A stretch of DNA of 38,662 nucleotides, from IMG/VR virus record IMGVR_UViG_2695420482_000015. One strand, 5' to 3'. The notes beneath the pieces are model-generated. The model was given only the letters and a program-made list of their open reading frames with translations, had not been told where the DNA came from and did no database searches. Origin of the DNA: a virus (lineage: Duplodnaviria; Heunggongvirae; Uroviricota; Caudoviricetes). Shown here in pieces: positions 1 through 38,662 of this stretch (within the stretch, counting starts at the first letter, position 1; each line of letters begins with the position of its first letter). The translations under genes were made by a program, and so were the position numbers.

Positions 1-1518
1 TCATTCACCCTCCTGATGCGTGGTAGCGGTCCCATTGAAGGGCAAAATAAAATCCCCCAAACAGAAAACAGATTCTTCAGCGACGTAAATAAGCTGACCG
101 TTCAAGCGCAGTGAAACGGGCGCAGAAGTTCGAATCGCAATACGCTGCGCGTCGAGAGTGACCTGTAATTCGCAGCCCTGCCAGAACAGAGGGAAAGACA
201 ACTGTTGCCACTGCTCAGGTAACGCCGGATTGAGATGTAATTCACCGTCACGCACGCTCACCCCGGCAAAACCCTGAATCGCCCCCAGCCAGATAGCGCC
301 AGTTGCGGCAGCGTGGGTACCGTCATCACAGCTATGTGGATCAGCACCAAGATCGATTTCAGTCCCCTCGCGCCAGAACTGATAACTTTGGGTCAGCAGG
401 CCACAGCGTGCGGCAACAATGCCGTGGATTGCTTTACTTAATGACGAGTCGTGAATAGTGCGCGGTTCATAAAATTGCAGATAGGCAAGACACGATGCCG
501 CTGAGAACTGCTCCGGCAGCATGTAATTGAGCATCACCACATCAGCTTGTTTGAGGATCTGCATCTCGTTCACTTCTGCGCGTGAATAATCCAGCAGAAT
601 GGTTTGCTTCCCCGCCGCCGCTTTGTATTTCGCCAGATTAATCACCGGCTTAGCCATAAACGAATCATCCTGCGGCAAAACGCCGTCGGGCTGAATTTCT
701 GGCAGCCGCAGTTCTTTGAGGTACATTTCTGCACGATGAATAAACGCGTCGTCGCTACAGCCAAACTGACGAGCGATATTCAGCGCCTGCTGGACGTTGT
801 AATACGCCATATAGCTGGTGAAGGCGTTATTATTGACATGTTCGGTATATTCGTCTGGCCCAATAACATCATGAATTTCCAGACGGTCGTTAACCCTCAC
901 CGCGCGGCTAATCCAGAACTTTGCCGTCTCCAGAAGTAGCGCCATGCCTTCATGAGCAATGAAACTTTCATCCCCCGTGGTCCGCCAGTATTGAATAACC
1001 GCCCAGGCGATATCGGCCACCAGATGATGTTCCGCCTGCGCAGAGGCCACTTTTTGCCGCAACCCGGTACGAATGTTAATGGCAGCAAATTCCGGCGTCT
1101 CTTCTTCGCCGCTACGCGCGCTTTCCCACGGAAATAGCGCGCCCTGCCAGCCGTTGCGTCGCGCTTTCTCCTGCGCGCCAGGCAAGTTGTGCCAGCGATA
1201 ACGCAGTAAACTTCGGGCAACCATCGGATCGCTAAACAGATGGAACGGTAGCAAAAATACTTCTGTATCCCAGAAAACGTGGCCTTTGTAGCCTTCGCCG
1301 GTTAAACCTTTCGCCGCAATGCTGCTGCGCTCATCGTGGGCAGGCGTCATGATGCGCAGGTGATAAAGCGCATAATCTAACGCTTGCTGATCGTGCGCAT
1401 CGCCGCCGTTTACCGTGATACGACGTTTCTGCCACCATTGACGCCAGTTTTCTGTTGATGCTGCAAGAAGTTGGTCGTAACTCTGCTGCGCGCTGATGCG
1501 CCGCGCGATAAATGCACT
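1..1518 (-). CDS. ycjT: GH65-family glycoside phosphorylase (kojibiose phosphorylase YcjT-like), C-terminal ~505 codons; gene interrupted by prophage insertion
   Basis: ORF 1..1350 translation has GH65 catalytic-domain character (GHVFWDTEVF motif). The same frame stays open upstream to ~1518 with plausible protein sequence, then stops at the prophage junction. N-terminal ~250 codons are absent from the window. Symbol is from memory of the E. coli protein, not a search. Confidence 0.7.
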   Translation of the reverse strand, partial: SAFIARRISAQQSYDQLLAASTENWRQWWQKRRITVNGGDAHDQQALDYALYHLRIMTPAHDERSSIAAKGLTGEGYKGHVFWDTEVFLLPFHLFSDPMVARSLLRYRWHNLPGAQEKARRNGWQGALFPWESARSGEEETPEFAAINIRTGLRQKVASAQAEHHLVADIAWAVIQYWRTTGDESFIAHEGMALLLETAKFWISRAVRVNDRLEIHDVIGPDEYTEHVNNNAFTSYMAYYNVQQALNIARQFGCSDDAFIHRAEMYLKELRLPEIQPDGVLPQDDSFMAKPVINLAKYKAAAGKQTILLDYSRAEVNEMQILKQADVVMLNYMLPEQFSAASCLAYLQFYEPRTIHDSSLSKAIHGIVAARCGLLTQSYQFWREGTEIDLGADPHSCDDGTHAAATGAIWLGAIQGFAGVSVRDGELHLNPALPEQWQQLSFPLFWQGCELQVTLDAQRIAIRTSAPVSLRLNGQLIYVAEESVFCLGDFILPFNGTATTHQEGE

Positions 1519-1571
1519 CTATCTTGTGCGATAAATGGCATCCACGCGGCGTTTCATTATTTGAAAAAGAA

Positions 1572-2144
1572 TTACATTTCAGGTTGCGTTATGACAGTCC
1601 CAACAGGGTGATAGCGGTAGATCGTTGACAGTCCAATATCATAGATAATTGCCAGCCGCTTTCTGTCATACCCTTTCTGGAGCAATCTTGCGATCTGCTC
1701 ATGCTGCTCCTTCGTCAGTTTCGGGCGACGTCCTCCAACTCTTCCTTGTGCTCGCGCAGCAGCCAGTCCAGCCAGCGTGCGCTCAACTATCAGTTCACGC
1801 TCCATTTCTGCCAGTGCACCCATCATATGAAAAAAGAACCTTCCCATCGGAGTGCTGGTATCGATTGAATCCGTCAGACTGCGAAAATTGACACCTTTTG
1901 CGCGTAGCTCTTCTGTGAGAGCAATGAGGTGTTTCATTCTTCTACCCAACCGATCCAGCTTCCAGACCACCAATGTATCCCCTCTTTTAAGGCACTTTAA
2001 AGCGCGTTTCAGGCCTGGTCGTTCCGACTTGGTTCCGCTCATTTTGTCCTCAAAAATCTGTTCACATCCTGCGCACATTAATGCATTGCGTTGCAAATCT
2101 GTGTTTTGGTCATTTGTTGACACACGTATGTAGCCAATCAGCAT
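1572..2144 (-). CDS. gin: Serine DNA invertase (Gin/Hin/Pin family)
   Basis: Translation from internal Met (MLIGYIRVSTNDQNTDLQRNAL...) matches Mu Gin almost residue for residue at the N-terminus, including the catalytic serine context and C-terminal HTH. Lies next to the invertible fibre segment. Confidence 0.95.
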   Translation of the reverse strand: MLIGYIRVSTNDQNTDLQRNALMCAGCEQIFEDKMSGTKSERPGLKRALKCLKRGDTLVVWKLDRLGRRMKHLIALTEELRAKGVNFRSLTDSIDTSTPMGRFFFHMMGALAEMERELIVERTLAGLAAARAQGRVGGRRPKLTKEQHEQIARLLQKGYDRKRLAIIYDIGLSTIYRYHPVGTVITQPEM

Positions 2145-2200
2145 TAAAAATACTCCCTTTTGAGTGGTTAAAGTACTGAGATAATGTGGGGAGGATTTGA

Positions 2201-2224
2201 GAGATAAACGTTGGTTTAGGAGAA
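2201..2224. other. gix/hix-like inversion crossover site (gin-proximal)
   Basis: gagataaacgttggtttaggagaa; its reverse complement ttctcctaaaccaacgtttatctc matches the site at 4174..4199 (shared core ttctccNaaaccaaNgt) and resembles gix/hix half-sites (AAACC..GGTTT). Confidence 0.7.
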
Positions 2225-2713
2225 GCGGCGAAAAGGGATGTGGGCACGACAGTCGGAACCGTTGCCGCTGGTGATGATTTACGCATAATAGGAGCACTTC
2301 AAAAGGCAAATAATCTTTATGAGTTAACAAATAAATCTGACGCAAGAGCTAATCTTGGGTTAGGAACCGTTGCAACAAAAAACGTGGGAAATAGTGCTGG
2401 GCAAATACCTGATATGTCTTACTGGTCTTCCGTATCGGGTGGCGTTAATTTCCCTAATGGATTCCAGATGCGATTCGGTGCTATCGCTGGTAATGGTGGA
2501 AAATTATTTTCTACGCCATTTACAAATCAGTGCTATGGCATTGTTTTCGGACAAACATATGTAGCCAACTACTGGATGTTCAGCCCGATGTACAGAGCAT
2601 CTGATCTGAGTAATACCGGTTTTGCATTCATTAACAAAACCTGGTCTGGCGTTCCGGGGACAGGTGCTCAGGACGCTGGTGAATCAGTTTTTTATATTGC
2701 AGTAGGGTATTAA
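2213..2713 (+). CDS. Alternate tail fibre C-terminal domain (S'v-like, promoterless; expressed only after inversion)
   Basis: Frame is open from the crossover site (…NVGLGEAAKRDVGTTVGT…) with no proper start of its own. Sits inside the invertible segment and is followed by a tail fibre assembly gene. Confidence 0.6.
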   Translation, partial: GLGEAAKRDVGTTVGTVAAGDDLRIIGALQKANNLYELTNKSDARANLGLGTVATKNVGNSAGQIPDMSYWSSVSGGVNFPNGFQMRFGAIAGNGGKLFSTPFTNQCYGIVFGQTYVANYWMFSPMYRASDLSNTGFAFINKTWSGVPGTGAQDAGESVFYIAVGY

Positions 2714-2714
2714 T

Positions 2715-3158
2715 ATGGAAATGGTTTATAGCGCCTCAAATAATAGTTTTTTCGCTAAAAATGATGTGGCGAAATATGAACAGGCCGGATGGGAACTTGC
2801 TGATATTGTCGAAGTGACATATGACACTTACCTGGAATTTATTGAAGACAGAACGTTGCAAGGGAAAGTACGCATCGCGGGTGATGATGGCCTTCCCACC
2901 TGGGGGGAAATTCCACCGCCAACTCATGAGGAACAAATTGCCGCAGCCGAACTGGAAAAGCAGCAATTGATTAATCAGGTCAACGAATACATATACAGTA
3001 AGCAATGGCCTGGTAAAGCAGCGATTGGTCGCCTGAAAGGTGAGGAACTGGCGCAATATAATTTGTGGCTGGATTATCTGGACGCACTGGAACTGGTCGA
3101 TACTTCCGGTGCGCCAGATATTGAATGGCCTACGCCTCCGGCAGTTCAGGCCAGATGA
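2715..3158 (+). CDS. Tail fibre assembly protein (alternate, U'-like)
   Basis: 147 aa; C-terminal motif NLWLDYLDALELVDTSGAPDIEWPTPP is typical of Tfa chaperones and parallels the C-terminus of the 3130..3723 protein. Confidence 0.8.
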   Translation: MEMVYSASNNSFFAKNDVAKYEQAGWELADIVEVTYDTYLEFIEDRTLQGKVRIAGDDGLPTWGEIPPPTHEEQIAAAELEKQQLINQVNEYIYSKQWPGKAAIGRLKGEELAQYNLWLDYLDALELVDTSGAPDIEWPTPPAVQAR

Positions 3159-3723
3159 CGTCCGGCGCTGTGCTGGTATCTGTTGCCGTCACCGCGTCAA
3201 TATAATCCAGCACAGCGTTAAGTCGGGTGTTTTCTGGCTGCGTCAGCTTCCGCCCGGCCTGTAATTTCAGTTGAATCAGACTGATGGAAGCCATTGCAGC
3301 ATCAATCAGCGACTGGCGCTGTGCTTCTGCAGCTTCTACTGCGGCGCTATGCTGTGCCTCGGTATCCGTCACCCATTTCTCACCATCCCATTTATCGTAT
3401 GGCGTTAACGGTGAAAGCGTGACATAACCGTCTTTGATGGCACCGATATAATCCACTGTAACAGCTGCGCCATTTTCAGTTGAGTAAACGGTCTCATTGC
3501 GATGGTCTTCTTCATGGCTCCATCCCTTACCCGTAAATACTGCCACTCTTCCCGGAATGTATTCGCCCGGGTCAATACCAGTGGAACAAACGGGCATACT
3601 TACGCCAGTATTAATATATTCATCAGACCAGCCCGTATATTCAGACGTTACTGCATCATAATAATAACAACGCATATCACCCGGCACTGTAGCCAGCCCA
3701 TTTTCATCAAAAACAGGTTTCAT
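3130..3723 (-). CDS. Tail fibre assembly protein (U-like)
   Basis: 197 aa; C-terminal NAVLDYIDAVTATDTSTAPDVIWPELP Tfa motif; immediately downstream of the fibre gene. Confidence 0.8.
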   Translation of the reverse strand: MKPVFDENGLATVPGDMRCYYYDAVTSEYTGWSDEYINTGVSMPVCSTGIDPGEYIPGRVAVFTGKGWSHEEDHRNETVYSTENGAAVTVDYIGAIKDGYVTLSPLTPYDKWDGEKWVTDTEAQHSAAVEAAEAQRQSLIDAAMASISLIQLKLQAGRKLTQPENTRLNAVLDYIDAVTATDTSTAPDVIWPELPEA

Positions 3724-5177
3724 TATGCAGCCCTCACAATATAATTAAAGGCGATGTTACGTGGACGGTTTTCATTAGCTGTTGGCACGACACGAGAGGC
3801 GTCGAATCCAAGGTCATCGGTTTTGCCTATATCAGTTGTGTTATTCGGCATTCTCGCAGATCGTGTTCCTGCATCATAAAAAGCCCCTCTGATTGCATCA
3901 AAAGACATACCGATCCCGCCATCTGCGAATCCCTCAATATTTCTTATTGCATCCCCCTGTGAAGATAATAATTGTCGCCCGGCATCCACACCACGTCCGT
4001 CATCCCAGCCACGAATAAATTCACCGCGTAAATCCGGCAATTTATTTGTCGGATAAACCTTTGCCAGTTCCGGGTATTCTTCAGCAGAAAAAGCCGCACC
4101 GTTGCATTTCAGCCAGCCAGTAGGCGGTGTGGCTGAAGGCCACGGAACAGGCACACCAACGGGTAATGCCGAACCTTCTCCCAAACCAAGGTAATTGAGG
4201 ACATCTTTTATACTGCCCTTAGCGATAATAGCGCGACCAATAGCTGTAAGGGTTGCCAGCTCTGCGCGGTCTGCTCCGGTAAAATAAGGCAACCGATCTG
4301 CTGCAGTGGCAAGTCCTGCCAGAGCAGTGAGCGTGGCATCTGCCGGTTGTTTTCCGTTTGCCAGATCGTATGCAGCCTTGACCGCTTTCGGTGTGGCGGC
4401 CAGTATTTCAGACGTGCTGTTGATGGCACTGCTCAATTGTACGGTGCCTTTTGCCGTCAGCGAGGCAGCAGGCACTCCCGTTATCTGACTCCACGGGTGA
4501 GTGTGGCTGACGGGCGCCTTGCCGGCTGCAAGGTCGTATGCAGCCTTGACCGCCTTCGGCGTGGCAGCCTCAGTTTCTGATTGACTGTCCGTGGCGCTGC
4601 TCAGTTGTACGGTGCCTTTTGCCGTCAGCGAGGCAGCAGGCACTCCCGTTATCTGACTCCACGGGTGAGTGTGGCTGACGGGCGCCTTGCCGGCTGCAAG
4701 GTCGTATGCAGCCTTGACCGCCTTCGGCGTGGCAGCCTCAGTTTCTGATTGACTGTCCGTGGCGCTGCTCAGTTGTACGGTGCCTTTTGCCGTCAGTGAA
4801 GCCGCAGGCACTCCCGTTATCTGACTCCACGGGTGAGTGTGGCTGGCAGGCGCCTTGCCGGCTGCCAGGTCGTATGCAGCCTTGACCGCTTTTGGTGTGG
4901 CGGCCAGCGTTTCAGAGGTGCTGTTGGTGGCACTGCTCAGTTGGGTGAACCCCTTAGCTGTCAGTGTCGCGTCCGGGTGGTTACGGGAACGTACGTGTTC
5001 AGCCAGTGACTGTGCGGCTTCCTCCGTTTTCTTCTTCAGCCATTTCGTCCTGTTTGCCAGTTGCCGGGGGGCTCGATTTGATATCCCGTCTGCACCACCC
5101 AGAACCGGATCTGATGTCTCCAGTTGATAGATATTTTCTTCCCACTTTTCTGTTTCATTCAGGTTTCCCATAATCAA
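3723..5177 (-). CDS. Tail fibre protein (S/H-like), constant N-terminal part plus invertible C-terminal part
   Basis: 484 aa with four tandem 56-aa fibre repeats (…ATPKAVKAAYDLAAGK…SHTHPWSQITG…). The gix-like site lies within the coding sequence. Confidence 0.9.
   Translation of the reverse strand: MIMGNLNETEKWEENIYQLETSDPVLGGADGISNRAPRQLANRTKWLKKKTEEAAQSLAEHVRSRNHPDATLTAKGFTQLSSATNSTSETLAATPKAVKAAYDLAAGKAPASHTHPWSQITGVPAASLTAKGTVQLSSATDSQSETEAATPKAVKAAYDLAAGKAPVSHTHPWSQITGVPAASLTAKGTVQLSSATDSQSETEAATPKAVKAAYDLAAGKAPVSHTHPWSQITGVPAASLTAKGTVQLSSAINSTSEILAATPKAVKAAYDLANGKQPADATLTALAGLATAADRLPYFTGADRAELATLTAIGRAIIAKGSIKDVLNYLGLGEGSALPVGVPVPWPSATPPTGWLKCNGAAFSAEEYPELAKVYPTNKLPDLRGEFIRGWDDGRGVDAGRQLLSSQGDAIRNIEGFADGGIGMSFDAIRGAFYDAGTRSARMPNNTTDIGKTDDLGFDASRVVPTANENRPRNIAFNYIVRAA
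4174..4199. other. gix/hix-like inversion crossover site (inside tail fibre gene)
   Basis: ccttctcccaaaccaaggtaattgag, in inverted orientation to 2201..2224. Falls on the LGLGE codons of the fibre; the alternate cassette carries VGLGE at its site. Confidence 0.7.
4296..4967. repeat. Tandem 168-bp repeats (about 4 copies) encoding 56-aa tail fibre repeats
   Basis: Near-identical DNA copies with period 168 seen directly (e.g. acggtgccttttgccgtcag at ~4441 and ~4609); flanking copies are more diverged. Confidence 0.8.
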
Positions 5178-5752
5178 CTGCTCCCGTGGTTATAACTGCC
5201 ATCATGGATGGCGGTATTGTTATAGCGAATGGCCACAGACTGATACTCCAGGCTGGCCAGATGGCAGCGGGCCGGTGCAAATGCAGCCAGCGTCTGACGC
5301 AGCATCGCGGCCTGATCGTTAGTAATGGGCTGTTTCAGAATAACGCGATAAACTGCCCAGGCGGCTGCATCTCCATGAACAAACAGTCCGTTATAGCTGC
5401 GATTGCCGTCGTAACTGAGACGACCTGTGCCTTCAATCAGATCCACTTCACCAAAGCCAAAACGGCGGATAACTTCCCGGATTGACCACGGCGTCCCTTT
5501 ATACCGGTGCAGTTCGATGGCTGCTTTTATAAGCATGCGGCGAACATCGTCCGATTCCGCCAGCTCCCAGCCATCGCCAGACAGTGAGAACTGCTCGCCC
5601 AGCCATGGCAGCGCGGAACTGTCGACGATATCGACGAGAAAGACCATCAGTACGCTCAGGTCGATGTTATCCAGCCGTCCTGCCAGTCTTCCCAGCGTCC
5701 TGAGACTGATATCACCCTCAAGCGGTGGCGGGAGTTGTAATGGCTCAGTCAT
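5174..5752 (-). CDS. Tail protein, P2 gpI-like
   Basis: 192 aa; position after baseplate J-like gene and before fibre; sequence character of gpI family. Confidence 0.7.
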   Translation of the reverse strand: MTEPLQLPPPLEGDISLRTLGRLAGRLDNIDLSVLMVFLVDIVDSSALPWLGEQFSLSGDGWELAESDDVRRMLIKAAIELHRYKGTPWSIREVIRRFGFGEVDLIEGTGRLSYDGNRSYNGLFVHGDAAAWAVYRVILKQPITNDQAAMLRQTLAAFAPARCHLASLEYQSVAIRYNNTAIHDGSYNHGSS

Positions 5753-6848
5753 CAGACACTCCAGTCATGTTAAGAGTGATTGCCGTACAGTTTGCCCATT
5801 CGTTTTCTGCCACCACCCGCAGTGCCGGTGTCACCAGTTCAACCTGGTACACCCCGGAAACGGACAATGCACTGATAATCTGGCTGGGGACAATATCGCG
5901 CCCCAGCGTGGCGGCACGTGATGCCACCCAGTTCTGTATGGCGCTGTTAGCGGCATCTTTTACAGACCTGGCATCCTGATCACGATAGATCGTAATCCTG
6001 GCTTCAATGGTGTAATCCACCTTCACTGGTGTTTTAGCCCGCACTGTATCAGTGAGTGGCCTGACTTTCTCATCAGAGCAGAAACTCTCTACCAGCGTGA
6101 GAACACCGCCGTCCGGCAGACCGGTACTGAGCAGCGGATACAGATCTACGGTCCCGGGAACCGGGGAAAGCACAGCAACATCGACAATGTTGGGATGGGC
6201 CTGCATGGCATGAAAGCGGTATGCGCCACGGCTTCCGGCATTGGTGAATGACTCCGGGGCCAGCCTGATACGCTCCCGGAGCCTGTCATCGTCTTCCTGT
6301 TCTGAACCGCCGGAACTGGCCGTCAGATTGCTCACCAGCAGGTCGACGTTATCAATCTCATCGAGTAACTGACTGACCTGCGCAGGTTGCCAGCCGTTAC
6401 CAGCGGTACCGGGTTCGGTACAGGTGGACGTGACATTGACCAGCAGCAATCCGGCCTTCAGTACCACATCTGTATCGGTGGCAAAAATAACGCTGTCGGA
6501 AGCGCTGACGCGGGTGCCTGCCGGGATCAGCACATCAATGGCCAGTGCCTCATCTACGGAGAACTGGAGCGTGGTAGTGGCAGGCTGCGCGGCAAGACGG
6601 TATACACCGACCAGTTCACCGAGGTAATCAATCATCGGCTCACGGGCAAAGGCGACCAGATTCTGCTTTGCTGCCTCCTGTACCGCAACCCTGACCAGCA
6701 TTTCGCGATAGGCCCACAGATCAATCAGCAGACGTTCTGCCTGTGCCGGGTACAGCGTTTTGCCGGTATCCGCTTCATACTTCGCAATCATTTCTGCCGT
6801 GATTTTGTCGGCATCGCGTTCAATAAAATCGGGTTCTGTCAGCGCCAT
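5745..6848 (-). CDS. Baseplate protein, P2 gpJ-like
   Basis: 367 aa; baseplate J-like sequence and synteny (W-J-I-H). Confidence 0.8.
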   Translation of the reverse strand: MALTEPDFIERDADKITAEMIAKYEADTGKTLYPAQAERLLIDLWAYREMLVRVAVQEAAKQNLVAFAREPMIDYLGELVGVYRLAAQPATTTLQFSVDEALAIDVLIPAGTRVSASDSVIFATDTDVVLKAGLLLVNVTSTCTEPGTAGNGWQPAQVSQLLDEIDNVDLLVSNLTASSGGSEQEDDDRLRERIRLAPESFTNAGSRGAYRFHAMQAHPNIVDVAVLSPVPGTVDLYPLLSTGLPDGGVLTLVESFCSDEKVRPLTDTVRAKTPVKVDYTIEARITIYRDQDARSVKDAANSAIQNWVASRAATLGRDIVPSQIISALSVSGVYQVELVTPALRVVAENEWANCTAITLNMTGVSDD

Positions 6849-7186
6849 AGCAGCTCCTGAGTCCGGGTCTGTCCGTCTGAGCCTTTCCAGCTCACCCGGA
6901 GCGTAAGATGTTCGCCGTCGACGGCGGGTTTAACTGACATAAGCTGGCAGCGGGGCTCCCAGCGCCGGATGGCATCGACGGATTCGCGCACCACATGCGG
7001 AATGGCCCGGTCTACAGGCCAGTCGATATAAAGATGCAGATTGCTGCCGAACTCCGGGCGATGCGGGTCGCTGCCGCGGGGAGTCCGCAGGATAATTTGA
7101 ATCGCCTGCCGGATATCATCCAGCCCCCGGACAATTTCGCCGGGAGCCTGCAGGGTCGGTTGCCAGAATACTGAGGTTGTTTTCAT
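6839..7186 (-). CDS. Baseplate wedge protein, gpW/gp25-like
   Basis: 115 aa; size and sequence typical of GPW/gp25; synteny. Confidence 0.75.
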   Translation of the reverse strand: MKTTSVFWQPTLQAPGEIVRGLDDIRQAIQIILRTPRGSDPHRPEFGSNLHLYIDWPVDRAIPHVVRESVDAIRRWEPRCQLMSVKPAVDGEHLTLRVSWKGSDGQTRTQELLWR

Positions 7187-7240
7187 GGGGGCAGTATTGC
7201 CCCCGTGCGGGAACGCTGATATTAAAGGCGTTTAAAAAGC

Positions 7241-7837
7241 TCAGTGGGAGTGGTGGCTGGAGTTTTCGCCATCAGACAACATACTGCCCGTGGCATGGGC
7301 ATTCCCTTTAATCTCGATATTGCCATGGATGGTCGCGGTAACACCTTCACCACCAGAACCCGCCATGCCTCCTTCGTAAATCAGCTTACCCCTGACACGC
7401 AGATCTCCGGTAAGTTCGGTTTCCGGTGCGTCAATCGTGGCTTTCTGTGTTTTCAATACCACATCAGCACCACACTCAATGACAATATGCTCAATGCCGC
7501 CCCGGATGGTCAGAGTGTGCGTCTTCCGGTTGTAGCTGTACTCTGCACCATCAGCAAACCGGGTTCCCCGGATATTTTTGTCACTGAACGGTGGTTTATC
7601 GACGTCTGAATACACCGCGCCCAGAATAACACCATCCTCGCCGTTGGCATCGAGCAGCACCTCAACCTGCTCCCCCACGTCAGGGAGCCAGTAATCTTTG
7701 TTATCCTGGGTATTGCGCTGCAGCACGTTAAGCCAGTTTGTGCGCAGGTTATCGCATTCAGGCAGACGAACGCGGGCCTGAACCCTGTCGGCATCAACGG
7801 CACTGACCGTACCGACCTGACGAGTGACACCAGTCAT
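7241..7837 (-). CDS. Baseplate assembly/spike protein, P2 gpV-like
   Basis: 198 aa; gpV-like N-terminal OB region and glycine-rich C-terminus; synteny. Confidence 0.75.
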   Translation of the reverse strand: MTGVTRQVGTVSAVDADRVQARVRLPECDNLRTNWLNVLQRNTQDNKDYWLPDVGEQVEVLLDANGEDGVILGAVYSDVDKPPFSDKNIRGTRFADGAEYSYNRKTHTLTIRGGIEHIVIECGADVVLKTQKATIDAPETELTGDLRVRGKLIYEGGMAGSGGEGVTATIHGNIEIKGNAHATGSMLSDGENSSHHSH

Positions 7838-8988
7838 TTTTTCTTCTCCTTAATCACCGTCGATGTACTGCCATCCGGGTGATAAACCGTGAGTTTCTGA
7901 GTTTTTTGTTTTTTCCCTCTTGTGACTGGCCCCCGTGCCACTTCCAGCTCTGTGGTGTAGCCGCTGTTACGGTCAAACGCATGGCGGGCAGTGGTTATGA
8001 GCCATGGCCCGGATAACTGCCCAAAACCCACCAGTTCAATTTTGTTGCCTGCTGTCAGTTGAGGTGTTCCCGTCAGCGTCAGGGAGCCGTTCTGCTGGTA
8101 TTCGTTATGTCTGGCCAGTGCTGAATCCGCTTTAATCCGGGCACTGTCCGGGTCGCTGACGCGGCTGTTAACTTTAAGTGAGTCAGCGCTGGTAACCTTA
8201 CCACCTTTGAGCTTTTTGTCGCTTTCACGGGTACCACCATCAGCTTCGTAGACGATCAGTTTTTTACTGCTGCTTTTCTGGTGTTTTACCTTTGCAGATT
8301 TATAGACCCGGTTGATGGTGTCACGCAGGGAAAAGCGGGCCACATCCTGCGGTTTTAACTGCCTGACCGGCTCCTGACTGCGCAGTGTGGCCAGATGAGA
8401 AAAAATCAGCTGGTCACTGACCACTTTCACTGCATAACCATACTCGCTGGCCAGCCGGCGCAGAAAACCCACGTCGGTTTCAGCATACTGGGTCACCCGG
8501 TCGATTCTGATGGACTCAATGCTGCCCACCAGTTTCAGTCGGTGCTTTCTGGCAATCCGCCCCGCAACAGCTGCCAGCGTGGTGTTCTCAAAACCACGAC
8601 TGGTTTTAGTCCGCAGGGCACTGTTAACCGAGGTGGCCACCCCACGGATAGAAACAACGGAAGCGGGCGAACTCACTTCGATCTCGTCTATAGAGAACGT
8701 ACCGCAGGACAGCAGCTTCTCGCCCTGATAGCCCATTTTCAGCGTCAGCGTGTCACCCTTGCCCGGATACCATTTATCCAGCCAGCGGCCATCGGTGTCG
8801 TCCAGCTCCACCTCAATGGTATCGGACTCATTTTTGATGTTATCGCTCCAGGTCACACGGGTGACATAAGGCGCGATATCAGAGGTGATGTTTTTCTGCA
8901 GATACCACAAAGTGAACACCGGTGTCAGCACATCGCTGACGCCGGTTAACGCTGATGTGACTTGCGCAGTGCTGTTTATCTCAGCCAT
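7834..8988 (-). CDS. Baseplate hub, late control gene D protein-like (Mu P / P2 gpD)
   Basis: 384 aa; gpD-family character; follows the gpX-like gene. Confidence 0.8.
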   Translation of the reverse strand: MAEINSTAQVTSALTGVSDVLTPVFTLWYLQKNITSDIAPYVTRVTWSDNIKNESDTIEVELDDTDGRWLDKWYPGKGDTLTLKMGYQGEKLLSCGTFSIDEIEVSSPASVVSIRGVATSVNSALRTKTSRGFENTTLAAVAGRIARKHRLKLVGSIESIRIDRVTQYAETDVGFLRRLASEYGYAVKVVSDQLIFSHLATLRSQEPVRQLKPQDVARFSLRDTINRVYKSAKVKHQKSSSKKLIVYEADGGTRESDKKLKGGKVTSADSLKVNSRVSDPDSARIKADSALARHNEYQQNGSLTLTGTPQLTAGNKIELVGFGQLSGPWLITTARHAFDRNSGYTTELEVARGPVTRGKKQKTQKLTVYHPDGSTSTVIKEKKK

Positions 8989-9191
8989 GGGGCAATATCC
9001 TCTTCTGTACGGGCTTCTTCAGCCTCAATCACCGGGATCAGTAACAACAGCCCGGAGGGCAGCACCGGCGTGATGGCCACGTGCGGATTGGCGGCAATAA
9101 TCCGGGGATAGCCCAGCGGGTCACCGTAGTACTGCCATGCCAGCGAATCCCAGCGCTCTCCGTCACGGGTAACATGTTCAAGAAACATCAC
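8976..9191 (-). CDS. Tail protein X-like (LysM-like)
   Basis: 71 aa (…WDSLAWQYYGDP…); small gpX-like protein between gpU-like and gpD-like genes. Confidence 0.7.
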   Translation of the reverse strand: MMFLEHVTRDGERWDSLAWQYYGDPLGYPRIIAANPHVAITPVLPSGLLLLIPVIEAEEARTEEDIAPWLR

Positions 9192-10072
9192 ACACTCCTC
9201 GTCAGTATTCTGGCGGCCATTGCACTTAATCCCGGAGACATGCGGTTGAATGCTGTGCCGGCGGCGTTAAGCTGCCCGGAAACGGTATCCAGAGCACCTG
9301 CAATATTTCTTTTGTCCACACCACTCAGCGCAGACTGTGCCTGCTGTACATACGTGGCTGCTTCGCTGGCTGTTCTGGCCAGACTGATGGCATCGGGCAT
9401 GGATTCAGAGAGTGCGTTAAACGCCGGAACACTTTTCCCCAGAGCCCCGGAGATATTACCCAGTCCGCTCATCAGCCCCGGCACACGGGTCAGTGCGACA
9501 ACGGGGTTATCCTTCATTTTCTGTGTCACCCGAACGGCGCTGATAGTGGTCTGGAGTACAGACTGCGCCTGTTTCGCATAGTTGACGCCGTTGCGGATGA
9601 ACTGCGCCACCCCTGAAGGTGAAGGTATGGCACCGGAGACCGCCCCGACACCCGGGAGCTTCGTGCGTATTGCCGGTGGTTGCAGAGGATTTTTCGGGTC
9701 ACCGGTGTATTCCCGGAGAGACACGGTGGCACTGACAGCCAGCACGTTGCCGGTACTGTCAGTCTGCTCGCTGGTTGCAGTCACATCGGTAATCACGAAC
9801 CAGCCGCGATAGTCACCGTTGCCGAAGACCAGCGCCAGTGCCTGATGGGCTTTCATGGCTGTTCGCAGTCTCGCCAGCTCCACATCGGGTACACAATAAT
9901 GCTGATGGAAAACCAGAGTTATCTGGATTTCGTCCAGCCTGTCGCCGACGAACTGCAGGCCAGGCTTACCCCCGATGCGGGCATGCTCCGCATAATCGAC
10001 GCCGAACGTGGCCTCGAAGCCGTCCCAGTAGGTAATCAGCTCAAACTCAATATCACCCAGTACGGCAAACAT
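9188..10072 (-). CDS. Tail protein, P2 gpU-like N-terminus with C-terminal extension
   Basis: 294 aa; N-terminus MFAVLGDIEFELIT… resembles gpU-family tail proteins; immediately downstream of tape measure. Confidence 0.65.
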   Translation of the reverse strand: MFAVLGDIEFELITYWDGFEATFGVDYAEHARIGGKPGLQFVGDRLDEIQITLVFHQHYCVPDVELARLRTAMKAHQALALVFGNGDYRGWFVITDVTATSEQTDSTGNVLAVSATVSLREYTGDPKNPLQPPAIRTKLPGVGAVSGAIPSPSGVAQFIRNGVNYAKQAQSVLQTTISAVRVTQKMKDNPVVALTRVPGLMSGLGNISGALGKSVPAFNALSESMPDAISLARTASEAATYVQQAQSALSGVDKRNIAGALDTVSGQLNAAGTAFNRMSPGLSAMAARILTRSV

Positions 10073-12762
10073 CAGCGGTACTCCTTACGTTGTTTCTGAG
10101 CCAGCAGACGCTCCAGCATTTTTTCCAGCTCATGCAGACTCATATTCAGGGCACCAGTCAGTCCTGCAGGCGCTGTGGTTTCCCTGCCATTGAGGAAAAA
10201 CTGAGGATTAAAGCTGACCTGGATACCACCAGACGTTCCACCGCTGGTTGCAGCTGCACCACGGCCTGAATATCCGGCAGCCAGGATTTCAGGCGAGGGG
10301 ATACGGGGAACATCCGGTGTCATCTCATTTGCCAGACGTTGCCCTGGTAAAATCGATGCCCGGGTGGAGAGCGGAATAGCGGGCATGGAAGACAAACTAT
10401 TGATTACGGCTCCGATCGCATTTTTAGCAGACGACATAAACCCATTGATATCGGGCAACGGCATACTGAAGCGAACACCTGAAGTGTTATCCCGTATTTC
10501 TGGCCCCTGGATGCTCACGGGCATTCTGGGGAGCAGTTCACTGGCCATTCGCTGCCCGGCCAGAGCTGCAAGCGGAGTGGTCCGCTGCAGGCCAATGGCG
10601 GCCCCCTGCGCGATATTGTCACCAAAGCCCATAAACACGCGGCTCGGCGAATGAATGCCCAGCTTTTCGCTGAACCAGCCACTGATGCTGTCACCCATTC
10701 CGGTTACACTGGATTTGAGCGACTCCCATTTGTTTTTGATACCGTTAATCAGACCATCGACAAGATGGCCACCGAAGTCGGTAAACTTTGCCGGCAGATC
10801 AACACCAAGATATTTCAGCGCAGCTGCAAAGGCTTTATAGAGCAGGCCTGCCGGCGACCAGTTAATCAGTAACTTACCAATTCCCACAATGCCGCCGTTA
10901 AAGGCTTCCTGAATGTCTGCCCAGCGCTGTTTAAACCAGCCACTGACTGCCCCCCAGTTGCGGTAGATAAGGTAAGCTGCTGCCGCGACAGCGGTGATAA
11001 CGAGACCGATGGGATTCATCATCAGCGCACGTCCAATCCAGAGAACAGCACGTCCGGCGAGCATAATTCCGCGAACCAGCCCCTCGGAGAGCACGCCACT
11101 CAGTGTTCTGGCTCCTCTGGCGACGGCGCTAAATCCGGTCACCAGCCAGCGGAGCTTACCGCCTTGCCCCAGTGCGAGCGACAGACGAAGCCAGTTGGCC
11201 CGAAGTAAAACAGCATTTTTCCAGACACTTACAAAGGGGGAAATAAGGAGATTCAGCCCCAGTTTGAGACCAACAGTCGCTATCTTAATCGCAAGGAGCG
11301 CACTGATGAGCTTAAAAGCCCCACTGACAAATTGCGGGTGAGTCGCTACCCAGTGTTTTGCCCCCTGAATGAGTGGAAGCAGTTCCTGAGTCAAAGAAAT
11401 AAAAGATGGAGCTAATTGATCGCCCAGCGTAATTGCCAGATCGCGACTGCTGACCATAAGTGTTTTAGTGGCTTCAAGGGGAGATTTCAGCCGCTGATCA
11501 TAAGCACTGGCAAGCAAATCGTTATCCGCAGCCCTGAGAGCACCGGCACGGATCTCTCGATATCTGTCCATGTTGGCCAGCATCGGGCGGATAAATGCCA
11601 TGACCTGCATATCCGCGAACATATCGCCCAGACCAAAGTTTTTCGCCAGAGCCTGAAGTGCCTCATCTCTTGCCGTATCATTCTTTATTTTCATGGCTGA
11701 TTTGAAGCCGGCCAGCGCTTCGGGGCTTTTGGCATTGAGGTAACGTTCTATAACACTCAACATCCCTTCAATCGGAGAGATCCCCGCAGCTTTATAACTC
11801 GCAATAGATCCCTGCAAATCAATACCCAGATCAGCAAACTGTTTCTGAGTATCGCGGGCAAAAATTTTGGTAAGAAAGTTTTTAAAATTATTGGCTGCTT
11901 CGTCGGTGGAACCTGCACCGATTTTTGCTATCTGGAGACTGGCCCCGATTTCAGCAACAGCCTCTTTTCCACTGGCAATACCCGCCATCATTGGGGCCAG
12001 GGACTGCATCCACTTGACCTGATCCGGGATTTCAAATGACCCCTGGTCACCGGCATAAGCCATAATATTCTGAACGGCACCAAAATCTCTGGCCGCACCT
12101 TTCAGGGAGTTTTGCCAGACTGCGGCCACTTTTGCCCAGTCCTGAGCAGACGTGCGTGTTGCCGTTGCCGCGCGGGCAATATCCGGCATCAGAAAACCGA
12201 TATCTGACACATTATCAATATTGTCGCTGATGAGTGAACCCACCGCCTCCTGCAGCTCATCCTGATACTGATTGTATTTAAGCGCCCAGCCTTTTATCTG
12301 TCCGGCAAGTCCATCCCGCGTTTTATTGTCATATTTTGCGGTGATCGACATATCAATCATTTTGTCCTGAAAAGACATGGACTGCTGAACGGCAGGGGAA
12401 ACCGTATGATAAACAGTCTGTGCCATGCCATACGCTTCAATCCCCTGACCATACAGCGCCATGCGGTTAGCTTTCAGCGCATCACTGGTAGCGGATGCCG
12501 CTGACAGACGGCGCTGCTGGCGCTCAATTTGCTCCATGGTGCGGCTTACCCGCAGCAGCTCGCTGTTGAGATGCTGCATCCGGGAAGAACCCAGTTGACC
12601 ATAACGTTCTGTTGCACGGGTTAAAGCGTTCTGACGTTCCTGCAGGCGGCGTGAGGTATCGCTCAGGGAATCAAGCGCACGGCGGGTACCGCTCATTGCA
12701 GAACGGAATGTGCTACCAATCATCCCGCCGATAACAACGCCGACTGAAAACTGTCCCGACAT
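10072..12762 (-). CDS. Tail tape measure protein
   Basis: 896 aa, helical/coiled-coil rich with hydrophobic central segments; follows the tail chaperone pair. Confidence 0.9.
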   Translation of the reverse strand: MSGQFSVGVVIGGMIGSTFRSAMSGTRRALDSLSDTSRRLQERQNALTRATERYGQLGSSRMQHLNSELLRVSRTMEQIERQQRRLSAASATSDALKANRMALYGQGIEAYGMAQTVYHTVSPAVQQSMSFQDKMIDMSITAKYDNKTRDGLAGQIKGWALKYNQYQDELQEAVGSLISDNIDNVSDIGFLMPDIARAATATRTSAQDWAKVAAVWQNSLKGAARDFGAVQNIMAYAGDQGSFEIPDQVKWMQSLAPMMAGIASGKEAVAEIGASLQIAKIGAGSTDEAANNFKNFLTKIFARDTQKQFADLGIDLQGSIASYKAAGISPIEGMLSVIERYLNAKSPEALAGFKSAMKIKNDTARDEALQALAKNFGLGDMFADMQVMAFIRPMLANMDRYREIRAGALRAADNDLLASAYDQRLKSPLEATKTLMVSSRDLAITLGDQLAPSFISLTQELLPLIQGAKHWVATHPQFVSGAFKLISALLAIKIATVGLKLGLNLLISPFVSVWKNAVLLRANWLRLSLALGQGGKLRWLVTGFSAVARGARTLSGVLSEGLVRGIMLAGRAVLWIGRALMMNPIGLVITAVAAAAYLIYRNWGAVSGWFKQRWADIQEAFNGGIVGIGKLLINWSPAGLLYKAFAAALKYLGVDLPAKFTDFGGHLVDGLINGIKNKWESLKSSVTGMGDSISGWFSEKLGIHSPSRVFMGFGDNIAQGAAIGLQRTTPLAALAGQRMASELLPRMPVSIQGPEIRDNTSGVRFSMPLPDINGFMSSAKNAIGAVINSLSSMPAIPLSTRASILPGQRLANEMTPDVPRIPSPEILAAGYSGRGAAATSGGTSGGIQVSFNPQFFLNGRETTAPAGLTGALNMSLHELEKMLERLLAQKQRKEYR

Positions 12763-12837
12763 AGTGGTTAACCTCCGGGGAAGGTGAAAAGACGTGAGGG
12801 GATAACGCAGAACAGCCGCTACTGGCGGCTGTCTGTA

Positions 12838-13095
12838 CTATGATTTGTCGCCGTACTCGCTTTTTATTTGCTCTTCAGCCTGCTCCAGCCACATCTCCAG
12901 ATCGTCAGTATCGAGGGCATCAATCTCCCCCGGCTGAAACCGGAACCATCTCGCCAGCAGCCCCTGCGCCTGCGTCAGCGCCCTGGTTGCTCTCACCCAT
13001 CCCCGTGATGAGCTGAAATCGTTTCTGTAACTGCAGGTAATCAGCCAGATCCATATTGTCGAGATCTTCCGGGAGAAGACCAGTACTGCGGGCAA
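12838..13095 (-). CDS. Tail assembly chaperone frameshift extension (GT-like C-terminal domain)
   Basis: 85-aa ORF overlapping the chaperone 3' half in the +1 (equivalently -2) frame, with acidic C-terminus ending 75 nt before the tape measure start; matches the conserved chaperone frameshift arrangement. Confidence 0.55.
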   Translation of the reverse strand: MPAVLVFSRKISTIWIWLITCSYRNDFSSSRGWVRATRALTQAQGLLARWFRFQPGEIDALDTDDLEMWLEQAEEQIKSEYGDKS

Positions 13096-13255
13096 TCAGC
13101 GGTTCGTCCCAGTCTGCCGGGTTTTTGCTGATTTTGCGCACCTGCTTCAGGTCTTTTACCGTCAGGCGTTTCAGTTCAACCTGCTCAATTCTGGTGCCTG
13201 CAGCAGTGGTGAAGGGATAAGACAATTTAAAAGTATCGGATGGGGTCTGTGACAT
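12920..13255 (-). CDS. Tail assembly chaperone (G-like), upstream frame
   Basis: 111 aa ORF between tail tube and tape measure; overlaps a second ORF in another frame. Confidence 0.7.
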   Translation of the reverse strand: MSQTPSDTFKLSYPFTTAAGTRIEQVELKRLTVKDLKQVRKISKNPADWDEPLIARSTGLLPEDLDNMDLADYLQLQKRFQLITGMGESNQGADAGAGAAGEMVPVSAGGD

Positions 13256-13314
13256 GATTGTGCTCCTGTGTAAGTTCAGGGCAGTATGTCGGGAGAAGCG
13301 CGTGACGGATATTA

Positions 13315-13346
13315 AAGGAGATTAAGAAGAAGGGGCCGGAGCCCCT
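13315..13346 (-). terminator. Putative intrinsic terminator after the 93-aa gene
   Basis: GC stem aggggc-cgga-gcccct followed on the minus strand by TTCTTCTT, directly after the stop at 13353. Confidence 0.4.
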
Positions 13347-13352
13347 GTGATG

Positions 13353-13634
13353 TCAGCAAGTGCGAAACCCCTTGCAGTTACGCAGGAAAGCGATGAGAAG
13401 CGTCTTTCCCTCAGATTTGCCGGTGCCGGAGAACCAGTGGTCGGGAGGCTCCCATGCTTCAATCAAATCCGCCAGTTTGCGGGCCTTTGAACGTGTGCAG
13501 TCAATCGGGTCATTGGTTTTACGGGTATTAAAAAGGGTTTCCACCCCCGGAATATCAAGGAGGGTAAACCACGTACCATTTGACATGCCCAGTGCCGCAC
13601 ATCGTCCTCCTTTATCCGTCAGTTCAACACTCAC
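13353..13634 (-). CDS. Hypothetical small Cys-containing protein (possible moron) between tail tube and chaperone
   Basis: 93 aa ORF, no recognisable family; followed by a terminator-like hairpin. Confidence 0.45.
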   Translation of the reverse strand: MSVELTDKGGRCAALGMSNGTWFTLLDIPGVETLFNTRKTNDPIDCTRSKARKLADLIEAWEPPDHWFSGTGKSEGKTLLIAFLRNCKGFRTC

Positions 13635-13636
13635 CG

Positions 13637-14158
13637 TCAGCCCCCGATATTGATACGGTAGTCAGTCAGTTGATCAACACCGCCGACCCGGAAGATGTTG
13701 GCCAGATAGTCCAGTTGCAGCAGCTCTTCACCATCCAGTACCTGTCTGATATACGTGCAGGTGAAGCTACTGGAGAACTCGGCGTTCTCGTGCTGTTTGA
13801 ACGTCCCCAGCGGGTTCTTCTTGAACATAATCGTCAGGAAGGTGACCAGCGGGATTTCGTCAATCAGCCCCTGCGAGCTGTAGCGCTGGACGCTGGAACG
13901 ACACTGCAGTGCCAGCGACCTGTACGGGTTCGCGGCAGACAGCATCGCATCGCGGTAAAAGCTGTTCCATTTGATTTCGCCTTCCAGTTTGTCAAAACCA
14001 GCCGGGAGTTCCACCTTACCCACCATCCCCAGCGCCTTGTGTTCCTGCATAATCATGGAGACATCGGGGAGTTTAACTTCCTCAGCCCGTCCCAGCAGGT
14101 TAGTACCATCCAGATAGATGTTGGCATTCGTGATGCGGTTTATCTCAATCTTTGACAT
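13637..14158 (-). CDS. Tail tube protein (Mu M-like)
   Basis: 173 aa; directly downstream of the sheath gene; contractile-tail tube size and sequence. Confidence 0.85.
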   Translation of the reverse strand: MSKIEINRITNANIYLDGTNLLGRAEEVKLPDVSMIMQEHKALGMVGKVELPAGFDKLEGEIKWNSFYRDAMLSAANPYRSLALQCRSSVQRYSSQGLIDEIPLVTFLTIMFKKNPLGTFKQHENAEFSSSFTCTYIRQVLDGEELLQLDYLANIFRVGGVDQLTDYRINIGG

Positions 14159-15585
14159 CAGTTGCCCCCTTTCAGGGTTAACAGGTATTCCGAGGTGATC
14201 TCAGTCTCAAACGTCAGTCGCTCCAGCGGCGGTGGTGGCGTATATTTGTAGCTCAGCAACAGGTGCCCGGCGGCCAGCTCCGTCTCCGGATTGCGGGCCG
14301 GATCAAACCAGCAACGGAAGCCCAGTACCGCACCATCACCAGTCATTTTGCGACCGTAGGCGTTGACCGACTCCGTCAGTGCATCAATCAGCGCCTGAGT
14401 AATCGGCATGTCGATGTACTGCTGGCTGAAATAACGAATGGACTCGTTGATCACATCACCGGTGCGGCGAACGTTCTCAAAGTTACGCATATGGGTGACC
14501 GTTGGCCATGCTGCCGTCCGGTTACCCCACAGACGAAGGCCGCTGCCGTAACTGCTGAATACCGTGGTGATCCCCTGTTCGTTAAGCAGGTTCACCTCAC
14601 TCTGCGGGTCATCAATCATCGCGGACAGCTGGCGCTCCACGCCGGTGATCCCCAGAATCTCCTGATTGGAGGATGACCACCAGTAGCCCTTGTCCAGATC
14701 GACTCTGGCACGCAGACCTGCTGCACGCTGGCTGAGCGGCTCCAGACGCTCTGTGTTTGTCACCGGGTCATATACCTTCACATGCGGATAGCACAGACGG
14801 ACGCGGTCGGAGCTGGTATTGAAGTTGATGGTGCCTTCCGGGCCACGACCTGCCAGAGCCTGTGCAAAGGTGGTACCGACAGGCGCATCAATGTAGGTTA
14901 CCGCGCCCAGCTTCTCTGCCATGGCGATAAGCTCAACTGCGACACTCTTCTGGGTGCAGAACACCGGCGCAATCAGAATTTTGGCGAAATAGCCGTACAG
15001 GTTGAAGCTGTCGTTAAGCAGCTTCATGCCGGTTCGGTTTCCGGCGCTGTTCACCCCGCCGATGATGTCCGCCGCAGTCACCTTCGACGGGTCCGCGTAC
15101 TCATAGCTCACCTTCACGCTGCCACCGGCCTCAATAGCCTTGCCCAGGTTCGTGAGCACACCCGCCTGCGCATCAACACGGTAGTCCGTGTTCGCCGTGT
15201 GGGAGGTGCTGCCTTCACTGTTTTTCACCACCACATTAGCGACAACCGGATGCGCCAGTCTGGCCTGCCCTGTCGATTTGTCAAAGGTAACCACCTCATC
15301 CTCGATCGCCGTTTTATGTTTCGCCGGGTCGAGGACGTTAATGACCAGAACGGTACCTGCACCATGGTCATAAATCGCATCCAGCGCCTGCGGAATGGTA
15401 AAGCCGGTGAACTGGCTGCCAAATGCCGCTGCGTCTTTCTCAGACAGGCACTGTACCAGCGTATTGACATCCCCCATCGGGGCGGTACCAATCAGGCCAA
15501 TAACGGCAGATTTCACCGTTTTAACCGGGCGGGCACCGTTTTCCACCTCAATGGTTTCGGGACCATGCAGATAGTTAGCTGCCAT
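14158..15585 (-). CDS. Tail sheath protein (Mu L-like)
   Basis: 475 aa; sheath-family sequence; synteny. Confidence 0.9.
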   Translation of the reverse strand: MAANYLHGPETIEVENGARPVKTVKSAVIGLIGTAPMGDVNTLVQCLSEKDAAAFGSQFTGFTIPQALDAIYDHGAGTVLVINVLDPAKHKTAIEDEVVTFDKSTGQARLAHPVVANVVVKNSEGSTSHTANTDYRVDAQAGVLTNLGKAIEAGGSVKVSYEYADPSKVTAADIIGGVNSAGNRTGMKLLNDSFNLYGYFAKILIAPVFCTQKSVAVELIAMAEKLGAVTYIDAPVGTTFAQALAGRGPEGTINFNTSSDRVRLCYPHVKVYDPVTNTERLEPLSQRAAGLRARVDLDKGYWWSSSNQEILGITGVERQLSAMIDDPQSEVNLLNEQGITTVFSSYGSGLRLWGNRTAAWPTVTHMRNFENVRRTGDVINESIRYFSQQYIDMPITQALIDALTESVNAYGRKMTGDGAVLGFRCWFDPARNPETELAAGHLLLSYKYTPPPPLERLTFETEITSEYLLTLKGGN

Positions 15586-15829
15586 GGGTGTCCTCCGTTT
15601 TCACTTCGCTGTCACTGCTGCTTCTGCGCTTTGGTGACTGCACAGCCGGTGTGCCGGCGGGTTTAGTCTCTTCAGGTACCGGCGTCAGATGTTTCAGCGC
15701 CACCAGTACCTTCACGTAGTCATGCTCCTCCGGCAGGGAAACCGTCTTCCCCGGCCAGAGCAGGATTTCGGTTCCGTCCGACAGCGTGACGCCGCTGGCC
15801 GGGCCGGAATAGCGGTATTCTTTCATCAC
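15575..15829 (-). CDS. Mu gp38-like small protein
   Basis: 84 aa; conserved position between head-completion genes and sheath. Confidence 0.55.
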   Translation of the reverse strand: MMKEYRYSGPASGVTLSDGTEILLWPGKTVSLPEEHDYVKVLVALKHLTPVPEETKPAGTPAVQSPKRRSSSDSEVKTEDTHGS

Positions 15830-16290
15830 TCGCTTTCCTCATAGTTCACTTCGGTTAACAGCGGGCCGGACGGTAAATCGCTGTCTTCGATAAAGACGCT
15901 TTCAGTCGCGAAGTCGAGGGCGTACTGCCACAGCCCCCTGACTTCACCGATAAACACCTCGCGGGTCAGCCAGATACGGCGGCGGCAGCCGGGCGGGGTG
16001 TGGCCACCGAGAATGCGGCGGACAGCATCCAGGACATTAATCGCCCCTTTTTTACCGTTGAGCTGGCGGAAGACCACCGTGACGCAGAGCTGGATAGTCT
16101 GAGACTGGATCACCGCACCGGTATCATCCGGCCTGTCAAAGCGCGAACCGGCATAGCTCAACAGCAACGCGCCAACCGGATGGTTCAGGCGATATTCAGC
16201 CGGTTTCTCCGGGAAGTACTCCACCTGCAGTTGCGGCAGCTTCTCGCGTAACCGGGCCAGTACCGCATCAAGGACGGGCAGAACGTTCAT
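15826..16290 (-). CDS. Mu gp37-like head-tail connector/completion protein
   Basis: 154 aa; synteny with Mu gp36-38 block. Confidence 0.6.
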   Translation of the reverse strand: MNVLPVLDAVLARLREKLPQLQVEYFPEKPAEYRLNHPVGALLLSYAGSRFDRPDDTGAVIQSQTIQLCVTVVFRQLNGKKGAINVLDAVRRILGGHTPPGCRRRIWLTREVFIGEVRGLWQYALDFATESVFIEDSDLPSGPLLTEVNYEESE

Positions 16291-16736
16291 CAGTATTTCT
16301 CCAGTAAACCGTCACGACCGCCGAAAGTGGCCGGGCGACTGCGTACACGAAACTCGCCAGGCTCAGGCACATCTTTCTGAGTGGACGGCAGCCCCAGCGT
16401 GAGCCTGTTATCACGTAACTCCCTGAGTTGCCGCAGCGCTTCTTTGTGGTCATCCTTTACCGTATCCGGGAGGTCACCTTCCGGGCGGCGGGCGTAGAGC
16501 CGGTAACGGACCAGCGTGATGGCAATGTCCCGCAGAACAGTCGGTATCTCTGCCAGTGGCAGGATATAGCGTCCGCGCAGATGGGCATCAATCAGCTCGT
16601 CGGCATAGCGGATACAGCTGTCCACCACACGGGTATTCACTGTTGCAGGCGAGTCGAAGTCCATCTCTTCACTGGTGAGCTCGATAAGCGTCCGCTCCGG
16701 CACCTGCGCAAGCAAATCCTCCAGGGTGCAGTACAT
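16290..16736 (-). CDS. Mu gp36-like protein
   Basis: Start chosen at internal Met (MYCTLEDLL…) to abut the upstream gene; 148 aa. Confidence 0.6.
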   Translation of the reverse strand: MYCTLEDLLAQVPERTLIELTSEEMDFDSPATVNTRVVDSCIRYADELIDAHLRGRYILPLAEIPTVLRDIAITLVRYRLYARRPEGDLPDTVKDDHKEALRQLRELRDNRLTLGLPSTQKDVPEPGEFRVRSRPATFGGRDGLLEKY

Positions 16737-16737
16737 G

Positions 16738-17076
16738 TCACACCCCGCGCAGGATACGAATGACGTCGCCTTCACCCCCGGCTTCATCAAGTGCAATACC
16801 ACAGGATTTACCGTCGCCGGACTGCGGCACGGCTCTGGCCTGAGCATCTGACTGAACAGCCACACCACGGCTGACAGCGGCCCCGGCCTCGACAGCAATA
16901 ATGCCCAGAACGCTCACCGGCGTGCTGTCGCCGGTAACAGCATCCACTTCGGCAACCCCGAGCGCTGCGGCACCGGCTTTACAGGGGGTATTATCTGCCC
17001 CGACAAAACGCTGCTGTGCCAGTGCTGCCCCTGCCGTTACGGTTGTGATCAGAATGACCTGCTGAGTGGTTCCCAT
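16738..17076 (-). CDS. Small Gly/Ala-rich head-associated protein (Mu gp35 position)
   Basis: 112 aa ORF right after the major head gene. Confidence 0.5.
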   Translation of the reverse strand: MGTTQQVILITTVTAGAALAQQRFVGADNTPCKAGAAALGVAEVDAVTGDSTPVSVLGIIAVEAGAAVSRGVAVQSDAQARAVPQSGDGKSCGIALDEAGGEGDVIRILRGV

Positions 17077-17085
17077 AACGCCTCC

Positions 17086-18039
17086 TTATTTACTGATACC
17101 GGTAATGAGATACCCGGCATCGCCACCAACCACGGCGACTTTGTAGATATCGGTATAACGGCAGTACTTCACCTTGCCACCGGCTCCGTCGTATTTGTCG
17201 GCAACAGGCATCCCCTTACGACGCAGGGTGTAGCCGAAGGACGGCTCGTTCTCGTCCGCGCTGTCCGCCCCCGGCTGCGGTTTGCCGACATAGTGCAGCA
17301 TCAGATTGTCTCCCCAGATATCCGCCGGCACGCTGTTCTTATCCATTGCCGCTTTCATGGACGGCAGGGAGACTGGGGCACCGATGACGATCTCTTCGAT
17401 CTGAAAGAGGTCCTGCAGGATTTCTGTGGTGATGCGCTTGCGTTCGTTGGCTCCGATGGCGGCCTGAATCGCCGGGTGGAACTTCAGCAGCGCCATCACG
17501 CCGGCCCCCATGGTCATCAGGTTAGGACGCAGCCCCGTGGCCGTACGGACCGCTTCCATACCGGCTTCAATCACCCCGATGGGGTCCCCCTTACCACCGG
17601 CCCAGCGATCACTGGCTGTCAGTTTTTTGACGTGCCCGGTACGGTAGACCTTTTCATCCTGAGCCAGACGGGCAGCGATAAGTTCACGGCGCAGGTTCAC
17701 GCCATTCGTGGCGCGACGGATGGCCTTGCTCTCTTCGTTAAACATGGACTCCGCCTGCTCGCGATAGTCCACCGGCGCAGCCAGATCGTGTTCACCCAGC
17801 ACCAGGTCCAGCGTGCCTGTTTTTTCACGGACCAGAACATTGCTGTCCGCCCCGACGGCACGCTCGGTGTCATATTCCACAAAGGCGGTTTTCCCGAAGG
17901 TCGGTACACGCACGCCTTCCTTGTCCGTCAGCACGACGGGGAAAATACGTTCGCCGATGAATGCGGCATTTTTATAGCCACGGGCGATACTGGTCAGTAC
18001 CGGATCAACGACACGTTTACCTTTTAAGTAATCAGACAT
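17086..18039 (-). CDS. Major head subunit (Mu T-like)
   Basis: 317 aa; Mu-type major capsid sequence; follows protease/scaffold gene. Confidence 0.9.
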   Translation of the reverse strand: MSDYLKGKRVVDPVLTSIARGYKNAAFIGERIFPVVLTDKEGVRVPTFGKTAFVEYDTERAVGADSNVLVREKTGTLDLVLGEHDLAAPVDYREQAESMFNEESKAIRRATNGVNLRRELIAARLAQDEKVYRTGHVKKLTASDRWAGGKGDPIGVIEAGMEAVRTATGLRPNLMTMGAGVMALLKFHPAIQAAIGANERKRITTEILQDLFQIEEIVIGAPVSLPSMKAAMDKNSVPADIWGDNLMLHYVGKPQPGADSADENEPSFGYTLRRKGMPVADKYDGAGGKVKYCRYTDIYKVAVVGGDAGYLITGISK

Positions 18040-18053
18040 GCTCTCTCCTTAAA

Positions 18054-19169
18054 TTACAGGCAGCGTGCGACAGCAGCCTCATAGCTGATGCCTTCTTTTT
18101 TGGACAGGGCCACTGCTTTCTGATGCAGGGCCAGACGCTCAGGATCGGCTTCCGCAAACTCTGCCACATCCACCTTCACCGTGTCGCCGACACGCTCTTT
18201 TGTGGCCTGTTCGGCGAAATTCATCACCGGCTCCCCGTCGGAGAGCAATGAACGAAAGGCGGTGGCCAGCGGTGTGCGGCTTTCCCCCTCAGCAAACTCC
18301 ACCGGCTTGTCGCCACCGGCGACGGCATCCAGCAGGGCAACCACCACGGAGGATGCGCGGGGAGCCAGACGGCCCTCTGCGACCAGTTTTTCTGCAAAGG
18401 CCACATTGTCCTTATGCAGTTGCTCCTGTCTGACCTGTGCATCACGCGCATCGCGATCAGCAGCCTGCTGCTTCAGGCGGCGGTTCTCCTCCTGAAGGGC
18501 TTCAATCTCTTCTTTTGTCATCGATGATTCCTCGTTACTTGCGGAAGACGGCACCTGGCCTGTCTCACTGAATTGCGCACCTGCTGCATCCTGCGACGGT
18601 GTGTCGCGGTACGCCTCTTCGCGCAGATTGTTGAGCTGCCATTCCGGCAGGACTTTTTCTGCTTCGTCCAGACTGAAGCGGGCGATCAGAAAATCGCGCA
18701 GCTTTCCCCACAGGGAGGCATTCGTGATGGCCTGCCAGTCGGCGAACTCCACCACACCTTCTTCCTGCTCACTGAAGGACACCTGTTTCAGCCCCTTGAC
18801 GGAAGGTGGCTGTGCCCCGAGAAAGCCCACATGGCGCAGGTAGAGCACGCCGGGCTTCGGATTGGACGGTGAATCCGGGAGGTAGAAAGAGGCGGACACT
18901 TTTTTGAATCGTCCGTCGGTGACCATCTCAGCAAACTGCGGGTCCAGCTGGGCAGGCTCTGCCATCAGATCGACGCCGCTGAGCGACAGGGCTTTCACCC
19001 AGCCCCACGCCGGGTCTTCCGTTCTGGGATGACCAATCACGAGTGGTGCTTCATGGACGGACGGGTCATAGGCTTTCACGCAGGCGGCAAGATCGTCTGG
19101 CGTGAACGGCAGTTTTTTGCCGTGCATATCGGTATGAGTACCGGCTTTAAAAATGTGAATGGCTGACAT
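18054..19169 (-). CDS. Head protease/scaffold protein (Mu I-like)
   Basis: 371 aa; N-terminal protease-like region and acidic coiled-coil scaffold-like C-terminus. Confidence 0.85.
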   Translation of the reverse strand: MSAIHIFKAGTHTDMHGKKLPFTPDDLAACVKAYDPSVHEAPLVIGHPRTEDPAWGWVKALSLSGVDLMAEPAQLDPQFAEMVTDGRFKKVSASFYLPDSPSNPKPGVLYLRHVGFLGAQPPSVKGLKQVSFSEQEEGVVEFADWQAITNASLWGKLRDFLIARFSLDEAEKVLPEWQLNNLREEAYRDTPSQDAAGAQFSETGQVPSSASNEESSMTKEEIEALQEENRRLKQQAADRDARDAQVRQEQLHKDNVAFAEKLVAEGRLAPRASSVVVALLDAVAGGDKPVEFAEGESRTPLATAFRSLLSDGEPVMNFAEQATKERVGDTVKVDVAEFAEADPERLALHQKAVALSKKEGISYEAAVARCL

Positions 19170-19383
19170 TTTGCTGTCCCGCGTTATGTTGTCGGAGACA
19201 GTTTGTGAGAAATGCAGGCCCGGCGATTTTAATCTGCTTTAGAAAACATCAGGGGAGAAGGACAGGGAAAGCAATACGGTGAACCGGAGGCGGTTATAAA
19301 ACAGAGGCTGTAAAGCCTTTATAAAGGTAATACAGCCCCTCATTCGCTGGCAATGATAAATCACCCGCCTGAAGAGAGAAAAC
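19170..19383 (-). promoter_or_regulatory. Intergenic region upstream of the protease/scaffold gene; candidate late promoter with nested palindrome
   Basis: 214-nt non-coding gap inside a tightly packed head operon, at the position of Mu P_I. Contains ggctgta-aag-CCTTTATAAAGG-taa-tacagcc. Confidence 0.35.
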
Positions 19384-19842
19384 TCAGCGACGGGCCGCTG
19401 ATTCAAGATGGCGGACAATGGTATCGAGGATGGGGATTACCACTTCAGGCTGTAGTTCTCCATCCCCCGTCACCGGCAGGAACGGGCGGGCCGGAAGTTC
19501 AACAGACTCATTACGCCCCGTTTTACCCCCGAACTGGTGAATGGCACCGTAAACAACGTTGGTCCCCACAACAGCCTGCCGGTCGTCATGGTCGGTTGAT
19601 ACTGACCCCATCAGACGCCCGGTATCCTGCAGTGTCTGCCCGTCACGCTCTTCCGCTGCCAGCGAGGGCATCCACCCCGGACGCCCCTCATCAAGAAAGT
19701 TAAACTGTGTTTCCGCCAGCAGGGTTCCGGCAATTTTGCGCATCGCGGGCTCCAGGTCTGTGGCAGCAAGATCCAGCGCACGGAGGCTCCGGCGCAGGGA
19801 TTTATCGTTAATGGTGATACTGACCAGGTTATCGGAAGCCAT
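19384..19842 (-). CDS. Virion morphogenesis protein (Mu G-like)
   Basis: 152 aa; Mu G-family sequence; between F-like and I-like genes. Confidence 0.8.
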   Translation of the reverse strand: MASDNLVSITINDKSLRRSLRALDLAATDLEPAMRKIAGTLLAETQFNFLDEGRPGWMPSLAAEERDGQTLQDTGRLMGSVSTDHDDRQAVVGTNVVYGAIHQFGGKTGRNESVELPARPFLPVTGDGELQPEVVIPILDTIVRHLESAARR

Positions 19843-19844
19843 TG

Positions 19845-20666
19845 TTATCCTCTCAGTTCCTGTTGTGCCAGTGGCTGAAGCGTACCCTGATAGCGGGCCA
19901 GGTCGGGACGGTATGCTGCCCCCGGTGCATAAGACCAGCCGACGTCGGTGGTCACCTTCGTGGTGCCGGTATTAAAGGTGGCCACGTTCCGCATTTCGCC
20001 GGTTTTCTCTGAGACCAGTTTCAGTTCCTGGCCCATGGCAGAGCCGGAGCTGATAACCTTCAGGCCACGGGCACGTACATCCGCCGCACTCAGGGCAATC
20101 ACACTACAGCGGCAGCGCCAGCCGTTCGGCGGGTAAAATGCCTGCCAGAACGGGTCATCCCAGCGCAGCACCAGACCATGCAGCGCCAGATGGCTCCTGC
20201 GGGTATGGCTGTCGTTGATGCCGGTATACATCCAGTACGGCCTGTCGTCGACGTTTTCCATCTGTTCCGCCCAACGACCGGCGCTGTAGAGTACGGACAT
20301 ATTGGTGCGAAAGATGGTATCGAGCCGCCACGGACTGCCCTGCTGAATGGTGACTGGCTCACCCGTTACCGGGTCAGTCGTGTCACGTGGTCCCCACCAT
20401 CCCTTACGCTTCAGCACCGGCTCCAGCTCCTGCCGGAACCAGCGATCGGTTTTTCCTTCATCGACAGCCTGCTGCAGTGCCCCGCGAATATCTTCCAGGA
20501 TATCCAGGCGGGTCACTTTAGCAACGGTAAAGGCGCGGGCATGGGCCTCCTGCCACATTTCTTCCCAGTCCCAGGTAATCTGATACCCTTTGGACTTCAG
20601 GTAGTTGATTGCCCGCTTCGGGGGAAGCGTCATGCAGTACGCCAGTTCAGCCGTTGTCACGCTCAT
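19845..20666 (-). CDS. Head morphogenesis protein (Mu F-like / minor head)
   Basis: 273 aa with NGWRCRCS-type motif; follows portal. Confidence 0.85.
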   Translation of the reverse strand: MSVTTAELAYCMTLPPKRAINYLKSKGYQITWDWEEMWQEAHARAFTVAKVTRLDILEDIRGALQQAVDEGKTDRWFRQELEPVLKRKGWWGPRDTTDPVTGEPVTIQQGSPWRLDTIFRTNMSVLYSAGRWAEQMENVDDRPYWMYTGINDSHTRRSHLALHGLVLRWDDPFWQAFYPPNGWRCRCSVIALSAADVRARGLKVISSGSAMGQELKLVSEKTGEMRNVATFNTGTTKVTTDVGWSYAPGAAYRPDLARYQGTLQPLAQQELRG

Positions 20667-22143
20667 GCAGACGCCCCCAGATATTTGTCACAAAGAGAAT
20701 GCGGGCCAGCCGCTCCTGCAGATCGTCCGTGTTCATCTGAGGGTAGAGCTCCGCCAGTTCGCCCAGCAGCTCAGACGGGTTAACCCCATTTTCGACCCGC
20801 CTGAACAGAGGTGCCAGGACGGGTTCCAGCGTGCCATTTAACGCGCCTCCGTTCATCAGAATGTCCAGCGCGTCGTCAAGCTGCTGCTGAGCCTGAATAT
20901 CAGCATCAATCGCCTCGGCAAATGACAGCGGCAGCATGTTATTCTGTCGTTCCGACGGTGGTGTCTCGTCAATATCGCCGTCCTGCAGTTGGTACTCACG
21001 CTTGAAGTACTGCGGGGTCAGACGCAGACCCGCCCGGGTGAGTTTTTCGTCGCGGGTGGCACGGGTGTCATCAATGGCCTCCTGTTCCCACATGGCCCAG
21101 ACCGGACACGGCACATCGCCGAAGTTCAGGGTGACCACCGTTCTGATGACCTGATTCACTGCCGCCTGAATGATGTCCGCATCCGCATCGCGGATATCAG
21201 CCGTTACCTCCAGCCCGGCCTGTGCAGAGGCCTTGTTACTGTTCGCTTCCGTGGTCTGATTCTGACCGAGTAATGCAATGGAGATCTCACTGCGTGACAG
21301 TGTGATCAGCTCGCGGAATACCTCGCTGCTGTCCGCCTTACCATCCGCGGCTTTGAGTTCGATGCTGCTGTCATCGGGGATGGCGGCCACCGCGTCCTCC
21401 ACCATCTGCTCCATGGAGTCCAGCAGTTTTTCAATCTCTGCATCATTTGCACCCCTCGGGTGCTTACCGATCACCCACGGGGAGCCAAACTTTTCGGCAA
21501 AGCGGAGCCAGAATTTCATCCCGCCTTTCTTGAAGGCGACCGGCCAGAAGCACATGGACAGGTCCGGGAAACCGTAAGGATTGTCATACGAGGCATCCTG
21601 TGCCGGCACCACGAATTTTGACGGTGACAGCAGCTCACCCTCCACACCCGCATCACGCGCCCGGAAGCGCAGGCAGTTGTCCGTATCAAACTGAAACCAC
21701 TCAGGCGGTTTGCCGACAATATCCGTCACCGCCCACGACCTGACCGAACGGCCCCACATGATTTCACAGGGCTGATACCCGTAGAGCACGGCATCGCTCA
21801 TTTCACCGATGATGCGGGACAGATCCAGATCGTCGAGCATGTCGCGGATGAAACGGAAGACCCGGGCAGAGGCGTGACCACGCTCCAGTCCACGCTCCAG
21901 CGATTTAAGCGCTGCTTTACGTCTGCGGATACAGCCCCCGACCAGCGGGTCGGTGCGCAGTTCGCGGTAGATACGGATATCCCGTCCCTGAGCCTTGAGA
22001 ATGGGATCAGGATTGGGCAGATACATGCCCAGTCCGTAAAAGTCGATCGCGCGGCTGCGGGAGGCAATCTGCGCGGTCAGTGATTTCTGAGGCTCAGAAA
22101 AAGCAACAAATTCATCGGGTGAAACCCAGATACCCCTCGCCAT
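20647..22143 (-). CDS. Portal protein (Mu gp29-like)
   Basis: 498 aa; follows terminase large subunit. Confidence 0.9.
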   Translation of the reverse strand: MARGIWVSPDEFVAFSEPQKSLTAQIASRSRAIDFYGLGMYLPNPDPILKAQGRDIRIYRELRTDPLVGGCIRRRKAALKSLERGLERGHASARVFRFIRDMLDDLDLSRIIGEMSDAVLYGYQPCEIMWGRSVRSWAVTDIVGKPPEWFQFDTDNCLRFRARDAGVEGELLSPSKFVVPAQDASYDNPYGFPDLSMCFWPVAFKKGGMKFWLRFAEKFGSPWVIGKHPRGANDAEIEKLLDSMEQMVEDAVAAIPDDSSIELKAADGKADSSEVFRELITLSRSEISIALLGQNQTTEANSNKASAQAGLEVTADIRDADADIIQAAVNQVIRTVVTLNFGDVPCPVWAMWEQEAIDDTRATRDEKLTRAGLRLTPQYFKREYQLQDGDIDETPPSERQNNMLPLSFAEAIDADIQAQQQLDDALDILMNGGALNGTLEPVLAPLFRRVENGVNPSELLGELAELYPQMNTDDLQERLARILFVTNIWGRLHERDNG

Positions 22144-23738
22144 CAGAATCCCTCCAGCATACGGGCCGCCTGACGACGACGGCGTGAGCTTGCCTTCACC
22201 GGCCCTTTGTTAATTTCACGGCTGGCGAAATACGCCAGCGCCAGTGCGATGGCTGAATCCCCGTGGCGTTTACCACCGTCAGCCTTTGCTTTTGAGCGTT
22301 GCTCCGGTACGCGGGGGACACCGTTCACCACCTGAACGGCCCGCAGGTCATCCAGTGTGTCTTCATCCTTTGGTAAGTCCACCAGGTTACCGTCTTCCAG
22401 TGCAGCTTTGACCGGAGGCATATGCTCCCGGTACCAGCCTTCGGTTGGCATCACCTGCTGAACCCGGCTGGAGCCGTAGCGCTGCATGGCGTATTCAGCC
22501 AGATAGGCACCATTACCACGGGCATCAAACGCTGCACCCAGCAGACCGGGCAGGCCATCCATCAGATACCAGGTGATTTGCTCCTGCTGTCTGAACGGCA
22601 CGTTACGCAGCTCCAGTACGAATGGCACGCGTCGTACCAGGTTCTTCTCCTGCAGCAGGGGATAGTCCACCGACAAATCACCGCTACGGCCAAAGTCGCG
22701 CCCCAGGAAAGAGCGGGCATCAGTGGGGAGTGCCTCCAGCAAGGGTTTCAGATACTCATCAAGCCAGTCCTGCGTCTCGCGGAAGCGAACCTCATCAGAC
22801 AGCAGTTCATAACCTTCCTTGCAGGTCAGACGCAATACCGGCGTATCAGCGGACATGCGGGACTCTATCAGGGCACGGGACAGCCAGGCACCGCCACCGT
22901 TGGCCGGAATACAGTCAAGCTCTTCGGATGCGCCGGCACCGTAGAATTTGTACACCGATGCCATCCAGGCCTGCTCGGATGCCTCCGACCATTCCTTCCC
23001 GGTGCGCAGACAGACGCGCCGGAACAGCCCCTCAGATACGGCTTCCCGGAAAGTGATGCGATGTATGCTGCCTCCCTGACGTCCGGCACGGATATCCCCG
23101 ATAAGCGTATTGAACGGATTGTCGTCACCGTTATGGGTGGAGATAACGCGTACCTTTCCCCCCCAGATAAGCATCGCCAGCGCCGCTTTCAGCAGTTCGT
23201 CCAGTTGCTCATGGAACGCCGCTTCGTCGATAACAATAATACCCTGACGGCCACGCAGGTTAGACGGGCGGCTGGAGAGCGCAACAATACGAAAGCCGGA
23301 GTCAGGAAATTTGATGGTGTAAGTCCTGATGTGTTTGTCGTCGTCGTCCTCTTCCCAGAATCCTTCTTCAATTTCACTGGCCGCATAGTTGAATGCCCGT
23401 GCCCACATCGCACACGCCTGAATGTATTCGACGGTCATGTCCTGGTTATAAGCGATGTAATACACATTCATCCCGCCTGCTGGCGCAGAAGAGGCGGCGG
23501 TCAGTACGTTATCGGATGCCTCAGCCCATGTAATACCGGTACGACGGCTCTTTTCTATCACCTTAAGCGGAGAGGTGTCTGCCACCCAGCGCTGCTGGTA
23601 AGGCAACAGAACGGGAGGGGCATCCAGCGCCGAGGTATCAGGCAAAACGGGAGCAAGGTTATTCCTCCCGTCCATGGGACTCATCCCTTCGGGGCCGCCG
23701 CCAGCGGCGTTTAAAATCACTCCGGATGATTTTGTCAT
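22143..23738 (-). CDS. Terminase large subunit (Mu gp28-like)
   Basis: 531 aa; ATPase/nuclease terminase character; synteny. Confidence 0.9.
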   Translation of the reverse strand: MTKSSGVILNAAGGGPEGMSPMDGRNNLAPVLPDTSALDAPPVLLPYQQRWVADTSPLKVIEKSRRTGITWAEASDNVLTAASSAPAGGMNVYYIAYNQDMTVEYIQACAMWARAFNYAASEIEEGFWEEDDDDKHIRTYTIKFPDSGFRIVALSSRPSNLRGRQGIIVIDEAAFHEQLDELLKAALAMLIWGGKVRVISTHNGDDNPFNTLIGDIRAGRQGGSIHRITFREAVSEGLFRRVCLRTGKEWSEASEQAWMASVYKFYGAGASEELDCIPANGGGAWLSRALIESRMSADTPVLRLTCKEGYELLSDEVRFRETQDWLDEYLKPLLEALPTDARSFLGRDFGRSGDLSVDYPLLQEKNLVRRVPFVLELRNVPFRQQEQITWYLMDGLPGLLGAAFDARGNGAYLAEYAMQRYGSSRVQQVMPTEGWYREHMPPVKAALEDGNLVDLPKDEDTLDDLRAVQVVNGVPRVPEQRSKAKADGGKRHGDSAIALALAYFASREINKGPVKASSRRRRQAARMLEGF

Positions 23739-24280
23739 GTGGCAATCCCCAGAATCTCGCGACGAAGCGCCTGTACTGCGTCGCTTGACAGTCCCCCCTT
23801 ACGGGCAATTTTCTCGGCGTTGCTGGCTGCCTGCTGCGCTCTGGCCCGTACTTCAGACTGGAACTTTTTGAGGTTGACGGACGCGCGGGACAGCGTAGCC
23901 ACATTCTTCGCCACCTTCGACAGCAGGGCCACGCGTTCTTTAGGATCGACTTCGCCTTCTTCCGCCTCCTGCAACTGGACAATACTCTCGAACAGCTCGG
24001 TCTGAATAAGGGCTATCACAGCCTCCGAACGCGCATCCTGATCGTCTGCTGCGCCTTCGGTCAGCATGCGGGCCGCTTCTGTTGCCGCACGGATAGCACC
24101 ATAGCGGCGCTCAATCTTCTGTCCATAGCGATGGATAGCGGATTTGCTGATGACGTACCCCCGCTCACGCAGCAGGGACTCCAGCTCGTTATACCCGCTG
24201 AAGCCGGATTCAGTCAGCGCCCGTTCAAGCCAGCGGCGCACGTCTTCCGGCAGCTTTTCTATTGTGCTGCGTCTGGCCAT
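23735..24280 (-). CDS. Terminase small subunit-like protein (Mu gp27-like)
   Basis: 181 aa; N-terminal DNA-binding-like region and coiled-coil; upstream of terminase large subunit. Confidence 0.7.
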   Translation of the reverse strand: MARRSTIEKLPEDVRRWLERALTESGFSGYNELESLLRERGYVISKSAIHRYGQKIERRYGAIRAATEAARMLTEGAADDQDARSEAVIALIQTELFESIVQLQEAEEGEVDPKERVALLSKVAKNVATLSRASVNLKKFQSEVRARAQQAASNAEKIARKGGLSSDAVQALRREILGIAT

Positions 24281-24591
24281 TATTCACTCCAGTACTTTTC
24301 CGGGCGGGCAATACCCGGACCACATTCCACGGTGTATTCCACCAGGTCTACGCCGAGGCGGGTCAGGTCAGCAAACCAGTCGCCAGAAGGTTTTTTCTCC
24401 AGATCAACCATTTTACGGTCAGCCAGATAATCCAGTTCGCGGCGCAGTTCCAGCGGTGTGGTGTCCGGGTAGATGGCACGGGACACATCCAGCAGCAGCG
24501 TCTCGCTGGCGGTGTAAGGGCGGGTCTTGTTCAGGGCAACCAGCAGACTCCAGCGCAGGGATTCGCGGCGTACCCGGGTAATATCGACCAT
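24280..24591 (-). CDS. Conserved phage protein (Mu gp26 position)
   Basis: 103 aa ORF between lysis cassette and terminase genes. Confidence 0.5.
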   Translation of the reverse strand: MVDITRVRRESLRWSLLVALNKTRPYTASETLLLDVSRAIYPDTTPLELRRELDYLADRKMVDLEKKPSGDWFADLTRLGVDLVEYTVECGPGIARPEKYWSE

Positions 24592-24917
24592 TATTGACCT
24601 CCGGTATTGCGGTACTGCTGTACCACTTCCAGTTTGTTGTAGAGCGCGTCCAGTTTGGCCTCGATGACTGTCTGGCCACGGATATAATCCTCGCGACGGA
24701 CATAATTCAGCGGTAAATCCGCTTTAAATCGCATAAATTCTTTTTCCAGCTCGCCCCAGTTGGAGGCGGACTGTTGCAGGGCCTGTTCAAGGGAGGCGAA
24801 TCGTGCCGCCTGGCGTTCTTCTGTTTTACTGAACAACCATTTGGCGAGCCCTCCCACAAACCCCATGAAGGTGAGCAGAAAACTCACCACCGTCCAGAAT
24901 TCAACCTGCAGTGTCAT
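24591..24917 (-). CDS. Lysis-associated membrane protein (Mu gp25 releasin-like)
   Basis: 108 aa; single N-terminal TM helix plus coiled coil; directly after the spanins. Confidence 0.55.
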   Translation of the reverse strand: MTLQVEFWTVVSFLLTFMGFVGGLAKWLFSKTEERQAARFASLEQALQQSASNWGELEKEFMRFKADLPLNYVRREDYIRGQTVIEAKLDALYNKLEVVQQYRNTGGQ

Positions 24918-25564
24918 TTCTGTAATCCTTCCCGTTCATCCAGTAACGCGTTTATCTGGTTCCGCCAGCGACGACATTGTCCTGCGTTGTCGATGATGTT
25001 GGCGAGAACGTCACGCTGGGAGACACCCGAATCGCGTAACCGGGTGTCAGTGGTTTCAGGTTGCCCGGTCGCTGTGCCAGAGCGGGTGCCAGCGGCGGCA
25101 ACTGAGTCTGAATGACCGGTGTCGACGGATGCGTTGTCATATCCGAGTGCGGCGTTGTACTGGCGCACGAAACCGCGAGTAAACACGCACTCAATGGGAT
25201 GGCTCTTACCTTTTTCATCAATCCAGCGCTGTGTGACATCGTTAATTTGCCCCTGTAGTTGTTTGTTCCGGCTCTCCAGTTGAGCAATCTGCTCAAGATA
25301 ACCGGCTTCAGCCCGCTGCCCGGCGGCCACCTGCTCCTGATACCGTCTGGCCCAGGCCCGCAGCGCAGCATTCTCAAGCGTTGCCTGCTCCGTTTTGTAC
25401 GCGTCAAATGCTGACTGCAACTGACTGAGCGCGGTATCACCGTCACGCTTTGCAGAGTCATGACCACTTCTGTATCCCATGGCATACAGGCCGACCAGAA
25501 AGGCATTGATAAGAATGGCCAGCAGAATGCCGCGCCACGGCAGCTTTTTAACCAGATGCCGCAC
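24914..25564 (-). CDS. i-spanin (Rz-like)
   Basis: N-terminal TM (WRGILLAILINAFLVGLY) then coiled-coil periplasmic domain; o-spanin gene embedded. Start uncertain: GTG at ~25564 preferred; the full ORF reaches 25666. Confidence 0.75.
   Translation of the reverse strand: MRHLVKKLPWRGILLAILINAFLVGLYAMGYRSGHDSAKRDGDTALSQLQSAFDAYKTEQATLENAALRAWARRYQEQVAAGQRAEAGYLEQIAQLESRNKQLQGQINDVTQRWIDEKGKSHPIECVFTRGFVRQYNAALGYDNASVDTGHSDSVAAAGTRSGTATGQPETTDTRLRDSGVSQRDVLANIIDNAGQCRRWRNQINALLDEREGLQK
24952..25218 (-). CDS. o-spanin (Rz1-like lipoprotein), embedded in the i-spanin gene in another frame
   Basis: MKKVRAIPLSACLLAVSC: lipoprotein signal with lipobox Cys, followed by a Pro-rich short mature domain. 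Confidence 0.75.
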   Translation of the reverse strand: MKKVRAIPLSACLLAVSCASTTPHSDMTTHPSTPVIQTQLPPLAPALAQRPGNLKPLTPGYAIRVSPSVTFSPTSSTTQDNVVAGGTR

Positions 25565-26282
25565 AACTGCTGCCTCCCCATGTGAGATATCGCGGTGCCA
25601 GTTCGCGCAGGATGCGCTGCGGATAATGGCGGTTCTCCCGCCAGCTGGCCGCATTGCGTCCGGCATTCACCGTGGCGACATGTCCGAACCAGCGGGTGCT
25701 GTCCAGACCTTTCTGTGATGCAAGCCGCCTGTCCCGTTGTACCCAGCCCAGACCACCGTTATAGCCCGACAGTGTCATGGCCATACGCTCGCAGTCACTG
25801 GCGGCGCTGACACGCTGCCACAGCCAGCGGTCATAGCTGACCAGCGCCCGGATAGCCCATGCCGGATTAAACGGCTCACGACTGCTCAGCATCGGTATCA
25901 ACTGGCTTATCCAGTCGGCAGTGGCAGGCATGAACTGCGCCAGTCCCTGAGCGCCAGCCGGCGAGATCGCATCAGGTCGCCAGCCGCTTTCCTGATGCAG
26001 TTGCGCGGCGAAATCGGCCACCGGCGCAGACAGTCCCCATTCAAGCCGGGCATTACGGATCACATCATCGCGATACTGCAGCGCAGCCTGCGGGGGCTGC
26101 GCTGCGCATGCCTGGCTGAAAAAGCCGCCACACCAGAGCAGCCAGACAATCACCAGGTTGCCAGCAAGCTGCCACCAGAAGCTGTATTTATCGTTACGTG
26201 GTTCTCCGTGTCTGATGGCGGTTACGCCCAGACCAAAGGCGAACAGAATAATGAGGGTGATTTGAGGCCAGTTCATGGTCAC
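25548..26282 (-). CDS. Endolysin, lytic transglycosylase with N-terminal signal-anchor (SAR-type)
   Basis: 244 aa; hydrophobic N-terminus then transglycosylase-like catalytic region (…LHQESGWRPDAISPAGAQGLAQFMP…). Confidence 0.85.
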   Translation of the reverse strand: MTMNWPQITLIILFAFGLGVTAIRHGEPRNDKYSFWWQLAGNLVIVWLLWCGGFFSQACAAQPPQAALQYRDDVIRNARLEWGLSAPVADFAAQLHQESGWRPDAISPAGAQGLAQFMPATADWISQLIPMLSSREPFNPAWAIRALVSYDRWLWQRVSAASDCERMAMTLSGYNGGLGWVQRDRRLASQKGLDSTRWFGHVATVNAGRNAASWRENRHYPQRILRELAPRYLTWGGSSCAASG

Positions 26283-26629
26283 AGTCCTGTTGCCACAGCC
26301 AGGCAGACCGCTGCAACAATCAGTGCACGGCGGATTAACGCAGCAGAAAACACCAGGTGAAGGCCGGTCTGTACCGGGAAACGCCCTTCAGCCATCAGCC
26401 TGTCGTCATGTTTCAGGTACTGACCGGGACGGGCTTTGGGGAAGAGCGAACGGTCAAGCCAGTAACCCAGCACTGCTGCCAGCGTGATAAGTGCCAGCTT
26501 GTAGATCACAACAGGCAACTGCTGTGGCGAGACCAGAGCGATGATGCCCAGCAACAGCACTGAGGTCAGCAGCCAGCCGCTGAGGCGAGGTTTTTTAACA
26601 GGGGGAATGAATTTTTTCAGGTTTTTCAT
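26279..26629 (-). CDS. Putative holin / lysis membrane protein
   Basis: ~116 aa from the ATG preceded by GAGGAGA; two predicted TM segments; first gene of the lysis cassette, start overlaps endolysin. Confidence 0.55.
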   Translation of the reverse strand: MKNLKKFIPPVKKPRLSGWLLTSVLLLGIIALVSPQQLPVVIYKLALITLAAVLGYWLDRSLFPKARPGQYLKHDDRLMAEGRFPVQTGLHLVFSAALIRRALIVAAVCLAVATGL

Positions 26630-26743
26630 GTGTGTCTCCTCGTTTGGTGGAGACAGCATCACAAATGTGGCGGGATACGGATTTTAAACAGCGTTAATAG
26701 TGAAGATGTAAACGTGCACTGCATGATGACTTTGAAAGAACGA

Positions 26744-26771
26744 CCAGCCCGGTACCCGAACACCGGGCTGG
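26744..26771. other. Perfect 9-bp inverted repeat stem-loop (ccagcccgg…ccgggctgg) in the dam/lysis divergent intergenic region
   Basis: Seen directly; no clear U-tract on either strand. Confidence 0.4.
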
Positions 26772-26876
26772 CCATCGCCCCACAGGAATGCGCTGTGAGC
26801 CGACCGAGGTTCAGTCAGTCTCGCGAGACCAGACTAGCCTGCCATATTTTTTATAATTGTAAAAGGCTTACAGATT

Positions 26877-27647
26877 ATGAAAATGCAGACATTACCCATC
26901 GTTCCATGGATTGGTGGCAAACGCCGCCTTGCAAAACACATCCTGCCGCTGTTTCCGGCGCATGAATGTTATGTGGAGCCGTTTTGTGGGGCAGCAGCGC
27001 TCTATTTTCTTAAGGTACCCGGCAAGATCGAAGTCATTAATGATATCAACGGTGAACTGGTGAACCTGTATCGGGTGGTAAAACATCATCTGGAAGAATT
27101 TGTACGCCAGTTCAAATGGGCGCTGGTCAGCCGGCAGATCTACAAATGGCTGCAGATCACCCCGGAAGAAACACTGACGGATATCCAGCGTGCAGCACGG
27201 TTCTACTACCTTCAGAAGCAGGCGTTTGGAGGCAAGGTGGCGGAGCACAGCTTTGGTACCTCCACCATATCCCCGCCACGCTTCAACCTGCTGCGTATTG
27301 AAGAAGAACTGTCAGCGGCACACCTGCGGCTTTCCAGAACGGTCATAGAACACATGGACTGGCAACAGTGCATAGAACGATATGATCGCCCGCATACGTT
27401 GTTCTACTGTGACCCTCCATACTGGGGAACGGAAGGTTATGGTGTGGAGTTCGGACTAGAAAATTATGATCATATGGCAGATTTAGCACGCAGGATCAAA
27501 GGGAAGATGATTATATCGGTGAACGATATCCCGGAAATGCGGCAGGCATTCAACGGTCTAAATATTCAGTCGGTTGATATCAGCTACAACCTCAAGATCA
27601 CTGGCAAATCCAGTCGCAAGAAGGAACTCATTATCCTCAACTTTTGA
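26877..27647 (+). CDS. DNA N6-adenine methyltransferase (Dam-like, orphan)
   Basis: 256 aa; N-terminal WIGGKRRL and FCGAAALYF AdoMet-binding motifs and DPPY catalytic motif (FYCDPPYWGT); no adjacent restriction endonuclease gene recognised. Confidence 0.85.
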   Translation: MKMQTLPIVPWIGGKRRLAKHILPLFPAHECYVEPFCGAAALYFLKVPGKIEVINDINGELVNLYRVVKHHLEEFVRQFKWALVSRQIYKWLQITPEETLTDIQRAARFYYLQKQAFGGKVAEHSFGTSTISPPRFNLLRIEEELSAAHLRLSRTVIEHMDWQQCIERYDRPHTLFYCDPPYWGTEGYGVEFGLENYDHMADLARRIKGKMIISVNDIPEMRQAFNGLNIQSVDISYNLKITGKSSRKKELIILNF

Positions 27648-28842
27648 CCGAATAGTAAGACTTCATGCAGTGAATCAAGTACTGCATGAAGTCAAGGGCT
27701 GGTTTTGTGTACCAAAAATAAACAGTGATAGCGGTAATAATTCCCATAACTAGAACACCACGTATAATCCAGAACGTACGTTTCTGCGTGTCTAGTCGCG
27801 CAGAAATACTGCTAAATACACCAGCCACGTCATCTTTAATGAAGGAATATTCCTTATTAATCTGTTTTTCTTTGTATTCAATTTCTTCGCCTAAGGCCTT
27901 TATAGATTGCATCTGGTTCGAAAGTGCCAGCCAGATTAACGTTGCAGCAAAAATGCATCCCAGAAGAATTATTGTGTTTGTTATCCCTTGGCCTGACCAT
28001 TTCGTAGCCACTTTGAATTGGGTAGCTACGATAACAGAGGCAACAGGAATGCCAAGTATATGGTTCTGGATATCTGAAAACGCTTTGTGGATTTTACCCA
28101 TTTCTTCGACTTTTGCAGCACGCAGTTGATCCATTACTTTGTCATAAGAGAATCCAGAAGAGTAGATACGATACCCTTTCAGAAACTTTTCATGCAGACG
28201 CTGAATATTGTCCAGTAAATAAGCGAATACTAGAGGTGAATCAATTCCATCACTAACTGCTTGGATACTTTCAATCAGAATATCTAGCTTCTGATCCTTA
28301 TGGGTATCATCATTGAAACAAGCTATAAGGTTATCAAGATACTCTCTTTGCAAATTTTGTACATTTTCTGCAGCGAAGTGCGGTAATAGCTTGATAACTT
28401 CTTTTTTCAGAAAAACTAACTGACAAGTTGAGTTATCAAAGTAGGCCGCGGCCTCTTTTAGCAGGTTAACGAACTCGAGAATCTTCCGGTAGTTGCTGAT
28501 GAAAACGGGGATATCTTCATCATCATTACGAAACTTTGTTTCTAGGATGAAGTAATTAGCTGGCTCAAGGCACTGATGCTTTGGAGCATTTAGCAATTTT
28601 TCATGGGTGGAAAACACAAGTCCCAGTCCACTCCGTGGTGACGTCACACGTAGGATGATCGTGTTACCTGGAGCGATAGTGCCTGTATCAATAGAAAGAC
28701 CATATTCACGAGGATCATCAAGCAAAGTATCAACCAGATCACAATCGGACTGATCTAAGAGCAACAGCGAACCGACACGAAACCCCTCTTGGAATTCCAT
28801 ACGACGATACAGATCTGTCAGCATCTCAAATGAAATCGCCAC
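27637..28842 (-). CDS. Hypothetical protein with soluble N-terminal domain and two C-terminal TM helices (candidate effector)
   Basis: 401 aa; GTG start 2 nt after the upstream stop with GAGG RBS (translational coupling); TM segments ITNTIILLGCIFAATLIWLALS and FWIIRGVLVMGIITAITVYFWY; AT-rich. Confidence 0.7.
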   Translation of the reverse strand: MAISFEMLTDLYRRMEFQEGFRVGSLLLLDQSDCDLVDTLLDDPREYGLSIDTGTIAPGNTIILRVTSPRSGLGLVFSTHEKLLNAPKHQCLEPANYFILETKFRNDDEDIPVFISNYRKILEFVNLLKEAAAYFDNSTCQLVFLKKEVIKLLPHFAAENVQNLQREYLDNLIACFNDDTHKDQKLDILIESIQAVSDGIDSPLVFAYLLDNIQRLHEKFLKGYRIYSSGFSYDKVMDQLRAAKVEEMGKIHKAFSDIQNHILGIPVASVIVATQFKVATKWSGQGITNTIILLGCIFAATLIWLALSNQMQSIKALGEEIEYKEKQINKEYSFIKDDVAGVFSSISARLDTQKRTFWIIRGVLVMGIITAITVYFWYTKPALDFMQYLIHCMKSYYSVKS

Positions 28843-28844
28843 GA

Positions 28845-29852
28845 TTAAACCTCAGTCATCCACATTTCCCTAAATTCTTCAGGTACATTACGTAGGGTGA
28901 TAATATTTGTTTCCGGATCATAATCAATATAGCCTTCAGTTTTCCCTTCCCGGTCAAACTTAAGTTCCCAATATTTAGACTTGCCTTTAAAAGATACCAG
29001 AGCCCGAATGACTCGACCATCAGGAACGAAGCCATCCGATAACTCCAACTCTTCAGCAGCAAGTTTACCAGATAACTCCTCGGGAGCCTGGGGCCAAATG
29101 GCATTAACAAGGGTTTCAAGACTAAGTGGTTCACCAGCCTTACTTAGTGCATGTAAGTGTTCAAACGCACTCTTAAGAAATGCATCTTTTTCAGCGCCGT
29201 CAAGTCCTTTCTCTGCCGCAAATGCTTTTAAAACGTCACGTAACTTTTCAGACTCTCGTTTGGCGATTAAGACATCATTACAGCCGAGGAACTGTTTAAA
29301 ATAGTTTGAAACATTACCTTGCCCCTTAAGAAAACTGATATAGCGCTCTGCGCCACTTTCCCACGCGGTTAAGTCAATGCGCCCAGCCATACGCAGCTTA
29401 GCAATATCAAGATAGGTACTATCTTGGATGTTAAAATCATCTGTGACAGTGGATCCAATGGTAGCGCTTACAATAGCTATCAACAGGTGTTCATTGTGTC
29501 CTATCACGATATTTGCAAAAAGAACATAACCACCAGTAGCCATGTTTTCTCGCTGAGAACGTTCCGTCAGGTGATGCATCATTCGGCAGGAACTTTGGTA
29601 GAAATCATCAACACCTTCGAGAAAGTCCCCAGCCATTCGTTCCATAGGATAGTTATCCGTATCGCCTTCAAAATAGCCATAACCTTTACCTGTGCGTCCT
29701 GCATATTTTGCACAAATATCGTTTATAAGGCGCTGGGAGGCTTCAGTAACTAGACCTTCTTCAGGACTCAATCTCTCAGAAGCGTCTCCATTTTGTTGTT
29801 TGTCTAAAATGTGAACTACAACGTGTTTAACTTCAATGGTCTGCTCAGACAT
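28845..29852 (-). CDS. Nucleoid-associated protein NdpA/YejK-like (NA37 family) paralog, phage-encoded
   Basis: 335 aa, same length as E. coli YejK; recalled YejK blocks align (GGYVLF…LLIAIVS; …YLDIAKLRMAGRIDLTAWESGAERYISFLKGQG…; C-terminal …YDPETNIITLR…). From memory, no search run. Confidence 0.65.
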   Translation of the reverse strand: MSEQTIEVKHVVVHILDKQQNGDASERLSPEEGLVTEASQRLINDICAKYAGRTGKGYGYFEGDTDNYPMERMAGDFLEGVDDFYQSSCRMMHHLTERSQRENMATGGYVLFANIVIGHNEHLLIAIVSATIGSTVTDDFNIQDSTYLDIAKLRMAGRIDLTAWESGAERYISFLKGQGNVSNYFKQFLGCNDVLIAKRESEKLRDVLKAFAAEKGLDGAEKDAFLKSAFEHLHALSKAGEPLSLETLVNAIWPQAPEELSGKLAAEELELSDGFVPDGRVIRALVSFKGKSKYWELKFDREGKTEGYIDYDPETNIITLRNVPEEFREMWMTEV

Positions 29853-29922
29853 TAGCTATCCACCTTATTTTTTATTGCTTAATGGCAAATAATTTCTGCT
29901 ATATGTTCTCGTTAGGAACACA

Positions 29923-30330
29923 TTAACCCACATTTTTTAACCGCTCAATCGTTGCGGATAATTCCTTCAGTTGTTTTTCCATCTCAATCACACGCTGTTT
30001 TTCTTCAGCGCCTCGCATGAGATCTCGCCGAACCTCAGGATCTAACTGGTTTAGAAGTTCAAGCATTTTAAGGTCTGACGGGCTGAATTGATGTTGTGTT
30101 GGTACAGCAACAATTTCTTTAGATGGAATATGTTCTTTACCGGTAAGTAGCCAATCGATCGATACACCCAAATGGGTGCTTAGCGCAACAAGAGCCTCTG
30201 CGTTTGGTTCTCTCTCTCCACGCAAATAGTTTTGAAGTGAGCGATATGGAATTTTTGATAAGTTAGATAATGCCTTTATTGTCATGCCATTAGCATCCAT
30301 CACTTCACGCAATCTCTCTTTTGTACTCAT
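29923..30330 (-). CDS. Prophage repressor, XRE-family HTH (c-like)
   Basis: Start at internal Met (MSTKERLREV…), 135 aa; N-terminal HTH_XRE and C-terminal coiled coil; divergent from the ner-like early operon. Confidence 0.75.
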   Translation of the reverse strand: MSTKERLREVMDANGMTIKALSNLSKIPYRSLQNYLRGEREPNAEALVALSTHLGVSIDWLLTGKEHIPSKEIVAVPTQHQFSPSDLKMLELLNQLDPEVRRDLMRGAEEKQRVIEMEKQLKELSATIERLKNVG

Positions 30331-30346
30331 TTGAACATATCTCAAT

Positions 30347-30374
30347 TTGACACACTCATTTGGGTGTGTACAAT
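30347..30374 (+). promoter_or_regulatory. Early promoter (Pe-like): TTGACA, 16-nt spacer, TACAAT, with operator-like inverted repeat cacac-N8-gtgtg in the spacer
   Basis: Consensus -35 and near-consensus -10 read directly, ~45 nt upstream of the ner-like ATG, between divergent repressor and ner-like genes. Confidence 0.6.
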
Positions 30375-30418
30375 AGACCCAATAGAGTACATCATAACCT
30401 AACAGGAACACGGTGCAT

Positions 30419-30643
30419 ATGAACAAACAACAAGTTCGGGCACGGCTGGTTGAACGAGGCAGTAGCTTGCGCCAGTTCGCGCTTAACGCGGGCTATGAAC
30501 CACGAACAGTCACCCAGGCAGTCAGTCGCTGGGCTGGTAAAAGTGAACTACCTCGCGGTCGTTTGACTTATCGGATTTTGCGAGATCTATCGGTTGCAAT
30601 AGGTAAAGAAGTTACCCCCGGTATCCTTAAGGAGGCGTCATGA
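30419..30643 (+). CDS. ner: Ner-like DNA-binding protein
   Basis: ~74 aa; ATG at 30419 preceded by AGGAAC; layout resembles Mu Ner/Nlp; first gene of the early operon. Confidence 0.6.
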   Translation: MNKQQVRARLVERGSSLRQFALNAGYEPRTVTQAVSRWAGKSELPRGRLTYRILRDLSVAIGKEVTPGILKEAS

Positions 30644-30948
30644 ATAAACCAAATACATCAAGCTCAGGTACCCGTATTTTGCGCGTTCTTAAGGCCTTAC
30701 GTGGCCACGCTTTGAACGGTGTTTCTAACGGGGAACTAGCGGTTGCACTGCACGAATCACCGGCAAACATCAACCGGGCACTTAACACGCTCATTGAAGA
30801 AGGGTTGGCTCTGAAACTAGAAAACGGGCGTTTCGCACCAGGCATCCAGTTGCTGCAGATCGCCATGGCCCACAGTAACGAGATGGCACGTGCACAGGAT
30901 CGCATTAACGAAATCAACCAACGTGTTATTTCAGGTAGTCGTTTGTAA
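30640..30948 (+). CDS. Small winged-helix transcriptional regulator (IclR-N-like HTH)
   Basis: 102 aa; …GTRILRVLKALRGHALNGVSNGELAVALHESPANINRALNTLIEEGLA…; ATGA overlap with ner-like gene. Confidence 0.55.
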   Translation: MNKPNTSSSGTRILRVLKALRGHALNGVSNGELAVALHESPANINRALNTLIEEGLALKLENGRFAPGIQLLQIAMAHSNEMARAQDRINEINQRVISGSRL

Positions 30949-30958
30949 GGAGTAATCA

Positions 30959-31870
30959 ATGGGACGCACCAAATCACCGGTTAGCACTGAACTGAACGTC
31001 GAGGTACCGCTGTCGGATGATCTCAATGTCAGTCTAAACGCCATGACACAGCATCGCATGGAAATCATGCAACAGTTCGGCGATGGTCTGCCCTATGAGC
31101 GCGATCGTGTTGTCCATGAGGCACGCTTTTATATGGCACAGAGCGCTGAGGCCATGCTGGAGGCAGGTAAGCGGCTGATAATCCTTAAGGAAAATGAACC
31201 ACACGGGGAGTTTATAAAGATTCTTGAAAGTGAGTTGGGGCTGGCATACCGGACATCTGTGAGAATGATGCAAGCATCGACAAAATACTTATCCCCGGCG
31301 CTGAAACCAAATGTGCCAACGTTGGCACATTTGGGAAAAGCCAAACTTTTCGAATTAATGACAGAAGACGACGAAGAGCTTGCCGAACTGGCCGACGGCG
31401 GCACAGTTGCCGGCCTGACGCTTGACGACGTTGATCGCATGTCAGTACGTGAATTGCGTCAGGCCCTGCGCGAAGCGCGCGAAACCAACGCAGCACAACA
31501 GCGCGTACTCGCTGACAAAAATGAAAAAATAGACTCACTCTCCACCAGACTGGAGAAGAAATCCCGTATTCAGCCGCCTGAGCCTGATGAAGAGGTTAAG
31601 AAGCTGCGGGCGGAAGTGACAGCATTAGCGGTTGAGGCGGAATCTGCTATCGCCGTTCGACTGTCCAGCGCTTTTGAGACGCTGTGCGCATATTGTGCTG
31701 AAAACATGATTGATACCCCCAGAGACTTCATGGCAGGCCTGGTCTGTCAACTGGAAAGCACAGCGCGTAGCCTGCGCTCCACATTTGACCTGCCGGATGA
31801 GCCAACAGGCAATGCCGCGCCTTCATGGCTGACTGAGCCGACGCCACAGATTAACGGGCTGGAGGCATAA
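30959..31870 (+). CDS. Hypothetical early protein
   Basis: 303 aa ORF with coiled-coil region, immediately upstream of the transposase. Confidence 0.5.
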   Translation: MGRTKSPVSTELNVEVPLSDDLNVSLNAMTQHRMEIMQQFGDGLPYERDRVVHEARFYMAQSAEAMLEAGKRLIILKENEPHGEFIKILESELGLAYRTSVRMMQASTKYLSPALKPNVPTLAHLGKAKLFELMTEDDEELAELADGGTVAGLTLDDVDRMSVRELRQALREARETNAAQQRVLADKNEKIDSLSTRLEKKSRIQPPEPDEEVKKLRAEVTALAVEAESAIAVRLSSAFETLCAYCAENMIDTPRDFMAGLVCQLESTARSLRSTFDLPDEPTGNAAPSWLTEPTPQINGLEA

Positions 31871-31873
31871 CCA

Positions 31874-33643
31874 ATGAATGCTGCCCTGACTGAACGACTG
31901 GTTTATGTCGCCCGCGCGGCACGTGACGCGGGGCATGGTAAACGCGGTGCAATATACGACGCTGCCTGTGCTGAACTTGGCATGTCCCGCGCCACTCTGC
32001 TGCGCAGGCTGAAGGAGGTCTCTGTGACTGATAAACGCAAAAAACGCGCTGATGCCGGACGCAGCGCCCTGACCCGCGACGAAGCCGCGCTGATATCTGC
32101 CACACTGCGTGAGGCCACCCGCAAGAACGGTAAGCGTCTCTATTCCATCGCGGATGCAGTGGAAACCCTGCGGGCTAACGGCTTTATCTCCGCAGGCAGA
32201 ACAGATGAAACCACCGGTGAGTTTTTCCCGTTGTCCGAAGATGCCATCAGTCGTGCCCTGCGTAACTATGGCCTGCACCCGGAACAACTGGATGCTCCTG
32301 CGCCGCATACCGAAGTGGCCAGTCTGCATCCCAATCATGTCTGGCAGATTGATGCCTCGCTCTGCACGCTTTACTACCTGAGCAATGGACACAAAGGGCT
32401 GCAGGTGATGGACAGCGCGAAGTTCTACAAGAACAAACCCGCTAACCTTGCCCGTATCGCCAGTGACCGCGTGTGGAGTTACGAGATTACCGACCATGCC
32501 AGCGGCTGGATTTACGTTGAGTATGTGACGGGTGCGGAATCCGGTGAGAACCTGTGTTCTGTGCTTATCAACGCCATGCAGGAGCGTGGCGGCGCAGACG
32601 TGCTGCACGGCGTGCCAAAAATACTCTATCTCGACCCCGGTTCGGCAAACACCGCGGGTATGACGAAAAACATGTGCCGCTCACTGGGCATTGACCTGAT
32701 AGCGCACAAGCCGCATAACGCCCGCGCCACCGGACAGGTGGAAAAGGCGCGTGACATTATCGAACGCAAGCTGGAGCCGGGTCTGAAGTTCCGGCCGGTT
32801 CACAGTCTGGAAGAACTCAACGCGCTGGCCGCGAAATGGCGCAGCCACTTTAACGCCACGGCTGTTCACAGCCGCCACGGTAAAACCCGCACGGATATCT
32901 GGCTGAAGATTACTGCTGAGCAGCTGAAAAAAGCGCCTTCCGTTGAGGTATGTCGTGAACTGGCTGTGGCGGCACCAGAACTCCGCAAAGTCACGCCAAA
33001 ACTTCGTGTCTCGTTCCGGGGCACTGAATTTGACGTATCAACGGTACCGGGCGTACTGGTTGGTGAAAAACTGATGATTACCCGTAACCCATGGCGCAGC
33101 GATGTGGCACAGGTGGTTCTGACCGGTGAGGACGGCCACGAGACGTTCTTCCTGGTCGAAGAGGTCAGAAAGAACGAGTTTGGCTTTGCTGAAGGCGCGG
33201 CGGTATTTGGCGAAAGTTACAAAGCCCTGCCGGAAACCCCGGCACAGATGGCGGCAAAAGAAACCGAAGCGCTGGTTACCGGTACAGACAACGCCGCAGA
33301 TGCAGCCGCCGCACGCAAGGCGAAGGCGCTGCCGTTCGGCGGGCGGCTTGACCCGTATAAACATATCGACGACACCACACTTCCGGCCTATATGCCGAAG
33401 CGTGGTCAGGCCTCTGACGTACGCGGGCCGCGCACTGAACAACGTCCCATGACTCATGTGGAGGCCGCGAAAGCCCTGCGCGATAAGTTCAGCGCCGACG
33501 GCCTTACCTGGACGCCGGAACATTACCGCCAGTTAACGGCACAGTACCCGGACGGCGTACCGGAAGCCGCACTGGATGAAGTCATGGCCACGCTGACCAC
33601 ACCGGCCCGCAGCAGTGTTATCAGCATTGTTAACGGCAACTGA
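31874..33643 (+). CDS. DDE transposase (integrase-core type; functional analogue of Mu A, BcepMu TnpA-like)
   Basis: 589 aa; candidate DDE triad in HVWQIDAS, ILYLDPGSAN and TGQVEKAR; followed by MuB-like ATPase; lacks the MuA N-terminal domain. Confidence 0.8.
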   Translation: MNAALTERLVYVARAARDAGHGKRGAIYDAACAELGMSRATLLRRLKEVSVTDKRKKRADAGRSALTRDEAALISATLREATRKNGKRLYSIADAVETLRANGFISAGRTDETTGEFFPLSEDAISRALRNYGLHPEQLDAPAPHTEVASLHPNHVWQIDASLCTLYYLSNGHKGLQVMDSAKFYKNKPANLARIASDRVWSYEITDHASGWIYVEYVTGAESGENLCSVLINAMQERGGADVLHGVPKILYLDPGSANTAGMTKNMCRSLGIDLIAHKPHNARATGQVEKARDIIERKLEPGLKFRPVHSLEELNALAAKWRSHFNATAVHSRHGKTRTDIWLKITAEQLKKAPSVEVCRELAVAAPELRKVTPKLRVSFRGTEFDVSTVPGVLVGEKLMITRNPWRSDVAQVVLTGEDGHETFFLVEEVRKNEFGFAEGAAVFGESYKALPETPAQMAAKETEALVTGTDNAADAAAARKAKALPFGGRLDPYKHIDDTTLPAYMPKRGQASDVRGPRTEQRPMTHVEAAKALRDKFSADGLTWTPEHYRQLTAQYPDGVPEAALDEVMATLTTPARSSVISIVNGN

Positions 33644-33653
33644 GGAGGGAAAC

Positions 33654-34820
33654 ATGCTGGTACTGAAGCAGCAACTGAAAGAGGCCCGTATTCCACAGGC
33701 GGTGGTGGCGAGAGCTGTCGATGTTTCTGAGGCCACGCTGGCCCAGATTGTGAATCATAACGCGTGGCCCCGCACCAGCCCCGGAGAAGTGCGCCGGCGT
33801 CTTGCGTCCTGGCTGGAAAGTCAGGGGATTGATACAACGAAGAGTTTTGATGCTGTACAGGGCGCGGCCACGCCCCGTACAGCGGGTACCACAGATAAAA
33901 CGAGCCTCAGTGAGGAAGAGAATATGTTACTCAAAAAACAGGTGTTATTTCCAGCAACCAAAAAAGCGTTTGGTCTTTTCCGTGACCCGTTCGCCGACGA
34001 AGCCATGCAGGGTTCTGATGATGTGTTCACCACCCCGGATATTCGCTACGTGCGTGAGGCGTTGTACCAGACAGCCCGTCATGGTGGGTTTATGGCCGTC
34101 ATCGGTGAGTCCGGTGCGGGTAAATCCACGCTGCGCCGCGACCTGACTGAACGTATCAACCGCGAGAATGCGCCGGTAATTGTTATCGAGCCATACATCA
34201 TCGCTATGGAAGACAACGATGTGAAAGGGAAAACCCTGAAGGCAGCAGCGATTGCCGAAGCCATTATCAGTACCATCGCACCACTGGAAAGCATCAGACG
34301 CAGTCAGGACGCCCGCTTTCGCCAGTTGCATCGCGTCCTGAAAGACAGCAGCCAGGCGGGGTTCAGCCACGTTCTGGTGATTGAGGAGGCCCACAGTCTG
34401 CCCATTCCGACACTGAAACACCTCAAACGCTTTTTTGAGCTGGAGTCCGGTTTCAAAAAACTGCTGTCCATCGTGCTGATTGGCCAGCCGGAACTGGCGA
34501 CAAAACTGTCTGAACGCAATATGGAAGTCCGTGAAGTCGTTCAGCGCTGTGAGGTGGTCGAACTTCTGCCTCTGGACAATAACCTTGAAGAGTTTCTGAC
34601 GTTCAAACTGCAACGGGCCGGTAAACAACTGACGGACATTATGGACGCCAGCGCAGTGGATGCCATACGTGCCCGCCTGAGCAATCCGGGAAGTCATCGT
34701 AAAAATATGGTCAGCCTGCTGTATCCGCTGGCCGTCAGTAACCTGGTAATAGCCGCCATGAATCTGGCCGCTGAAATCGGGGTTCCACAGGTCAACGCTG
34801 ACGTTGTCAAAGGGGTTTAA
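33654..34820 (+). CDS. Transposition helper ATPase (MuB/TniB-like AAA+)
   Basis: Start at ATG after GGAGGG; Walker A (GESGAGKST) and Walker B-like (HVLVIEEAH). Confidence 0.8.
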   Translation: MLVLKQQLKEARIPQAVVARAVDVSEATLAQIVNHNAWPRTSPGEVRRRLASWLESQGIDTTKSFDAVQGAATPRTAGTTDKTSLSEEENMLLKKQVLFPATKKAFGLFRDPFADEAMQGSDDVFTTPDIRYVREALYQTARHGGFMAVIGESGAGKSTLRRDLTERINRENAPVIVIEPYIIAMEDNDVKGKTLKAAAIAEAIISTIAPLESIRRSQDARFRQLHRVLKDSSQAGFSHVLVIEEAHSLPIPTLKHLKRFFELESGFKKLLSIVLIGQPELATKLSERNMEVREVVQRCEVVELLPLDNNLEEFLTFKLQRAGKQLTDIMDASAVDAIRARLSNPGSHRKNMVSLLYPLAVSNLVIAAMNLAAEIGVPQVNADVVKGV

Positions 34821-34822
34821 TA

Positions 34823-35092
34823 ATGAAATCCACCACAGGTATCAACCAGCAAATCAGCAAAGTGCAGTCAGCCATTATGGCGCTTAAGGCGACGAACACG
34901 GATGTACAAAGCATCACCATCAGGGGTAACAAACCTGTCATCCGCGTTTCCCGGAGTGCGCATTGCATGCGCATGCTTGAGCAGGGAAAGGCCTGTTATC
35001 TGTATACCGGTCATGACCACAGGGGACATTTCCGTCAGGGCGTTTTCGAACTGCACGGCTGTCGCGTCGTGTGGCCGGAATCTTTGTGGTAA
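34823..35092 (+). CDS. Hypothetical small early protein
   Basis: 89 aa ORF between the B-like and gam genes. Confidence 0.45.
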   Translation: MKSTTGINQQISKVQSAIMALKATNTDVQSITIRGNKPVIRVSRSAHCMRMLEQGKACYLYTGHDHRGHFRQGVFELHGCRVVWPESLW

Positions 35093-35119
35093 TCAGCACA
35101 ACAGGAGGAGTCATAAAAT

Positions 35120-35650
35120 ATGGCAAAAAGTACAAAAGGGGCAAAACGTATCAAAGCCGCAGCAGCACTCTGGGTGCCGGGGACACGCGAAGAGGTCATT
35201 GAGGGAATCAGACTGCTTGGTGACGCGCAACGTGAACTGGTCAGGGCTGAAACAGAAATGAATGACACCATTGGCGACATCACTGCACGTTATGCCCCGC
35301 TCACCGAGAGCCTGAAAAAACGCATGGCCGAACTGCAGTCCGGTATCCAGACATGGTGTGAGGCGCACCGTGATGAACTGACCGGCAACGGGAAGGTGAA
35401 GTTCGCTAACCTCACCACCGGCGAGGTGCAGTGGCGAAACCGTCCGCCGTCAGTCAGCATTCGCGGGGCGGATAATGTCATTGAACTGCTGAGACGTCTG
35501 GGGCTTGAGCGCTTTATTCGTGTAAAGGAGGAAATAAATAAAGATGCCATTCTGAATGAAAAAGAGGCTGTGAAAAATATTCCCGGTATTACCATAAAAA
35601 GTGATATTGAGGATTTTTCAATAATTCCTTTTGAGCAGGATGTGCAGTAA
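35120..35650 (+). CDS. gam: Host-nuclease inhibitor protein Gam (Mu Gam/Ku-like)
   Basis: 176 aa; close match to recalled Mu Gam along its length (MAK…KRIK…AAA…ETEMND…WCEA(N/H)RDELT…RPPSVSIRG…GITVKSGIEDFSIIPFEQ). Confidence 0.9.
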   Translation: MAKSTKGAKRIKAAAALWVPGTREEVIEGIRLLGDAQRELVRAETEMNDTIGDITARYAPLTESLKKRMAELQSGIQTWCEAHRDELTGNGKVKFANLTTGEVQWRNRPPSVSIRGADNVIELLRRLGLERFIRVKEEINKDAILNEKEAVKNIPGITIKSDIEDFSIIPFEQDVQ

Positions 35651-35747
35651 ACACACCACGTTAATTATTTAATAAAAACATTTTCTTTTTTATTCCGGCG
35701 TCAGCGCCGCGGGCTTCTGCACGCCGGAAACAGAGGAGAATTAAATT

Positions 35748-35942
35748 ATGATATTTAAATGTATTCAGTGCGAGAGGGATATAACAGCCCTGCGTTTTCA
35801 CAGCGCCATCGCCGTGATGTCCGGTAAGTATCACATACCTGCAGTACGTGTCACCCTGGTCTGCCCGTACTGCAGCCAGCATTTTTCGGCGGACGTGCCC
35901 GTCATGGAATTCTCCCGCCCTGACAGGGAGGACGCGCAATGA
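35748..35942 (+). CDS. Small zinc-ribbon-like protein (CxxC…CxxC)
   Basis: 64 aa with CIQC and CPYC pairs; RBS GAGGAG upstream. Confidence 0.5.
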   Translation: MIFKCIQCERDITALRFHSAIAVMSGKYHIPAVRVTLVCPYCSQHFSADVPVMEFSRPDREDAQ

Positions 35943-36211
35943 TTACCCCACAGGAAGCACGACAGCGCACCCGAACTCTTGTTGAACACTATGTCAACGA
36001 GTGTGAATGCCGCGACCTCACCGATGTGAAGCACGTCCTGACGGCGCTAATCAGCATGGCCACACAGGCCATTGTGGCGACCAACGGAAAGGAGGCTGCC
36101 CTGCAGGTACTGATGAACACACTCACCCACACGGCAGAGCATGAGGTGCCGTACCGGATGGAAACCACTGCAGAAGGCGGCCTGCACATCACCGTCAGCC
36201 GGAAGCACTGA
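35939..36211 (+). CDS. Hypothetical early protein
   Basis: 90 aa ORF, overlapping start and stop with neighbours. Confidence 0.45.
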   Translation: MITPQEARQRTRTLVEHYVNECECRDLTDVKHVLTALISMATQAIVATNGKEAALQVLMNTLTHTAEHEVPYRMETTAEGGLHITVSRKH

Positions 36212-36220
36212 GGGCGCGGC

Positions 36221-36517
36221 ATGACACGAAACACCGAACTCACCCGCACCGCCCTCTACCGTCTGGCCCTGCAGCGTTTCGGGCCGGACGCACAGGCCCT
36301 GAAACTGGCAGAAGAGGCCGCTGAACTGGCGGCCAGTGCCGCCCGCAACCTGAACGGACAGGGCAGCGAAAGTGACCTCGCGGCAGAGCTGGCAGACGTG
36401 GAAATCATGACAGAGCAACTGCGCCTTCAGGGGATGGACCGGCTGATTGACTTCCACAAACAGAAAAAACTGGAACGTCTGGCTGCACGACTGGGCGTGA
36501 TTTACACGAACGAGTAA
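36221..36517 (+). CDS. MazG-like nucleotide pyrophosphohydrolase (small, single-domain)
   Basis: 98 aa with paired acidic helical motifs (LAEEAAELAASA and AAELADVEIMTEQL), typical of the all-alpha NTP-PPase fold. Confidence 0.6.
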   Translation: MTRNTELTRTALYRLALQRFGPDAQALKLAEEAAELAASAARNLNGQGSESDLAAELADVEIMTEQLRLQGMDRLIDFHKQKKLERLAARLGVIYTNE

Positions 36518-36531
36518 CCGGGAGGCATTCA

Positions 36532-36747
36532 ATGGCTGACATACTCAGGGAAATCACCGCATGGACACTGATTCTTACTGGCCTGGCGACATGCCTCAGT
36601 GCGGGGGCAGCCCTGGCTGCCCTGCTGATGCACATAACAACACAGTGGTTATGGGAAAAGCTTAAAGCAGCATACAGCCTGAAAGAGCTGTCCGACGCTG
36701 TCCGGGCATGGAAACGGCAGAAAAATACCGGAGATACAGAACAATGA
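36532..36747 (+). CDS. Small membrane protein
   Basis: 71 aa with one hydrophobic helix. Confidence 0.45.
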   Translation: MADILREITAWTLILTGLATCLSAGAALAALLMHITTQWLWEKLKAAYSLKELSDAVRAWKRQKNTGDTEQ

Positions 36748-37427
36748 CAGACCAGAATAAACACATTGAGAAACTGAAAAAGTTGCTGGCGCTGGCCGCA
36801 TCCGGCAACCCGCACGAGGCCGCTCTGGCACTGCGCCGAGCCCGTAAACTGATGGATGTTCACGGCATCACACATTCCGACATTGCTATGAGTGATATTG
36901 ATGAAACCATCAGTCACTACTGGCCGACAGGCAGTCTCCGTCCACCGCGCTACATGCTGGGCCTGATGAACATCATCCGCGAGGTATTTGGTGTTAACTC
37001 CATCATTCACCCCGGCACGCATCCGTCTGTGGGGTTCTACGGCAACCGGGAACGTGCGGCACTGGCTGCATACACCTGGGAAGTGCTGGCCCGTCAGCTG
37101 AAAAAGGCGCGTCAGCAGTATATCAGTGCACAGAACAAAAGAATAAAAACCGCCACCCGCACCAGCCGTGGAGACCAGTTTGCCGAAGGCTGGGTGCTGG
37201 CCGTTATCAGTGAAATACAGTCCTTTGCCCTGACCGATGATGAGCGTGAACTGATGCAGCAGTGGCTGGAACATAAATACCCGCAGACGCAAACCACCAG
37301 GGCGCGTAAACCGGGAAGAAGCCGCAATGGCGACGCCTCGCGCTATGCGGGGTTTCGTGAAGGGCAGAACGTCAGACTGCACCGCCCGGTCAGTGGGCAG
37401 GAACAACAGAAACTGGAGGCCAGATGA
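36744..37427 (+). CDS. Conserved phage protein
   Basis: Start at internal ATG (MTDQNKHIEKLKKLLALA…) overlapping the upstream stop; ~227 aa. Confidence 0.5.
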   Translation: MTDQNKHIEKLKKLLALAASGNPHEAALALRRARKLMDVHGITHSDIAMSDIDETISHYWPTGSLRPPRYMLGLMNIIREVFGVNSIIHPGTHPSVGFYGNRERAALAAYTWEVLARQLKKARQQYISAQNKRIKTATRTSRGDQFAEGWVLAVISEIQSFALTDDERELMQQWLEHKYPQTQTTRARKPGRSRNGDASRYAGFREGQNVRLHRPVSGQEQQKLEAR

Positions 37428-37654
37428 TTACGCTATCAGGTAAAAGCCGGAAATTAAAAGCCTGCCGAATATCTGCCAGATACCTTTTTGCCCGCGCCTT
37501 TTTTAAGAACGTCAGGCCGGGGATCACAATTGGTGTTATTGCCGGACGCGAACAGGTTGAAAAATACATGTCAGGTGCATGGTGGAATAACGACCCTGTC
37601 ATTGCTGCCCGTAATATTCATATCGAATGGGGAGGTATTCAGAATGACTACTGA
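37424..37654 (+). CDS. Hypothetical small early protein
   Basis: 76 aa ORF. Confidence 0.4.
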   Translation: MITLSGKSRKLKACRISARYLFARAFFKNVRPGITIGVIAGREQVEKYMSGAWWNNDPVIAARNIHIEWGGIQNDY

Positions 37655-37850
37655 AACCATTGTCTGTTTTCTTTTCTGGTATATGTACGCAGGATCATGC
37701 AGCGCAAGACTTCATCGTTCCCTGGGCTATGGCAGGCACTACGACACCGCGCATTACATCCTGTACATGACCGCCGTCATGTTGTTCTGGCCAGTCCCCC
37801 TGCCAGCTGCAACCGACATTGTTGCCGACAGACTGAAAAAAAGGAGATGA
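37644..37850 (+). CDS. Small membrane protein
   Basis: 68 aa from internal Met (MTTETIVCFLFWYMYAG…), two hydrophobic segments. Confidence 0.4.
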   Translation: MTTETIVCFLFWYMYAGSCSARLHRSLGYGRHYDTAHYILYMTAVMLFWPVPLPAATDIVADRLKKRR

Positions 37851-37851
37851 T

Positions 37852-38301
37852 ATGCAGAAAAAACGCCTGATACAGCTTATCCATATTGCCCGTAATGAAC
37901 TGGGTATGGATGAAGACACCTACCGCCAGATGTTACAGGGGCTGACCGGTAAAGCCTCAACCAAAGGAATGGATACCACACAACTAAACTGCGTGCTGGA
38001 ATCCATGAAAAAGAAAGGCTTTCGCGTTAAACCAGCCAGAAAAGCCAGCTCCGGTTTACCGCTTGATAACCATCCGCAGTCCAGGAAAATTCGTGCGCTA
38101 TGGCTTGAAATGGCTGCTGCCGGCATTGTTCGTGACCGTTCAGAAAATGCATTAGCGAGGTGGATCAAGCGGGAAACGGGCATCAGCGCCCTGCGCTGGC
38201 TCAGTACTGAACAGGCAAGCAGTGTTATTGAGAAACTGAAGAAGTGGCAGCGCAGAGCTGCGGGAGTCAAACATGAGCGACCTGAATCAGTTTCGAAGTA
38301 A
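37852..38301 (+). CDS. gemA: GemA-like regulatory protein (Mu gp16-like)
   Basis: 149 aa; N-terminal LIQLIHIARNELGMDEDTYRQMLQGLTGKAS pattern typical of Mu GemA-family proteins; immediately upstream of mor. Confidence 0.75.
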   Translation: MQKKRLIQLIHIARNELGMDEDTYRQMLQGLTGKASTKGMDTTQLNCVLESMKKKGFRVKPARKASSGLPLDNHPQSRKIRALWLEMAAAGIVRDRSENALARWIKRETGISALRWLSTEQASSVIEKLKKWQRRAAGVKHERPESVSK

Positions 38302-38662
38302 GGGGCCGGAACTCCTGGTGGAACTGGCACAGCATACCTCTGAGACCGTTCGCGAGATTATTGATATTGAGCCCGAAGTTGCCGACCAGATTGGTCAGGC
38401 CGTCGCGAACCGAATGATGCAGGTCTGGGGCGGGCAAAACGTTTATTTCCCGATGGGCATGGTATGGAAGGTCAGTCAGCGCGACCGGGAAATCTTCAGG
38501 GAGTTTAACGGACGCAACCACCACGAACTGGCCCGCAAATTTGGTGTTTCGCTTCAGTGGGTCTACAGCGTGGTTAAGCGGGTAAGAAAAGAAGAACTGG
38601 ATCGGATGCAGGGCAAGCTATTTGCTGATGAACCCGATGCAGATACGGAGAAAAAAGAGTAA
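38273..38662 (+). CDS. mor: Middle operon regulator Mor-like transcription activator
   Basis: 129 aa (same length as Mu Mor) with C-terminal HTH (ELARKFGVSLQWVYSVVKR); stop codon is the last triplet of the window. Confidence 0.8.
   Translation: MSDLNQFRSKGPELLVELAQHTSETVREIIDIEPEVADQIGQAVANRMMQVWGGQNVYFPMGMVWKVSQRDREIFREFNGRNHHELARKFGVSLQWVYSVVKRVRKEELDRMQGKLFADEPDADTEKKE

What the first reader, a model, noticed from the sequence alone, without database searches (positions are those of the whole stretch)
1513..38662. Transposable prophage with divergent early/late arms and a non-MuA DDE transposase, inserted in a sugar phosphorylase gene
Head, tail and many early genes (gam, gemA, mor, ner-like) are Mu-like, but the late genes are on the opposite strand from the early operon. 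The transposase has an integrase-core type DDE domain rather than the MuA architecture. As I recall, this resembles the BcepMu/SalMu family. Insertion inside a host coding sequence fits random transposition.
Basis: partly seen in the sequence, partly recalled or inferred. Interest (0 to 1): 0.6.

Follow-up and report, generated by a model that had tools for sequence, protein, structure and literature searches.

The report
BcepMu-like transposable prophage in ycjT

Summary
Window 1-1493 is the 3' part of E. coli ycjT. A Mu-like transposable prophage starts at 1494, not 1513, and runs past the window end to about 163 bp beyond the Mor stop codon, giving about 37.3 kb. Late genes (lysis, Mu-like head, P2-like tail) lie on the minus strand and early genes on the plus strand. 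They diverge from a repressor/early-promoter region at about 30.3 kb.

The element is collinear with Burkholderia phage BcepMu: 36 of 53 proteins match in the same order, and the transposase is 68.5% identical to gp09. Its ends are built like BcepMu's, with TG...CA termini and two GATAWWT boxes 23 bp apart. The transposase has only an rve Pfam domain and no MuA domains. Its predicted fold is nevertheless the multi-domain TnsB/IstA/MuA type.

Relatives sit at 28 or more different chromosomal sites, and three of them have 6-bp target duplications. A predicted ycjT-prophage fusion protein that requires a 6-bp duplication (GCGCGC) exists exactly in the source assembly, so the window's own far junction is confirmed.

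The family occurs in about 12% of complete E. coli genomes and has deposited phage records (PhiKM, 97.8% identical). Verdict: already known, low interest. Side notes are a Gin-type invertible tail-fibre segment and a YejK-like protein plus membrane protein cassette that may be an anti-phage defence.

The parts
1..1493 (-). 3' 1493 nt of host gene ycjT (kojibiose phosphorylase), truncated by the insertion. Its last 6 bp, GCGCGC at 1488-1493, are one copy of the target-site duplication.
   Evidence: It is 99.9% identical to intact ycjT in many E. coli genomes, and the match stops at 1493. Pfam finds Glyco_hydro_65m and 65C.
1494..1560 (.). Tail-side terminus of the prophage. It begins 5'-TG and carries two direct GCGATAAATG boxes (1505-1514 and 1528-1537) 23 bp apart, which are the presumed transposase binding sites.
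   Evidence: It aligns with both BcepMu termini; TGAAGCGCGGCGCGATATTT...GCGCGATAAATT is the tail-side one.
1572..2144 (-). Gin/Cin/Pin-type serine DNA invertase (190 aa).
   Evidence: Pfam Resolvase E=1.6e-50 plus HTH_7. Annotated as a recombinase family protein in relatives.
2199..4200 (.). Invertible tail-fibre segment of about 1.98 kb between two crossover sites in inverted orientation: 2199-2225 (GAGAGATAAACG TT GGTTTAGGAGAAG) and 4175-4200 (CTTCTCCCAAACC AA GGTAATTGAGG). It carries the alternative fibre tip and chaperone (2240-2713 +, 2715-3158 +) and the currently expressed chaperone and fibre tip (3130-3723 -, 3723 to about 4188 -).
   Evidence: Homology to JJ1886 stops at 2225. In strain RIVM_C036569 the homologue of 3723-4192 lies in the opposite orientation next to the invertase.
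3723..5177 (-). Tail fibre gene, made of a constant N-terminal part and an invertible C-terminal tip. It contains a 168-bp x 3.5 tandem repeat at 4359-4943.
   Evidence: Pfam Phage_fiber_2 and Collar. TRF result. Partial hit to BcepMu gp52.
5174..15585 (-). P2-like contractile tail module: gpI, gpJ, gpW, gpV, gpD, gpX, gpU, tape measure (10072-12762), assembly chaperone, tube and sheath (14158-15585).
   Evidence: Pfam families. 46-76% identity to BcepMu gp39-gp51, in the same order.
15575..24280 (-). Mu-like head and packaging module: gp36/gp37-like proteins, DUF2190, major capsid (17086-18039), protease/scaffold, Mu G, Mu F, portal (20647-22143), large terminase (22143-23738) and the gp27-like small subunit (23735-24280).
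   Evidence: Pfam Portal_Mu, Phage_Mu_F, Phage_tail_S and Phage_Mu_Gp27. 45-67% identity to BcepMu gp27-gp38.
24280..26629 (-). Lysis cassette and two small membrane or lipoproteins: holin (26279-26629), SLT-type endolysin (25548-26276) and an Rz-like spanin (24914-25564).
   Evidence: Pfam Holin_2-3 and SLT. PHROG Rz-like spanin E=1e-91. Homologous to BcepMu gp21-gp26.
26877..27647 (+). Dam-type N6-adenine DNA methyltransferase, which is cargo.
   Evidence: Pfam MethyltransfD12 E=7e-28. PADLOC MTase_II E=4e-115.
27637..29852 (-). Two-gene cargo cassette downstream of, and co-oriented with, the repressor. It has lower GC (40-45%). The genes encode a YejK/NA37-like nucleoid-associated protein (28845-29852) and a 401-aa protein (27637-28842) with an acidic N-terminal domain and 2-3 C-terminal transmembrane helices. 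It is a candidate anti-phage system.
   Evidence: Pfam NA37 E=1e-80. NCBIfam DS1_1 and DS1_2 anti-phage models, E=1e-17 and 3e-21, both well below the curated cut-offs. Charge and hydropathy. GC profile. Architecture of type II PANGU.
29923..30330 (-). CI-type HTH repressor (135 aa), transcribed divergently from the early operon.
   Evidence: Pfam HTH_3 and Phage_CI_repr. Same position as BcepMu gp17.
30347..30374 (+). Candidate early promoter: TTGACA, 16 nt spacer, TACAAT (11 of 12 matches).
   Evidence: This is a consensus match only.
30419..31870 (+). First early genes: a small HTH protein of the BcepMu gp16 family in the Ner position (30419-30643), a winged-helix regulator (30640-30948) and a DUF3102 protein (30959-31870).
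   Evidence: 36-41% identity to BcepMu gp12 and gp10.
31874..33643 (+). DDE transposase (589 aa) with catalytic residues D160, D254 and E290.
   Evidence: Pfam rve only. 68.5% identical to BcepMu gp09. The triad is invariant in a 61-sequence alignment. AF2 pLDDT 89.5 with best folds TnsB, IstA and MuA.
33654..34820 (+). AAA+ transposition ATPase (ExeA-like), the functional counterpart of MuB, TnsC and IstB.
   Evidence: Pfam AAA_22 E=4e-20 with no Phage-MuB_C domain. 58.9% identical to BcepMu gp08. PHROG 'DNA transposition protein'.
35120..35650 (+). Gam host-nuclease inhibitor.
   Evidence: Pfam Phage_Mu_Gam E=1e-40. 61.5% identical to Mu Gam, with no BcepMu counterpart.
37852..38301 (+). GemA-like protein.
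   Evidence: Pfam GemA E=8e-41.
38273..38662 (+). Mor/C-family late transcription activator. It is the last gene, and the prophage end lies about 163 bp beyond the window.
   Evidence: Pfam Mor E=1e-43. 54% identical to BcepMu gp01. Right-end mapping.

Best explanation
Window 1494-38662, plus about 163 bp beyond the window, is an apparently intact temperate transposable myovirus of the BcepMu type, integrated by DDE transposition into E. coli ycjT.

**What it is.** It combines four blocks:
- a BcepMu-type early arm (CI-like repressor, small HTH, DUF3102 protein, rve-family DDE transposase, ExeA-like AAA+ ATPase, GemA, Mor);
- a Mu-like head module;
- a P2-like contractile tail;
- two features that BcepMu lacks but Mu has, namely a gam gene and a Gin-type invertible tail-fibre segment.

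**How it most likely works.**
- In the lysogen, the repressor (29923-30330) shuts the rightward early promoter at about 30350-30374.
- The repressor-side transcript may also express the downstream cargo: the YejK-like protein and the membrane protein.
- On induction the early operon makes the transposase. The transposase binds the paired GATAWWT boxes at the TG...CA ends.
- Together with the AAA+ ATPase, it carries out strand transfer into nearly random targets with a 6-bp stagger.
- Gam protects free DNA ends.
- Mor then turns on the leftward late genes for lysis, packaging, head and tail.
- The invertase flips the 2-kb fibre segment to switch host range.

**Shown here:** gene content, synteny with BcepMu, the exact termini, 6-bp duplications, many insertion sites, the inverted fibre segment in a relative, and the ycjT disruption at both junctions.

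**Inferred from the Mu and BcepMu paradigms:** replicative transposition, repressor and Mor control, headful packaging, and activity of this particular copy.
For: **Host gene and left junction.**

**Right end.**
- The right end is defined by sharp divergence after ...TCTAATCA in 29 loci.
- Three complete genomes show 6-bp duplications flanking whole prophages of 37.4-39.6 kb: GAAGAA, TCTGTT and GGTGAC.

**The window's own right junction.**
- The predicted 270-aa YcjT(1-260)+LIRLEINDRE fusion requires a 6-bp duplication.
- It is an exact database entry, CTW09382.1, on a 224,504-bp contig.
- That is the length of the contig whose 11,350-bp overlap with the window is 100% identical.

**Relationship to BcepMu.**
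- Synteny and identities to BcepMu.
- Homologous end architecture.

**Transposition proteins.**
- Pfam results and the MuA control.
- DDE triad.
- Predicted structure and PDB fold matches.

**Abundance and recent mobility.**
- The family is present in 640 of 5426 complete E. coli genomes.
- A copy 99.95% identical over 34.6 kb sits in a different gene in an ETEC strain.

**Deposited phage records.** PhiKM, KP12 and Phi06_2974 B.

**Literature on the BcepMu family.**
- TG...CA termini and an rve/Tn552-like transposase (PMC2628397).
- The relatives SalMu, PhotoMu and ChromoMu (PMC3417384).
- Bcepmuvirus prophages in ST131 and among inducible gut phages.
Against: - No experiment shows that this copy is inducible.
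- The right 163 bp and the right flank were not read as DNA. They are inferred from relatives and from the exact match of a predicted fusion protein.
- Nucleotide similarity to BcepMu itself is only about 23%. The element is therefore BcepMu-like in architecture and proteins, not a close relative by the ICTV genus rule, even though GenBank files PhiKM in Bcepmuvirus.
- The tape-measure protein is 896 aa here and 983 aa in JJ1886 and RIVM. The 896-aa form also occurs in the ETEC copy, so this is probably a length variant and not damage.
- Promoter and regulatory assignments are consensus matches or analogies.
Confidence: 0.93

Rival explanations
1. Two adjacent elements: the plus-strand early region (about 30.4-38.7 kb) belongs to a different mobile element from the minus-strand head and tail genes, and the two merely abut.
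For: - The strands are opposite.
- A low-GC cargo block sits between them.
- The region between holin and repressor varies among relatives.
Against: - In three complete genomes one pair of TG...CA ends and one 6-bp duplication enclose both arms.
- BcepMu, a phage isolated as particles, has the same two arms in the same relative order and orientation.
- Ten or more loci carry both arms with the same junction genes.
- No internal copies of the terminal sequence were found in these loci.
Confidence: 0.02
2. A defective, immobile prophage remnant that was inherited vertically at ycjT and can no longer transpose or form particles.
For: - Many E. coli prophages are cryptic.
- The shorter tape-measure gene could be a deletion.
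- No induction data exist for this strain.
Against: - All 53 genes are open, with lengths equal to those of relatives.
- There is no IS insertion, unlike the JJ1886 copy, which carries an IS66.
- The ycjT insertion is rare: 4 assemblies in the large collection and none of 5426 complete genomes.
- A copy 99.95% identical lies at another site in an unrelated ETEC strain. This argues for recent movement.
- PhiKM, 97.8% identical, is deposited as a phage.
Confidence: 0.12
3. A true Mu-type (Muvirus) prophage whose early arm has simply been inverted by a rearrangement.
For: - Gam is 61.5% identical to Mu Gam.
- GemA and Mor families are present.
- The element has a Gin-type invertible fibre segment and a Mu-like head module.
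Against: - The transposase and ATPase show no BLAST similarity to MuA or MuB and lack all Mu-specific Pfam domains.
- The duplication is 6 bp. Mu makes 5 bp (my own knowledge of Mu).
- The ends match BcepMu rather than Mu.
- The tail is P2-like.
- The arrangement is shared by the whole BcepMu family, so it is not a recent inversion.
Confidence: 0.02

Closest known systems
Burkholderia phage BcepMu (NC_005882) and the BcepMu-like prophages SalMu, PhotoMu and ChromoMu (Summer et al. 2004, as cited in PMC3417384 and PMC2628397)
   Same: - Gene order and orientation match along the whole genome.
- It has an rve/Tn552-like DDE transposase (68.5% identity) and an ExeA-like AAA+ ATPase (58.9%).
- The termini are TG...CA, with two GATAWWT boxes 23 bp apart.
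- The repressor is divergent from the early operon, and Mor sits at the extreme end.
- It has the holin-SLT-Rz lysis cassette, a Mu-like head and a P2-like tail.
- It inserts into varied sites, including coding sequences.
   Different: - Nucleotide similarity is only about 23%.
- The window element has gam and a Gin-type invertase with an invertible fibre segment, which BcepMu lacks.
- BcepMu instead has an acyltransferase at the tail end, plus HU-like, SSB-like and DUF3164 early genes.
- The cargo between the lysis genes and the repressor differs.
Escherichia phage PhiKM (PQ738613), Klebsiella phage KP12 (OM835952), Escherichia phage Phi06_2974 B (KM389306), and the prophage between aroA and ycaL in E. 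coli ST131 (JJ1886, EC958)
   Same: - It is the same phage lineage: 97.8% (PhiKM) and about 85% (KP12, Phi06_2974 B) nucleotide identity over most of 14000-38662.
- The termini are identical.
- It occurs in 640 of 5426 complete E. coli genomes.
   Different: - The insertion site differs: ycjT here, ycaL in ST131.
- The content of the cargo slot differs. ST131 has three small ORFs, Dam and an IS66. The window has Dam, a YejK-like protein and a membrane protein.
- The invertible-segment cassettes differ.
- The tape-measure length differs: 896 versus 983 aa.
Escherichia phage Mu (NC_000929)
   Same: - Both follow a transposable temperate myovirus lifestyle.
- Both have Gam, GemA and Mor/C-family regulators, Mu-type portal, F, G and gp27 head genes, and a gin-type invertible fibre segment.
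- The termini are TG...CA.
- The transposase has the same overall predicted domain order as MuA (Foldseek E=3.5e-10 to 4fcy).
   Different: - It has no MuA or MuB sequence homology and none of their Pfam domains.
- The early arm is transcribed away from the late genes rather than towards them.
- The duplication is 6 bp, not 5 bp.
- There is a single Mor/C homologue.
- The tail and baseplate are P2-like.
Tn7/CAST TnsB-TnsC and IS21 IstA-IstB transposition modules
   Same: - The predicted transposase fold is best matched by ShCAST TnsB (E=1e-17), IstA and Tn7 TnsB.
- The transposase is paired with an adjacent AAA+ ATPase gene.
   Different: - Sequence identity is only 13-16%.
- The element is a phage genome, not a transposon or an IS.
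- It has no TnsA, TnsD or CRISPR targeting partners.
Type II PANGU (Pag2A nucleoid-associated protein plus Pag2B membrane effector; bioRxiv 10.64898/2026.04.06.716658) and the DS-1 system of DefensePredictor (NCBIfam NF053868 and NF053869). This comparison concerns the cargo cassette only.
   Same: - A YejK-like gene is immediately followed by a gene for a protein with an acidic N-terminal domain and a C-terminal transmembrane domain.
- Both proteins hit the DS1_1 and DS1_2 anti-phage models.
   Different: - Scores are far below the NCBIfam equivalog cut-offs: 64 versus 330 bits and 76 versus 315 bits.
- The sequences of the tested PANGU systems were not available for comparison.
- No functional data exist for this cassette.

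Membership tests
BcepMu-like transposable phages | rve/Tn552-type DDE transposase homologous to BcepMu gp09 | tested here: met
   68.5% identity over 581 aa. Pfam finds rve only in both proteins. D160, D254 and E290 are invariant.
BcepMu-like transposable phages | ExeA-like AAA+ transposition protein homologous to BcepMu gp08, encoded next to the transposase | tested here: met
   58.9% identity. Pfam AAA_22. The gene lies directly downstream of the transposase gene.
BcepMu-like transposable phages | 5'-TG...CA-3' termini with repeated transposase-binding boxes (PMC2628397) | tested here: met
   The left end in the window starts with TG and has two GCGATAAATG boxes 23 bp apart. It aligns with both BcepMu ends. 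The CA end was read in 29 related loci. For this copy it is supported by the exact fusion-protein match.
BcepMu-like transposable phages | Early operon transcribed divergently from the lysis, head and tail genes, with Mor at the extreme end | tested here: met
   ORF map compared with the BcepMu annotation.
BcepMu-like transposable phages | Mu-like head module joined to a P2-like tail module, syntenic with BcepMu gp21-gp52 | tested here: met
   29 consecutive late proteins hit BcepMu counterparts in order, at 31-76% identity. Pfam families.
BcepMu-like transposable phages | Insertion at many sites with a short target-site duplication | tested here: met
   28 distinct chromosomal flanks with no consensus. 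6-bp duplications in three genomes. This copy's 6-bp GCGCGC duplication is inferred from the exact match of the predicted fusion protein.
Genus Bcepmuvirus in the strict ICTV sense | At least 70% nucleotide identity over the genome to the type species (ICTV genus guideline, from my own knowledge) | tested here: not met
   One-way blastn similarity to BcepMu is about 23%: 34% of the sequence aligned at 68% identity. GenBank nevertheless labels PhiKM as Bcepmuvirus.
Mu-type phages (Muvirus) | MuA transposase architecture (HTH_Tnp_Mu_1, HTH_Tnp_Mu_2, DDE_2, Mu-transpos_C) and MuB with Phage-MuB_C | tested here: not met
   None of these Pfam domains is present, whereas MuA and MuB show all of them. 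There are no BLAST hits.
Mu-type phages (Muvirus) | Early, middle and late genes all transcribed in one direction from the c end | tested here: not met
   Late genes are on the minus strand and early genes on the plus strand.
Mu-type phages (Muvirus) | Invertible G-type tail-fibre segment with a gin-type invertase | tested here: met
   Resolvase/HTH_7 invertase. Inverted crossover sites. The segment is found in the opposite orientation in a relative.
Type II PANGU / DS-1 anti-phage systems (cargo cassette only) | Operon of a YejK-like nucleoid-associated protein and an effector with an acidic N-terminal domain and a C-terminal transmembrane domain | tested here: met
   Pfam NA37 E=1e-80. N-terminal pI 4.96 and transmembrane segments at 285-311 and 356-378. 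The two genes are 2 bp apart on the same strand.
Type II PANGU / DS-1 anti-phage systems (cargo cassette only) | Score above the NCBIfam equivalog cut-offs for DS1_1 and DS1_2 | tested here: not met
   63.7 bits against a cut-off of 330, and 75.9 bits against 315. This indicates distant homology only.
Type II PANGU / DS-1 anti-phage systems (cargo cassette only) | Protection against phage infection that needs both genes | not testable with these tools
   This needs plaque assays.

The most novel reading that the evidence does not exclude
**Proposed reading.** The slot between the lysis genes and the repressor is a swap-in cargo site of this prophage lineage. In this copy it carries a distant relative of the recently described nucleoid-protein-sensor defences (type II PANGU / DS-1).

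- The cassette sits directly downstream of, and co-oriented with, the repressor. This is the same layout as the lambda cI-rexA-rexB operon.
- A randomly transposing phage found in about 12% of E. coli genomes would then spread an abortive-infection system that senses host-DNA degradation.
- The same phage also carries a Dam methylase and a Gam nuclease inhibitor. These could tune that sensor during its own lytic cycle.

**Status.** The defence function, the co-transcription with the repressor and any interplay with Gam or Dam are all untested.
Probability: 0.4. Interest if true: 0.4.

Novelty: already known. Interest (0 to 1): 0.15.

Why it matters
**Main value.** The result clears this finding. 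The element is a routine member of a well-populated prophage lineage that standard tools already label as BcepMu-like.

**Practical consequences.**
- The prophage disrupts ycjT. It probably also uncouples the downstream genes pgmB, ycjV and ompG from their operon promoter in this strain.
- Because the lineage inserts almost anywhere, it is a source of insertional mutations and strain-to-strain variation in E. coli.
- Its variable cargo slot and invertible fibre segment are places where new defence genes or host-range determinants may turn up.

Tried and rejected
1. **Right junction as DNA.** I searched for CTCAAGTCTAATCA-N(0-10)-ACATTTCAAGCTGACGAAGCG in genome contigs and metagenome contigs. 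Both scans found nothing.

2. **Reaching the source contig's right flank by exact-protein look-ups.** I tried Mor, the YejK-like protein and the transposase.
   - These proteins are too common (575 to 27,640 blocks), so the ycjT copy was never among the places shown.
   - No rare allele exists in the right arm.
   - The look-ups did yield about 28 other insertion sites.

4. **Accession NZ_CP042947.** It is not in the E. coli collection.

5. **Target-site consensus.** Among 29 flanks no position is strongly biased.

6. **Generic inverted-repeat search for the invertible segment's ends**. It missed them because only about 13 bp are shared. They were found with a gix-like pattern and by homology break points.

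7. **Programmed frameshift in the tail chaperone gene.** I found no convincing slippery site and did not pursue it.

8. **PADLOC on cargo genes of other relatives.** There were no defence hits apart from HTH regulators.

9. **Kiwa.** I considered it for the 401-aa protein because of a weak KwaA hit (E=8e-5). I set it aside because the partner protein has no KwaB hit and the DS1 and PANGU architecture fits better.

10. **Rfam and tRNA scans.** Both found nothing.

Full report
**What is in the window.**
- Bases 1-1493 are 99.9% identical to the 3' part of E. coli ycjT (kojibiose phosphorylase, minus strand). The match to more than 5000 genomes stops at 1493.
- The intact gene continues ...CTGCGCGC|ACATTTCAAGC. 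The window continues ...CTGCGCGC|TGATGCGCCGCGCGATAAATGC.
- The same sequence, starting at the same TG, borders a prophage in ST131 strain JJ1886, where it abuts the third codon of ycaL.
- The window contains no tRNA gene and no Rfam family.

**Gene map.** From 1572 to 26629 everything is on the minus strand, in this order:
- a Gin-type invertase;
- tail-fibre genes;
- a P2-like baseplate, tail, tape-measure, tube and sheath block;
- a Mu-like head block (gp36/37-like proteins, capsid, protease, Mu G, Mu F, Mu portal, large terminase, Mu gp27-like small subunit);
- a lysis cassette (Rz-like spanin, SLT endolysin, holin).

A lower-GC cargo block follows at 26877-29852. It holds a Dam methylase on the plus strand, and a YejK/NA37-like protein and a 401-aa membrane protein on the minus strand.

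Next comes a CI-type repressor on the minus strand (29923-30330), facing a near-consensus promoter on the plus strand (30347-30374).

The plus-strand early operon then runs to the window end:
- a small HTH protein;
- a winged-helix regulator;
- a DUF3102 protein;
- the transposase (31874-33643);
- an AAA_22 ATPase (33654-34820);
- Gam;
- several small ORFs and a DUF2786/DUF7168 protein;
- GemA and Mor.

The window ends exactly at the Mor stop codon.

**The other end.**
- In JJ1886 and 28 further loci that carry the same right arm, the sequences are identical for 163-164 bp past the Mor stop, up to ...CTCAAGTCTAATCA. Beyond that point they diverge completely. The window therefore stops about 163 bp short of the right terminus, and the prophage is about 37.3 kb.
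- In three complete genomes the whole unit is flanked by 6-bp direct repeats:
  - GAAGAA in ycaL (JJ1886, 39.6 kb including an IS66);
  - TCTGTT in hyfJ (RIVM_C036569);
  - GGTGAC in a lambdoid gpK gene (ETEC L4_E1441).
- The ends are TG...CA.
- The 29 distinct flanks comprise 28 chromosomal sites plus the PhiKM record. They show no target consensus.

**The window's own far junction.**
- Direct searches for the junction DNA failed.
- Exact-protein look-ups never surfaced the source contig's right side.
- I then predicted the ORF that a gene caller would find there: ycjT nucleotides 1-781, followed by the reverse complement of the family right end.
- With a 6-bp duplication (GCGCGC) this gives a 270-aa protein ending ...LRQLEMCA-LIRLEINDRE.
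- That exact sequence is in the protein collection as CTW09382.1, on a contig of 224,504 bp. The variants for 4-bp and 7-bp duplications are absent.
- 224,504 bp is the length of CYDO01000008.1 (GCA_001285645.1). Its 11,350-bp overlap with the window has no mismatch.
- Both junctions of this insertion are therefore accounted for, and joining the flanks restores ycjT.
- Three independent read-set assemblies carry the same left junction.

**Relationship to BcepMu.**
- The BcepMu genome has the same layout read from the other end: Mor, GemA, early genes, the ATPase gp08, the transposase gp09, gp10, small regulators, then the divergent repressor gp17, holin, SLT, Rz, the terminase small subunit, TerL, portal, F, G, protease, capsid, sheath, tube, tape measure, the P2-like baseplate and the fibre.
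- BLASTP links 36 of the 53 window proteins to BcepMu proteins in that order.
- The termini are homologous. Each end of both phages starts TGA(A/T) and carries a G(C/A)GATAWWT box at positions 12-21 and a second box 23 bp further in.
- The literature describes the BcepMu family as Mu-like phages with an rve/Tn552-like transposase and TG...CA ends. It names SalMu, PhotoMu and ChromoMu as relatives (PMC2628397; PMC3417384).
- At the nucleotide level the window element is only about 23% similar to BcepMu. It belongs to the BcepMu architectural family but is not a close relative.

**The transposase.**
- As a control, MuA shows HTH_Tnp_Mu_1, HTH_Tnp_Mu_2, DDE_2 and Mu-transpos_C, and MuB shows Phage-MuB_C. 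The window proteins and BcepMu gp09 and gp08 show only rve and AAA_22.
- There is no BLAST hit to MuA or MuB.
- NCBIfam gives weak IS481 and IS21 similarity.
- A search of 1.8 billion cluster representatives found 393 clusters at E<=1e-30, nearly all 570-620 aa.
- In a 61-sequence alignment D160, D254 and E290 are invariant, a DD(35)E triad.
- AlphaFold2 with that alignment gives pLDDT 89.5. The model shows an HTH, a winged HTH, an RNase H-like core, a beta-barrel and C-terminal helices.
- Foldseek against the PDB ranks ShCAST TnsB first (E=1e-17), then IstA, then Tn7 TnsB, then the Mu transpososome (E=3.5e-10).
- 'Non-MuA' is therefore correct for the sequence family. The protein is still a full TnsB/MuA-class transposase with an adjacent AAA+ partner, not a minimal integrase core.

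**How common it is.**
- The right arm is present in 640 of 5426 complete E. coli genomes.
- The transposase family occurs across Enterobacterales and Burkholderia and in 69 phage records.
- PhiKM is 97.8% identical over most of the late and early arms.
- An ETEC prophage at another site is 99.95% identical over 34.6 kb.
- Papers already list Bcepmuvirus or BcepMu-like prophages in UPEC, in ST131 and among inducible gut phages.

**Features beyond BcepMu.**
1. gam, 61.5% identical to Mu gam.
2. A Gin-type invertase plus an invertible fibre segment of about 2 kb.
   - The two crossover sites share CTTCTCC(T/C)AAACC in inverted orientation.
   - Homology with JJ1886 ends at the first site.
   - A relative carries the fibre tip in the flipped orientation.
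   - BcepMu is reported to lack such a segment.
3. The cargo cassette.
   - The YejK-like protein and the 401-aa protein hit the NCBIfam models DS1_1 ('nucleoid-associated anti-phage protein') and DS1_2, well below the cut-offs.
   - The 401-aa protein has an acidic N-terminal domain and a C-terminal transmembrane region.
   - The layout matches type II PANGU.
   - A YejK domain has been validated in defence.
   - The same cassette is in 19 complete genomes. Other relatives carry unrelated genes in the same slot.

**Verdict.** The element is an ordinary, already catalogued BcepMu-like transposable prophage, so interest is low. The cargo cassette is the only part that might repay further work.

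Noticed in passing
window 27637-29852 (minus strand), with Dam at 26877-27647: A lower-GC two-gene cassette lies directly downstream of the repressor. It encodes a YejK/NA37-like nucleoid-associated protein and a 401-aa protein with an acidic N-terminal domain and C-terminal transmembrane helices. Both proteins are distant hits to the NCBIfam DS1_1 and DS1_2 anti-phage models, and the layout matches type II PANGU. The cassette is present in 19 complete E. coli genomes, always within this prophage lineage in the loci I saw.
   Followed up: partly
window 1572-5177: A Gin-type invertase sits beside an invertible tail-fibre segment of about 2 kb. The crossover sites are at 2199-2225 and 4175-4200. 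A relative (RIVM_C036569, L038 38665-39134) carries the fibre tip in the opposite orientation, and JJ1886 has a different, more complex set of cassettes. BcepMu lacks this feature and Mu has it.
   Followed up: partly
window 26630-29922 compared with L002 28615-33690 and L032 5049-8475: The slot between the holin and the repressor holds different genes in different relatives. The window has Dam with the YejK-like and membrane proteins. ST131 has three small ORFs, Dam and an IS66. Others have DUF2441, a 203-aa protein and a Flk_N-like protein. It behaves as a cargo exchange site. PADLOC recognises nothing in the alternative sets.
   Followed up: partly
window 4359-4943: A 168-bp (56-aa) tandem repeat, 3.5 copies at 90% match, lies inside the constant part of the tail-fibre gene. 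The fibre gene differs in length among relatives (1455 bp here, 1893 bp in RIVM_C036569).
   Followed up: no
window 10072-12762: The tape-measure protein is 896 aa here and in the ETEC L4_E1441 copy, but 983 aa in JJ1886 and RIVM_C036569. It looks like an in-frame length variant.
   Followed up: no
window 1 and 38662: The window starts exactly at the ycjT stop codon and ends exactly at the Mor stop codon. The cut points follow gene boundaries, which is why the last 163 bp of the prophage are missing.
   Followed up: yes
L017 (DRR567787 contig), L016, L015: Short-read assemblies with the same ycjT junction break 30 bp into the prophage end, inside the invertible segment, and inside the fibre repeat, respectively. 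This pattern is expected if the end sequence is repeated or the segment is heterogeneous within the culture.
   Followed up: no
L001 (PhiKM record) 20200-20740: In the deposited PhiKM 'partial genome', the tail-fibre end is joined to the Mor end through a stretch annotated as an Fe2+ ABC transporter permease. This is probably host DNA carried at the virion or prophage ends, so the record is a permuted assembly.
   Followed up: no
L030 21560-21770: One related locus has a gene next to the prophage with rve plus Mu-transpos_C_2 domains, which suggests a Tn7-like TniA/TnsB. It is unrelated to the prophage's own transposase.
   Followed up: no

Follow-up and report, generated by a model that had tools for sequence, protein, structure and literature searches.

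Positions 1494-1571 of the window, by which we mean the whole 38,662-nucleotide stretch of DNA that was analyzed, are very probably the right (late-gene, gin-proximal) end of a transposable prophage of about 37 kb that belongs to the BcepMu/B3 group, is inserted in the E. coli gene ycjT and would move by the full mechanism set out below. A prophage right terminus near gin had been proposed in an original prediction for this DNA and is upheld here, with gin (1572-2144) lying directly inside the gin-proximal end of a transposable prophage. The same prediction called the end Mu-type, which is correct insofar as the element is a transposable prophage whose end is of the TG...CA type, and incorrect as to lineage, the phage belonging to the BcepMu/B3 group and having an rve/Tn552-like transposase without MuA domains.

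The host/phage junction

Positions 1-1493 are the 3′ part of the host gene ycjT (kojibiose phosphorylase, minus strand), identified by alignment to E. coli genomes and to an uninterrupted allele (L001), which also showed that the prophage insertion interrupts the gene after nt 775 of 2268. Compared with thousands of complete E. coli genomes this part was 95-99.9% identical, and all alignments ended at 1493. In pairwise alignment the uninterrupted allele was perfectly identical to the window through 1493 and not at all beyond, where the host reads ACATTTCAAGC and the window reads TGATGCGCCGCG. From the phage side, TGATGCGCCGCGCGATAAATGCAC was found beside 14 different flanks in E. coli chromosomes and IMG/VR contigs, and in 14/14 the common sequence, which starts TGATGCGCC, began at the TG that is window position 1494. 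Because 14 unrelated flanks all abut the same start, the phage terminus is at 1494 (5′-TGATGCGCCGCGCGATAAATG...) and the host/phage junction is 1493/1494, with prophage sequence running from 1494 to the last base of the window. The terminal TG at 1494-1495, which on the minus strand forms the CA-3′ of the right phage end and opens with the first base common to the 14 insertions, would be the point of cleavage and strand transfer. Between this terminus and the gin stop at 1572 there are 78 non-coding bp, more than the roughly 55 bp originally estimated. Insertions of the same phage lay at unrelated sites, 14 different sequences flanking the right end and 21 the left, with the phage at up to 4 places per genome, and insertion at many unrelated sites is transposition, not site-specific integration.

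The junction had originally been drawn at about 1513-1518, with the phage ending in ...AGAGTGCA, the TGCA at 1513-1516 taken as its terminus and the first of two decamers spanning the junction. This placement arose because the ycjT frame closes at 1519-1521, and the frame is indeed open to 1518 and then stops as had been stated; it remains open for 25 nt within the phage end by chance. There is next to no probability that the phage ends at this position. The uninterrupted ycjT diverges at 1494, and the ends of BcepMu and B3 align from the TG at 1494. Moreover, 1494-1518 is identical next to 14 unrelated flanks and is therefore phage sequence. The earlier junction was misplaced by about 20-25 bp, and alignment with the empty site, which had itself been proposed as the way to fix the coordinate, put the junction at 1493/1494. 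The expectation of a TG...CA end was right in kind and wrong in position, as the genuine terminal dinucleotide is TG at 1494-1495 and the TGCA is internal to the phage end; with the terminus at 1494, the first decamer lies 11 nt inside the end instead of across the junction.

Repeated cores and the two phage ends

The 38.6-kb window contains exactly two copies of the decamer GCGATAAATG, one at 1505-1514 and the other 23 nt further on at 1528-1537, just as first noticed. Only 0.04 exact matches were expected and two or more copies occurred in 0/100 shuffles. The two decamers are thus not chance, which removes coincidence from the two explanations originally offered for them and leaves transposase binding as the most likely one. 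Since the terminus is at 1494, both belong to the phage end, where they occupy nt 12-21 and 35-44 respectively. They form two repeat units on the plus strand, at 1494-1516 and 1517-1539, each with a core GCGATAAAT(G), the first in the register common to other ends and the second corresponding to core 2 of relatives. A third conserved and putatively functional element, GTTTCA (1551-1556, plus strand), continues the 23-24-nt phase of cores 1 and 2 without resembling either. The terminal 12-mer has a 10/12 inverted copy (1494-1505 / 1545-1556) that includes GTTTCA. A promoter and terminator scan of 1400-2400 detected nothing in the phage end.

In the E. coli phage the core consensus of the right end was G[C/A]GATAAAT at nt 12-20 and 35-43. 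Read inward, the right and left ends had TGAT and GATAAATG in common (15/21 of the first nucleotides), with the second core at nt 35-43 in both. All six ends compared, i.e. right and left of the E. coli phage, BcepMu and B3, began with TG, and those of BcepMu and B3 aligned gap-free with those of the E. coli phage at the TG (nt 1-2), the first core (12-20) and the second core (34/35-43), giving a six-end core of G[C/A]GA[T/A]A[A/T][A/T]N. Across genera, right ends had GCGC[C/G]GCGCGA in common and left ends AGA..TGAGA, and the two ends are therefore differentiated in a conserved manner. When core 1 of the right end served as a degenerate search pattern, 82 distinct right ends were found, 69 of which had core 2 starting at nt 34/35, compared with 0 in the control window, and 58 of these 69 also had TT[T/G]C 23-24 nt inward of the core 2 start. 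The 11 distinct left ends (TnpA 66-100% identical), which were themselves matches to a two-core search pattern, all kept both cores while nt 21-32 varied freely. Over about 90 metagenomic ends together with those of the E. coli phage, BcepMu and B3, the cores were conserved and the inter-core spacer was variable, and the decamer motif was tied to the terminus also in phages without gin; a gix or sis role for the decamers was set aside. Since the blocks sit at a fixed distance from the terminus, the spacers are free and the neighboring gene is irrelevant, the pattern is that of protein-binding sites of a transposition end. Judged from sequence, the repeated cores are conserved terminal repeats and most likely transposase-binding sites.

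A further repeat was seen in the left end of one relative (L004 37560-37610, nt 44-72 from the terminus), where ATGGGAAGA occurs twice as a direct repeat, 20 nt apart, just inside core 2. TGGGA is found at the same position in divergent left ends and is absent from right ends, and the TGGGA/ATGGGAAGA repeat may be a left-end-specific site.

The window ends at the Mor stop codon and the left end is predicted about 161-163 bp past it, as the distance from the Mor stop to the left end ...TCAAGTCTAATCA is 163 bp in one relative (L002) and 161 bp in another (L004). In relatives the left end reads ...TGTCATTTATCTCAAGTCTAATCA, ends ...AATCA and abuts 21 different flanks, among which each of the four bases is represented at the first position. 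Both cores recur there in the register of the right end, so that comparison with the far end, also proposed originally, revealed the same repeat in relatives, the prophage's own far end being outside the window. Exact 6-bp target duplications were present at 5 independent insertions (GAAGAA, GATAGC, GTGACG, ATGTGC and CCTGTT); for GTGACG (L015) lengths of 5 and 7 were excluded, and the empty aroA-ycaL site of K-12 has one GAAGAA where the JJ1886 insertion has two. A 5-bp duplication with a left end of ...AATCAG was considered, as the first three left junctions had G after AATCA, and was rejected, since the 21 left flanks show all four bases and paired junctions fit 6 bp only. By extension from relatives, GCGCGC at 1488-1493 is the predicted right-hand copy of the target-site duplication in ycjT, and the insertion is predicted to read ...TGTCATTTATCTCAAGTCTAATCA-GCGCGC-ACATTTCAAGCTGACG about 37.3 kb from 1494. 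Searches with the right junction and the predicted left junction gave no match to the ycjT insertion in genome contigs or metagenome contigs; no complete E. coli genome spans the ycjT junction, which was also absent among IMG/VR matches. Because the window includes neither the left end nor the second GCGCGC and none of the collections searched contains the insertion, the intactness of the ycjT copy, i.e. the presence of its left end, is assumed.

Gene content and related phages

On the minus strand, reading inward from the terminus, are gin, an invertible tail-fibre segment, P2-like baseplate and tail genes, Mu-like head genes and lysis genes, after which come variable cargo and a repressor, and then on the plus strand a Ner-like gene, DUF3102, the transposase, an AAA+ ATPase, Gam, GemA and Mor. 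The last gene before the right end (1572-2144, minus strand) encodes a gin-type serine DNA invertase of 190 aa with Pfam Resolvase and HTH_7, whose homologue is annotated as a recombinase in relatives. The transposase TnpA (31874-33643, plus strand, 589 aa, rve/DDE) had Pfam rve only; its identity was 98.8% with the transposase of Escherichia phage PhiKM, 68.5% with BcepMu TnpA and 56.8% with B3 TnpA. Directly downstream is the AAA+ transposition ATPase TnpB (33654-34820, plus strand, Pfam AAA_22 and AAA_16), the functional counterpart of MuB, with counterparts in JJ1886, BcepMu and B3 annotated as ExeA family protein or DNA transposition protein. The last gene before the left end is a Mor-family activator (38273-38662, plus strand, Pfam Mor). 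The early operon is thus inverted, with late genes and gin on the minus strand and tnpA, tnpB and Mor on the plus strand, and the same layout is annotated in the full-length copies of JJ1886 and strain 025542-1 and in BcepMu and B3. Nothing similar to com or mom was found between gin and the terminus, in agreement with the original prediction. About 600 complete E. coli records, ST131 strains included, contain the right end with gin at an identity of at least 99%, and the prophage is widespread in E. coli.

Several other features of the window were observed. Within the 3′ end of gin there is a 9-nt direct repeat, TGACAGTCC, at 1592-1600 and 1626-1634, 34 nt apart, which is probably chance. The invertible tail-fibre segment (2170-3723) adjoins gin and holds alternative tail-fibre C-termini and assembly genes (2240-2713 and 2715-3158 on the plus strand, 3130-3723 on the minus strand), and the constant part of the tail fibre (3723-5177, minus strand) has three internal repeats of about 240 bp. 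The variable cargo region at 26700-29900, between holin and repressor, encodes a D12-class Dam-type methyltransferase (26877-27647, plus strand), a 401-aa ORF with only a weak PADLOC match to KwaA (27637-28842, minus strand) and an NA37/YejK-like nucleoid-associated protein (28845-29852, minus strand). Relatives have other genes at this position, e.g. an "ABC transporter ATPase" or an IS66 insertion, and the region may be a defence or moron locus.

Among described phages, Burkholderia phage BcepMu (Bcepmuvirus), whose TnpA is more similar than that of B3, has the same arrangement as the window, with a Mor...tnpB-tnpA left arm transcribed outward followed by repressor, lysis, head and P2-like tail genes. 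Its ends start with TGA and have cores at nt 12-20 and 35-43, in the register seen here, and nucleotide similarity to the window is limited to these end cores. BcepMu differs in its host, which for the phage of the window is E. coli, and in having an acyltransferase at the right end where the window has the gin invertase and invertible tail-fibre segment; because the latter occupy the right end of the prophage, the terminus is only 78 bp beyond gin. BcepMu relatives have been described with TG...CA termini and an rve transposase (PMC2628397). Pseudomonas phage B3 (Beetrevirus) likewise has an inverted early operon, TG-CA ends and cores in register with those of the window, apart from core 2 of its right end, which is shifted by 1 nt. 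B3 is nevertheless a siphovirus with unrelated tail genes, and the middle of its late region holds a Com-like gene together with a methylase. An inverted early operon and transposition proteins unlike those of Mu have been reported for B3-like phages (PMC5977238). B3-type phages have further been described with TG-CA ends and with a 6-bp duplication that is attributed to a B3/Tn552-family transposase (PMC8705779, PMC5977238), so that the duplication length reported for B3 is the one observed in relatives of the window phage. The likeness to Tn552, which has an rve transposase with an AAA+ partner but is a small transposon and not a phage, is one of annotation and literature naming: the BcepMu record annotates TnpA as "Tn552/IS1604 rve transposase", and the "B3/Tn552 family transposase" has been associated with a 6-bp scar (PMC8705779).

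Closest of all is Escherichia phage PhiKM (PQ738613), essentially the same phage, with 98.9% identity over 86% of the query 1494-20000. The prophage of JJ1886 (ST131) is 100% identical to the window over the right end and gin and is inserted at aroA-ycaL rather than in ycjT. Both PhiKM and JJ1886 differ from the window in the cargo between lysis genes and repressor and in the variable parts of the tail fibre. Klebsiella phage KP12 clone 3 was rejected as a relative of the end, as its match is a P2-like region with a related invertase.

Solo right ends were also observed outside full-length prophages. P1-like phage-plasmids carry one (L048 3966-4754, NZ_CP117014.1 plasmid p95_MLI121; also L036, L039, L040 and L042), in which a cin-like invertase gene breaks off after its first 11-12 codons and passes straight into TGATGCGCCGCGCGATAAATG..., followed by the phage gin (same accession, WP_000904922.1) and the invertible segment, joined to the plasmid tail-fibre gene. 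This looks like insertion into cin and then deletion between the two invertible segments, with gin replacing cin. Another solo right end lies inside a tail gene of a lambdoid prophage (L003 1001-3000, NZ_CP024278.1, ATCC 43896), where a truncated copy of the phage consists of the right end, gin and part of the invertible segment, followed by an IS66-family element.

Relation to Mu and proposed transposition

Several features could suggest that the window holds a true Mu (Muvirus) attR with MuA sites R1 and R2, in a variant that has lost com and mom. The first 24 nt of the right end match Mu attR at 17 positions with the same TG terminus (permutation p ~1e-4), and Mu R2 and the window end both contain CGATAAATG. 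In Mu attR (MuA sites R1, R2 and R3) as in the window, phased sites are separated by about two helical turns and a third element lies more internally, and in both phages gin and an invertible segment, here of tail-fibre genes, adjoin the end. It is nonetheless highly improbable that this is a Mu end. There is no MuA: TnpA had no detectable similarity to MuA (BLASTP E 0.47), Mu was absent among tblastn matches of the transposase, and the four Mu-specific Pfam domains DDE_2, HTH_Tnp_Mu_1, HTH_Tnp_Mu_2 and Mu-transpos_C, all in MuA, occurred in none of the TnpA proteins of the window, BcepMu or B3. The target duplication is 5 bp in Mu and was 6 bp in 5/5 paired junctions of the window phage, and the early and late genes of Mu all run in one direction, whereas the early operon here is inverted with Mor at the far end. 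The element is not Mu because its transposase family, duplication length and gene order all depart from those of Mu. In Mu, com and mom fill about 0.9 kb between gin and attR, in contrast to the 78 non-coding bp of the window, and their absence needs no special explanation because BcepMu and B3 also lack mom at the right end, where cargo in the group varies (acyltransferase in BcepMu, the small ORF58 in B3, gin in the window). The attR-like terminal sequence is real but is not proof of Mu membership. The resemblance of right ends in the BcepMu/B3 group to attR exceeds chance expectation and might, in a reading that as a whole we consider doubtful, reflect shared ancestry or an exchange of end sequences between lineages, or a constraint on the terminal ~20 bp from a DDE active-site feature or a shared host factor; the two lineages both live in E. 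coli and share gin cassettes, and the DNA-binding domains of their transposases differ.

Even with the end assigned to a BcepMu/B3-type phage, the conserved repeats could serve some other protein or process, such as a host bending protein, a repressor or Ner-like regulator, packaging or termination of the gin transcript. Transposase binding is itself a prediction, the cores are A/T-rich and the region is just downstream of gin. Yet at both ends the spacing between cores and terminal TG is constant, the adjacent genes differ completely (gin, the BcepMu acyltransferase, B3 ORF58, and Mor at every left end), no terminator-like structure was found, and direct repeats that are inverted between the two ends are the standard arrangement of transposase sites, all of which makes another role quite improbable. 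Somewhat less improbable, though still unlikely, is that the ycjT copy is a fossil, a rearranged or solo right end that no longer transposes. Such a fate is consistent with the solo right ends of this phage in P1-like plasmids and a lambdoid prophage and with a left end that falls outside the window. Against it, full-length relatives and the window align collinearly between 1494 and the Mor stop except in variable segments, with 95-100% identity in aligned blocks, those relatives include one with both ends and the duplication (L004), and tnpA, tnpB and the late genes are full-length ORFs.

For a transposing BcepMu/B3-type prophage, TnpA would most likely bind the phased sites at both ends and, together with TnpB, pair the ends. 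On the minus strand a nick would be made between 1493 and 1494, adjoining the terminal CA-3′, and the AAA+ partner TnpB would deliver target DNA, to which the 3′ ends would be joined at phosphates 6 bp apart. Gap replication or repair would then produce the 6-bp duplication, predicted to be GCGCGC in ycjT. These steps are drawn by analogy from the established DDE chemistry of the class that includes Mu, Tn552 and retroviral integrase, and we infer both the binding of the repeats by TnpA and the cleavage site. In the literature searched, which did not extend to the original BcepMu and B3 papers, no TnpA binding or footprint data were found for the BcepMu/B3 group.

Much of this is already known for the family, whose TG-CA ends and 6-bp duplications are published and for which a near-identical phage genome (PhiKM) is deposited; what is new is the refined description of the end only, with no new biology implied. 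For annotation, the prophage boundary is fixed at 1493/1494, ycjT is disrupted after nt 775 and the element is assigned to the BcepMu/B3-type transposable phages rather than to Mu variants. The case also illustrates that a junction inferred from closure of the host frame can err by tens of bases. The end can be summed up as a TG, two cores (nt 12-20 and nt 35-43) and a third element near nt 58-63, a compact signature usable for delimiting prophages of this kind, which are common in E. coli, ST131 included.

Follow-up and report, generated by a model that had tools for sequence, protein, structure and literature searches.

Does the segment of about 2 kb between a serine recombinase gene and the constant part of a tail fibre gene in this E. 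coli prophage still flip, and does its inversion exchange the tip of the fibre? All coordinates below refer to the window, i.e. the whole stretch of 38,662 nt that was analysed. We put the probability at roughly 90% that the right end of the prophage carries a functioning site-specific inversion switch of the Din family (Gin/Cin/Pin/Hin-type). Switches of this kind are known, with precedents in Mu, P1 and e14, and the same system has already been published for a sister prophage, Phi2.

The prophage and its invertase

BcepMu-like phages encode an rve-type DDE transposase, an AAA+ transposition ATPase, Gam and Mor, and are found inserted at varied chromosomal sites. The switch lies at the right end of an E. 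coli prophage of this transposable, BcepMu-like type, which is inserted in ycjT. Pfam searches identified rve, AAA_22, Phage_Mu_Gam and Mor domains in its proteins, and PHROGs searches identified a transposase (PHROG 310) and a member of PHROG 296. The early and late regions are divergent, and relatives are located at aroA, sufB and ygcQ; the features of a Bcepmuvirus-type element were thus found in the window, which does not include the left end and the target duplication. As the first-pass annotation had proposed, the transposase is not of the MuA type: it possesses the rve integrase-core domain only (1e-8), with no Mu transposase domains, and the nearest phage record (PhiKM, 98.7% identity) is classified as Bcepmuvirus. 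The PhiKM record is a partial genome that ends at the right crossover site and lacks gin, and it is uninformative on orientation. The region 1400..5400 is mosaic: neither the phages nor the complete E. coli genomes searched include a match of 80% coverage, so the source strain is absent from both sets.

Members of the Din family (Gin/Cin/Pin/Hin/Min) are small (~185-195 aa) serine recombinases that combine an N-terminal resolvase catalytic domain, whose catalytic Ser is found near position 9-10, with an HTH at the C-terminus; the prototypes show mutual identity of about 60-80%. They act on 26-bp sites in which a 2-bp core separates two imperfect half-sites of 12 bp, and their systems include a Fis-binding recombinational enhancer in cis, in the 5' part of the invertase gene. 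In the window, the gene at 1572..2144 (minus strand; 'gin'), transcribed away from the invertible segment, encodes an intact protein of 190 aa with Resolvase (8e-51) and HTH_7 (1e-12) domains, which was assigned to PHROG 125 (DNA invertase, 1e-94). The catalytic-serine motif YIRVSTNDQ is present, and the MLIGYIRVSTNDQ motif aligns with Gin, Cin and Pin. The protein is 73% identical to Mu Gin, 72% to P1 Cin and 76% to e14 PinE, the prototypes being 75-82% identical among themselves. Size, domain composition, catalytic Ser and mutual identity are thus those of a Din-family recombinase. The earlier label "Gin" is loose, since the protein shows much the same identity (72-76%) to each of Gin, Cin and Pin. 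No amino acid difference separates it from the invertases of EC958 Phi2, JJ1886, HSP60 and 025542-1. A PADLOC scan gave no match for gin; among the cargo genes it returned a methyltransferase match and a weak KwaA match, and nothing else.

A putative Fis-dependent recombinational enhancer may be placed at 2055..2126 (minus strand), i.e. gin nt 19-90, the same position as the enhancer annotated in P1 cin, to which this stretch is 75% identical (whole gene: 65%). A match to the Fis consensus, GCGCAGGATGTGAAC, is located at gin nt 71-85, and Mu, P1 and e14 have one in the same place. By analogy with these systems, the switch in the window is predicted to depend on Fis and the enhancer.

Crossover sites and the two fibre isoforms

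We searched the 38.6-kb window with the consensus pattern of Din-family crossover sites (TTCTCNNAAACCAANGTWW, at most one mismatch) and found exactly two matches, at 2206..2224 (minus strand) and 4176..4194 (plus strand). The expected number of chance matches was 0 in 100 shuffles, and the same pattern recovers the sites of Mu, P1 and e14. The left 26-bp site (2199..2224, minus strand; TTCTCCTAAACC-AA-CGTTTATCTCTC) adjoins gin and consists of an outer half on the gin side (2199-2210), the central dinucleotide (2211-2212) and an inner half (2213-2224). The right 26-bp site (4176..4201, plus strand; TTCTCCCAAACC-AA-GGTAATTGAGGA) lies within the fibre gene, with its inner half at 4176-4187, the central dinucleotide at 4188-4189 and the outer half, on the constant side, at 4190-4201. 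The two sites are in inverted relative orientation and have the identical AA core. The first-pass annotation had recognized both of them, with ends that were off by 2 nt (2201..2224 and 4174..4199). From the core of the left site to the start of gin there are 67 nt, as in Mu and e14. The left outer half is identical to that of the published EC958 site Phi2_3prime (GAGAGATAAACGTT|GG...), and the right outer half to that of Phi2_5prime (TCCTCAATTACCTT|GG...); thus CGTTTATCTCTC, which fits the half-site consensus poorly, has an identical counterpart reported for EC958 Phi2. The limits of homology fall at the same places: similarity to four other prophages or plasmids bearing other cassettes breaks off at 2225, and on the right side the cassette homology with other loci runs out at 4192. 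When up to two substitutions were allowed, no further credible site emerged from the window; the additional matches, at 7844, 19829 and 20005, are not set in the AAACC context of the core and were rejected as sites. A generic inverted-repeat search did not list the site pair, because it needs an exact seed of 9 nt and the sites share only 7-nt seeds.

The segment between the gix-like sites comprises two convergent tip/chaperone cassettes, an arrangement noted in the first-pass annotation and on which the pattern search and the Pfam assignments agree. The constant N-terminal part of the fibre (4190..5171, minus strand; about 328 aa) has four stretches of Phage_fiber_2 repeats (2e-73), encoded by 168-nt tandem repeats (direct-repeat family D1), and 413 nt of it are 100% identical to the ST131 Phi2 fibre gene. 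The fibre gene, earlier read from TTG 5177, is itself upheld, with its start most likely at ATG 5171 (GGGAG Shine-Dalgarno) instead. It runs into the currently expressed variable C-terminal tip (3723..4187, minus strand; 154 aa, GLGEGSALPVG...), which contains a Phage Tail Collar domain (Pfam, 1.7e-14) and is 60% identical to e14 StfE. The U-like assembly chaperone of this tip (3130..3723, minus strand; 197 aa, Caudo_TAP 3.7e-27) is 63.5% identical to e14 TfaE. The expressed-tip cassette is found beside the same gin, in opposite orientation, in 153 E. coli records (best match: 96.5% identity, 100% coverage). Records L003 and L004 belong to this group.

The silent alternative tip (2213..2713, plus strand; 166 aa, GLGEAAKRDVGT...) is a start-less ORF that reads through in the same frame as the GLGE codons; it does not require its own start codon, and inversion has to precede its expression. 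Pfam and NCBIfam assign it to no family, whereas PHROGs places it in PHROG 1396 (tail fibre, 1e-25), and an 80%-identical homologue carries the NCBI label "gp53-like domain-containing". Homologues with 88-94% identity are joined to full fibre N-termini elsewhere (P0004-P0008). The corresponding U'-like assembly chaperone (2715..3158, plus strand; 147 aa, Caudo_TAP 1.5e-29, PHROG 188) starts 1 nt past the stop codon of the tip (TAA-T-ATG) and is 55% identical to e14 TfaP over 105 aa. The two chaperone genes share 29 nt at their 3' ends, an overlap also seen in e14 and SKA5, and the two tips are unrelated in sequence.

At both sites the central dinucleotide forms positions 2-3 of the Leu/Val codon that precedes GLGE, and the GLGE codons are carried by the inner half-site. 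With the crossover at the L/V-GLGE codons, inversion therefore yields an alternative fibre in frame. When the segment was flipped in silico, the fibre ORF stayed unbroken (496 codons from TTG 5177, equal to 494 aa from ATG 5171); the present fibre has 482 aa from the same ATG, and a Caudo_TAP gene is located downstream of both isoforms. The earlier proposal of an in-frame fusion of the alternate tip at the conserved GLGE codons is thus borne out by the in-silico inversion.

Both orientations and their possible origins

The inverted form of this very segment was found in a public E. coli assembly. Nucleotides 1..1832 of contig JAMCAZ010000148.1 (L009) are collinear with the in-silico inverted window (98.0% identity), whereas the alignment with the window as given splits at the site. 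The protein P0005 encoded by this contig reads ...KDVLNYLGLGE|AAKRDVGTTVG..., which is the predicted junction of the silent tip with the window's own constant part, so the in-frame fusion that had been anticipated for the inverted isoform is seen in a natural sequence. The contig was identified by a protein search followed by contig look-up; a chimeric junction query in complete genomes was empty, and the inverted junction (alternative tip with this constant part) is accordingly absent from 5,426 complete E. coli genomes and present in one draft contig only. The first-pass annotation had named two observations that would speak against inversion. One of them, the lack of an inverted orientation, is thus contradicted; the other, an inactive gin, does not refute the switch, as the ORF is intact and the identical invertase is present in EC958 Phi2, which shows both orientations.

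Sister prophages supply the crossover point. The Phi2 prophage of JJ1886 differs from that of JJ1887/EC958 by an inversion of 2047 nt, the inverted alignment starting at the left central dinucleotide and extending 3 nt beyond the right one into shared bases, and the inner half-sites, which are polymorphic (TTCTCCT and TTCCCCC), have exchanged partners between JJ1886 and JJ1887. The two Phi2 junction types are represented by 327 and 181 complete genomes. For EC958, PacBio sequencing revealed both orientations of Phi2, with alternative-orientation contigs from one DNA preparation and the same 26-bp sites listed, and about 50% mixed orientation of Phi1 within one culture (Forde 2014, PMC4134206). 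These data fall short of strict proof that this very enzyme is active, because other EC958 invertases could have acted on Phi2 in trans. Taken together, L009, the sister prophages and the published Phi2 reads document that both orientations exist and, for the sister prophages, that the crossover falls in the core, and they suggest that the segment would also switch in the source strain.

Could the locus be a relic that descends from an inversion system but no longer flips, with the silent cassette as dead cargo? A weak left site, the absence of gin expression or a defective prophage could all lead to such a state, and it would agree with the single orientation seen in the window, the poor consensus match of the left outer half-site, the complete genomes without the inverted junction and the annotation of the ST131 Phi2 fibre gene as fragmented pseudogenes. 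We nevertheless regard it as quite improbable, given that the intact invertase ORF does not differ from that of the switching Phi2, that the ORFs for the silent tip and the accompanying chaperone are open and 92-94% identical to copies in expressed positions elsewhere, and that another strain carries the same segment inverted. It is extremely improbable, in our opinion, that the two orientations are due not to the invertase but to homologous recombination by RecA, or to an exchange of modules among different phages within conserved fibre sequence. The inverted homology between the two sites of the window amounts to ~15/26 bp, far below what RecA needs, although the sites of Phi2 do lie within inverted repeats of ~214-227 bp with 96% identity, a length sufficient for RecA, and cassettes have clearly been traded among unrelated phages with breakpoints at the sites. 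Even in Phi2, comparison of JJ1886 with JJ1887 reveals that the entire repeat arm moves with the segment and that the switch falls between site positions 7 and 15, i.e. in the core; the about 50% mixture of Phi1 in one culture and the alternative Phi2 contigs from one preparation also fit a site-specific enzyme (PMC4134206).

A different role has been described for e14, where StfE2, formed after PinQ-driven inversion of the P segment, blocks the adsorption of other phages (PMC12529663). The switch in the window might likewise serve the lysogen, with the fibre-tip protein of one orientation blocking the adsorption of other phages; besides this published precedent, the fact that the closest relatives of the cassettes are e14 P-segment genes (StfE 60%, TfaE 63.5%) argues in this direction. 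However, the late operon that includes the fibre gene is complete and the transposable prophage itself appears intact, which makes host-range switching of the virion the simpler reading; a role in the lysogen would presuppose expression of the fibre gene there. We therefore consider a primary role in defence of the lysogen very improbable, even though it would be compatible with the main explanation.

Proposed mechanism and implications

In the functioning inversion switch that we propose, dimers of the 190-aa serine invertase would bind the two inverted 26-bp sites, probably assisted, by analogy, by Fis on the enhancer in the first ~90 nt of the invertase gene. Both sites would be cut at the central AA/TT dinucleotide, and the DNA would be rotated and religated, resulting in a flip of ~1.98 kb. 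In each orientation the 328-aa N-terminal shaft would be joined in frame, at ...NYL|GLGE..., to one of the two unrelated tips, each tip gene being followed by its own assembly chaperone gene; since transcription of the fibre gene starts on the constant side, the shaft is the same in both cases. A lysogen population could then produce two kinds of virions with different receptor specificity, and the switch may thereby alter the host range.

The significance of the locus beyond annotation is little. The switch accounts for breaks in short-read assemblies, such as the truncation of PhiKM at the site and the appearance of L009 as an orphan contig of 1.8 kb, and start-less database entries of 157-179 aa termed "phage tail proteins" correspond to silent cassettes. 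It adds one further combination of cassettes to the ST131 Phi2-like prophages, a family that is widespread in E. coli and whose host range is probably bimodal or multimodal, which is relevant wherever these prophages or their fibres are employed in typing or phage engineering. BcepMu-like transposable prophages and a P1-like plasmid have in common both the invertase (0-1 aa difference) and the Sv/U cassette; this cassette is also present in SKA5, a phage of the integrase type, where the neighbouring invertase is a different one (50% identity), and homology among the cassette-sharing elements breaks exactly at the sites. One could speculate that the site and the invertase form a portable junction, which moves tip/chaperone cassettes among unrelated elements, and that one orientation in the lysogen might also provide a receptor-masking defence like that of e14 StfE2; we regard this combined view as unlikely.

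Relationship to known inversion systems

The Mu G segment follows the same logic as the segment in the window, with Sc joined to Sv or Sv' and accompanied by U or U'. It is also located at the right end of a transposable phage; its gin lies beyond the segment, at the same distance of 67 nt to the core, and contains the enhancer in the 5' coding region. It differs in its length (3 kb) and in the gix core, which is GA and not AA, and the Mu tips and chaperones have little or no similarity to those of the window, the sole match being 31% between chaperone C-termini. With an rve-only transposase and tips that match neither the S nor the S' variable parts of Mu, membership in the Mu G-segment group was rejected. 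The P1 C segment shares with the window the 26-bp sites, the AA core and a constant fibre part with repeats (38% identity to P1 S), but it is 4.2 kb long, its cassettes are Mu-like and the 3' end of cin faces cixL. The P1-like plasmid p702_18_3 carries an invertase that differs by 1 aa from that of the window, together with the same Sv/U cassette in opposite orientation. SKA5 was considered as a carrier of the same segment inverted and was rejected, since the part in common is limited to 2907..4189, the alternative tip is a different one and the invertases are only 50% identical.

Judged by sequence similarity, the cassettes of the window are closest to those of the e14 P segment, not of the Mu G segment. 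The P segment of K-12 (stfP-tfaP / tfaE-stfE, pinE) also consists of two convergent cassettes of tip and chaperone, its crossover falls on the ...LGLGE codons, its inner half-site (TTCTCCCAAACC-AA) is identical, and its invertase gene is 67 nt from the core and transcribed outward. However, e14 is lambdoid and defective, and has a short fibre (~210 aa) and a segment of 1.8 kb, whereas the window contains a 328-aa shaft of Phage_fiber_2 repeats in a transposable, myovirus-type prophage, and its alternative tip has no match to e14 StfP. Phi2 of EC958/JJ1886 (ST131; PMC4134206) belongs to the same prophage family as the window, with nearly identical baseplate and tail genes, an identical invertase protein, identical outer half-sites and a segment of about 2 kb. 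Phi2 is located beside aroA and has three sites and three tip cassettes within inverted repeats of ~214-227 bp, whereas the prophage of the window, inside ycjT, has two sites, two cassettes and inverted homology of site length only. One tip/chaperone pair, that of the alternative tip at 2213..2713, distinguishes the window from Phi2.

Crossover sites and organization of the segment

Direct reading of region 1..6000 and a pattern search of the entire window revealed exactly two matches to the crossover-site consensus of the Din family (Gin/Cin/Pin/Hin-type systems), at 2206..2224 (- strand) and 4176..4194 (+ strand), against 0 expected from 100 dinucleotide-preserving shuffles. The full 26-bp sites are 2199..2224 (-; TTCTCCTAAACC-AA-CGTTTATCTCTC) and 4176..4201 (+; TTCTCCCAAACC-AA-GGTAATTGAGGA), with central dinucleotides at 2211-2212 and 4188-4189, respectively; the first-pass annotation, which proposed a Gin-invertible segment switching the tail fibre C-terminus and its chaperone, had located them to within 2 nt but with inexact ends. 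A generic repeat finder did not list the pair, because the longest exact seeds in the two sites are only 7 nt.

The invertase gene gin (1572..2144, -; 190 aa; Pfam Resolvase and HTH_7; PHROG 125 "DNA invertase", 1e-94) is located left of the left site. Between the sites are a silent fibre-tip ORF that is open from the site onwards (2213..2713, +), two Caudo_TAP chaperones (one of 147 aa at 2715..3158, +; the other at 3130..3723, -) and the Collar-domain tip expressed at present (3723..4187, -). The constant fibre part (4190..5171, -), with four Phage_fiber_2 repeats in 168-nt tandem repeats, is on the right, and P2-I-like and baseplate-J genes lie beyond it. The most likely start codon of the fibre is ATG 5171, preceded by a GGGAG Shine-Dalgarno sequence, and not TTG 5177. 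The shaft repeats at 4351..4964 (three to four in tandem, each of 168 nt or 56 aa, 81-92% identical) correspond to the four Pfam units; their copy number probably differs among relatives, and the fibre has ~537 aa in two compared loci (L001 and L003) versus 482 aa in the window. In public databases the silent tip (2240..2713; proteins P0001 and P0016) is entered as separate ORFs of 157-179 aa, labelled "phage tail protein" or hypothetical, whose assigned starts are an internal GTG or spurious codons upstream; what they represent are start-less cassettes rather than genes.

The inner half-site encodes GLGE, and the core dinucleotide supplies positions 2-3 of the preceding codon, which is Leu on the constant side and Val on the gin side. 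The present fibre reads ...NYLGLGE/GSALPVG... (482 aa from ATG 5171). Reverse-complementing 2213..4187 in silico yielded an unbroken fibre ORF, ...KDVLNYLGLGE/AAKRDVGTTVGTVAAGDD..., ending in VGY and a stop, of 496 codons from TTG 5177 or 494 aa from ATG 5171, with the 147-aa chaperone directly after it. The proposed crossover on the GLGE codons, with in-frame fusion to the alternate tip, is thus borne out.

Inversion in natural sequences

Three independent lines of evidence demonstrate that the inversion is real: the flipped segment occurs in nature, the Collar tip occurs in opposite orientation beside the same gin, and a sister prophage switches. When the silent tip was searched against proteins, a partial E. 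coli fibre (P0005) was found that joins the window's own constant part to this tip, with the junction as predicted for the inverted isoform. All 1832 nt of its contig (JAMCAZ010000148.1; GCA_023370615.1) align to the in-silico inverted window with 98.0% identity, whereas alignment to the window as given is broken in two pieces at the site. In 153 E. coli records the Collar tip occupies the silent position beside the same gin, the best of them aligning in one piece with 100% coverage and 96.5% identity. Homology of the window to four other loci stops at 2225 and 4192, i.e. at the site edges.

The third line comes from Phi2, the sister prophage of E. coli ST131, whose invertase shows 0 aa differences from that of the window and whose outer half-sites are the same. 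A 2047-nt inversion separates JJ1886 from JJ1887 and EC958; the inverted alignment starts at the left core and extends 3 nt beyond the right core, over shared bases. The polymorphic inner half-sites have swapped partners, with gin adjoining TTCTCCT in JJ1886 and TTCCCCC in JJ1887, and the exchange is thereby mapped to between site positions 7 and 15. Complete genomes contain both junction types, 327 having one and 181 the other. The same invertase and sites have been described before, in EC958 Phi2: PacBio contigs from one culture represented both orientations of the 2067 bp segment, and the same 26-bp sites were given (Forde et al. 2014, PMC4134206). The window differs from EC958 Phi2 in its cassette pair and insertion site.

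With three crossover sites and as many tip cassettes, Phi2 (L002 3706..5773; L006/L007 2460..4527) could adopt more than two arrangements, as in Min of p15B. Its fibre gene appears in RefSeq as several pseudogene fragments. The gene may be truly damaged, or the fragments may have arisen artificially from the annotation of silent cassettes.

The host prophage

The left flank (1..1493) matches E. coli ycjT (kojibiose phosphorylase) with 99.9% identity, indicating that the prophage interrupts this gene. The prophage right end, at ~1494, has the sequence TGATGCGCCGCGCGATAAATGCA...; two copies of the motif GCGATAAATG in its first ~50 nt may serve the transposase as binding sites. Relatives that have the same invertase are located at aroA, sufB and ygcQ, as expected for transposition. 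The transposase (31874..33643) has the rve domain only, in agreement with its earlier description as non-MuA, with an AAA_22 ATPase, Gam and Mor encoded after it. The early region (29923..38662, +) encodes a repressor, an IclR-type HTH protein, DUF3102, transposase, ATPase, Gam and Mor, and is divergent from the late genes (-), a BcepMu/B3-type layout unlike that of Mu. The window ends with mor and excludes the prophage left end and target duplication.

Region 5200..30000 is 98.7% identical over 90% to Escherichia phage PhiKM, classified as Bcepmuvirus. This record, the nearest among phages, covers only part of the genome (L005, PQ738613.1); its fibre gene ends just beyond the right crossover site, and the sequence then jumps to early genes (20089..20246). 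It lacks the invertible segment and gin, most likely owing to an assembly break at the switch.

A cargo block (26877..29852) separates the lysis genes from the repressor and is a possible defence or moron locus, comprising a Dam-like D12 methyltransferase (26877..27647, +), a 401-aa membrane protein (27637..28842, -) with only a weak match to KwaA of Kiwa (E 8e-5), and an NA37 nucleoid-associated family protein (28845..29852, -).

Mechanism and alternative explanations

Standard Din-type inversion is the best-supported mechanism, and the initial interpretation of the segment was correct. Invertase dimers would bind the two sites, a Fis-bound enhancer within gin would presumably take part, and cleavage of the 2-bp core would be followed by subunit rotation and religation. 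Either tip could then be expressed with its cognate chaperone, giving two virion types per lysogen. The inversion mechanism has indeed been established for decades, as the first-pass annotation held in calling it a known host-range mechanism; in the window's strain we infer both switching and an effect on host range.

Homologous recombination could in principle yield the same inversion, but is unlikely, as inverted homology in the window is only of site length and the core is where the half-sites were swapped. A relic that no longer flips is also unlikely, given that both cassettes are intact, as is the enzyme, which does not differ from that of a prophage that switches. A defence role at the lysogen level, like that of e14 StfE2 (PMC12529663), is conceivable but finds no support here.

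Comparison with known inversion systems

The window invertase is 73% identical to Mu Gin, 72% to P1 Cin and 76% to e14 PinE. The e14 pix sites have the AA core and the inner half TTCTCCCAAACC in common with the window sites, whereas the core of Mu gix is GA. The e14 cassette genes also resemble those of the window (StfE 60%, TfaE 63.5%, TfaP 55%), unlike the variable genes of Mu and P1, which show little or no resemblance to the window tips and chaperones. As in the window, the convergent chaperone genes of e14 overlap by 29 nt, and in both e14 and Mu the core is 67 nt from the invertase start codon. The stretch of the window gin equivalent to the annotated enhancer of P1 cin is 75% identical and has a Fis-consensus match at the matching position, which is suggestive of a putative Fis-bound enhancer. 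In the P1-like 95 kb plasmid p702_18_3 (L004 366..5814), P1 Cin is replaced by an invertase 1 aa different from that of the window, accompanied by the window's Sv/U cassette (the Collar-domain tip and its chaperone) in opposite orientation; the invertase-plus-site module is thus common to transposable prophages and P1-like plasmids.

Follow-up and report, generated by a model that had tools for sequence, protein, structure and literature searches.

In the window analysed here, i.e., the whole stretch of 38,662 nucleotides, two tightly coupled genes on the minus strand lie directly downstream of the repressor gene of a Mu-like E. coli prophage. They probably constitute an anti-phage module of the DS-1 / Type II PANGU kind that is carried by the prophage, a function that we infer by homology. 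Several temperate phages that are not related to one another carry the pair, referred to as gene A (a YejK-like DNA-binding protein) and gene B (a membrane protein), as accessory cargo. Judged by sequence, it is a divergent member of a DS-1-like superfamily, in which an NA37 protein is combined with a DS-1B-like membrane protein, and as a distant relative of DS-1 it most likely belongs to an already known kind of phage defence borne by prophages. The observation of the pair holds, although the system falls into a known class rather than being a new one.

DS-1 is DefensePredictor system 1 (WP_000355468.1 and WP_000150292.1, covered by NCBIfam NF053868 (DS1_1) and NF053869 (DS1_2)) and is an experimentally validated E. 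coli anti-phage system: with expression from its native promoter, plating of Bas1 fell by 7.6 logs, that of Bas26 by 2.7 logs and that of Bas3 and of T3 by 1.7 logs (DeWeirdt et al., Science 2026, PMC13092281). In BLASTP comparisons, gene A aligned to DS-1A with 23% identity over 196 aa (E 8e-9) and gene B to DS-1B with 23% identity over 302 aa (E 6e-10), and when the B and DS-1B families were aligned by hhalign, the probability was 99.2% and the E-value 1.1e-19 over 353 columns, i.e., near full length. The dedicated NCBIfam models scored gene A with 63.7 bits (DS1_1_antiphage, cut-off 330) and gene B with 75.9 bits (DS1_2_antiphage, cut-off 315), both far below the cut-off; strictly speaking, the pair does not count as DS-1. 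Neither WP_001007985.1 (gene B) nor WP_000003711.1 (gene A) was found among the DefensePredictor table rows listed, and a homologue 40% identical to gene A is a predicted defence gene in the DefensePredictor listing. A sequence-only reading of this DNA had matched the pair to no named defence system and had itself taken assignment to a known system as decisive against novelty; the homology to DS-1 provides such an assignment, and the claim of novelty falls. The same reading had suggested an abortive-infection or exclusion module, and this part gains support from the distant homology of both proteins to those of DS-1 and from their architecture, which is that of Type II PANGU.

Both open reading frames were confirmed from the sequence, gene A at 28845-29852 (minus strand; 335 aa, ATG start) and gene B at 27637-28842 (minus strand; 401 aa, GTG start). 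The junction between them (28840..28857, minus strand), read directly from the sequence, comprises a GAGG, the gene A stop TAA, the 2-nt spacer TC and the gene B start GTG, so that gene B begins 2 nt past the stop of gene A, with the GAGG standing 8 nt 5' of the GTG; gene B is likely to be translationally coupled to gene A. Directly upstream of gene A lies a CI-like HTH repressor gene (29923..30330, minus strand; Pfam HTH_3 and Phage_CI_repr, RefSeq annotation). The GC content of the A/B region is about 40%, vs 55-60% in the remaining phage. The placement of the pair between repressor and lysis genes, as originally described, is correct, with one neighbour to be added: a convergent Dam-type adenine methylase (26877..27647, plus strand; Pfam MethyltransfD12, TIGR00571 dam), which lies between gene B and the holin and overlaps the 3' end of gene B by 11 nt. 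This methylase is kept in phage KP12, where the pair is missing, and is missing from loci L016-L019, where the pair is present; because the two occur independently of one another, the methylase was dismissed as a third component. A search for inverted repeats near the invertase and tail-fibre genes gave nothing clear.

A leader of 70 nt (29853..29922, minus strand) extends from the repressor stop to the gene A ATG and contains the Shine-Dalgarno sequence AAGGTGG. It is conserved also where the upstream neighbour is a methylase instead of the repressor, i.e., it travels with the cassette. A promoter scan for the pair yielded no convincing sigma-70 promoter, and the number of hits was no higher than the shuffled expectation, so that regulatory claims are inferred ones; one weak promoter-like site is located at 29987-29958, within the repressor gene. 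The terminator scan between repressor and gene A gave no terminator-like element. From the layout, it is possible that A and B are transcribed with the repressor gene, or from just downstream of it, in the lysogen, comparable to rexAB behind cI in phage lambda: on or just after the repressor transcript, they would be made in that state.

Gene A matched the Pfam family PF04245 (NA37) with an E-value of 1e-80 (residues 12-327, model positions 1-324 of 325) and phrog_3767 with 7e-117, and its residues 4-330 aligned collinearly with the solved YejK structure PDB 9be2 (E 6.8e-30, 107.8 bits). The proposal that the upstream gene is a full-length YejK/NdpA paralogue is thus well founded, and since its score against the NCBIfam YejK equivalog NF001557 (186.2 bits) is below the 341-bit cut-off, gene A is considered a diverged paralogue within PF04245 and no orthologue of YejK. 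With 186 bits for the YejK model vs 64 bits for the DS1_1 model, it is closer to canonical YejK than to DS-1A. Comparison with a 92%-identical copy gave a dN/dS of 0.04, indicating strong purifying selection. In the module, gene A is the proposed DNA-bound sensor.

Gene B, the proposed effector, matched phrog_5023 (6e-143), and a Pfam search with it matched no family. Its residues 1-232 (28147..28842, minus strand) form a soluble, acidic N-domain of alpha/beta and helical character with a pI of 4.8 and a net charge of -12, for whose confidently predicted fold no solved relative was found. This domain is a candidate docking site for the gene A protein, possibly of a DNA-mimic-like nature; across the B family its net charge has a median of -7 and ranges from -15 to +2, so that acidity is not universal. 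Residues 233-401 (27637..28146, minus strand) contain a conserved juxtamembrane helix with the motif FSYDK...IPVA and the hydrophobic helices, which by Kyte-Doolittle analysis span aa 262-280 (28003-28059), 285-311 (27910-27990) and 356-378 (27709-27777), all on the minus strand. The predicted model shows long helices at 233-275, 284-331, 333-378 and 380-400. Accordingly, the earlier description of a soluble domain followed by C-terminal TM helices applies, with two or three hydrophobic helices found. The region 233-401 is the most conserved block of the B family (dN/dS 0.035) and aligns with DS-1B; for the whole gene, dN/dS vs the 92%-identical copy is 0.08, again reflecting strong purifying selection. 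A profile search recovered 1,295 cluster representatives at E<=1e-3 (clustered at 50% identity), which together with the low dN/dS of both genes confirms that the genes are real. This family of about 1,300 representatives at 50% identity, which has no Pfam model, is well suited as a subject for studies of structure and mechanism.

The pair behaves as a unit. An NA37 gene lies directly upstream of the B homologue in 45 of 45 IMG/VR loci with upstream sequence and in all seven of the other loci examined, 52 of 54 homologous loci have a spacing of -20 to +27 nt from A stop to B start, and A and B identities across loci are correlated (r=0.98), i.e., the two proteins co-diverge. In the sampled loci, both genes were always adjacent and tightly coupled in constant order. 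The survey of neighbourhoods that had been suggested thus found NA37 and B always together, in prophages and beyond them: a Sinorhizobium phage and an Acinetobacter prophage are among the carriers, and in Paraburkholderia the pair lies on an island with an Mrr-type nuclease close by. Pairs of this type occupy accessory (“moron”) positions of unrelated Mu-like, P2-like and lambdoid prophages (in the latter, the Q-holin interval). Among 5,426 complete E. coli genomes, 19 contain the pair, and it is missing from the sister phage KP12, where the ORFs in the corresponding slot gave DUF2441 as sole match (Pfam and PADLOC). Hence, the assertion that the pair lies outside the Mu-like core is borne out by its absence from this sister phage and its recurrence at accessory sites of unrelated prophages.

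For an anti-phage module of this kind, the following course of events could be envisaged. In the lysogen, the gene A protein would sit on the chromosome, judging from published relatives, and would be released when a superinfecting phage degrades or fragments the host DNA. The released protein could then bind the acidic N-domain of B and thereby switch on its membrane part, and activated B would damage the inner membrane, so that the infected cell might be stopped before the phage cycle is completed, i.e., by abortive infection. Such a module would mean that YejK-sensor defences are borne by temperate phages as lysogen-protecting cargo, with classic accessory slots as their sites: behind the repressor in the Mu-like group and in the Q-holin interval in lambdoid phages. 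Prophage carriage of these defences is absent from the PANGU preprint, in which the systems were found via defence-island linkage and prophages are never mentioned (Li et al., April 2026 preprint, bioRxiv 10.64898/2026.04.06.716658), and it was not found stated in the parts of the DefensePredictor paper that were consulted (DeWeirdt et al., 2026).

A more far-reaching reading, which is possible but which we regard as rather doubtful, is that the B/DS-1B family is the Type II PANGU effector family and serves mainly in prophage-carried exclusion, being expressed here with the repressor like rexAB. Within this reading, the cassette would be tolerated in the Mu-like phage because transposable phages, which need an intact host chromosome, would leave untriggered a sensor that responds to its degradation. 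If true, carriage of the cassette would track the replication mode of the carrier and would select against competitors that degrade the chromosome. In phage lambda, rexAB lies directly downstream of cI and forms a two-gene exclusion module of a cytoplasmic sensor and a membrane effector. Like RexA/RexB, the pair described here follows the repressor directly and in the same orientation, an analogy that involves no claim of sequence relationship; however, adjacency to the repressor is not conserved, and in related loci a methylase separates repressor and pair.

An alternative option, unlikely in our view, would be an exclusion of the Kiwa-like or Sie-like type, in which B senses attachment or injection and A binds the incoming DNA and blocks its replication, with neither dependence on chromosome damage nor cell death. 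Here, the membrane protein with a DNA-binding partner corresponds to the layout of Kiwa, and the PADLOC KwaA model matched gene B at aa 262-394 (E 8e-5, 21 bits). In addition, DS-1 is strongest on siphoviruses such as Bas1 and not on T4 (DeWeirdt et al., 2026), so that its trigger may differ from that of PANGU. However, this weak KwaA match is the only defence match that PADLOC-DB 2.0 returned for gene B, it leaves the large soluble N-domain outside, and for gene A the same database gave no defence match, including KwaB (DUF4868); with a weak KwaA match unaccompanied by KwaB, the pair falls outside Kiwa. No Kiwa protein appeared among the matches listed in the structural comparison. A paper on a flagellum-dependent TA in Yersinia (PMC12643550) was judged unrelated.

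Host YejK is a nucleoid protein reported to interact with topoisomerases. With this role in mind, and given that the pair adjoins the repressor and the early control region, the module could benefit the phage itself, the phage nucleoid-associated protein remodelling the nucleoid or modulating topoisomerases in transposition or replication and B tethering DNA to the membrane. We consider this very unlikely, as closely related phages without the pair retain the flanking genes, and as the pair occurs in phages of unrelated replication strategies as well as in a non-phage island. Moreover, the pair in lambdoid prophages is mostly on the strand opposite to the lytic operons, and its homologue DS-1 confers protection when plasmid-borne, with no phage genes present (DeWeirdt et al., 2026). 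The nucleoid or topoisomerase modulator, which had been put forward as the second choice, is consequently unsupported, given that the pair does not belong to the core of the lineage and that the lambdoid copies are usually transcribed against the lytic operons. Least likely of all, and hardly to be expected, is a role in lysis timing, as a holin regulator, or in prophage stabilisation, as an addiction module of the toxin-antitoxin type. In its favour, the pair repeatedly adjoins holin and endolysin genes in Mu-like and lambdoid phages, and B, as a small-TM membrane protein, could be toxic. Against it, the Q-holin and repressor-holin slots are typical accessory-gene sites, the pair often runs counter to the lysis genes and is also found away from them, both on a genomic island and beside tail genes of the P2-like type, and neither PANGU gene is toxic alone (Li et al., 2026).

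The anti-phage module of the DS-1 / Type II PANGU kind thus remains the preferred reading, and comparison with the described systems helps to place it. Speaking against this reading are the low identity to DS-1 (about 23%), the scores far below both NCBIfam cut-offs, the lack of a PADLOC-DB 2.0 defence match for gene A and the weakness of the one for gene B, the missing zinc ribbon of gene A, the negative outcome of the promoter scan and the variable charge of the N-domain in the B family. With host YejK/NdpA, gene A shares the fold family over its full length, but it is divergent and encoded by a mobile element, and all homologous loci examined contain it together with B. Type II PANGU (Pag2A and Pag2B) likewise combines a YejK-like sensor with a TM effector, and both genes are needed for its function (Li et al., 2026). 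The KD of Pag2A for the acidic N-domain of Pag2B is 19 nM, a Pag2A-GFP fusion leaves the nucleoid on T4 infection, and growth curves point to abortive infection (Li et al., 2026). The authors proposed that the sensor quits the degraded nucleoid and activates the effector, resulting in abortive infection (Li et al., 2026). This bicistronic organisation of a YejK-like nucleoid-associated protein and an effector with acidic N-domain and C-terminal TM region is the layout of A and B, a match of architecture.

In the case of DS-1, the gene order (an NA37 gene followed by a gene for a 404-aa TM protein) and even the 2-nt gap are common to both pairs, and DS-1-type pairs are prophage cargo as well, residing in the Q-holin slot like the lambdoid homologues of A and B. 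DS-1A, however, features an N-terminal zinc ribbon (CxxC...CxxC) with NA37 at residues 42-382, whereas in gene A the NA37 domain begins at residue 12 of 335 aa, without a zinc ribbon or any additional domain, and the pair described here is carried by a Mu-like prophage, behind the repressor gene.

Judging from the homologies of its two proteins, the gene pair A–B of this Mu-like prophage appears to be a divergent, prophage-borne member of the DS-1/Type II PANGU kind, and the statement of the sequence-only reading that no named system fits it can no longer be upheld. ORF calling in the window placed gene A (28845–29852, 335 aa, ATG start) and gene B (27637–28842, 401 aa, GTG start) next to each other on the minus strand, as that reading had positioned them. 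The junction reads GAGG-N5-TAA-TC-GTG, in agreement with the proposed start of B 2 nt past the stop of A, and the Shine-Dalgarno sequence of B lies inside the 3' end of A. The described placement between repressor and lysis genes held as well: a CI-like HTH repressor on the same (minus) strand ends at 29923 upstream of A, and holin and SLT lysis genes follow downstream of B, beyond a Dam-type adenine methylase (26877–27647) that is convergent with B and overlaps its last 11 nt. At A and B, the GC content drops to ~40%, compared with 55–60% in the rest of the phage, which has the backbone of a Mu-like transposable prophage (DDE transposase, MuB-like ATPase, Mu-type portal and F proteins, Gin-like invertase).

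Early genes (plus strand, from ~30.4 kb) and late genes (minus strand, from ~26.6 kb) point away from each other on the two sides of a central low-GC accessory region (26.5–30.5 kb). The same divergent layout was seen in the other E. coli genomes carrying this prophage; in Mu, early and late genes all share one orientation. At its start, the window cuts into a host gene (4–1350, minus strand) for a GH65 glycosyl hydrolase, of which the C-terminal 449 aa are left and the N-domain is missing. A Gin/Hin-type invertase gene follows at 1575–2345 and adjoins genes for tail fibre and tail-fibre assembly. This places the prophage end and its junction with the host at ~1350–1570, and the host GH65 gene was apparently disrupted by the phage. 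Clear inverted repeats of an invertible segment were not found near the invertase and tail-fibre genes.

Only 70 nt (29853–29922) separate the repressor stop from the ATG of A. No terminator-like element was found between the two genes and no recognisable sigma-70 promoter in this leader; the promoter scan pointed to no more than a weak candidate site, within the 3' end of the repressor gene. The leader is retained in loci that differ in their upstream neighbour, even where a methylase stands there instead of the repressor, and it therefore belongs to the cassette. Candidate roles for it are a promoter, a regulatory site or an RNA element. In the lysogen, the pair would be expressed either by read-through of the repressor transcript, for which lambda cI-rexAB is a precedent, or from an unrecognised promoter.

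A and B are real genes under selection, with dN/dS values of 0.04 and 0.08, respectively, against a copy of 92% identity from a different E. coli genome; within B, the same comparison gave 0.12 for the N-domain and 0.035 for the membrane part. A is a full-length member of the Pfam family NA37 (1e-80; model positions 1–324 of 325) and collinear with the solved YejK structure PDB 9be2 (residues 4–330, E 6.8e-30). As its score against the NCBIfam YejK equivalog (186 bits) is well under the cut-off of 341, A is a diverged paralogue of host YejK; a full-length paralogue had been proposed. B matched no Pfam family and belongs to phrog_5023 (6e-143). AlphaFold2 models of full-length B (built from 52 homologues; pLDDT 82.5) and of residues 1–232 as a domain only (pLDDT 93.7, pTM 0.88) predict that a compact N-domain (alpha/beta plus helical) precedes four long helices. 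Strong hydrophobicity marks two of the helices (aa 285–311 and 356–378), and a third, more weakly hydrophobic one (aa 262–280) bears the most conserved motif of the family. Foldseek searches of solved structures with the full model and the N-domain gave nothing meaningful (best E 0.37), and the B profile had no match among PDB sequences. With a pI of 4.8 and a net charge of −12 (family median −7), the N-domain is acidic. Searching with a profile of the B family retrieved 1,295 cluster representatives (50% identity) at E<=1e-3, of which 404 reached E<=1e-30; the family is of further interest for its size and structural novelty.

The exact cassette occurs in 19 of 5,426 complete E. coli genomes, chromosomal in all, at varied positions and in the same prophage type every time. 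Klebsiella phage KP12 and Escherichia phage Phi06_2974 B gave only a two-piece match (26% of the query) without the pair, which is therefore accessory cargo and, as previously suggested, outside the Mu-like core. In the annotated KP12 locus (L003), the methylase is still present, as is a homologue of the repressor, and an unrelated 177-aa ORF occupies the slot of the pair. On this shared backbone, the variable region of KP12 holds different cargo (L003 2668–3234 and 4296–4829): the 177-aa ORF, for which no Pfam or PADLOC match was obtained, and a DUF2441 ORF between holin and methylase.

Scanning IMG/VR revealed 47 viral loci with a B homologue. An NA37 gene is located directly upstream on the same strand in all 45 loci with upstream sequence and in 7/7 other loci examined. 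In 52 of 54 loci, B starts between −20 and +27 nt from the stop of A. The identity of A is higher than that of B in 53 of 54, and the two identities are correlated (r=0.98). The neighbourhood survey called for by the earlier reading found the pair on diverse backbones: in Mu-like phages (before or after the methylase), lambdoid prophages (in the interval from antiterminator Q to holin or lysozyme, usually on the opposite strand), P2-like myoviruses (adjoining gpD and the tape-measure gene) and a Paraburkholderia island that also has an Mrr-type nuclease and MazE close by. Further carriers are Sinorhizobium phage phi2LM21 and an Acinetobacter prophage, and this prophage-cargo ecology deserves continued interest. 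In phi2LM21, an adenine methylase is likewise convergent right after the homologous pair; outside this locus and the window, methylase and pair occur independently. SRAP/YedK (COG2135) genes and the NA37–B pair are at most a few kb apart in three unrelated loci, namely the Sinorhizobium phage (L004 6802–7467), the Acinetobacter prophage (L005 2862–3497) and Shewanella (L010 2093–2659); either chance among prophage cargo or a link to DNA-damage sensing could explain this.

The suspected defence role is backed by homology to DS-1, system 1 of the DefensePredictor study (PMC13092281). A and B match the paired NCBIfam models of this one system, NF053868 (DS1_1 nucleoid-associated anti-phage protein, 63.7 bits) and NF053869 (DS1_2 anti-phage protein, 75.9 bits), both sub-threshold; as the two scores fall below the equivalog cut-offs, the pair is a separate subfamily and not DS-1 itself. 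BLASTP gave 23% identity for A with DS-1A (196 aa, E 8e-9) and for B with DS-1B (302 aa, E 6e-10). When the DS-1B family was collected, aligned and compared with the B-family alignment, hhalign returned 99.2% probability (E 1.1e-19) over 353 columns, starting at the N-terminus and taking in the first membrane helices; B is thus a true but distant DS-1B homologue. The order is also shared: DS-1A (WP_000355468.1, 391 aa, zinc ribbon and NA37, 220602–221777) precedes the 404-aa TM protein DS-1B (WP_000150292.1, 221780–222994; PMC13092281), with a 2-nt gap as in A–B, and DS-1-type pairs too occupy the Q–holin slot of lambdoid prophages, likewise with a 2-nt gap. Carried by MG1655 on a low-copy plasmid and under its native promoter, DS-1 lowered plating of several phages (−log EOP: Bas1 7.6, Bas26 2.7, Bas3 1.7, T3 1.7, T5 1.0). 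The study counts the YejK domain among those newly validated in defence, lists WP_077474557.1, 40% identical to A, as a predicted novel defence gene, and does not analyse the DS-1 mechanism in the parts covered here (PMC13092281).

[quoted passage not shown] In Type I, the NAP coats the chromosome, requires DNA of at least ~400 bp for binding, is set free when T4 degrades the host genome, and then binds and activates an effector via an acidic "DNA-mimicking" domain. Type II consists of the NAP Pag2A and the effector Pag2B, with an acidic N-terminal and a C-terminal TM domain; both genes are needed and neither is toxic by itself. Pag2A binds the isolated acidic domain with a KD of 19 nM, and Pag2A-GFP departs from the nucleoid upon T4 infection. 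The preprint itself leaves Type II effector activation open; it neither cites DefensePredictor nor refers to prophages (10.64898/2026.04.06.716658).

By analogy with these relatives, phage-induced DNA damage would likely free chromosome-bound A, which could dock onto the acidic N-domain of B, whose membrane part would then bring about abortive infection. Little speaks for the rival readings, in which the pair would provide Kiwa-like exclusion, serve the life cycle of the phage itself, or act as a lysis or addiction module. In its architecture of a NAP plus a TM effector with an acidic N-domain, the A–B pair matches Type II PANGU, and the candidate link between DS-1 and PANGU is of interest as well.

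Follow-up and report, generated by a model that had tools for sequence, protein, structure and literature searches.

Orphan DNA methyltransferases (MTases) related to Dam are carried by temperate phages, several of them Mu-like, as exemplified by ORF48 of the Pseudomonas phage B3, gp27 of phiE125, gp26 of phi1026b, and the Dam protein of VP882, and the presumed role of B3 ORF48 and its relatives is the modification of phage DNA. The phiE125 gp27 protein reportedly produces N6-methyladenine. The dam gene of B3 is part of the late tail operon, where it comes immediately behind the gene for a Com-like translational regulator and overlaps it. A methylase (p50 of MuM16-1) is listed among the proteins common to Mu-like phages (PMC8541194). 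Moreover, a DNA-modification gene for anti-restriction is common in Mu-like prophages, and the modification genes of transposable phages are expected to act late, shielding the packaged DNA from restriction (PMC3299994). For E. coli, M.EcoMIV (EC958_1101) has been described as an orphan type II MTase with a PF02086 domain in prophage Phi2 of strain EC958; no motif could be assigned to it, SMRT sequencing of EC958 revealed no unassigned m6A motif, and its transcription in the lysogen was significantly below that of dam (PMC4659465).

Here, we analyzed a stretch of DNA of 38,662 nucleotides (the window), which is a BcepMu-like (Mu-like) transposable prophage of E. coli carrying the gene for an orphan D12-class (Dam-family, alpha-group) DNA MTase at 26877..27647 on the plus strand. 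The coding sequence runs from ATG to TGA, and its 256-residue product is identical to the RefSeq protein WP_000783856.1; the enzyme is thus already catalogued, and a close relative is taken as M.EcoMIV of REBASE. The protein matched PF02086 (Pfam, D12-class N6-adenine MTase) with an E-value of 7.3e-28 and 98.4 bits (cut-off, 22 bits), covering profile positions 1-248 of 253, and the PADLOC profile MTase_II (PDLC03253) over its full length with 382 bits, and it only just passed TIGR00571 "dam" (NCBIfam; 116.9 bits, cut-off 114.85). A profile of the family found DpnM at 1e-37, M.CbeI at 6e-37, and EcoDam at 1e-32.

Motif I (AdoMet binding; EPFCGAAA, residues 34-41, 26976..26999, plus strand), in which the family alignment shows no variation at E34 and G38 and hardly any at F36, pairs with VEPFVGAGS of EcoDam, and the catalytic motif IV (DPPY, residues 179-182, 27411..27422, plus strand) is invariant in the 58 family members. 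Motif I precedes DPPY in the protein chain, as in the alpha group, and both motifs align with those of EcoDam. The AlphaFold (AF2) model of the MTase had a pLDDT of 93.1, which fell to 83-84 across residues 111-130 in the region of the recognition hairpin, and a Foldseek search with this model returned EcoDam (E 5e-18, TM 0.80-0.85), followed by DpnM, M.CbeI, and T4 Dam. The dN/dS values against three alleles were 0.05-0.08, indicating strong purifying selection and, therefore, a real and maintained gene. These results indicate that the MTase is an intact member of the D12/Dam family by profile, motif order, and fold, in agreement with the initial annotation, which had described a complete MTase with a DPPY motif on the opposite strand.

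For a prophage that is 100% identical, RefSeq lists no restriction endonuclease gene anywhere between the tail genes and the Mor gene, and the neighbours of the MTase are the genes for the holin, the NA37-like and 2-TM proteins, and the repressor. The MTase is therefore an orphan, as had been proposed from the lack of an evident restriction partner. It is encoded on the strand opposite to both flanking operons, with the repressor on one side and the lysis operon on the other, and the type phage BcepMu has other genes, and no MTase, in its repressor-holin interval. The features of a moron are thus present, namely, absence from the BcepMu junction, opposite orientation, and a conserved upstream block that travels with the gene. 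Because the MTase forms a self-contained unit on the opposite strand and is missing from BcepMu at this position, its earlier description as a stand-alone moron is fair.

Among 5426 complete E. coli genomes, the transposase was found in 639, the lysis module in 636, the MTase in 535, and the pair of NA37-like and 2-TM genes in 19; about one in ten of these genomes carries the MTase gene, and no megablast match to it was obtained in roughly 17% of the prophages in this species. The layout of holin, optional cargo, MTase, optional cargo, and repressor is shared by the prophages of ST131/EC958, KP12, PhiKM, and other E. coli, as well as by those of the ten other Enterobacterales genera sampled, barring the copies in which the MTase is deleted, replaced, or disrupted by an IS. 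In ST131, KP12, PhiKM, and the ten further genera, the MTase is in place with other cargo or with none. It is missing by deletion in strain A24, replaced in a Pantoea prophage, and IS-disrupted in an Apirhabdus prophage, and is therefore dispensable for the persistence of the prophage. Overall, the MTase is a near-fixed module of the repressor-holin interval in the enterobacterial branch of the BcepMu-like phages. As such, it provides a reliable anchor for the cargo hotspot of these prophages, which, because it carries defence-like genes, is good ground for mining new cargo.

The gene is always accompanied by a conserved non-coding block of ~145 bp (26733..26876), delineated by alignment, which is presumably the regulatory region of the MTase. 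The sequence of this block scarcely changes across ten genera; it has folding z-scores of -3.7 and -4.2, and it gave no Rfam match at E <= 1 except for a spurious match to a snoRNA. A 20-mer within it (26810-26829) was found exactly in 12 loci (12 different assemblies, ten Enterobacterales genera), 67-68 nt before the ATG wherever the MTase ORF was found. The same segment contains a perfect 12-bp palindrome, GTCTCGCGAGAC (26818..26829), which is invariant across genera, unique in the window, and centred 53 bp before the ATG, and which may be a site for a dimeric regulator. A Mor/C-type activator site common to the late promoters was considered and rejected, as the palindrome is unique and the 13 matches with up to 3 mismatches are at chance level; since the other putative late promoters lack the palindrome, dependence on Mor is unsupported.

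At the left end of the block, a GC-rich hairpin of 16-17 bp (26739..26776, RNAalifold), which on the minus strand leads into UCGUUCUUUCA (26728-26738), is read as a putative intrinsic terminator of leftward transcription, located just before the lysis operon. In its stem, 99.6% of the alignment cells were paired, with 3 compensated and 4 wobble-only pairs, a result matched by 4 of 500 shuffles, and all of the one-sided changes result in G.U on the minus strand and in a C-A mismatch on the plus strand. A consensus scan of the window and ST131 detected a promoter-like site on the minus strand, TTTTCA-16-TACAAT (26856..26883), lying over the MTase start codon, the hexamers of which read CTTTCA/TGCAAT in other genera; together with the terminator, this site might perhaps yield a minus-strand RNA of ~115 nt.

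On the plus strand, folding suggested a possible leader helix (26793..26873) between 26793-26801 (CUGUGAGCC) and 26865-26873 (GGCUUACAG), spanning part of the ribosome-binding region, for which 100% of the cells are paired, although its variation is limited to two wobble changes. Upstream of the MTase in the window, a scan of the plus strand gave no convincing sigma-70 promoter; a TATAAT at 26852-26857 is present in the E. coli copies and is not conserved in other genera. A Com-like translational regulator, as in B3 and Mu, was also considered and rejected, as 26600-26900 contains no such ORF; with no small zinc-finger Com ORF immediately upstream, the gene falls outside the com-mom/com-dam type of unit. 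The very strongly conserved, structured block is presumably a regulatory element.

Downstream, the MTase gene converges with that for the 2-TM protein (27637..28842, minus strand), next to which lies the gene for the NA37/YejK-like protein (28845..29852, minus strand; Pfam NA37, 1e-80), both of which are cargo outside the MTase module. The pair scored 75.9 bits with the NCBIfam model DS1_2 (cut-off, 315) and 63.7 bits with DS1_1 (cut-off, 330), which makes these proteins distant relatives of the two-protein anti-phage system DS-1, and its GC content is 38-44% versus a phage mean of 54%. Kiwa was rejected as the identity of the neighbour, as the KwaA match was weak (E 8e-5) and the KwaB match was absent. 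The MTase and 2-TM genes overlap at their 3' ends by exactly 11 bp (27637..27647, from the ORF coordinates), confirming the earlier estimate of about 11 bp, and an identical overlap is present in a diverged E. coli copy (L007) and in Mixta tenebrionis. No terminator was found between the two genes in the window, whereas the ST131-type phages have a strong minus-strand terminator at the junction 3' of the MTase. In addition, KP12, which has different cargo, shares the C-terminal allele of the MTase that is found next to the pair. The overlap is a junction of recombination and packing, and the 3' end of the MTase is mosaic.

The designation of the enzyme as a Dam-like adenine MTase holds for its family and fold, whereas neither GATC specificity nor the modified base is settled by it: M.CbeI, which is equally similar and also has DPPY at residues 179-182, makes N4-methylcytosine, so that adenine is a family-based assignment. 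The predicted DNA-recognition hairpin (residues 117-137, FGGKVAEHSFGTSTISPPRFN, 27225..27287, plus strand; profile-to-PDB and pairwise alignment) is the counterpart of EcoDam 119-138, but is 3 residues shorter and lacks an equivalent of Arg124. The GATC-contact residues of EcoDam are said in the 2G1P structure paper to be K9, L122, R124, P134, and Y138; K9, R124, and L122 are replaced by P10, A122, and K120, respectively, in the MTase and are not conserved in the 58-member family, in an alignment of the recognition loop that is uncertain at such identity. GATC specificity therefore cannot be assumed, and a deduction of the target from the EcoDam contact residues was rejected, because the hairpin is too different and an m4C enzyme is equally close. 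No recognition motif for this subfamily was found in the literature on the BcepMu adenine methylase, phiE125, VP882/phiHAP-1, and EcoMIV. The target of this enzyme, which is encoded by about a tenth of the complete E. coli genomes and by a large part of ST131, represents a gap in the annotation of the E. coli methylome.

It is unlikely that the MTase is a GATC-specific second Dam that would keep the replicating (transposing) phage DNA fully methylated, with no role in anti-restriction, in order to evade nicking by MutH or sequestration by SeqA, or to set the timing of transposition or packaging, in the way that P1 Dam acts at pac. Of the relatives with solved structures, the best, DpnM and EcoDam, are specific for GATC, the threshold of the TIGR00571 dam subfamily is just passed, a GATC enzyme masked by the host Dam would also produce no new motif in EC958, and GATC is under selection in the phage, being strongly depleted (104 observed versus 148 +/- 12 simulated) and absent from 6.1 kb of the early operon. 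However, K9 and R124 lack conserved counterparts and the hairpin is shortened, the match to the E. coli Dam equivalog NF008152 is far below its cut-off (69.2 bits versus 441), M.CbeI, an m4C enzyme for GGCC, is as close as DpnM, none of the homologues with more than 65% identity has a motif in REBASE, and close homologues occur in Pseudomonas and Burkholderia hosts, which are not known to possess Dam. A relaxed or non-specific adenine enzyme like Hia5, Hin1523, and M.EcoGII, which would confer a broad, Mom-like protection from restriction, is quite improbable. The Mu-like prophages FluMu and Pnme1 do carry non-specific MTases with Dam-like folds and DPPY in place of mom (PMC3299994), tight silencing in the lysogen would be expected of a promiscuous enzyme (PMC4659465, discussion), and the short recognition hairpin shows poor conservation. 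Against this, B3 ORF48, which is 66% identical to the MTase, is outside the 1000 closest relatives of Hia5 (Drozdz et al., PMC3299994) and thus belongs to a different subfamily, and the helical target-recognition region is predicted to be well folded, with S85, R86, R105, and R151 invariant in the family, as expected of a sequence-specific enzyme. Tentatively, and with considerable doubt, we also entertain an unrecognised control at the RNA level combined with a non-GATC or m4C specificity. The minus-strand element, consisting of the ~115-nt RNA and its terminator, would overlap the promoter and the ribosome-binding region of the MTase, and the leader helix would mask the ribosome-binding site, so that the enzyme would be silenced in lysogens and freed in lytic growth. 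We consider this reading because the block is near-invariant, the terminator stem exhibits strand-specific wobble and compensatory changes, and the GATC-contact residues are absent.

The distribution of the genes and the data on the EC958 orthologue bear on two further proposals of the initial annotation. According to one of them, the MTase would be a self-protection component tied to the adjacent cassette. As an immunity partner, it could be imagined to mark own DNA in the manner of R-M or BREX-type systems, so that the cassette would spare it. Although the tight convergent overlap is kept in the diverged E. coli copy and in Mixta, and the MTase adjoins the pair in all 19 of the pair-bearing E. 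coli genomes, the pair is missing beside the MTase in most of the 535 E. coli genomes and the ten other genera that carry it, and three contexts contain the pair without any D12 MTase, namely, lambdoid prophages of Salmonella and Morganella and an island in Paraburkholderia. The self-protection idea is therefore unsupported; it is largely refuted by this distribution, which is of the kind that the initial annotation itself had named as refuting, and we regard it as highly improbable. Furthermore, DS-1 has just two NCBIfam models, DS1_1 and DS1_2, the pair-linked C-terminal allele is found with other cargo in KP12, and the MTase and the pair, being convergent, are not co-transcribed. A YejK-domain system has been validated as a cloned transcription unit, in a study whose main text does not use the name DS-1 (PMC13092281), which also counts against an immunity partner. 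The MTase is thus independent of the pair, which is one of many interchangeable inserts of the hotspot. The second proposal, an epigenetic moron, would make the MTase a regulator of lysogenic conversion that methylates the host DNA and alters host expression or phase variation. The moron-like architecture with its own upstream block and the frequent occurrence of the phage in clinical lineages, such as ST131, are in line with this proposal, and phage-borne MTases can reprogram their hosts, as in the case of M.EcoGIII (cited in PMC4659465). The methylase of the Mu-like prophage of EC958 (ST131) exhibits 88.6% amino acid identity to the window protein, with residues 1-180 nearly identical, and we infer that it is M.EcoMIV and the orthologue of the window MTase, EC958_1101 corresponding to EC958_RS05075 as judged from position and domain. 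Because this orthologue is transcribed far below dam in the lysogen and SMRT sequencing detected no extra m6A motif, an enzyme that is active in the lysogen is disfavoured, and transcription from the cargo side may also run antisense through the MTase of the window. Therefore, whereas the stand-alone part of the moron proposal stands, its epigenetic part appears improbable.

Lytic-phase marking of DNA for anti-restriction is the most likely role of this self-contained, pair-independent orphan MTase of the Dam family, with a probability of roughly 0.6. The enterobacterial BcepMu-like branch would have gained the module, consisting of the ~145-bp block and the coding sequence, in the variable repressor-holin interval and would have largely kept it. 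The enzyme would act alone and be held low in the lysogen. In the window phage, leftward transcription from the repressor and cargo side may run antisense through the MTase to the conserved minus-strand terminator upstream of the gene, as suggested by the lack of a terminator between the 2-TM gene and the MTase, unlike in ST131. During lytic development, the enzyme would be made and would transfer methyl groups from AdoMet to a short target on the replicating phage DNA and the host DNA, and the packaged genomes would reach the next host already modified against methylation-sensitive restriction. By analogy, this would be the same job as that of Mom in Mu and of the com-dam unit in B3. The lack of a convincing plus-strand sigma-70 promoter and of a Com-like ORF upstream of the gene argues against lytic-phase marking. 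The same holds for the palindrome being confined to this site, for the dispensability of the gene in the prophage, and for the strong depletion of GATC in the phage, a pattern that points to avoidance of this site and not to its protection. If the target were GATC, the MTase would duplicate the host Dam, and the gain in anti-restriction would therefore be small in Dam+ Enterobacterales.

Among the described enzymes, the Dam homologues of B3, phiE125/phi1026b, VP882, and MuM16-1 exhibit 64-66% identity to the window MTase over the full length. The window MTase differs from that of B3 in having no Com ORF, in place of which it has the conserved, structured, non-coding block. EcoDam, DpnM, and T4 Dam share the fold, the motif order, and the DPPY catalytic loop with the window MTase, at identities of 23-25% for EcoDam and DpnM and 15-17% for T4 Dam. 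In contrast to the housekeeping E. coli Dam, the window MTase is borne by a prophage, does not conserve the K9 and R124 counterparts, and has a shorter hairpin. M.CbeI of Caldicellulosiruptor bescii (PDB 7M6B), an alpha-class N4-cytosine MTase, is matched by the family profile as well as DpnM is (6e-37), with DPPY at the identical residue numbers 179-182 and a recognition hairpin of similar length, but it is a member of an R-M system of a thermophile, acts on N4 of cytosine, and is ~21-22% identical to the window MTase.

For Mom of Mu and the FluMu-type enzymes Hia5, Hin1523, and Nma1821, the likeness to the window MTase is a functional analogy only. Mom, which makes acetamido-adenine, is unrelated to it in sequence and chemistry, and the Hia5 family is a Dam-like subfamily distinct from that of the window MTase. 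Furthermore, genes of the mom/Hia5 type are located at the right end of the phage, whereas the window MTase gene is located between the repressor and the lysis genes. In comparison with M.EcoMIV, the C-terminal ~70 residues of the window protein represent another allele, of the KP12/L007 type. The EC958 gene has three cargo genes before it and a terminator and the repressor directly after it, whereas the window gene lacks cargo on its upstream side and shares its 3' end with the 2-TM gene, without a terminator. Both, however, are orphans at equivalent positions in the same kind of BcepMu-like prophage.

The gene at 26877–27647 on the plus strand is an uninterrupted reading frame of 256 aa, which matched the D12-class N6-adenine DNA methyltransferases of Pfam (PF02086) over nearly the entire profile (E = 7e-28) and the type II methyltransferase (MTase) model of PADLOC over its full length (382 bits), and narrowly passed the NCBIfam 'dam' subfamily threshold (116.9 bits vs 114.85). 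The AdoMet motif EPFCGAAA (residues 34–41) lies N-terminal to the catalytic DPPY (residues 179–182, nt 27411–27422), which is the motif order of the alpha-group. In addition, the structure predicted from 58 homologues (pLDDT 93) superimposed on E. coli Dam (EcoDam) with a TM score of 0.80–0.85, and dN/dS against three other alleles was 0.05–0.08. Therefore, the MTase gene is real, intact and under purifying selection, and the initial annotation was right to call a complete Dam-family enzyme with a DPPY motif. The family comprises 21,226 representatives at E ≤ 1e-3, and the nearest phage relatives beyond Enterobacterales, with 64–66% identity, are the Dam homologues of the Pseudomonas Mu-like phage B3 (ORF48), Burkholderia phiE125/phi1026b, Vibrio VP882, Halomonas phiHAP-1, Shewanella MuM16-1 and Curvibacter TJ1.

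The window is a transposable E. coli prophage of the BcepMu-like type (Bcepmuvirus), with tail genes of P2 type, head and terminase genes of Mu type and the lysis cassette on its minus strand, and an early operon of Mu type (Ner-like gene, DUF3102, DDE transposase, ExeA-type B protein, Gam, gp16 and Mor) on its plus strand. The MTase gene occupies the central interval between these two blocks, and its strand opposes that of both operons adjoining it. The right end of the prophage (38273–38662 and beyond) lies just past the Mor gene, with the phage end about 100 bp beyond the last base of the window. Several complete E. coli genomes carry copies that are 100% identical over the MTase gene and its downstream neighbours, an identity that extends to the lysis and transposase genes where these were compared. 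The chromosomal sites differ between strains, as expected for a phage that transposes in the manner of Mu: the prophage of EC958 adjoins ycaL, and that of DLI.5a interrupts a sodium:solute symporter gene. No restriction endonuclease was present among the RefSeq-annotated genes of the identical prophage, and the enzyme is therefore an orphan, as had been supposed. EC958_RS05075, in the Mu-like prophage at 1.03 Mb of the ST131 strain EC958, is 88.6% identical to the window MTase; from its position and domain, we take it to be M.EcoMIV (EC958_1101, prophage Phi2), which carries PF02086 (PMC4659465). The window MTase is an already-catalogued orphan Dam-family enzyme of a common E. coli prophage, ordinary in kind.

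The 3′ end of the MTase gene overlaps that of a convergent gene (27637–28842, minus strand) by exactly 11 bp, in agreement with the approximate value reported before. This ORF encodes a 401-aa protein with two C-terminal TM helices (2-TM), and is paired with the gene for an NA37/YejK-like protein of 335 aa (28845–29852, minus strand, within 27637–29852; Pfam NA37, 1e-80). The initial annotation had proposed that the MTase might be a self-protection component tied to this cassette, and had set co-occurrence beforehand as the check that could refute it. A count over 5426 complete E. coli genomes gave 639 with the transposase, 636 with the lysis module, 535 with the MTase and only 19 with the pair. 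The recurrent layout is holin (minus), zero to three cargo genes, MTase (plus), zero to two cargo genes (minus) and repressor (minus). No cargo lies downstream of the MTase in ST131/EC958, and in further E. coli copies the cargo is either absent or made up of two unrelated hypothetical genes. The same holin–MTase–repressor layout was observed in Klebsiella phage KP12, in Escherichia phage PhiKM and in loci of Pantoea, Mixta, Buttiauxella, Trabulsiella, Intestinirhabdus, Ca. Erwinia, Limnobaculum, Pseudocitrobacter, Symbiopectobacterium and Apirhabdus, ten non-E. coli genera in which the cargo consists of lipoproteins, small secreted proteins and others. Conversely, 2-TM homologues in settings other than the MTase locus are always preceded by an NA37 gene: the pair lies between antiterminator Q and holin in lambdoid prophages of Salmonella and Morganella, and adjoins an Mrr-like nuclease in a Paraburkholderia island, with no D12 MTase beside it in any of these three settings. 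Therefore, the MTase and the pair are independent units; the distribution does not support the tie to the cassette, and favors the stand-alone MTase that had been offered as the alternative.

Both pair proteins gave sub-threshold matches to the two NCBIfam DS-1 anti-phage models (63.7 and 75.9 bits vs cut-offs of 330 and 315), and the 2-TM protein weakly matched KwaA (E = 8e-5). The pair, which has a low GC content of 38–44%, looks like diverged DS-1-type defence cargo, separate from the MTase. We take DS-1 to be the YejK-domain anti-phage system validated in PMC13092281, the main text of which does not contain that name.

The MTase best fits the description of a moron as defined by Hendrix, an autonomous insert of long standing; it has come close to fixation in the enterobacterial branch, where it acts today as a recombination anchor at a cargo hotspot. 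In the type phage BcepMu, the MTase is absent and the repressor–holin interval holds three other genes (gp18–20). The gene is deleted except for its first 46 nt in E. coli A24, replaced by unrelated genes in Pantoea stewartii, and split by an IS21-like insertion in Apirhabdus apintestini; these three natural MTase-null prophages keep the conserved block upstream of the gene whole or in part. E. coli copies of the MTase gene mostly share 80–90% nucleotide identity, and the flanking lysis and transposase genes 95–99%. The window MTase hardly differs from the ST131 allele over residues 1–180, its final ~70 residues match the allele of KP12 and of a diverged E. coli copy (L007), and GC drops across the 3′ end toward the 38–44% of the cargo. 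This mosaic 3′ third points to recombination breakpoints within the gene, and such recombination accounts for the tight 11-bp junction. Across the comparison loci (L001–L003, L007–L011 and L013–L024), two cargo hotspots were seen, holin–MTase (26663–26876 in the window) and MTase–repressor (27648–29922), with interchangeable inserts: a KAP NTPase fragment, lipoproteins, small secreted proteins and unrelated two-gene sets.

The non-coding block of about 145 bp at 26733–26876 always accompanies the MTase, even where cargo lies between the block and the holin gene, and one of its 20-mers is exact in twelve loci from ten Enterobacterales genera. It contains a GC-rich hairpin (26739–26776) followed by UCGUUCUUUCA on the minus strand. 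Over 15 distinct sequences, 99.6% of the stem cells are paired, with compensatory changes at three pairs, and all one-sided changes give G·U on the minus strand and C-A on the plus strand. We read this hairpin as an intrinsic terminator for leftward transcripts, which would keep them out of the holin/lysis operon and stop any antisense RNA that crosses the MTase gene. The block also holds an invariant and unique 12-bp palindrome, GTCTCGCGAGAC, centered 53 bp before the ATG, and, on the plus strand, a putative helix, fully paired and near-invariant in sequence, that would mask part of the ribosome-binding region. A sequence scan gave a weak promoter-like site on the minus strand overlapping the MTase start codon, and a minus-strand RNA of about 115 nt is a possible candidate product of the block. 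No Rfam family matched the block, which is the sole unexplained element at the MTase locus.

The specificity of the MTase cannot be read from its sequence. No methylation motif was attributable to M.EcoMIV, and no recognition site was known for any homologue with >65% identity (PMC4659465); a later determination was not found in our literature search. A 58-member family profile matched DpnM, a GATC enzyme, at 1e-37, M.CbeI at 6e-37, EcoDam at 1e-32 and T4 Dam at 1e-12. M.CbeI, in which DPPY occupies the same residue numbers (179–182), belongs to a restriction–modification system and is an N4-cytosine MTase of the alpha class. For the window MTase, N6-adenine is by far the more likely modified base. 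In the alignments, K9 and R124 of EcoDam, which reportedly recognize the outer G:C pairs of GATC in the work on structure 2G1P, have no conserved counterpart in the MTase; its recognition hairpin is three residues shorter than that of EcoDam, and it falls far below the cut-off of the E. coli Dam equivalog model. We hold GATC as the target only tentatively (probability about 0.4), and another discrete motif just as tentatively. Relaxed specificity is improbable; the non-specific enzymes Hia5/Hin1523 of FluMu-type prophages belong, according to their discoverers, to a different subfamily (PMC3299994).

With 104 sites in the window, compared to 148 ± 12 in first-order Markov simulations (z = -8.1), GATC shows a stronger deficit by z-score than any other 4-mer, although the observed/expected ratio is lower still for CCTA/TAGG and CCAA/TTGG. 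A GATC-free stretch of 6089 bp in the early operon (31434–37521) spans the transposase, the B-like gene, Gam and downstream early genes, whereas no gap in 300 simulations exceeded 2659 bp. This depletion argues mildly against reliance of the phage on its own GATC methylation; GATC-free regions have also been noted in ST131 mobile elements (PMC4659465).

The initial annotation had left open an anti-restriction or an epigenetic role. Transcription of M.EcoMIV was significantly below that of dam in mid-log LB cultures (PMC4659465), and this near silence of the presumed orthologue in the lysogen speaks against a lysogenic epigenetic role; a lytic anti-restriction role is more likely. In ST131-type phages, a strong minus-strand intrinsic terminator (11-bp stem and T-run; 5772–5796 of the ST131 locus L003) lies between the repressor and the MTase. 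In the window, no terminator separates the 2-TM gene from the MTase (27637–27647) because the two overlap, so that transcripts entering leftward from the repressor/cargo side should cross the whole MTase gene antisense. Such convergent transcription is expected only in variants with cargo, such as the window phage, in which it may reinforce silencing in the lysogen. In the lytic phase, the MTase would methylate replicating phage DNA, and unavoidably host DNA too, since Mu-type replication takes place within the chromosome, and packaged genomes would arrive pre-modified against the restriction of the next host. Mom has this role in Mu, and com-dam is presumed to have it in B3, in which the MTase homologue lies within the late tail operon, after the gene for a Com-like translational regulator.

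Follow-up and report, generated by a model that had tools for sequence, protein, structure and literature searches.

The AT-rich island of a BcepMu-like E. coli prophage comprises, to judge from alignments with its relatives, two independently exchangeable modules, immunity and cargo, and not one. The stretch is probably the immunity and accessory (moron) region of the prophage, in which the two-gene cargo cassette would act as a lysogen-expressed defence against superinfecting phages, of the DS-1 or type II PANGU kind.

The window (the whole stretch of 38,662 nucleotides that was analysed, IMGVR_UViG_2695420482_000015) matches an E. coli chromosome at 100%. Gene content and DNA similarity to classified members of Bcepmuvirus assign it, at the level of sequence, to the BcepMu-like transposable prophages of E. 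coli: it has Mu-type genes (a DDE transposase, an ExeA/MuB-like ATPase, Gam and Mor), its early operon and its repressor are transcribed divergently, it shares 94% nucleotide identity with Escherichia phage PhiKM, classified as Bcepmuvirus, and its transposase is 69% identical in amino acids to those of Burkholderia cenocepacia prophages. The region contains the following features.

26877-27647, plus strand: orphan Dam-family adenine methyltransferase gene, dam (Pfam MethyltransfD12, 7e-28; TIGR00571 dam, 117 bits)
27637-29902, minus strand: cargo cassette, the NA37 gene and the 401-aa gene (homology breakpoints)
27637-28842, minus strand: cargo gene B, 401-aa membrane protein (phrog_5023, 6e-143; DS1_2_antiphage, 76 bits)
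28845-29852, minus strand: cargo gene A, 335-aa nucleoid-associated protein of the YejK/NA37 family (Pfam NA37, 1e-80, full length; phrog_3767)
29853-29922, minus strand: 70-bp spacer between repressor and gene A (alignment, sequence, promoter and terminator scan, breakpoints)
about 29903-30639, both strands: immunity module, with repressor, operator/promoter and Ner-like gene (homology breakpoints)
29923-30330, minus strand: immunity repressor, 135 aa, HTH_3/CI-type (Pfam HTH_3, 3.9e-11; Phage_CI_repr, 5e-6; PHROG repressor families; RefSeq WP_000104670.1)
30331-30418, no strand: divergent regulatory region (promoter scan, inverted repeats)
30419-30643, plus strand: Ner/Cro-like small DNA-binding protein (phrog_8503, 5e-35; weak HTH_35)

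Composition of the island

The GC content of positions 27640-30420 is 0.411, against 0.550 elsewhere in the window (binomial z -14.7), and is the lowest among all intervals of that size (mean 0.541, s.d. 0.042). A two-state likelihood fit, about 106 nats better than a one-state model, places the edges of low GC at 27461 and 30430. The three genes of the island are also outliers in GC at third codon positions (GC3) when referred to 41 backbone genes (0.613 ± 0.070): 0.394 for the 401-aa gene (z -3.1), 0.349 for the NA37 gene (z -3.8) and 0.341 for the repressor (z -3.9). Pooled over these genes, the RSCU distance to the backbone amounts to 5.41; 2000 backbone gene sets of comparable size, drawn at random, never went above 2.90. 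With a GC3 of 0.43 (z -2.6), the Ner-like gene forms a shoulder of the same trough. The AT-rich island of the preliminary description is therefore a clear deviation in both GC and codon usage. Its right edge, 30420, agrees with the fit, and low GC begins about 180 bp to the left of its other edge, 27640, within the 3′ end of dam; the contrast had been somewhat overstated, the backbone having 52-60% GC in 500-bp windows instead of 60-65%, and the island 33-53% in 100-bp windows. An anomaly of this sort is an ordinary kind of feature, the usual signature of prophage accessory and immunity DNA. A weaker second patch of low GC (43-46%) lies at about 1500-3000.

Two exchange units and a variable cargo slot

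Alignments of relatives give two pairs of breakpoints: 27628/29903, where the cargo is exchanged, and 27588/30640, where immunity is exchanged too. E. coli 1437 and Klebsiella phage KP12 have the same type of repressor (82-84% nucleotide identity), with homology absent from 27628 to 29903, where the only gene they have is one for 175 aa; in E. coli A35 and Pectobacterium betavasculorum the gene pair of the window lies behind unrelated repressors. Strain 2020S05-235 has no more of the repressor in common than its C-terminal half, and in LR-31, SCU-101, PhiKM and 504211 homology picks up again only at 30640. Since the same repressor occurs with other cargo, and the same cargo with other repressors, immunity and cargo are two exchange units. 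In relatives whose immunity type is different, the Ner-like gene, which opens the early operon, is swapped along with the repressor. On its left the cargo slot is flanked by dam, which is semi-conserved and missing in many relatives; its stop codon is the end of similarity to relatives with different cargo. The gene content thus bears out the earlier assignment of an accessory operon and an immunity repressor to this stretch, and the breakpoints and unrelated replacements agree with its description as a mosaic; the idea that both had been acquired jointly as a single module finds no support in the breakpoints, which separate them.

The slot has the lysis genes on one side and the early operon on the other, and spans 1.0-6.0 kb among 46 relatives, in which its contents fall into 138 ORF clusters, 94 of them singletons. 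Conserved flanks with unrelated, variable contents across these 46 loci mark the position as a hotspot, whose cargo differs among relatives, as the preliminary description had suggested looking for by comparison with related prophages. A recurrent alternative cargo cluster (C1) is lipoprotein- or membrane-like, and in one relative the same slot holds PD-T4-2_A (E = 9e-156), already known as a defence gene. In each of the 46 relatives, which range from Enterobacterales to Pseudomonas and Burkholderia, GC is lower in the slot than in the backbone, and the alternative repressors and cargo found there are all AT-rich (GC 0.39-0.47). Low GC is consequently a lineage-wide property of the hotspot and not proof of one recent joint acquisition. 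Of the proposed horizontal mosaic origin, then, the exchange of contents stands, and low GC is a weak sign of recent acquisition, with AT-rich alternatives throughout.

The same observations bear on a reading in which the region is ancestral and its low GC reflects only functional or regulatory composition (AT-rich promoters and operators, H-NS-silenced DNA, membrane-protein codons). It is favoured by a slot GC that is low in 46 of 46 relatives whatever the contents, by the AT richness of every alternative repressor, and by the early regulatory genes, which form a gradual GC3 shoulder (0.43, 0.49, 0.55). We nevertheless find it quite unlikely, because sharp homology breakpoints with unrelated replacement genes represent actual exchange, the low GC extends beyond intergenic DNA to third codon positions (GC3 0.34-0.39), the same gene pair is found in unrelated phage types, and incongruence of cargo and repressor with a transposase or structural-gene tree is already implied. 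The views from composition and from exchange are compatible: the slot is old and its contents turn over.

The immunity module

The mechanical ORF of the repressor reaches a TTG at 30426; the RefSeq start, the ATG at 30330, leaves the promoter/operator region free. A promoter scan of this region predicts a strong rightward early promoter (TTGACA-16-TACAAT, 30347-30374, 11 of 12 matches), and inverted-repeat analysis finds an operator-like palindrome, CACACTCATTTGGGTGTG, within its spacer, with a second copy at 30164-30178 inside the repressor ORF. The palindrome may well function as the operator.

On the other side of the repressor, the proximal 20 bp of the spacer to gene A (29903-29922) recur in relatives with other cargo and harbour a small hairpin, TGTTC-N7-GAACA, that is conserved; the other 50 bp are cassette DNA. 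Neither an intrinsic terminator nor a promoter was predicted in the 70 bp by scans that perform no better than chance here. This spacing, together with the absence of such signals, suggests that the cassette is co-transcribed with the repressor.

The cargo genes

A Shine-Dalgarno sequence, AAGGTGGA, precedes the ATG of gene A, which lies 2 nt upstream of gene B; gene B and dam meet tail to tail, the last three codons of gene B running into the end of dam. In RefSeq the products of the pair are labelled only "hypothetical protein" and "nucleoid-associated protein".

Both proteins resemble those of DS-1 (DefensePredictor system 1, working ID D390), a validated two-gene defence system of E. coli that lowers the plating of Bas1, Bas26, Bas3 and T3 (PMC13092281, Table S7). 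It consists of DS-1A (WP_000355468.1) and DS-1B (WP_000150292.1), encoded 3 nt apart (sequences and order from Tables S6 and S8; PMC13092281), and is represented in NCBIfam by the equivalogs NF053868 (DS1_1) and NF053869 (DS1_2). Protein A scores 64 bits against DS1_1_antiphage (E = 1.4e-17), short of the curated cutoff of 330, as compared with 451 bits for the DS-1A control, and in BLASTP is 23% identical to DS-1A over 196 aa (E = 8e-9). It scores 186 bits against NCBIfam YejK (equivalog cutoff 341) and matches YejK in PDB 9be2 over residues 4-330 (E = 6.8e-30).

Protein B had no match in a Pfam search. Against DS1_2_antiphage it scores 76 bits (E = 3e-21), below the curated cutoff of 315, which both controls clear, DS-1B with 375 bits and P0168 with 371; three further members of its family score 65-71 bits. 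BLASTP gives 23% identity to DS-1B over 302 aa (E = 6e-10). With hhalign, the probability is 95.2% against the single DS-1B sequence, where the core motif and C-terminal hydrophobic helices align, and 99.2% between the two families (E = 3e-19, 350 columns). An alpha/beta domain, cytoplasmic, takes up about residues 1-230 of the protein, which also has long helices and hydrophobic segments at 262-280, 290-308 and 356-374; the AF2 model (pLDDT 82.3) confidently predicts the alpha/beta domain and long helices, and fold searches against PDB returned no significant match, only generic helical-bundle similarities. The N-terminal domain has a net charge of -12 (family median -8) and a pI of 4.96, a value of about 5 being common among cytoplasmic proteins.

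These comparisons make proteins A and B remotely homologous to DS-1A and DS-1B, respectively, with the same gene order, A then B, and a similar gap (2 nt, as against 3 nt in DS-1). Because they do not reach the NCBI equivalog cutoffs, the pair is placed in a sister family outside the DS-1 equivalogs, for which defence activity is predicted by homology. Protein A is a putative DS-1A-like or Pag2A-like sensor, and protein B a putative DS-1B-like or Pag2B-like effector.

The two genes always occur together (in Paraburkholderia, Shewanella, Morganella, Salmonella, E. coli lambdoid and BcepMu-like contexts), and A and B co-diverge. Prophages that carry them come from E. coli, Mixta, Pectobacterium, Salmonella and Morganella, among others; the pair is found in the Q-holin slot of lambdoid prophages and beside an Mrr-type restriction gene in a chromosomal island, and in 11 of 12 contexts its GC falls short of that of the flanking DNA by 6-17 points. 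This distribution speaks against a role for the NA37 protein in serving the phage itself, as a Mu-type transposition cofactor or by silencing or organising the DNA of prophage or host, with the membrane partner as its anchor or regulator. The host element is indeed transposable, transposition of Mu needs host nucleoid-associated proteins (HU, IHF), and protein A is nearer to housekeeping YejK than to DS-1A, by the scores given above. However, the pair is rare, being present in only 19 of 634 E. coli genomes with the flanks of this type of prophage, and is thus dispensable for the phage life cycle; the lambdoid prophages that carry it do not transpose; and it always couples the NAP to a membrane protein, both being homologous to a validated defence pair. 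We therefore regard a phage-serving NAP as highly improbable.

Type II PANGU offers a model for how the pair might act as a defence. It combines a NAP sensor, Pag2A, with a transmembrane effector, Pag2B, which has an acidic N-terminal (DMK) domain and C-terminal TM; both genes are required, and the phenotype is abortive-infection-like (bioRxiv 10.64898/2026.04.06.716658). In PANGU-Ecu the NAP binds the DMK domain, and it leaves the nucleoid upon T4 infection (bioRxiv 10.64898/2026.04.06.716658). By analogy, the cassette would be transcribed in the lysogen, most likely via read-through from the repressor promoter, and the NA37 protein would reside on the nucleoid. An infecting phage that degrades or displaces host DNA would free it to bind the acidic, putatively DNA-mimicking cytoplasmic domain of its inner-membrane partner, whose helical/TM part would then harm membrane function, so that infection is aborted.

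A membrane-acting superinfection-exclusion or lysis-timing module unlike DS-1 and PANGU, in which, for example, protein B blocks DNA injection and the NA37 protein is a regulator only, appears unlikely. Many prophage membrane and lipoprotein morons block DNA injection; the pair adjoins the lysis genes downstream of the repressor, the alternative cargos of cluster C1 are lipoprotein- or membrane-like, and the published DS-1 and PANGU systems leave room for more than one effector mechanism. Such a module is at odds, though, with the full-length homology of the partner to DS-1B, the strict pairing with a DNA-binding NAP, and the abortive-infection-like behaviour and two-gene requirement of type II PANGU.

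The DS-1/PANGU-like reading would give a probable function, NAP-sensor anti-phage defence, to two genes that RefSeq leaves without a specific role. The homology makes DS-1 part of a larger superfamily (about 1,280 clusters at 50% identity), whose two genes travel strictly together from one phage type to another, transposable or lambdoid, and the precisely bounded cargo slot of a widespread phage lineage could be mined for new defence genes. A bolder proposal, which we hold to be rather unlikely, is that the slot is a lineage-wide defence hotspot of BcepMu-like phages whose unannotated occupants, such as the recurrent C1 cluster and dozens of singletons, are largely undiscovered anti-phage systems, and that the pair is a functional, distinct NAP-sensor subtype in need of self-tolerance. 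If so, the pair must avoid being triggered by the lytic cycle of its own phage, whose replicative transposition shreds and rearranges the host chromosome, which implies a mechanism of self-tolerance such as repressor-linked shut-off or protection by phage Gam.

Comparison with known systems

Housekeeping YejK (NdpA) of E. coli (PDB 9be2) belongs to the same fold family and aligns end to end with protein A (335-338 and 335 aa, respectively). Protein A is divergent from it (108 bits by phmmer) and, unlike it, is prophage-encoded, AT-rich and always paired with a membrane protein.

Repressor-linked prophage defence genes include lambda rexAB, BstA of phage BTP1 and sieB, and defence hotspots are present in P2 and P4. 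As in these, the accessory genes here are directly downstream of the immunity repressor, presumably expressed in the lysogen, and occupy a slot that varies across related phages; they differ in having no sequence relationship to them and in the phage lineage, which is BcepMu-like and transposable.

PADLOC (2023) has no model for the pair and gave a weak KwaA match to the C-terminal hydrophobic part of protein B (E = 8e-5, 21 bits). Kiwa consists of a membrane sensor, KwaA (4 TM and a beta-barrel), and a DUF4868 DNA binder, KwaB (PMC11785009), and so is likewise a two-gene system in which one product is integral to the membrane and the other binds DNA non-specifically. We rejected membership of Kiwa, because the 21-bit match is to hydrophobic helices, the partner is NA37 and not DUF4868, and there is no fold match.

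Type II PANGU operons are defined as bicistronic, with genes less than 40 bp apart and a YejK-like NAP as first product; the window pair has a 2-nt gap and an NA37 match of 1e-80. The PANGU operons were chosen by proximity to defence islands (bioRxiv 10.64898/2026.04.06.716658), whereas the window pair is a prophage moron. The two share a YejK-like NAP, and the acidic N-terminal domain and hydrophobic segments of protein B may correspond to the DMK domain and TM region of Pag2B, a likeness of architecture only; the tested type II PANGU system is also of E. coli origin.

From DS-1 the pair differs in sequence (about 23% identity, failing cutoffs that true DS-1 relatives at 38% identity pass), in the lack of the N-terminal zinc ribbon of DS-1A, which leaves protein A (335 versus 391 aa) nearer to canonical YejK, and in its location downstream of the repressor of a transposable BcepMu-like prophage. 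As in DS-1, a gene with an NA37/YejK domain comes first and is followed after 2-3 nt by one for a protein of about 400 aa, and both are AT-rich prophage morons, DS-1 relatives lying between Q and holin of lambdoid prophages.

Results

The window is a BcepMu-like transposable prophage. The region matches an E. coli chromosome at 100%, and in the annotation of that chromosome the tail, head and lysis genes lie on one strand, followed by dam, two cargo genes and an HTH repressor, with a divergent early operon that encodes a DDE transposase, an ExeA/MuB-like protein, Gam and Mor. DNA identity to Escherichia phage PhiKM (classified Bcepmuvirus) is 94%, and the gene content is consistent across Pfam, PHROG and NCBIfam; an Rfam scan of the whole window gave no matches. 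Positions 1-1350 are host DNA and code for a protein of glycoside hydrolase family 65 (Pfam 5e-139), which puts the left prophage end somewhere from about 1350 to 1570. The region is otherwise identical in E. coli RIVM_C036569 but adjoins truncated hycH/hyfR there, and such insertion at different sites agrees with a transposable phage.

At 27640-30420 the GC content falls to 41.1%, against 55.0% elsewhere in the 38.7-kb window, which is the lowest value among all windows of the same size (mean 54.1%, sd 4.2%; binomial z -14.7). A two-state likelihood fit placed a low-GC segment at 27461-30430, ~106 nats above a single composition. For per-gene composition, the RefSeq proteins annotated for an identical prophage in E. 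coli, in a genome not collinear with the window, were placed on the window by tblastn. The three island genes have GC3 values of 0.394, 0.349 and 0.341 (z -3.1 to -3.9), compared with 0.613 +/- 0.070 in a set of 41 backbone genes. The pooled synonymous-codon usage of the three is 5.41 RSCU units away from that of the backbone, the maximum in 2000 random backbone subsets of similar size being 2.90. The island proposed in the preliminary description thus deviates significantly in both GC and codon usage, and its coordinates are sound; the backbone GC of 60-65% given there was, however, overstated (52-60% in 500-bp windows).

Two lesser compositional patches were also seen. The early-region gene hyp9 (37424-37648) is a GC3 outlier (0.44, z -2.5), and the adjoining gene at 37644-37841 has only 41% identity to the corresponding gene of the RIVM_C036569 prophage, which is near-identical elsewhere; the two genes are one more small patch of mosaicism within the semi-essential early region. 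A weaker low-GC patch at about 1500-3000 (43-46% GC) contains the first of the following genes.

1572-2345, minus strand, Gin/Cin-like serine invertase
2715-3158, plus strand, tail-fibre-assembly gene adjoining the invertase
3130-3723, minus strand, tail-fibre-assembly gene in the opposite orientation
3723-5177, tail-fibre gene

Judged by gene order, 1572-5177 looks like a candidate invertible host-range segment, with an invertase beside tail-fibre genes as in Mu G/Gin.

The island itself is organized around a divergent repressor and early promoter.

27637-28842, minus strand, gene B, 401-aa protein without a Pfam domain
28845-29852, minus strand, gene A, 335-aa NA37/YejK-family protein (Pfam 1e-80)
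29923-30330, minus strand, CI-type repressor of 135 aa, divergent from the early promoter
30347-30374, plus strand, strong rightward early promoter predicted by promoter scan (TTGACA-16-TACAAT)
30419-30643, plus strand, Ner-like gene, the first of the early operon, read from the predicted promoter

Gene A starts 70 bases downstream of the repressor, behind a good Shine-Dalgarno sequence, gene B starts 2 bases past the gene A stop, and the last three codons of gene B run into the 3' end of dam, which is convergent with it. No terminator was predicted between the repressor and gene A, in scans whose promoter and terminator calls were at chance level. Given the shared strand, the short distance and the lack of a predicted terminator, the cassette (genes A and B) is most likely expressed together with the repressor in the lysogen. 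Lambda rexAB is likewise expressed together with cI. A promoter or leader carried by the cassette and kept across contexts was rejected: the 70-bp leader is common only to a near-identical Mixta prophage, and the scans were at chance level.

The preliminary description had read the island as a single horizontally acquired module of immunity region and cassette. Comparison with relatives upheld a mosaic, exchangeable region and divided it in two. In Klebsiella phage KP12 and E. coli 1437, homology to the window is lost from 27628 (the dam stop) to 29903 (20 bp past the repressor stop); both have the same repressor type (82-84% nucleotide identity) and an identical Ner-like protein, with a single 175-aa lipoprotein-like gene where the window has the pair. 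In LR-31, SCU-101, PhiKM and 504211, homology returns only at 30640, the repressor/Ner sets are other ones, and the cargo is absent or different; the C-terminal half of the repressor alone is common to one relative. Conversely, E. coli A35 and Pectobacterium betavasculorum have the same gene pair after unrelated repressors. Because the same repressor occurs with other cargo and the same pair with unrelated repressors, the histories of the cargo (27629-29902) and of the immunity module (29903-30639) are separate.

Several short repeats lie around the repressor. An operator-like palindrome, CACACTCATTTGGGTGTG, occupies 30351-30368 in the early promoter spacer, and a second copy, CACCCAAATGGGTG, lies at 30164-30178 inside the repressor coding sequence, ~175 bp away; this arrangement suggests two repressor-binding sites, possibly with looping. 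A 13-nt imperfect inverted repeat, TGTTCTCGTTAGG / CCTAACAGGAACA, 85% complementary, flanks the repressor gene at 29904-29916 and 30398-30410, and could be a repressor site, an IHF site or chance. Within its left arm, which falls on the breakpoint between cargo and immunity module, there is a small hairpin, kept directly after the repressor stop in all relatives. The GTGTTCCT-like motif of this repeat was discarded as a repeated site (12 matches in the window, 6.3 expected, not significant).

To compare the island with related prophages, 80 were fetched by a transposase anchor from Enterobacterales, Burkholderiales, Neisseriales, Pseudomonas and others, and 46 of them allowed both anchors to be located. 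In these 46 the interval from holin to early operon ranges from 1.0 to 6.0 kb, and its ORFs form 138 clusters, 94 of them singletons, confirming a variable hotspot occupied by differing cargo; the only widely recurring ones are the repressor, dam and a single cargo family, cluster C1. In 46/46 the GC content of the interval is below that of the prophage backbone (by 6.2 points on average and by 8 to 13 points in close relatives), and every alternative repressor or cargo that was examined in E. coli is AT-rich as well (GC 0.39-0.47). Low GC is therefore a lineage-wide property of this slot, generic to it, and not the fingerprint of one recent event. A purely compositional origin without exchange is contradicted by the sharp breakpoints and by the unrelated genes found as replacements.

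Most other slot occupants are without annotation. When eight other cargo families were compared with PADLOC and Pfam, the only matches were to DUF2441 and to a PD-T4-2_A/GmrSD_N-domain gene (PADLOC E 9e-156) in the same slot of a distant relative, a Sapientia aquatica prophage (L092 4819-5910). The latter is clearly a defence gene of a validated kind, PD-T4-2_A/GmrSD-type, at the equivalent position.

Cluster C1 is the cargo found most often immediately downstream of the repressor in this phage lineage (24/53 surveyed loci). It is a family of lipoprotein- or membrane-anchored proteins (for example L004 2396-2923, L001 5636-6169 and L008 2369-3355) with no Pfam or PADLOC match, and a candidate superinfection-exclusion gene. 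The pair took the place of C1 in the window lineage; in E. coli A35 (L010) and Pectobacterium (L030) a C1 gene lies between the repressor and the NA37 pair. The AT-rich slot of E. coli 2020S05-235 (L005 2399-3689) encodes a 297-aa protein of cluster C22, also found in Limnobaculum (L023), followed by a 145-aa multi-TM protein. Further AT-rich cargo, a 203-aa and a 275-aa protein, is present at L008 1737-2348 and L027 4606-5433. These two and the 297-aa and 145-aa proteins, all of them uncharacterised candidates, gave no match to Pfam or PADLOC.

The pair behaves as a mobile unit. The NA37 gene is immediately ahead of the 401-aa homologue in every context inspected: divergent BcepMu-like prophages (hosts E. 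coli, Mixta, Pectobacterium, Jeongeupia and Terasakiispira); lambdoid prophages of Morganella, Salmonella and E. coli, which carry it at the Q-holin slot in one orientation or the other; Shewanella; and a Paraburkholderia island, adjoining an Mrr-type restriction gene. A and B co-diverge, A always being more conserved (97/94, 92/80, 67/52, 63/47 and so on down to 26/27%), and the pair is 6-17 GC points under its flanks in 11/12 contexts. The superfamily comprises ~1,280 representatives at 50% identity and also occurs in a few sequenced temperate phages. Among complete E. coli genomes, the cassette is found in 19 and the flanks in 634. A nucleoid-associated protein (NAP) serving the phage, for example as a transposition cofactor, is thus an unlikely reading of the pair, which is in only 3% of such E. 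coli prophages and also in non-transposing phages, and in which A is always coupled to a membrane protein.

Discussion

A prophage moron or defence locus beside an immunity gene is already a well-known kind of feature. The moderate interest of this one comes from its cargo, a putative member of a defence superfamily that was not described until 2025-2026. The adjacent cargo genes gave paired NCBIfam matches, below threshold, to "DS1_1 nucleoid-associated anti-phage protein" and "DS1_2 anti-phage protein". DS-1, a two-gene unit of an E. coli isolate validated in the DefensePredictor study, encodes a 391-aa NA37 protein and, after a 3 nt gap, a 404-aa protein, and in the screen of that study reduced plating of Bas1 by >7 logs, Bas26 by 2.7 logs, and Bas3 and T3 by 1.7 logs (PMC13092281). 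Identity is 23% both for A against DS-1A (E 8e-9) and for B against DS-1B (E 6e-10). A profile of the B family (45 sequences) matched the single DS-1B sequence at 95% probability and a DS-1B family profile (28 sequences) at 99.2% (E 3e-19, 350 columns). Since the NCBI DS-1 models accept true DS-1 relatives (371-451 bits) and refuse the window family (B and three other members below the cutoff, at 65-76 bits), the pair is, by these scores, a sister family to DS-1 and not an equivalog. DS-1-type pairs occupy the same lambdoid Q-holin slot as window-type pairs.

Type II PANGU, described in an April 2026 preprint, consists of a YejK-like NAP and a membrane protein with an acidic N-terminal domain, which binds the NAP (KD 19 nM), and a C-terminal TM region; both genes are needed, the phenotype is abortive-infection-like, and the NAP departs the nucleoid upon T4 infection (bioRxiv 10.64898/2026.04.06.716658). 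The AF2 model of B (pLDDT 82) shows an alpha/beta domain, predicted with confidence, at residues 1-230 and long helices after it; B also has three hydrophobic segments and an N-terminal net charge of -12, which is acidic but not distinctive. In architecture B is compatible with the type II description. By homology and architecture, the NA37 protein would report loss of nucleoid integrity during infection and then engage the cytoplasmic domain of its membrane partner, whose helical/TM part would compromise the cell and abort the infection; for the window family we infer this whole sensor-effector mechanism. Alternatively, the pair may have a membrane exclusion function unlike PANGU. Membership in Kiwa, raised by a weak PADLOC KwaA match only, was ruled out by the Kiwa architecture and the lack of a fold match, and Kiwa is no more than an analogue.

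Follow-up and report, generated by a model that had tools for sequence, protein, structure and literature searches.

The 98-aa open reading frame (ORF) at 36221-36517 on the plus strand of the DNA analysed here, a stretch of 38,662 nucleotides (the window; IMG/VR record IMGVR_UViG_2695420482_000015), is a genuine gene under purifying selection, and its conserved residues and modelled structure indicate that it very probably encodes a small nucleotide pyrophosphatase of the MazG/HisE type. The ORF itself, its PHROG match, its dN/dS values, an AF2 model and the name given by RefSeq PGAP all bear on this description of a MazG/HisE-superfamily (PHROG 2245) nucleotide pyrophosphohydrolase-like protein.

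A small gene in the early operon of a Mu-like prophage

The frame runs from ATG to TAA and fills exactly 36221-36517. A Shine-Dalgarno-like GAGGG, read from the sequence at 36210-36214 (+), lies 6 nt before the ATG and shares bases with the stop codon at which the preceding gene ends (36211); the following gene begins at 36532, 14 nt past the stop of the target, and has its own GGGAGG site. These short gaps and Shine-Dalgarno sites point to tight, operon-like packing, and no terminator-like site was found on the plus strand between 35100 and 38662. Longer ORFs overlap the gene on the opposite strand (36047-36532 and 36405-37406) and were ruled out as real genes by the homology of the plus frame to PHROG 2245 and by its dN/dS, which was 0.08-0.32 wherever dS was measurable (Nei-Gojobori, 50 distinct homologous genes from viral contigs).

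The window is an E. coli prophage of the transposable, Mu-like type and resembles BcepMu. Over bases 35000-38662 it shares 98.8% identity with Escherichia phage PhiKM (assigned to Bcepmuvirus), where the counterpart of the target is annotated 'hypothetical protein'. The late structural genes occupy the minus strand (about 1-26660) and the early genes the plus strand (30640-38662), a divergent arrangement that is the BcepMu-type layout. The plus-strand set comprises a Ner-like HTH protein, a DUF3102 protein, an rve-type transposase, a MuB-like AAA protein, Gam, GemA and Mor, with a CI-type repressor gene divergent from it, and the target is placed between the MuB-like/Gam genes and GemA/Mor. 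This gene context confirms the location given in the earlier note, an early, semi-essential-type operon of a Mu-like phage. The same note put the gene next to gam: the two do share the operon, but they are not adjacent, as two genes lie between them.

Gam, the host-nuclease inhibitor, is encoded upstream at 35120-35650 (+; Pfam Phage_Mu_Gam 1.1e-40; PHROG 491), and the two intervening plus-strand genes encode a Cys-rich, zinc-ribbon-like protein of 64 aa (35748-35942; PHROG 3401, E=1e-40) and a PHROG 3691 protein (35939-36211). Downstream, all on the plus strand, follow genes for a small membrane protein (36532-36747; PHROG 3958), a DUF2786/DUF7168 protein (36708-37427; PHROG 421), a PHROG 3681 protein (37424-37654), a PHROG 6436 protein (37644-37850), GemA (37852-38301) and Mor (38273-38662), the last two overlapping by 29 nt. 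The DUF2786/DUF7168 gene, two genes 3' of the target, is frequently, though not always, kept with it in related Mu-like loci. Both ends of the window coincide with stop codons, that of a 449-aa minus-strand ORF at position 1 and that of Mor at 38662.

Several further features of the window were recorded alongside the target. The PhiKM record carries a minus-strand hypothetical protein in the region equivalent to the window ORF 35661-35939, whereas relatives keep the plus-strand zinc-ribbon-like ORF upstream of the MazG-like gene; the deposited PhiKM annotation at 35661-35942 is probably on the wrong strand. A sigma-70 promoter-like site at 30347-30374 (+), with the near-consensus TTGACA-16-TACAAT (11/12), lies ~265 nt ahead of the Ner-like gene, within the 5' part of the divergent repressor ORF, and is a candidate early promoter. 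On the minus strand, a gene for an NA37/NdpA-like nucleoid-associated protein (28845-29852; Pfam NA37 1e-80) and one for a 401-aa protein of PHROG 5023 (27637-28842), the C-terminal part of which weakly matches KwaA of Kiwa (PADLOC E=8e-5), adjoin the repressor gene (29923-30426). Because this pair lies on the repressor strand, it may be expressed in the lysogen, and the two genes may form a cassette (27637-29852) with which the prophage exerts defence or superinfection exclusion. Between this pair and the lysis cassette (holin 26279-26662, minus strand) lies an orphan Dam-like D12-class N6-adenine DNA methyltransferase gene (26877-27647, +; Pfam 7e-28; PADLOC MTase_II 4e-115), transcribed against its neighbours.

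Family assignment, conserved signature and predicted fold

The target matched PHROG 2245 ('nucleoside triphosphate pyrophosphohydrolase') at E=5.5e-34, its residues 1-97 aligning with positions 113-211 of the 218-position profile, and all longer or fused relatives tested also fell in PHROG 2245. It is a direct member, with no family-level difference, of a family whose label is a computational annotation. RefSeq PGAP gives several identical E. coli prophage copies the name 'nucleoside triphosphate pyrophosphohydrolase family protein'. Annotation of the gene as an NTP pyrophosphohydrolase is thus already public in PHROGs and recent RefSeq, which makes the finding an ordinary one. The close homologues are enterobacterial prophage proteins without a precomputed Pfam domain, one of which IMG names 'NTP pyrophosphatase (non-canonical NTP hydrolase)'. 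An exhaustive profile search over 50% identity clusters gave 10,443 cluster representatives at E<=1e-3 and 1,913 at E<=1e-10, and a word-index profile search added at least 7,182 further proteins, none with a Pfam domain on record. We found neither experimental work on the PHROG 2245 clade nor a solved structure from it.

The MazG/HisE signature is spaced as E-x-x-E, 12-28 residues and E-x-x-D. In the target it reads E32-x-x-E35, 20 residues and E56-x-x-D59, preceded by an additional acidic residue, E31. Across the superfamily this metal-binding signature is borne by two helices (Moroz et al. 2005, as cited in PMC8342488 and PMC6850273). The first half (EExxE, codons E31-E32-A-A-E35 at 36311-36325, +) and the second (ExxD, codons E56-L-A-D59-V-E61 at 36386-36403, +, including the family-specific acidic residue E61) were read from the sequence and the family alignment. 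Among aligned family members, E31 is kept in 296/296, E32 in 293/296, E35 in 292/296, E56 in 294/296 and D59 in 297/298, and E61 in 254/297. All five acidic positions of EExxE-(20)-ExxD are complete in 285 of 290 relatives at 30-100% identity, a degree of conservation that, with the canonical spacing, is hard to explain without metal binding. Two basic residues of the C-terminal helix are likewise nearly invariant (K83-L-E-R86, codons 36467-36478, +; K83 in 285/292 and R86 in 284/289), as are Q25 and Q66. The full family signature is Y13, A16, [W/F/Y]20-G21, Q25, E31-E32-x-x-E35-L36, E56-x-A58-D59-V-E61-I-M-x-E65-Q66 and K83-L-x-R86-L-x-x-R90.

Individual homology statistics linking the protein to solved or curated MazG families are all weak. 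The target scored E=0.023 against Pfam PRA-PH (PF01503; 15.5 bits, under the 21.3 cut-off), and its sole match in an NCBIfam scan was hisI, sub-threshold at E=0.029. Sub-threshold PRA-PH matches recurred in 16 of 21 close family members, and MazG (PF03819) was matched at E<0.01 in 21 of 75 diverse members, the best at 2.2e-5 and still below threshold; the clade thus falls under the gathering thresholds of Pfam MazG, MazG-like (PF12643) and PRA-PH. When the family profile was compared with PDB sequences, 11 matches were obtained at E<=1. Five of these are MazG-type, namely 5ie9 (E=0.011), 2q73, 2q5z, 2gta and 1vmg, with their motifs in register: EExxE of the target aligns with EEmgEL of Bacillus MazG 5ie9 and ExxD with EElgDV. 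The others are mostly designed helical bundles. A PDB sequence search with the single protein returned chance helical matches only and was set aside.

An AF2 model built from a deeper alignment is all-alpha with a pLDDT of 94.8 and has the all-helical MazG-HisE fold. The best solved-structure matches of this model are DCTPP1, iMazG, HisE domains and Bacillus MazG, every one of them statistically weak, and S-2L MazZ (7ody) is among its Foldseek matches. It supersedes an earlier AF2 model from a shallow alignment, which was unstable across models (pLDDT 53-91).

From the motif and the predicted fold, together with profile matches that are weak but agree with one another, we assign the protein with high confidence to a small, single-domain branch of the MazG/HisE superfamily, a placement distinct from orthology to E. 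coli MazG. The earlier note had read the gene as a small MazG-like NTP pyrophosphohydrolase, a reading that these data sustain at the superfamily level. It had proposed structure prediction as a check, and the modelled fold agrees with it; the metal-binding acidic residues that it expected an alignment to reveal (E31/E32/E35/E56/D59) are present and nearly invariant.

The small MazG-like proteins of solved structure include the Bacillus-conserved MazG (5ie9), integron iMazG (2q73/2q5z), B. subtilis YpjD (2gta), Sulfolobus SSO3215 (1vmg) and human/mouse DCTPP1/RS21-C6 (7mu5/2oig). The target shares 18-27% identity with them, at E-values of 0.01-1, and differs in bearing the clade's own signature (Y..A...[WFY]G...Q / ADVEIMxEQ / K..KL.RL..R). 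E. coli MazG, of the mazEFG operon, has the same superfamily signature (EEmGDL), but it is a 263-aa protein with tandem domains. An hhalign comparison of the family profile with E. coli MazG gave a probability below 1%, a result that is uninformative rather than negative because the MazG side was a single sequence or a shallow 15-sequence alignment (relatives at >=80% identity). E. coli MazG (3cra) was also not among the PDB profile matches at E<=1. Given that no match to E. coli MazG was detectable, 'MazG-like' is here a superfamily-level term and does not denote orthology.

Position and distribution among phages

A 901-base stretch containing the gene (35900-36800) occurs in 621 of 5,426 complete E. 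coli genomes (~11%), always in the chromosome. The family profile retrieved 80 IMG/VR loci (46-100% identity), in every one of which the gene lies upstream of GemA and Mor on the same strand, and it lies downstream of the MuB-like gene wherever the latter is recognisable. As these loci were chosen for carrying the gene, they show that its position is conserved and do not give its carriage rate among Mu-like phages. Its immediate neighbours (Gam, the zinc-ribbon ORF, PHROG 3691 and the small membrane protein) vary among the 80 loci; in the more distant Mu-like relatives the zinc-ribbon (PHROG 3401) and PHROG 3691 genes differ or are missing. A tblastn search found no match in phage Mu at E<=1.

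Six distant family members examined on their own contigs all lie in early regions of other phages, four of them with recognisable replication or recombination neighbours. In two of these four, PolA, ThyX and a cytosine methylase precede the gene and a VapE-type primase and an SNF2 helicase follow it; in another, ERF and a DnaD-like protein come before it and SSB and RusA after it; in the fourth, a helicase, VRR-NUC, a methylase and a Mom-like protein are followed by the gene and then by a sigma-like regulator and terminase. The remaining two have small unannotated early ORFs around them and a sigma-like regulator downstream. The distant members and the target share a placement at the end of an early/replication block, ahead of the late activator, which favours a role in DNA synthesis or the nucleotide pool.

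Some relatives depart from the single-domain form. Three enterobacterial proteins of 169 aa (P0012, P0029 and P0031) share a conserved C-terminal extension of ~70 aa (...LPRRELLEDWCGAVP...), and two metagenomic relatives (P0052 and P0057) have two tandem domains, the first copy in P0052 being without the EE motif, an echo of the two-domain E. coli MazG. In two others (P0026 and P0036) the protein is joined to the upstream zinc-ribbon ORF, a fusion that probably reflects read-through or a gene-calling artefact. A search for informative domain fusions among relatives of 149-293 aa returned extra parts that match only PHROGs of unknown function or resemble read-through from adjacent ORFs.

Proposed role and alternative activities

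On balance, and with moderate confidence, we propose that the protein is a small MazG/HisE pyrophosphohydrolase, made early, that sanitises or tunes the dNTP pool for replicative transposition. Judging from its position, the gene would be transcribed with the early operon after induction or infection, alongside the transposition genes, Gam and GemA/Mor. By analogy with solved relatives, two or four copies of the protein would assemble, with each active site formed at a subunit interface; there, Mg2+ would be held by E31/E32/E35 from one helix and by E56/D59 (plus E61) from an antiparallel helix, and the phosphates by K83/R86 of the partner chain. We infer this binding in trans from K76/R83 of S-2L MazZ (PMC8342488), a (d)GTP-specific tetramer in which basic residues from a second chain complete the pockets, a layout that would fit the conserved K83/R86 of the target. 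The enzyme would then cut the alpha-beta phosphoanhydride bond of a (d)NTP to yield (d)NMP and pyrophosphate, its likeliest job being 'house-cleaning' or conditioning of the (d)NTP pool during the phage's replication by transposition. MazZ and the MazG of cyanophage S-PM2 are, like the target, phage-borne and of MazG/HisE type, and the target has no close sequence relationship to either. MazZ differs further in its extra C-terminal beta-strands and in serving a Z-base pathway alongside PurZ and DatZ; neither of those two proteins was seen in the scanned parts of the window.

The conserved residues are also compatible with a narrower activity, that of a base-specific pyrophosphatase acting on a canonical dNTP or NTP (e.g. 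dCTP, dGTP or dUTP), which would reshape nucleotide pools or stop host DNA or RNA synthesis in a host takeover. Small relatives with such specificity exist: DCTPP1/RS21-C6 acts on dCTP derivatives, MazZ on (d)GTP, and S-PM2 MazG hydrolyses dGTP and dCTP and not (p)ppGpp (PMC6850273). In addition, Y13, A16, [W/F/Y]20-G21 and Q25 of the N-terminal helix are conserved family-wide, as might be expected of a defined base pocket. However, there is no obvious reason for a temperate Mu-like phage of ordinary DNA to reshape its pools, and we regard this activity as unlikely. A protein that resembles MazG and acts without catalysis, as a helical regulator or protein-binding factor, would agree with the weakness of every single homology statistic to solved or curated MazG families, given that short helical hairpins draw spurious matches and that designed helical bundles appear among the PDB matches. 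Such a protein is hard to reconcile with a five-residue acidic signature kept, at canonical spacing, in nearly all relatives and with MazG-type enzymes making up 5 of the 11 best PDB sequence matches. The related notion that the ORF is a mere shadow of coding on the opposite strand is contradicted by dN/dS and PHROG matches, which fix the plus frame; we judge this pair of explanations very improbable.

The earlier note had pointed to degradation of alarmones or signalling nucleotides and suggested a part in counter-defence or host takeover. Such an enzyme would hydrolyse (p)ppGpp, or a defence signal or its precursor, early in the lytic cycle and so blunt stringent-response-linked or abortive-infection pathways. 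The precedent, and the one MazG-like phage enzyme known to act against defence, is Atd1 (anti-TIR defence 1) of Pectobacterium phage PcCB7V, which hydrolyses ppGpp with a Km of about 50 uM and protects against TIR-STING and retron-TIR toxicity (bioRxiv 10.1101/2022.06.09.495361). Reading the PcCB7V annotation, we found the likely Atd1 gene product in QQG33500.1 (86 aa), picked because it is a PRA-PH-like ORF two genes from a phage nucleotidyltransferase; PcCB7V had not come up when phage records were searched by tblastn with E. coli MazG. Like the target, this candidate is phage-encoded, small (roughly 86-98 aa for the two), of the same superfamily and endowed with the same catalytic signature, and the early operon of the target also carries host-takeover functions such as Gam. 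By contrast, the candidate, whose identity as Atd1 we infer, belongs to another subfamily and sits near the nucleotidyltransferase in a lytic 146-kb phage. The target and QQG33500.1 gave E=0.25 in BLASTP and a probability of 0.4% in hhalign, and the family HMM found nothing significant among all PcCB7V ORFs (best E=0.43). The target is not an orthologue of the candidate Atd1, and with no significant similarity between them a counter-defence role is not transferable by orthology.

A PADLOC-DB scan of the target and its neighbours likewise returned no match at E<=0.1, distant family members lie in replication modules rather than anti-defence islands, and S-PM2 MazG neither binds nor hydrolyses (p)ppGpp (PMC6850273), so alarmone hydrolysis is not general to phage MazG proteins. 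Taken together, these results leave the counter-defence or host-takeover role possible but unsupported, and we consider alarmone or defence-signal hydrolysis rather unlikely. A stronger form, in which PHROG 2245 as a whole would be a dedicated counter-defence enzyme that removes an alarmone or immune signal, convergent with Atd1 and evolutionarily separate from it, seems to us distinctly unlikely; if true, it would explain why the gene is retained in diverged Mu-like phages despite the turnover of its neighbours.

The gene favoured here as a conditioner of the dNTP pool is carried by about a ninth of complete E. coli genomes, and its clade is very large, phage-typical and without Pfam coverage. 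Assigning a substrate to this 98-aa protein would therefore give function to thousands of phage genes, and would show whether the MazG-like enzymes of phages as a group keep dNTP pools clean, alter their composition or counter nucleotide-based immunity.
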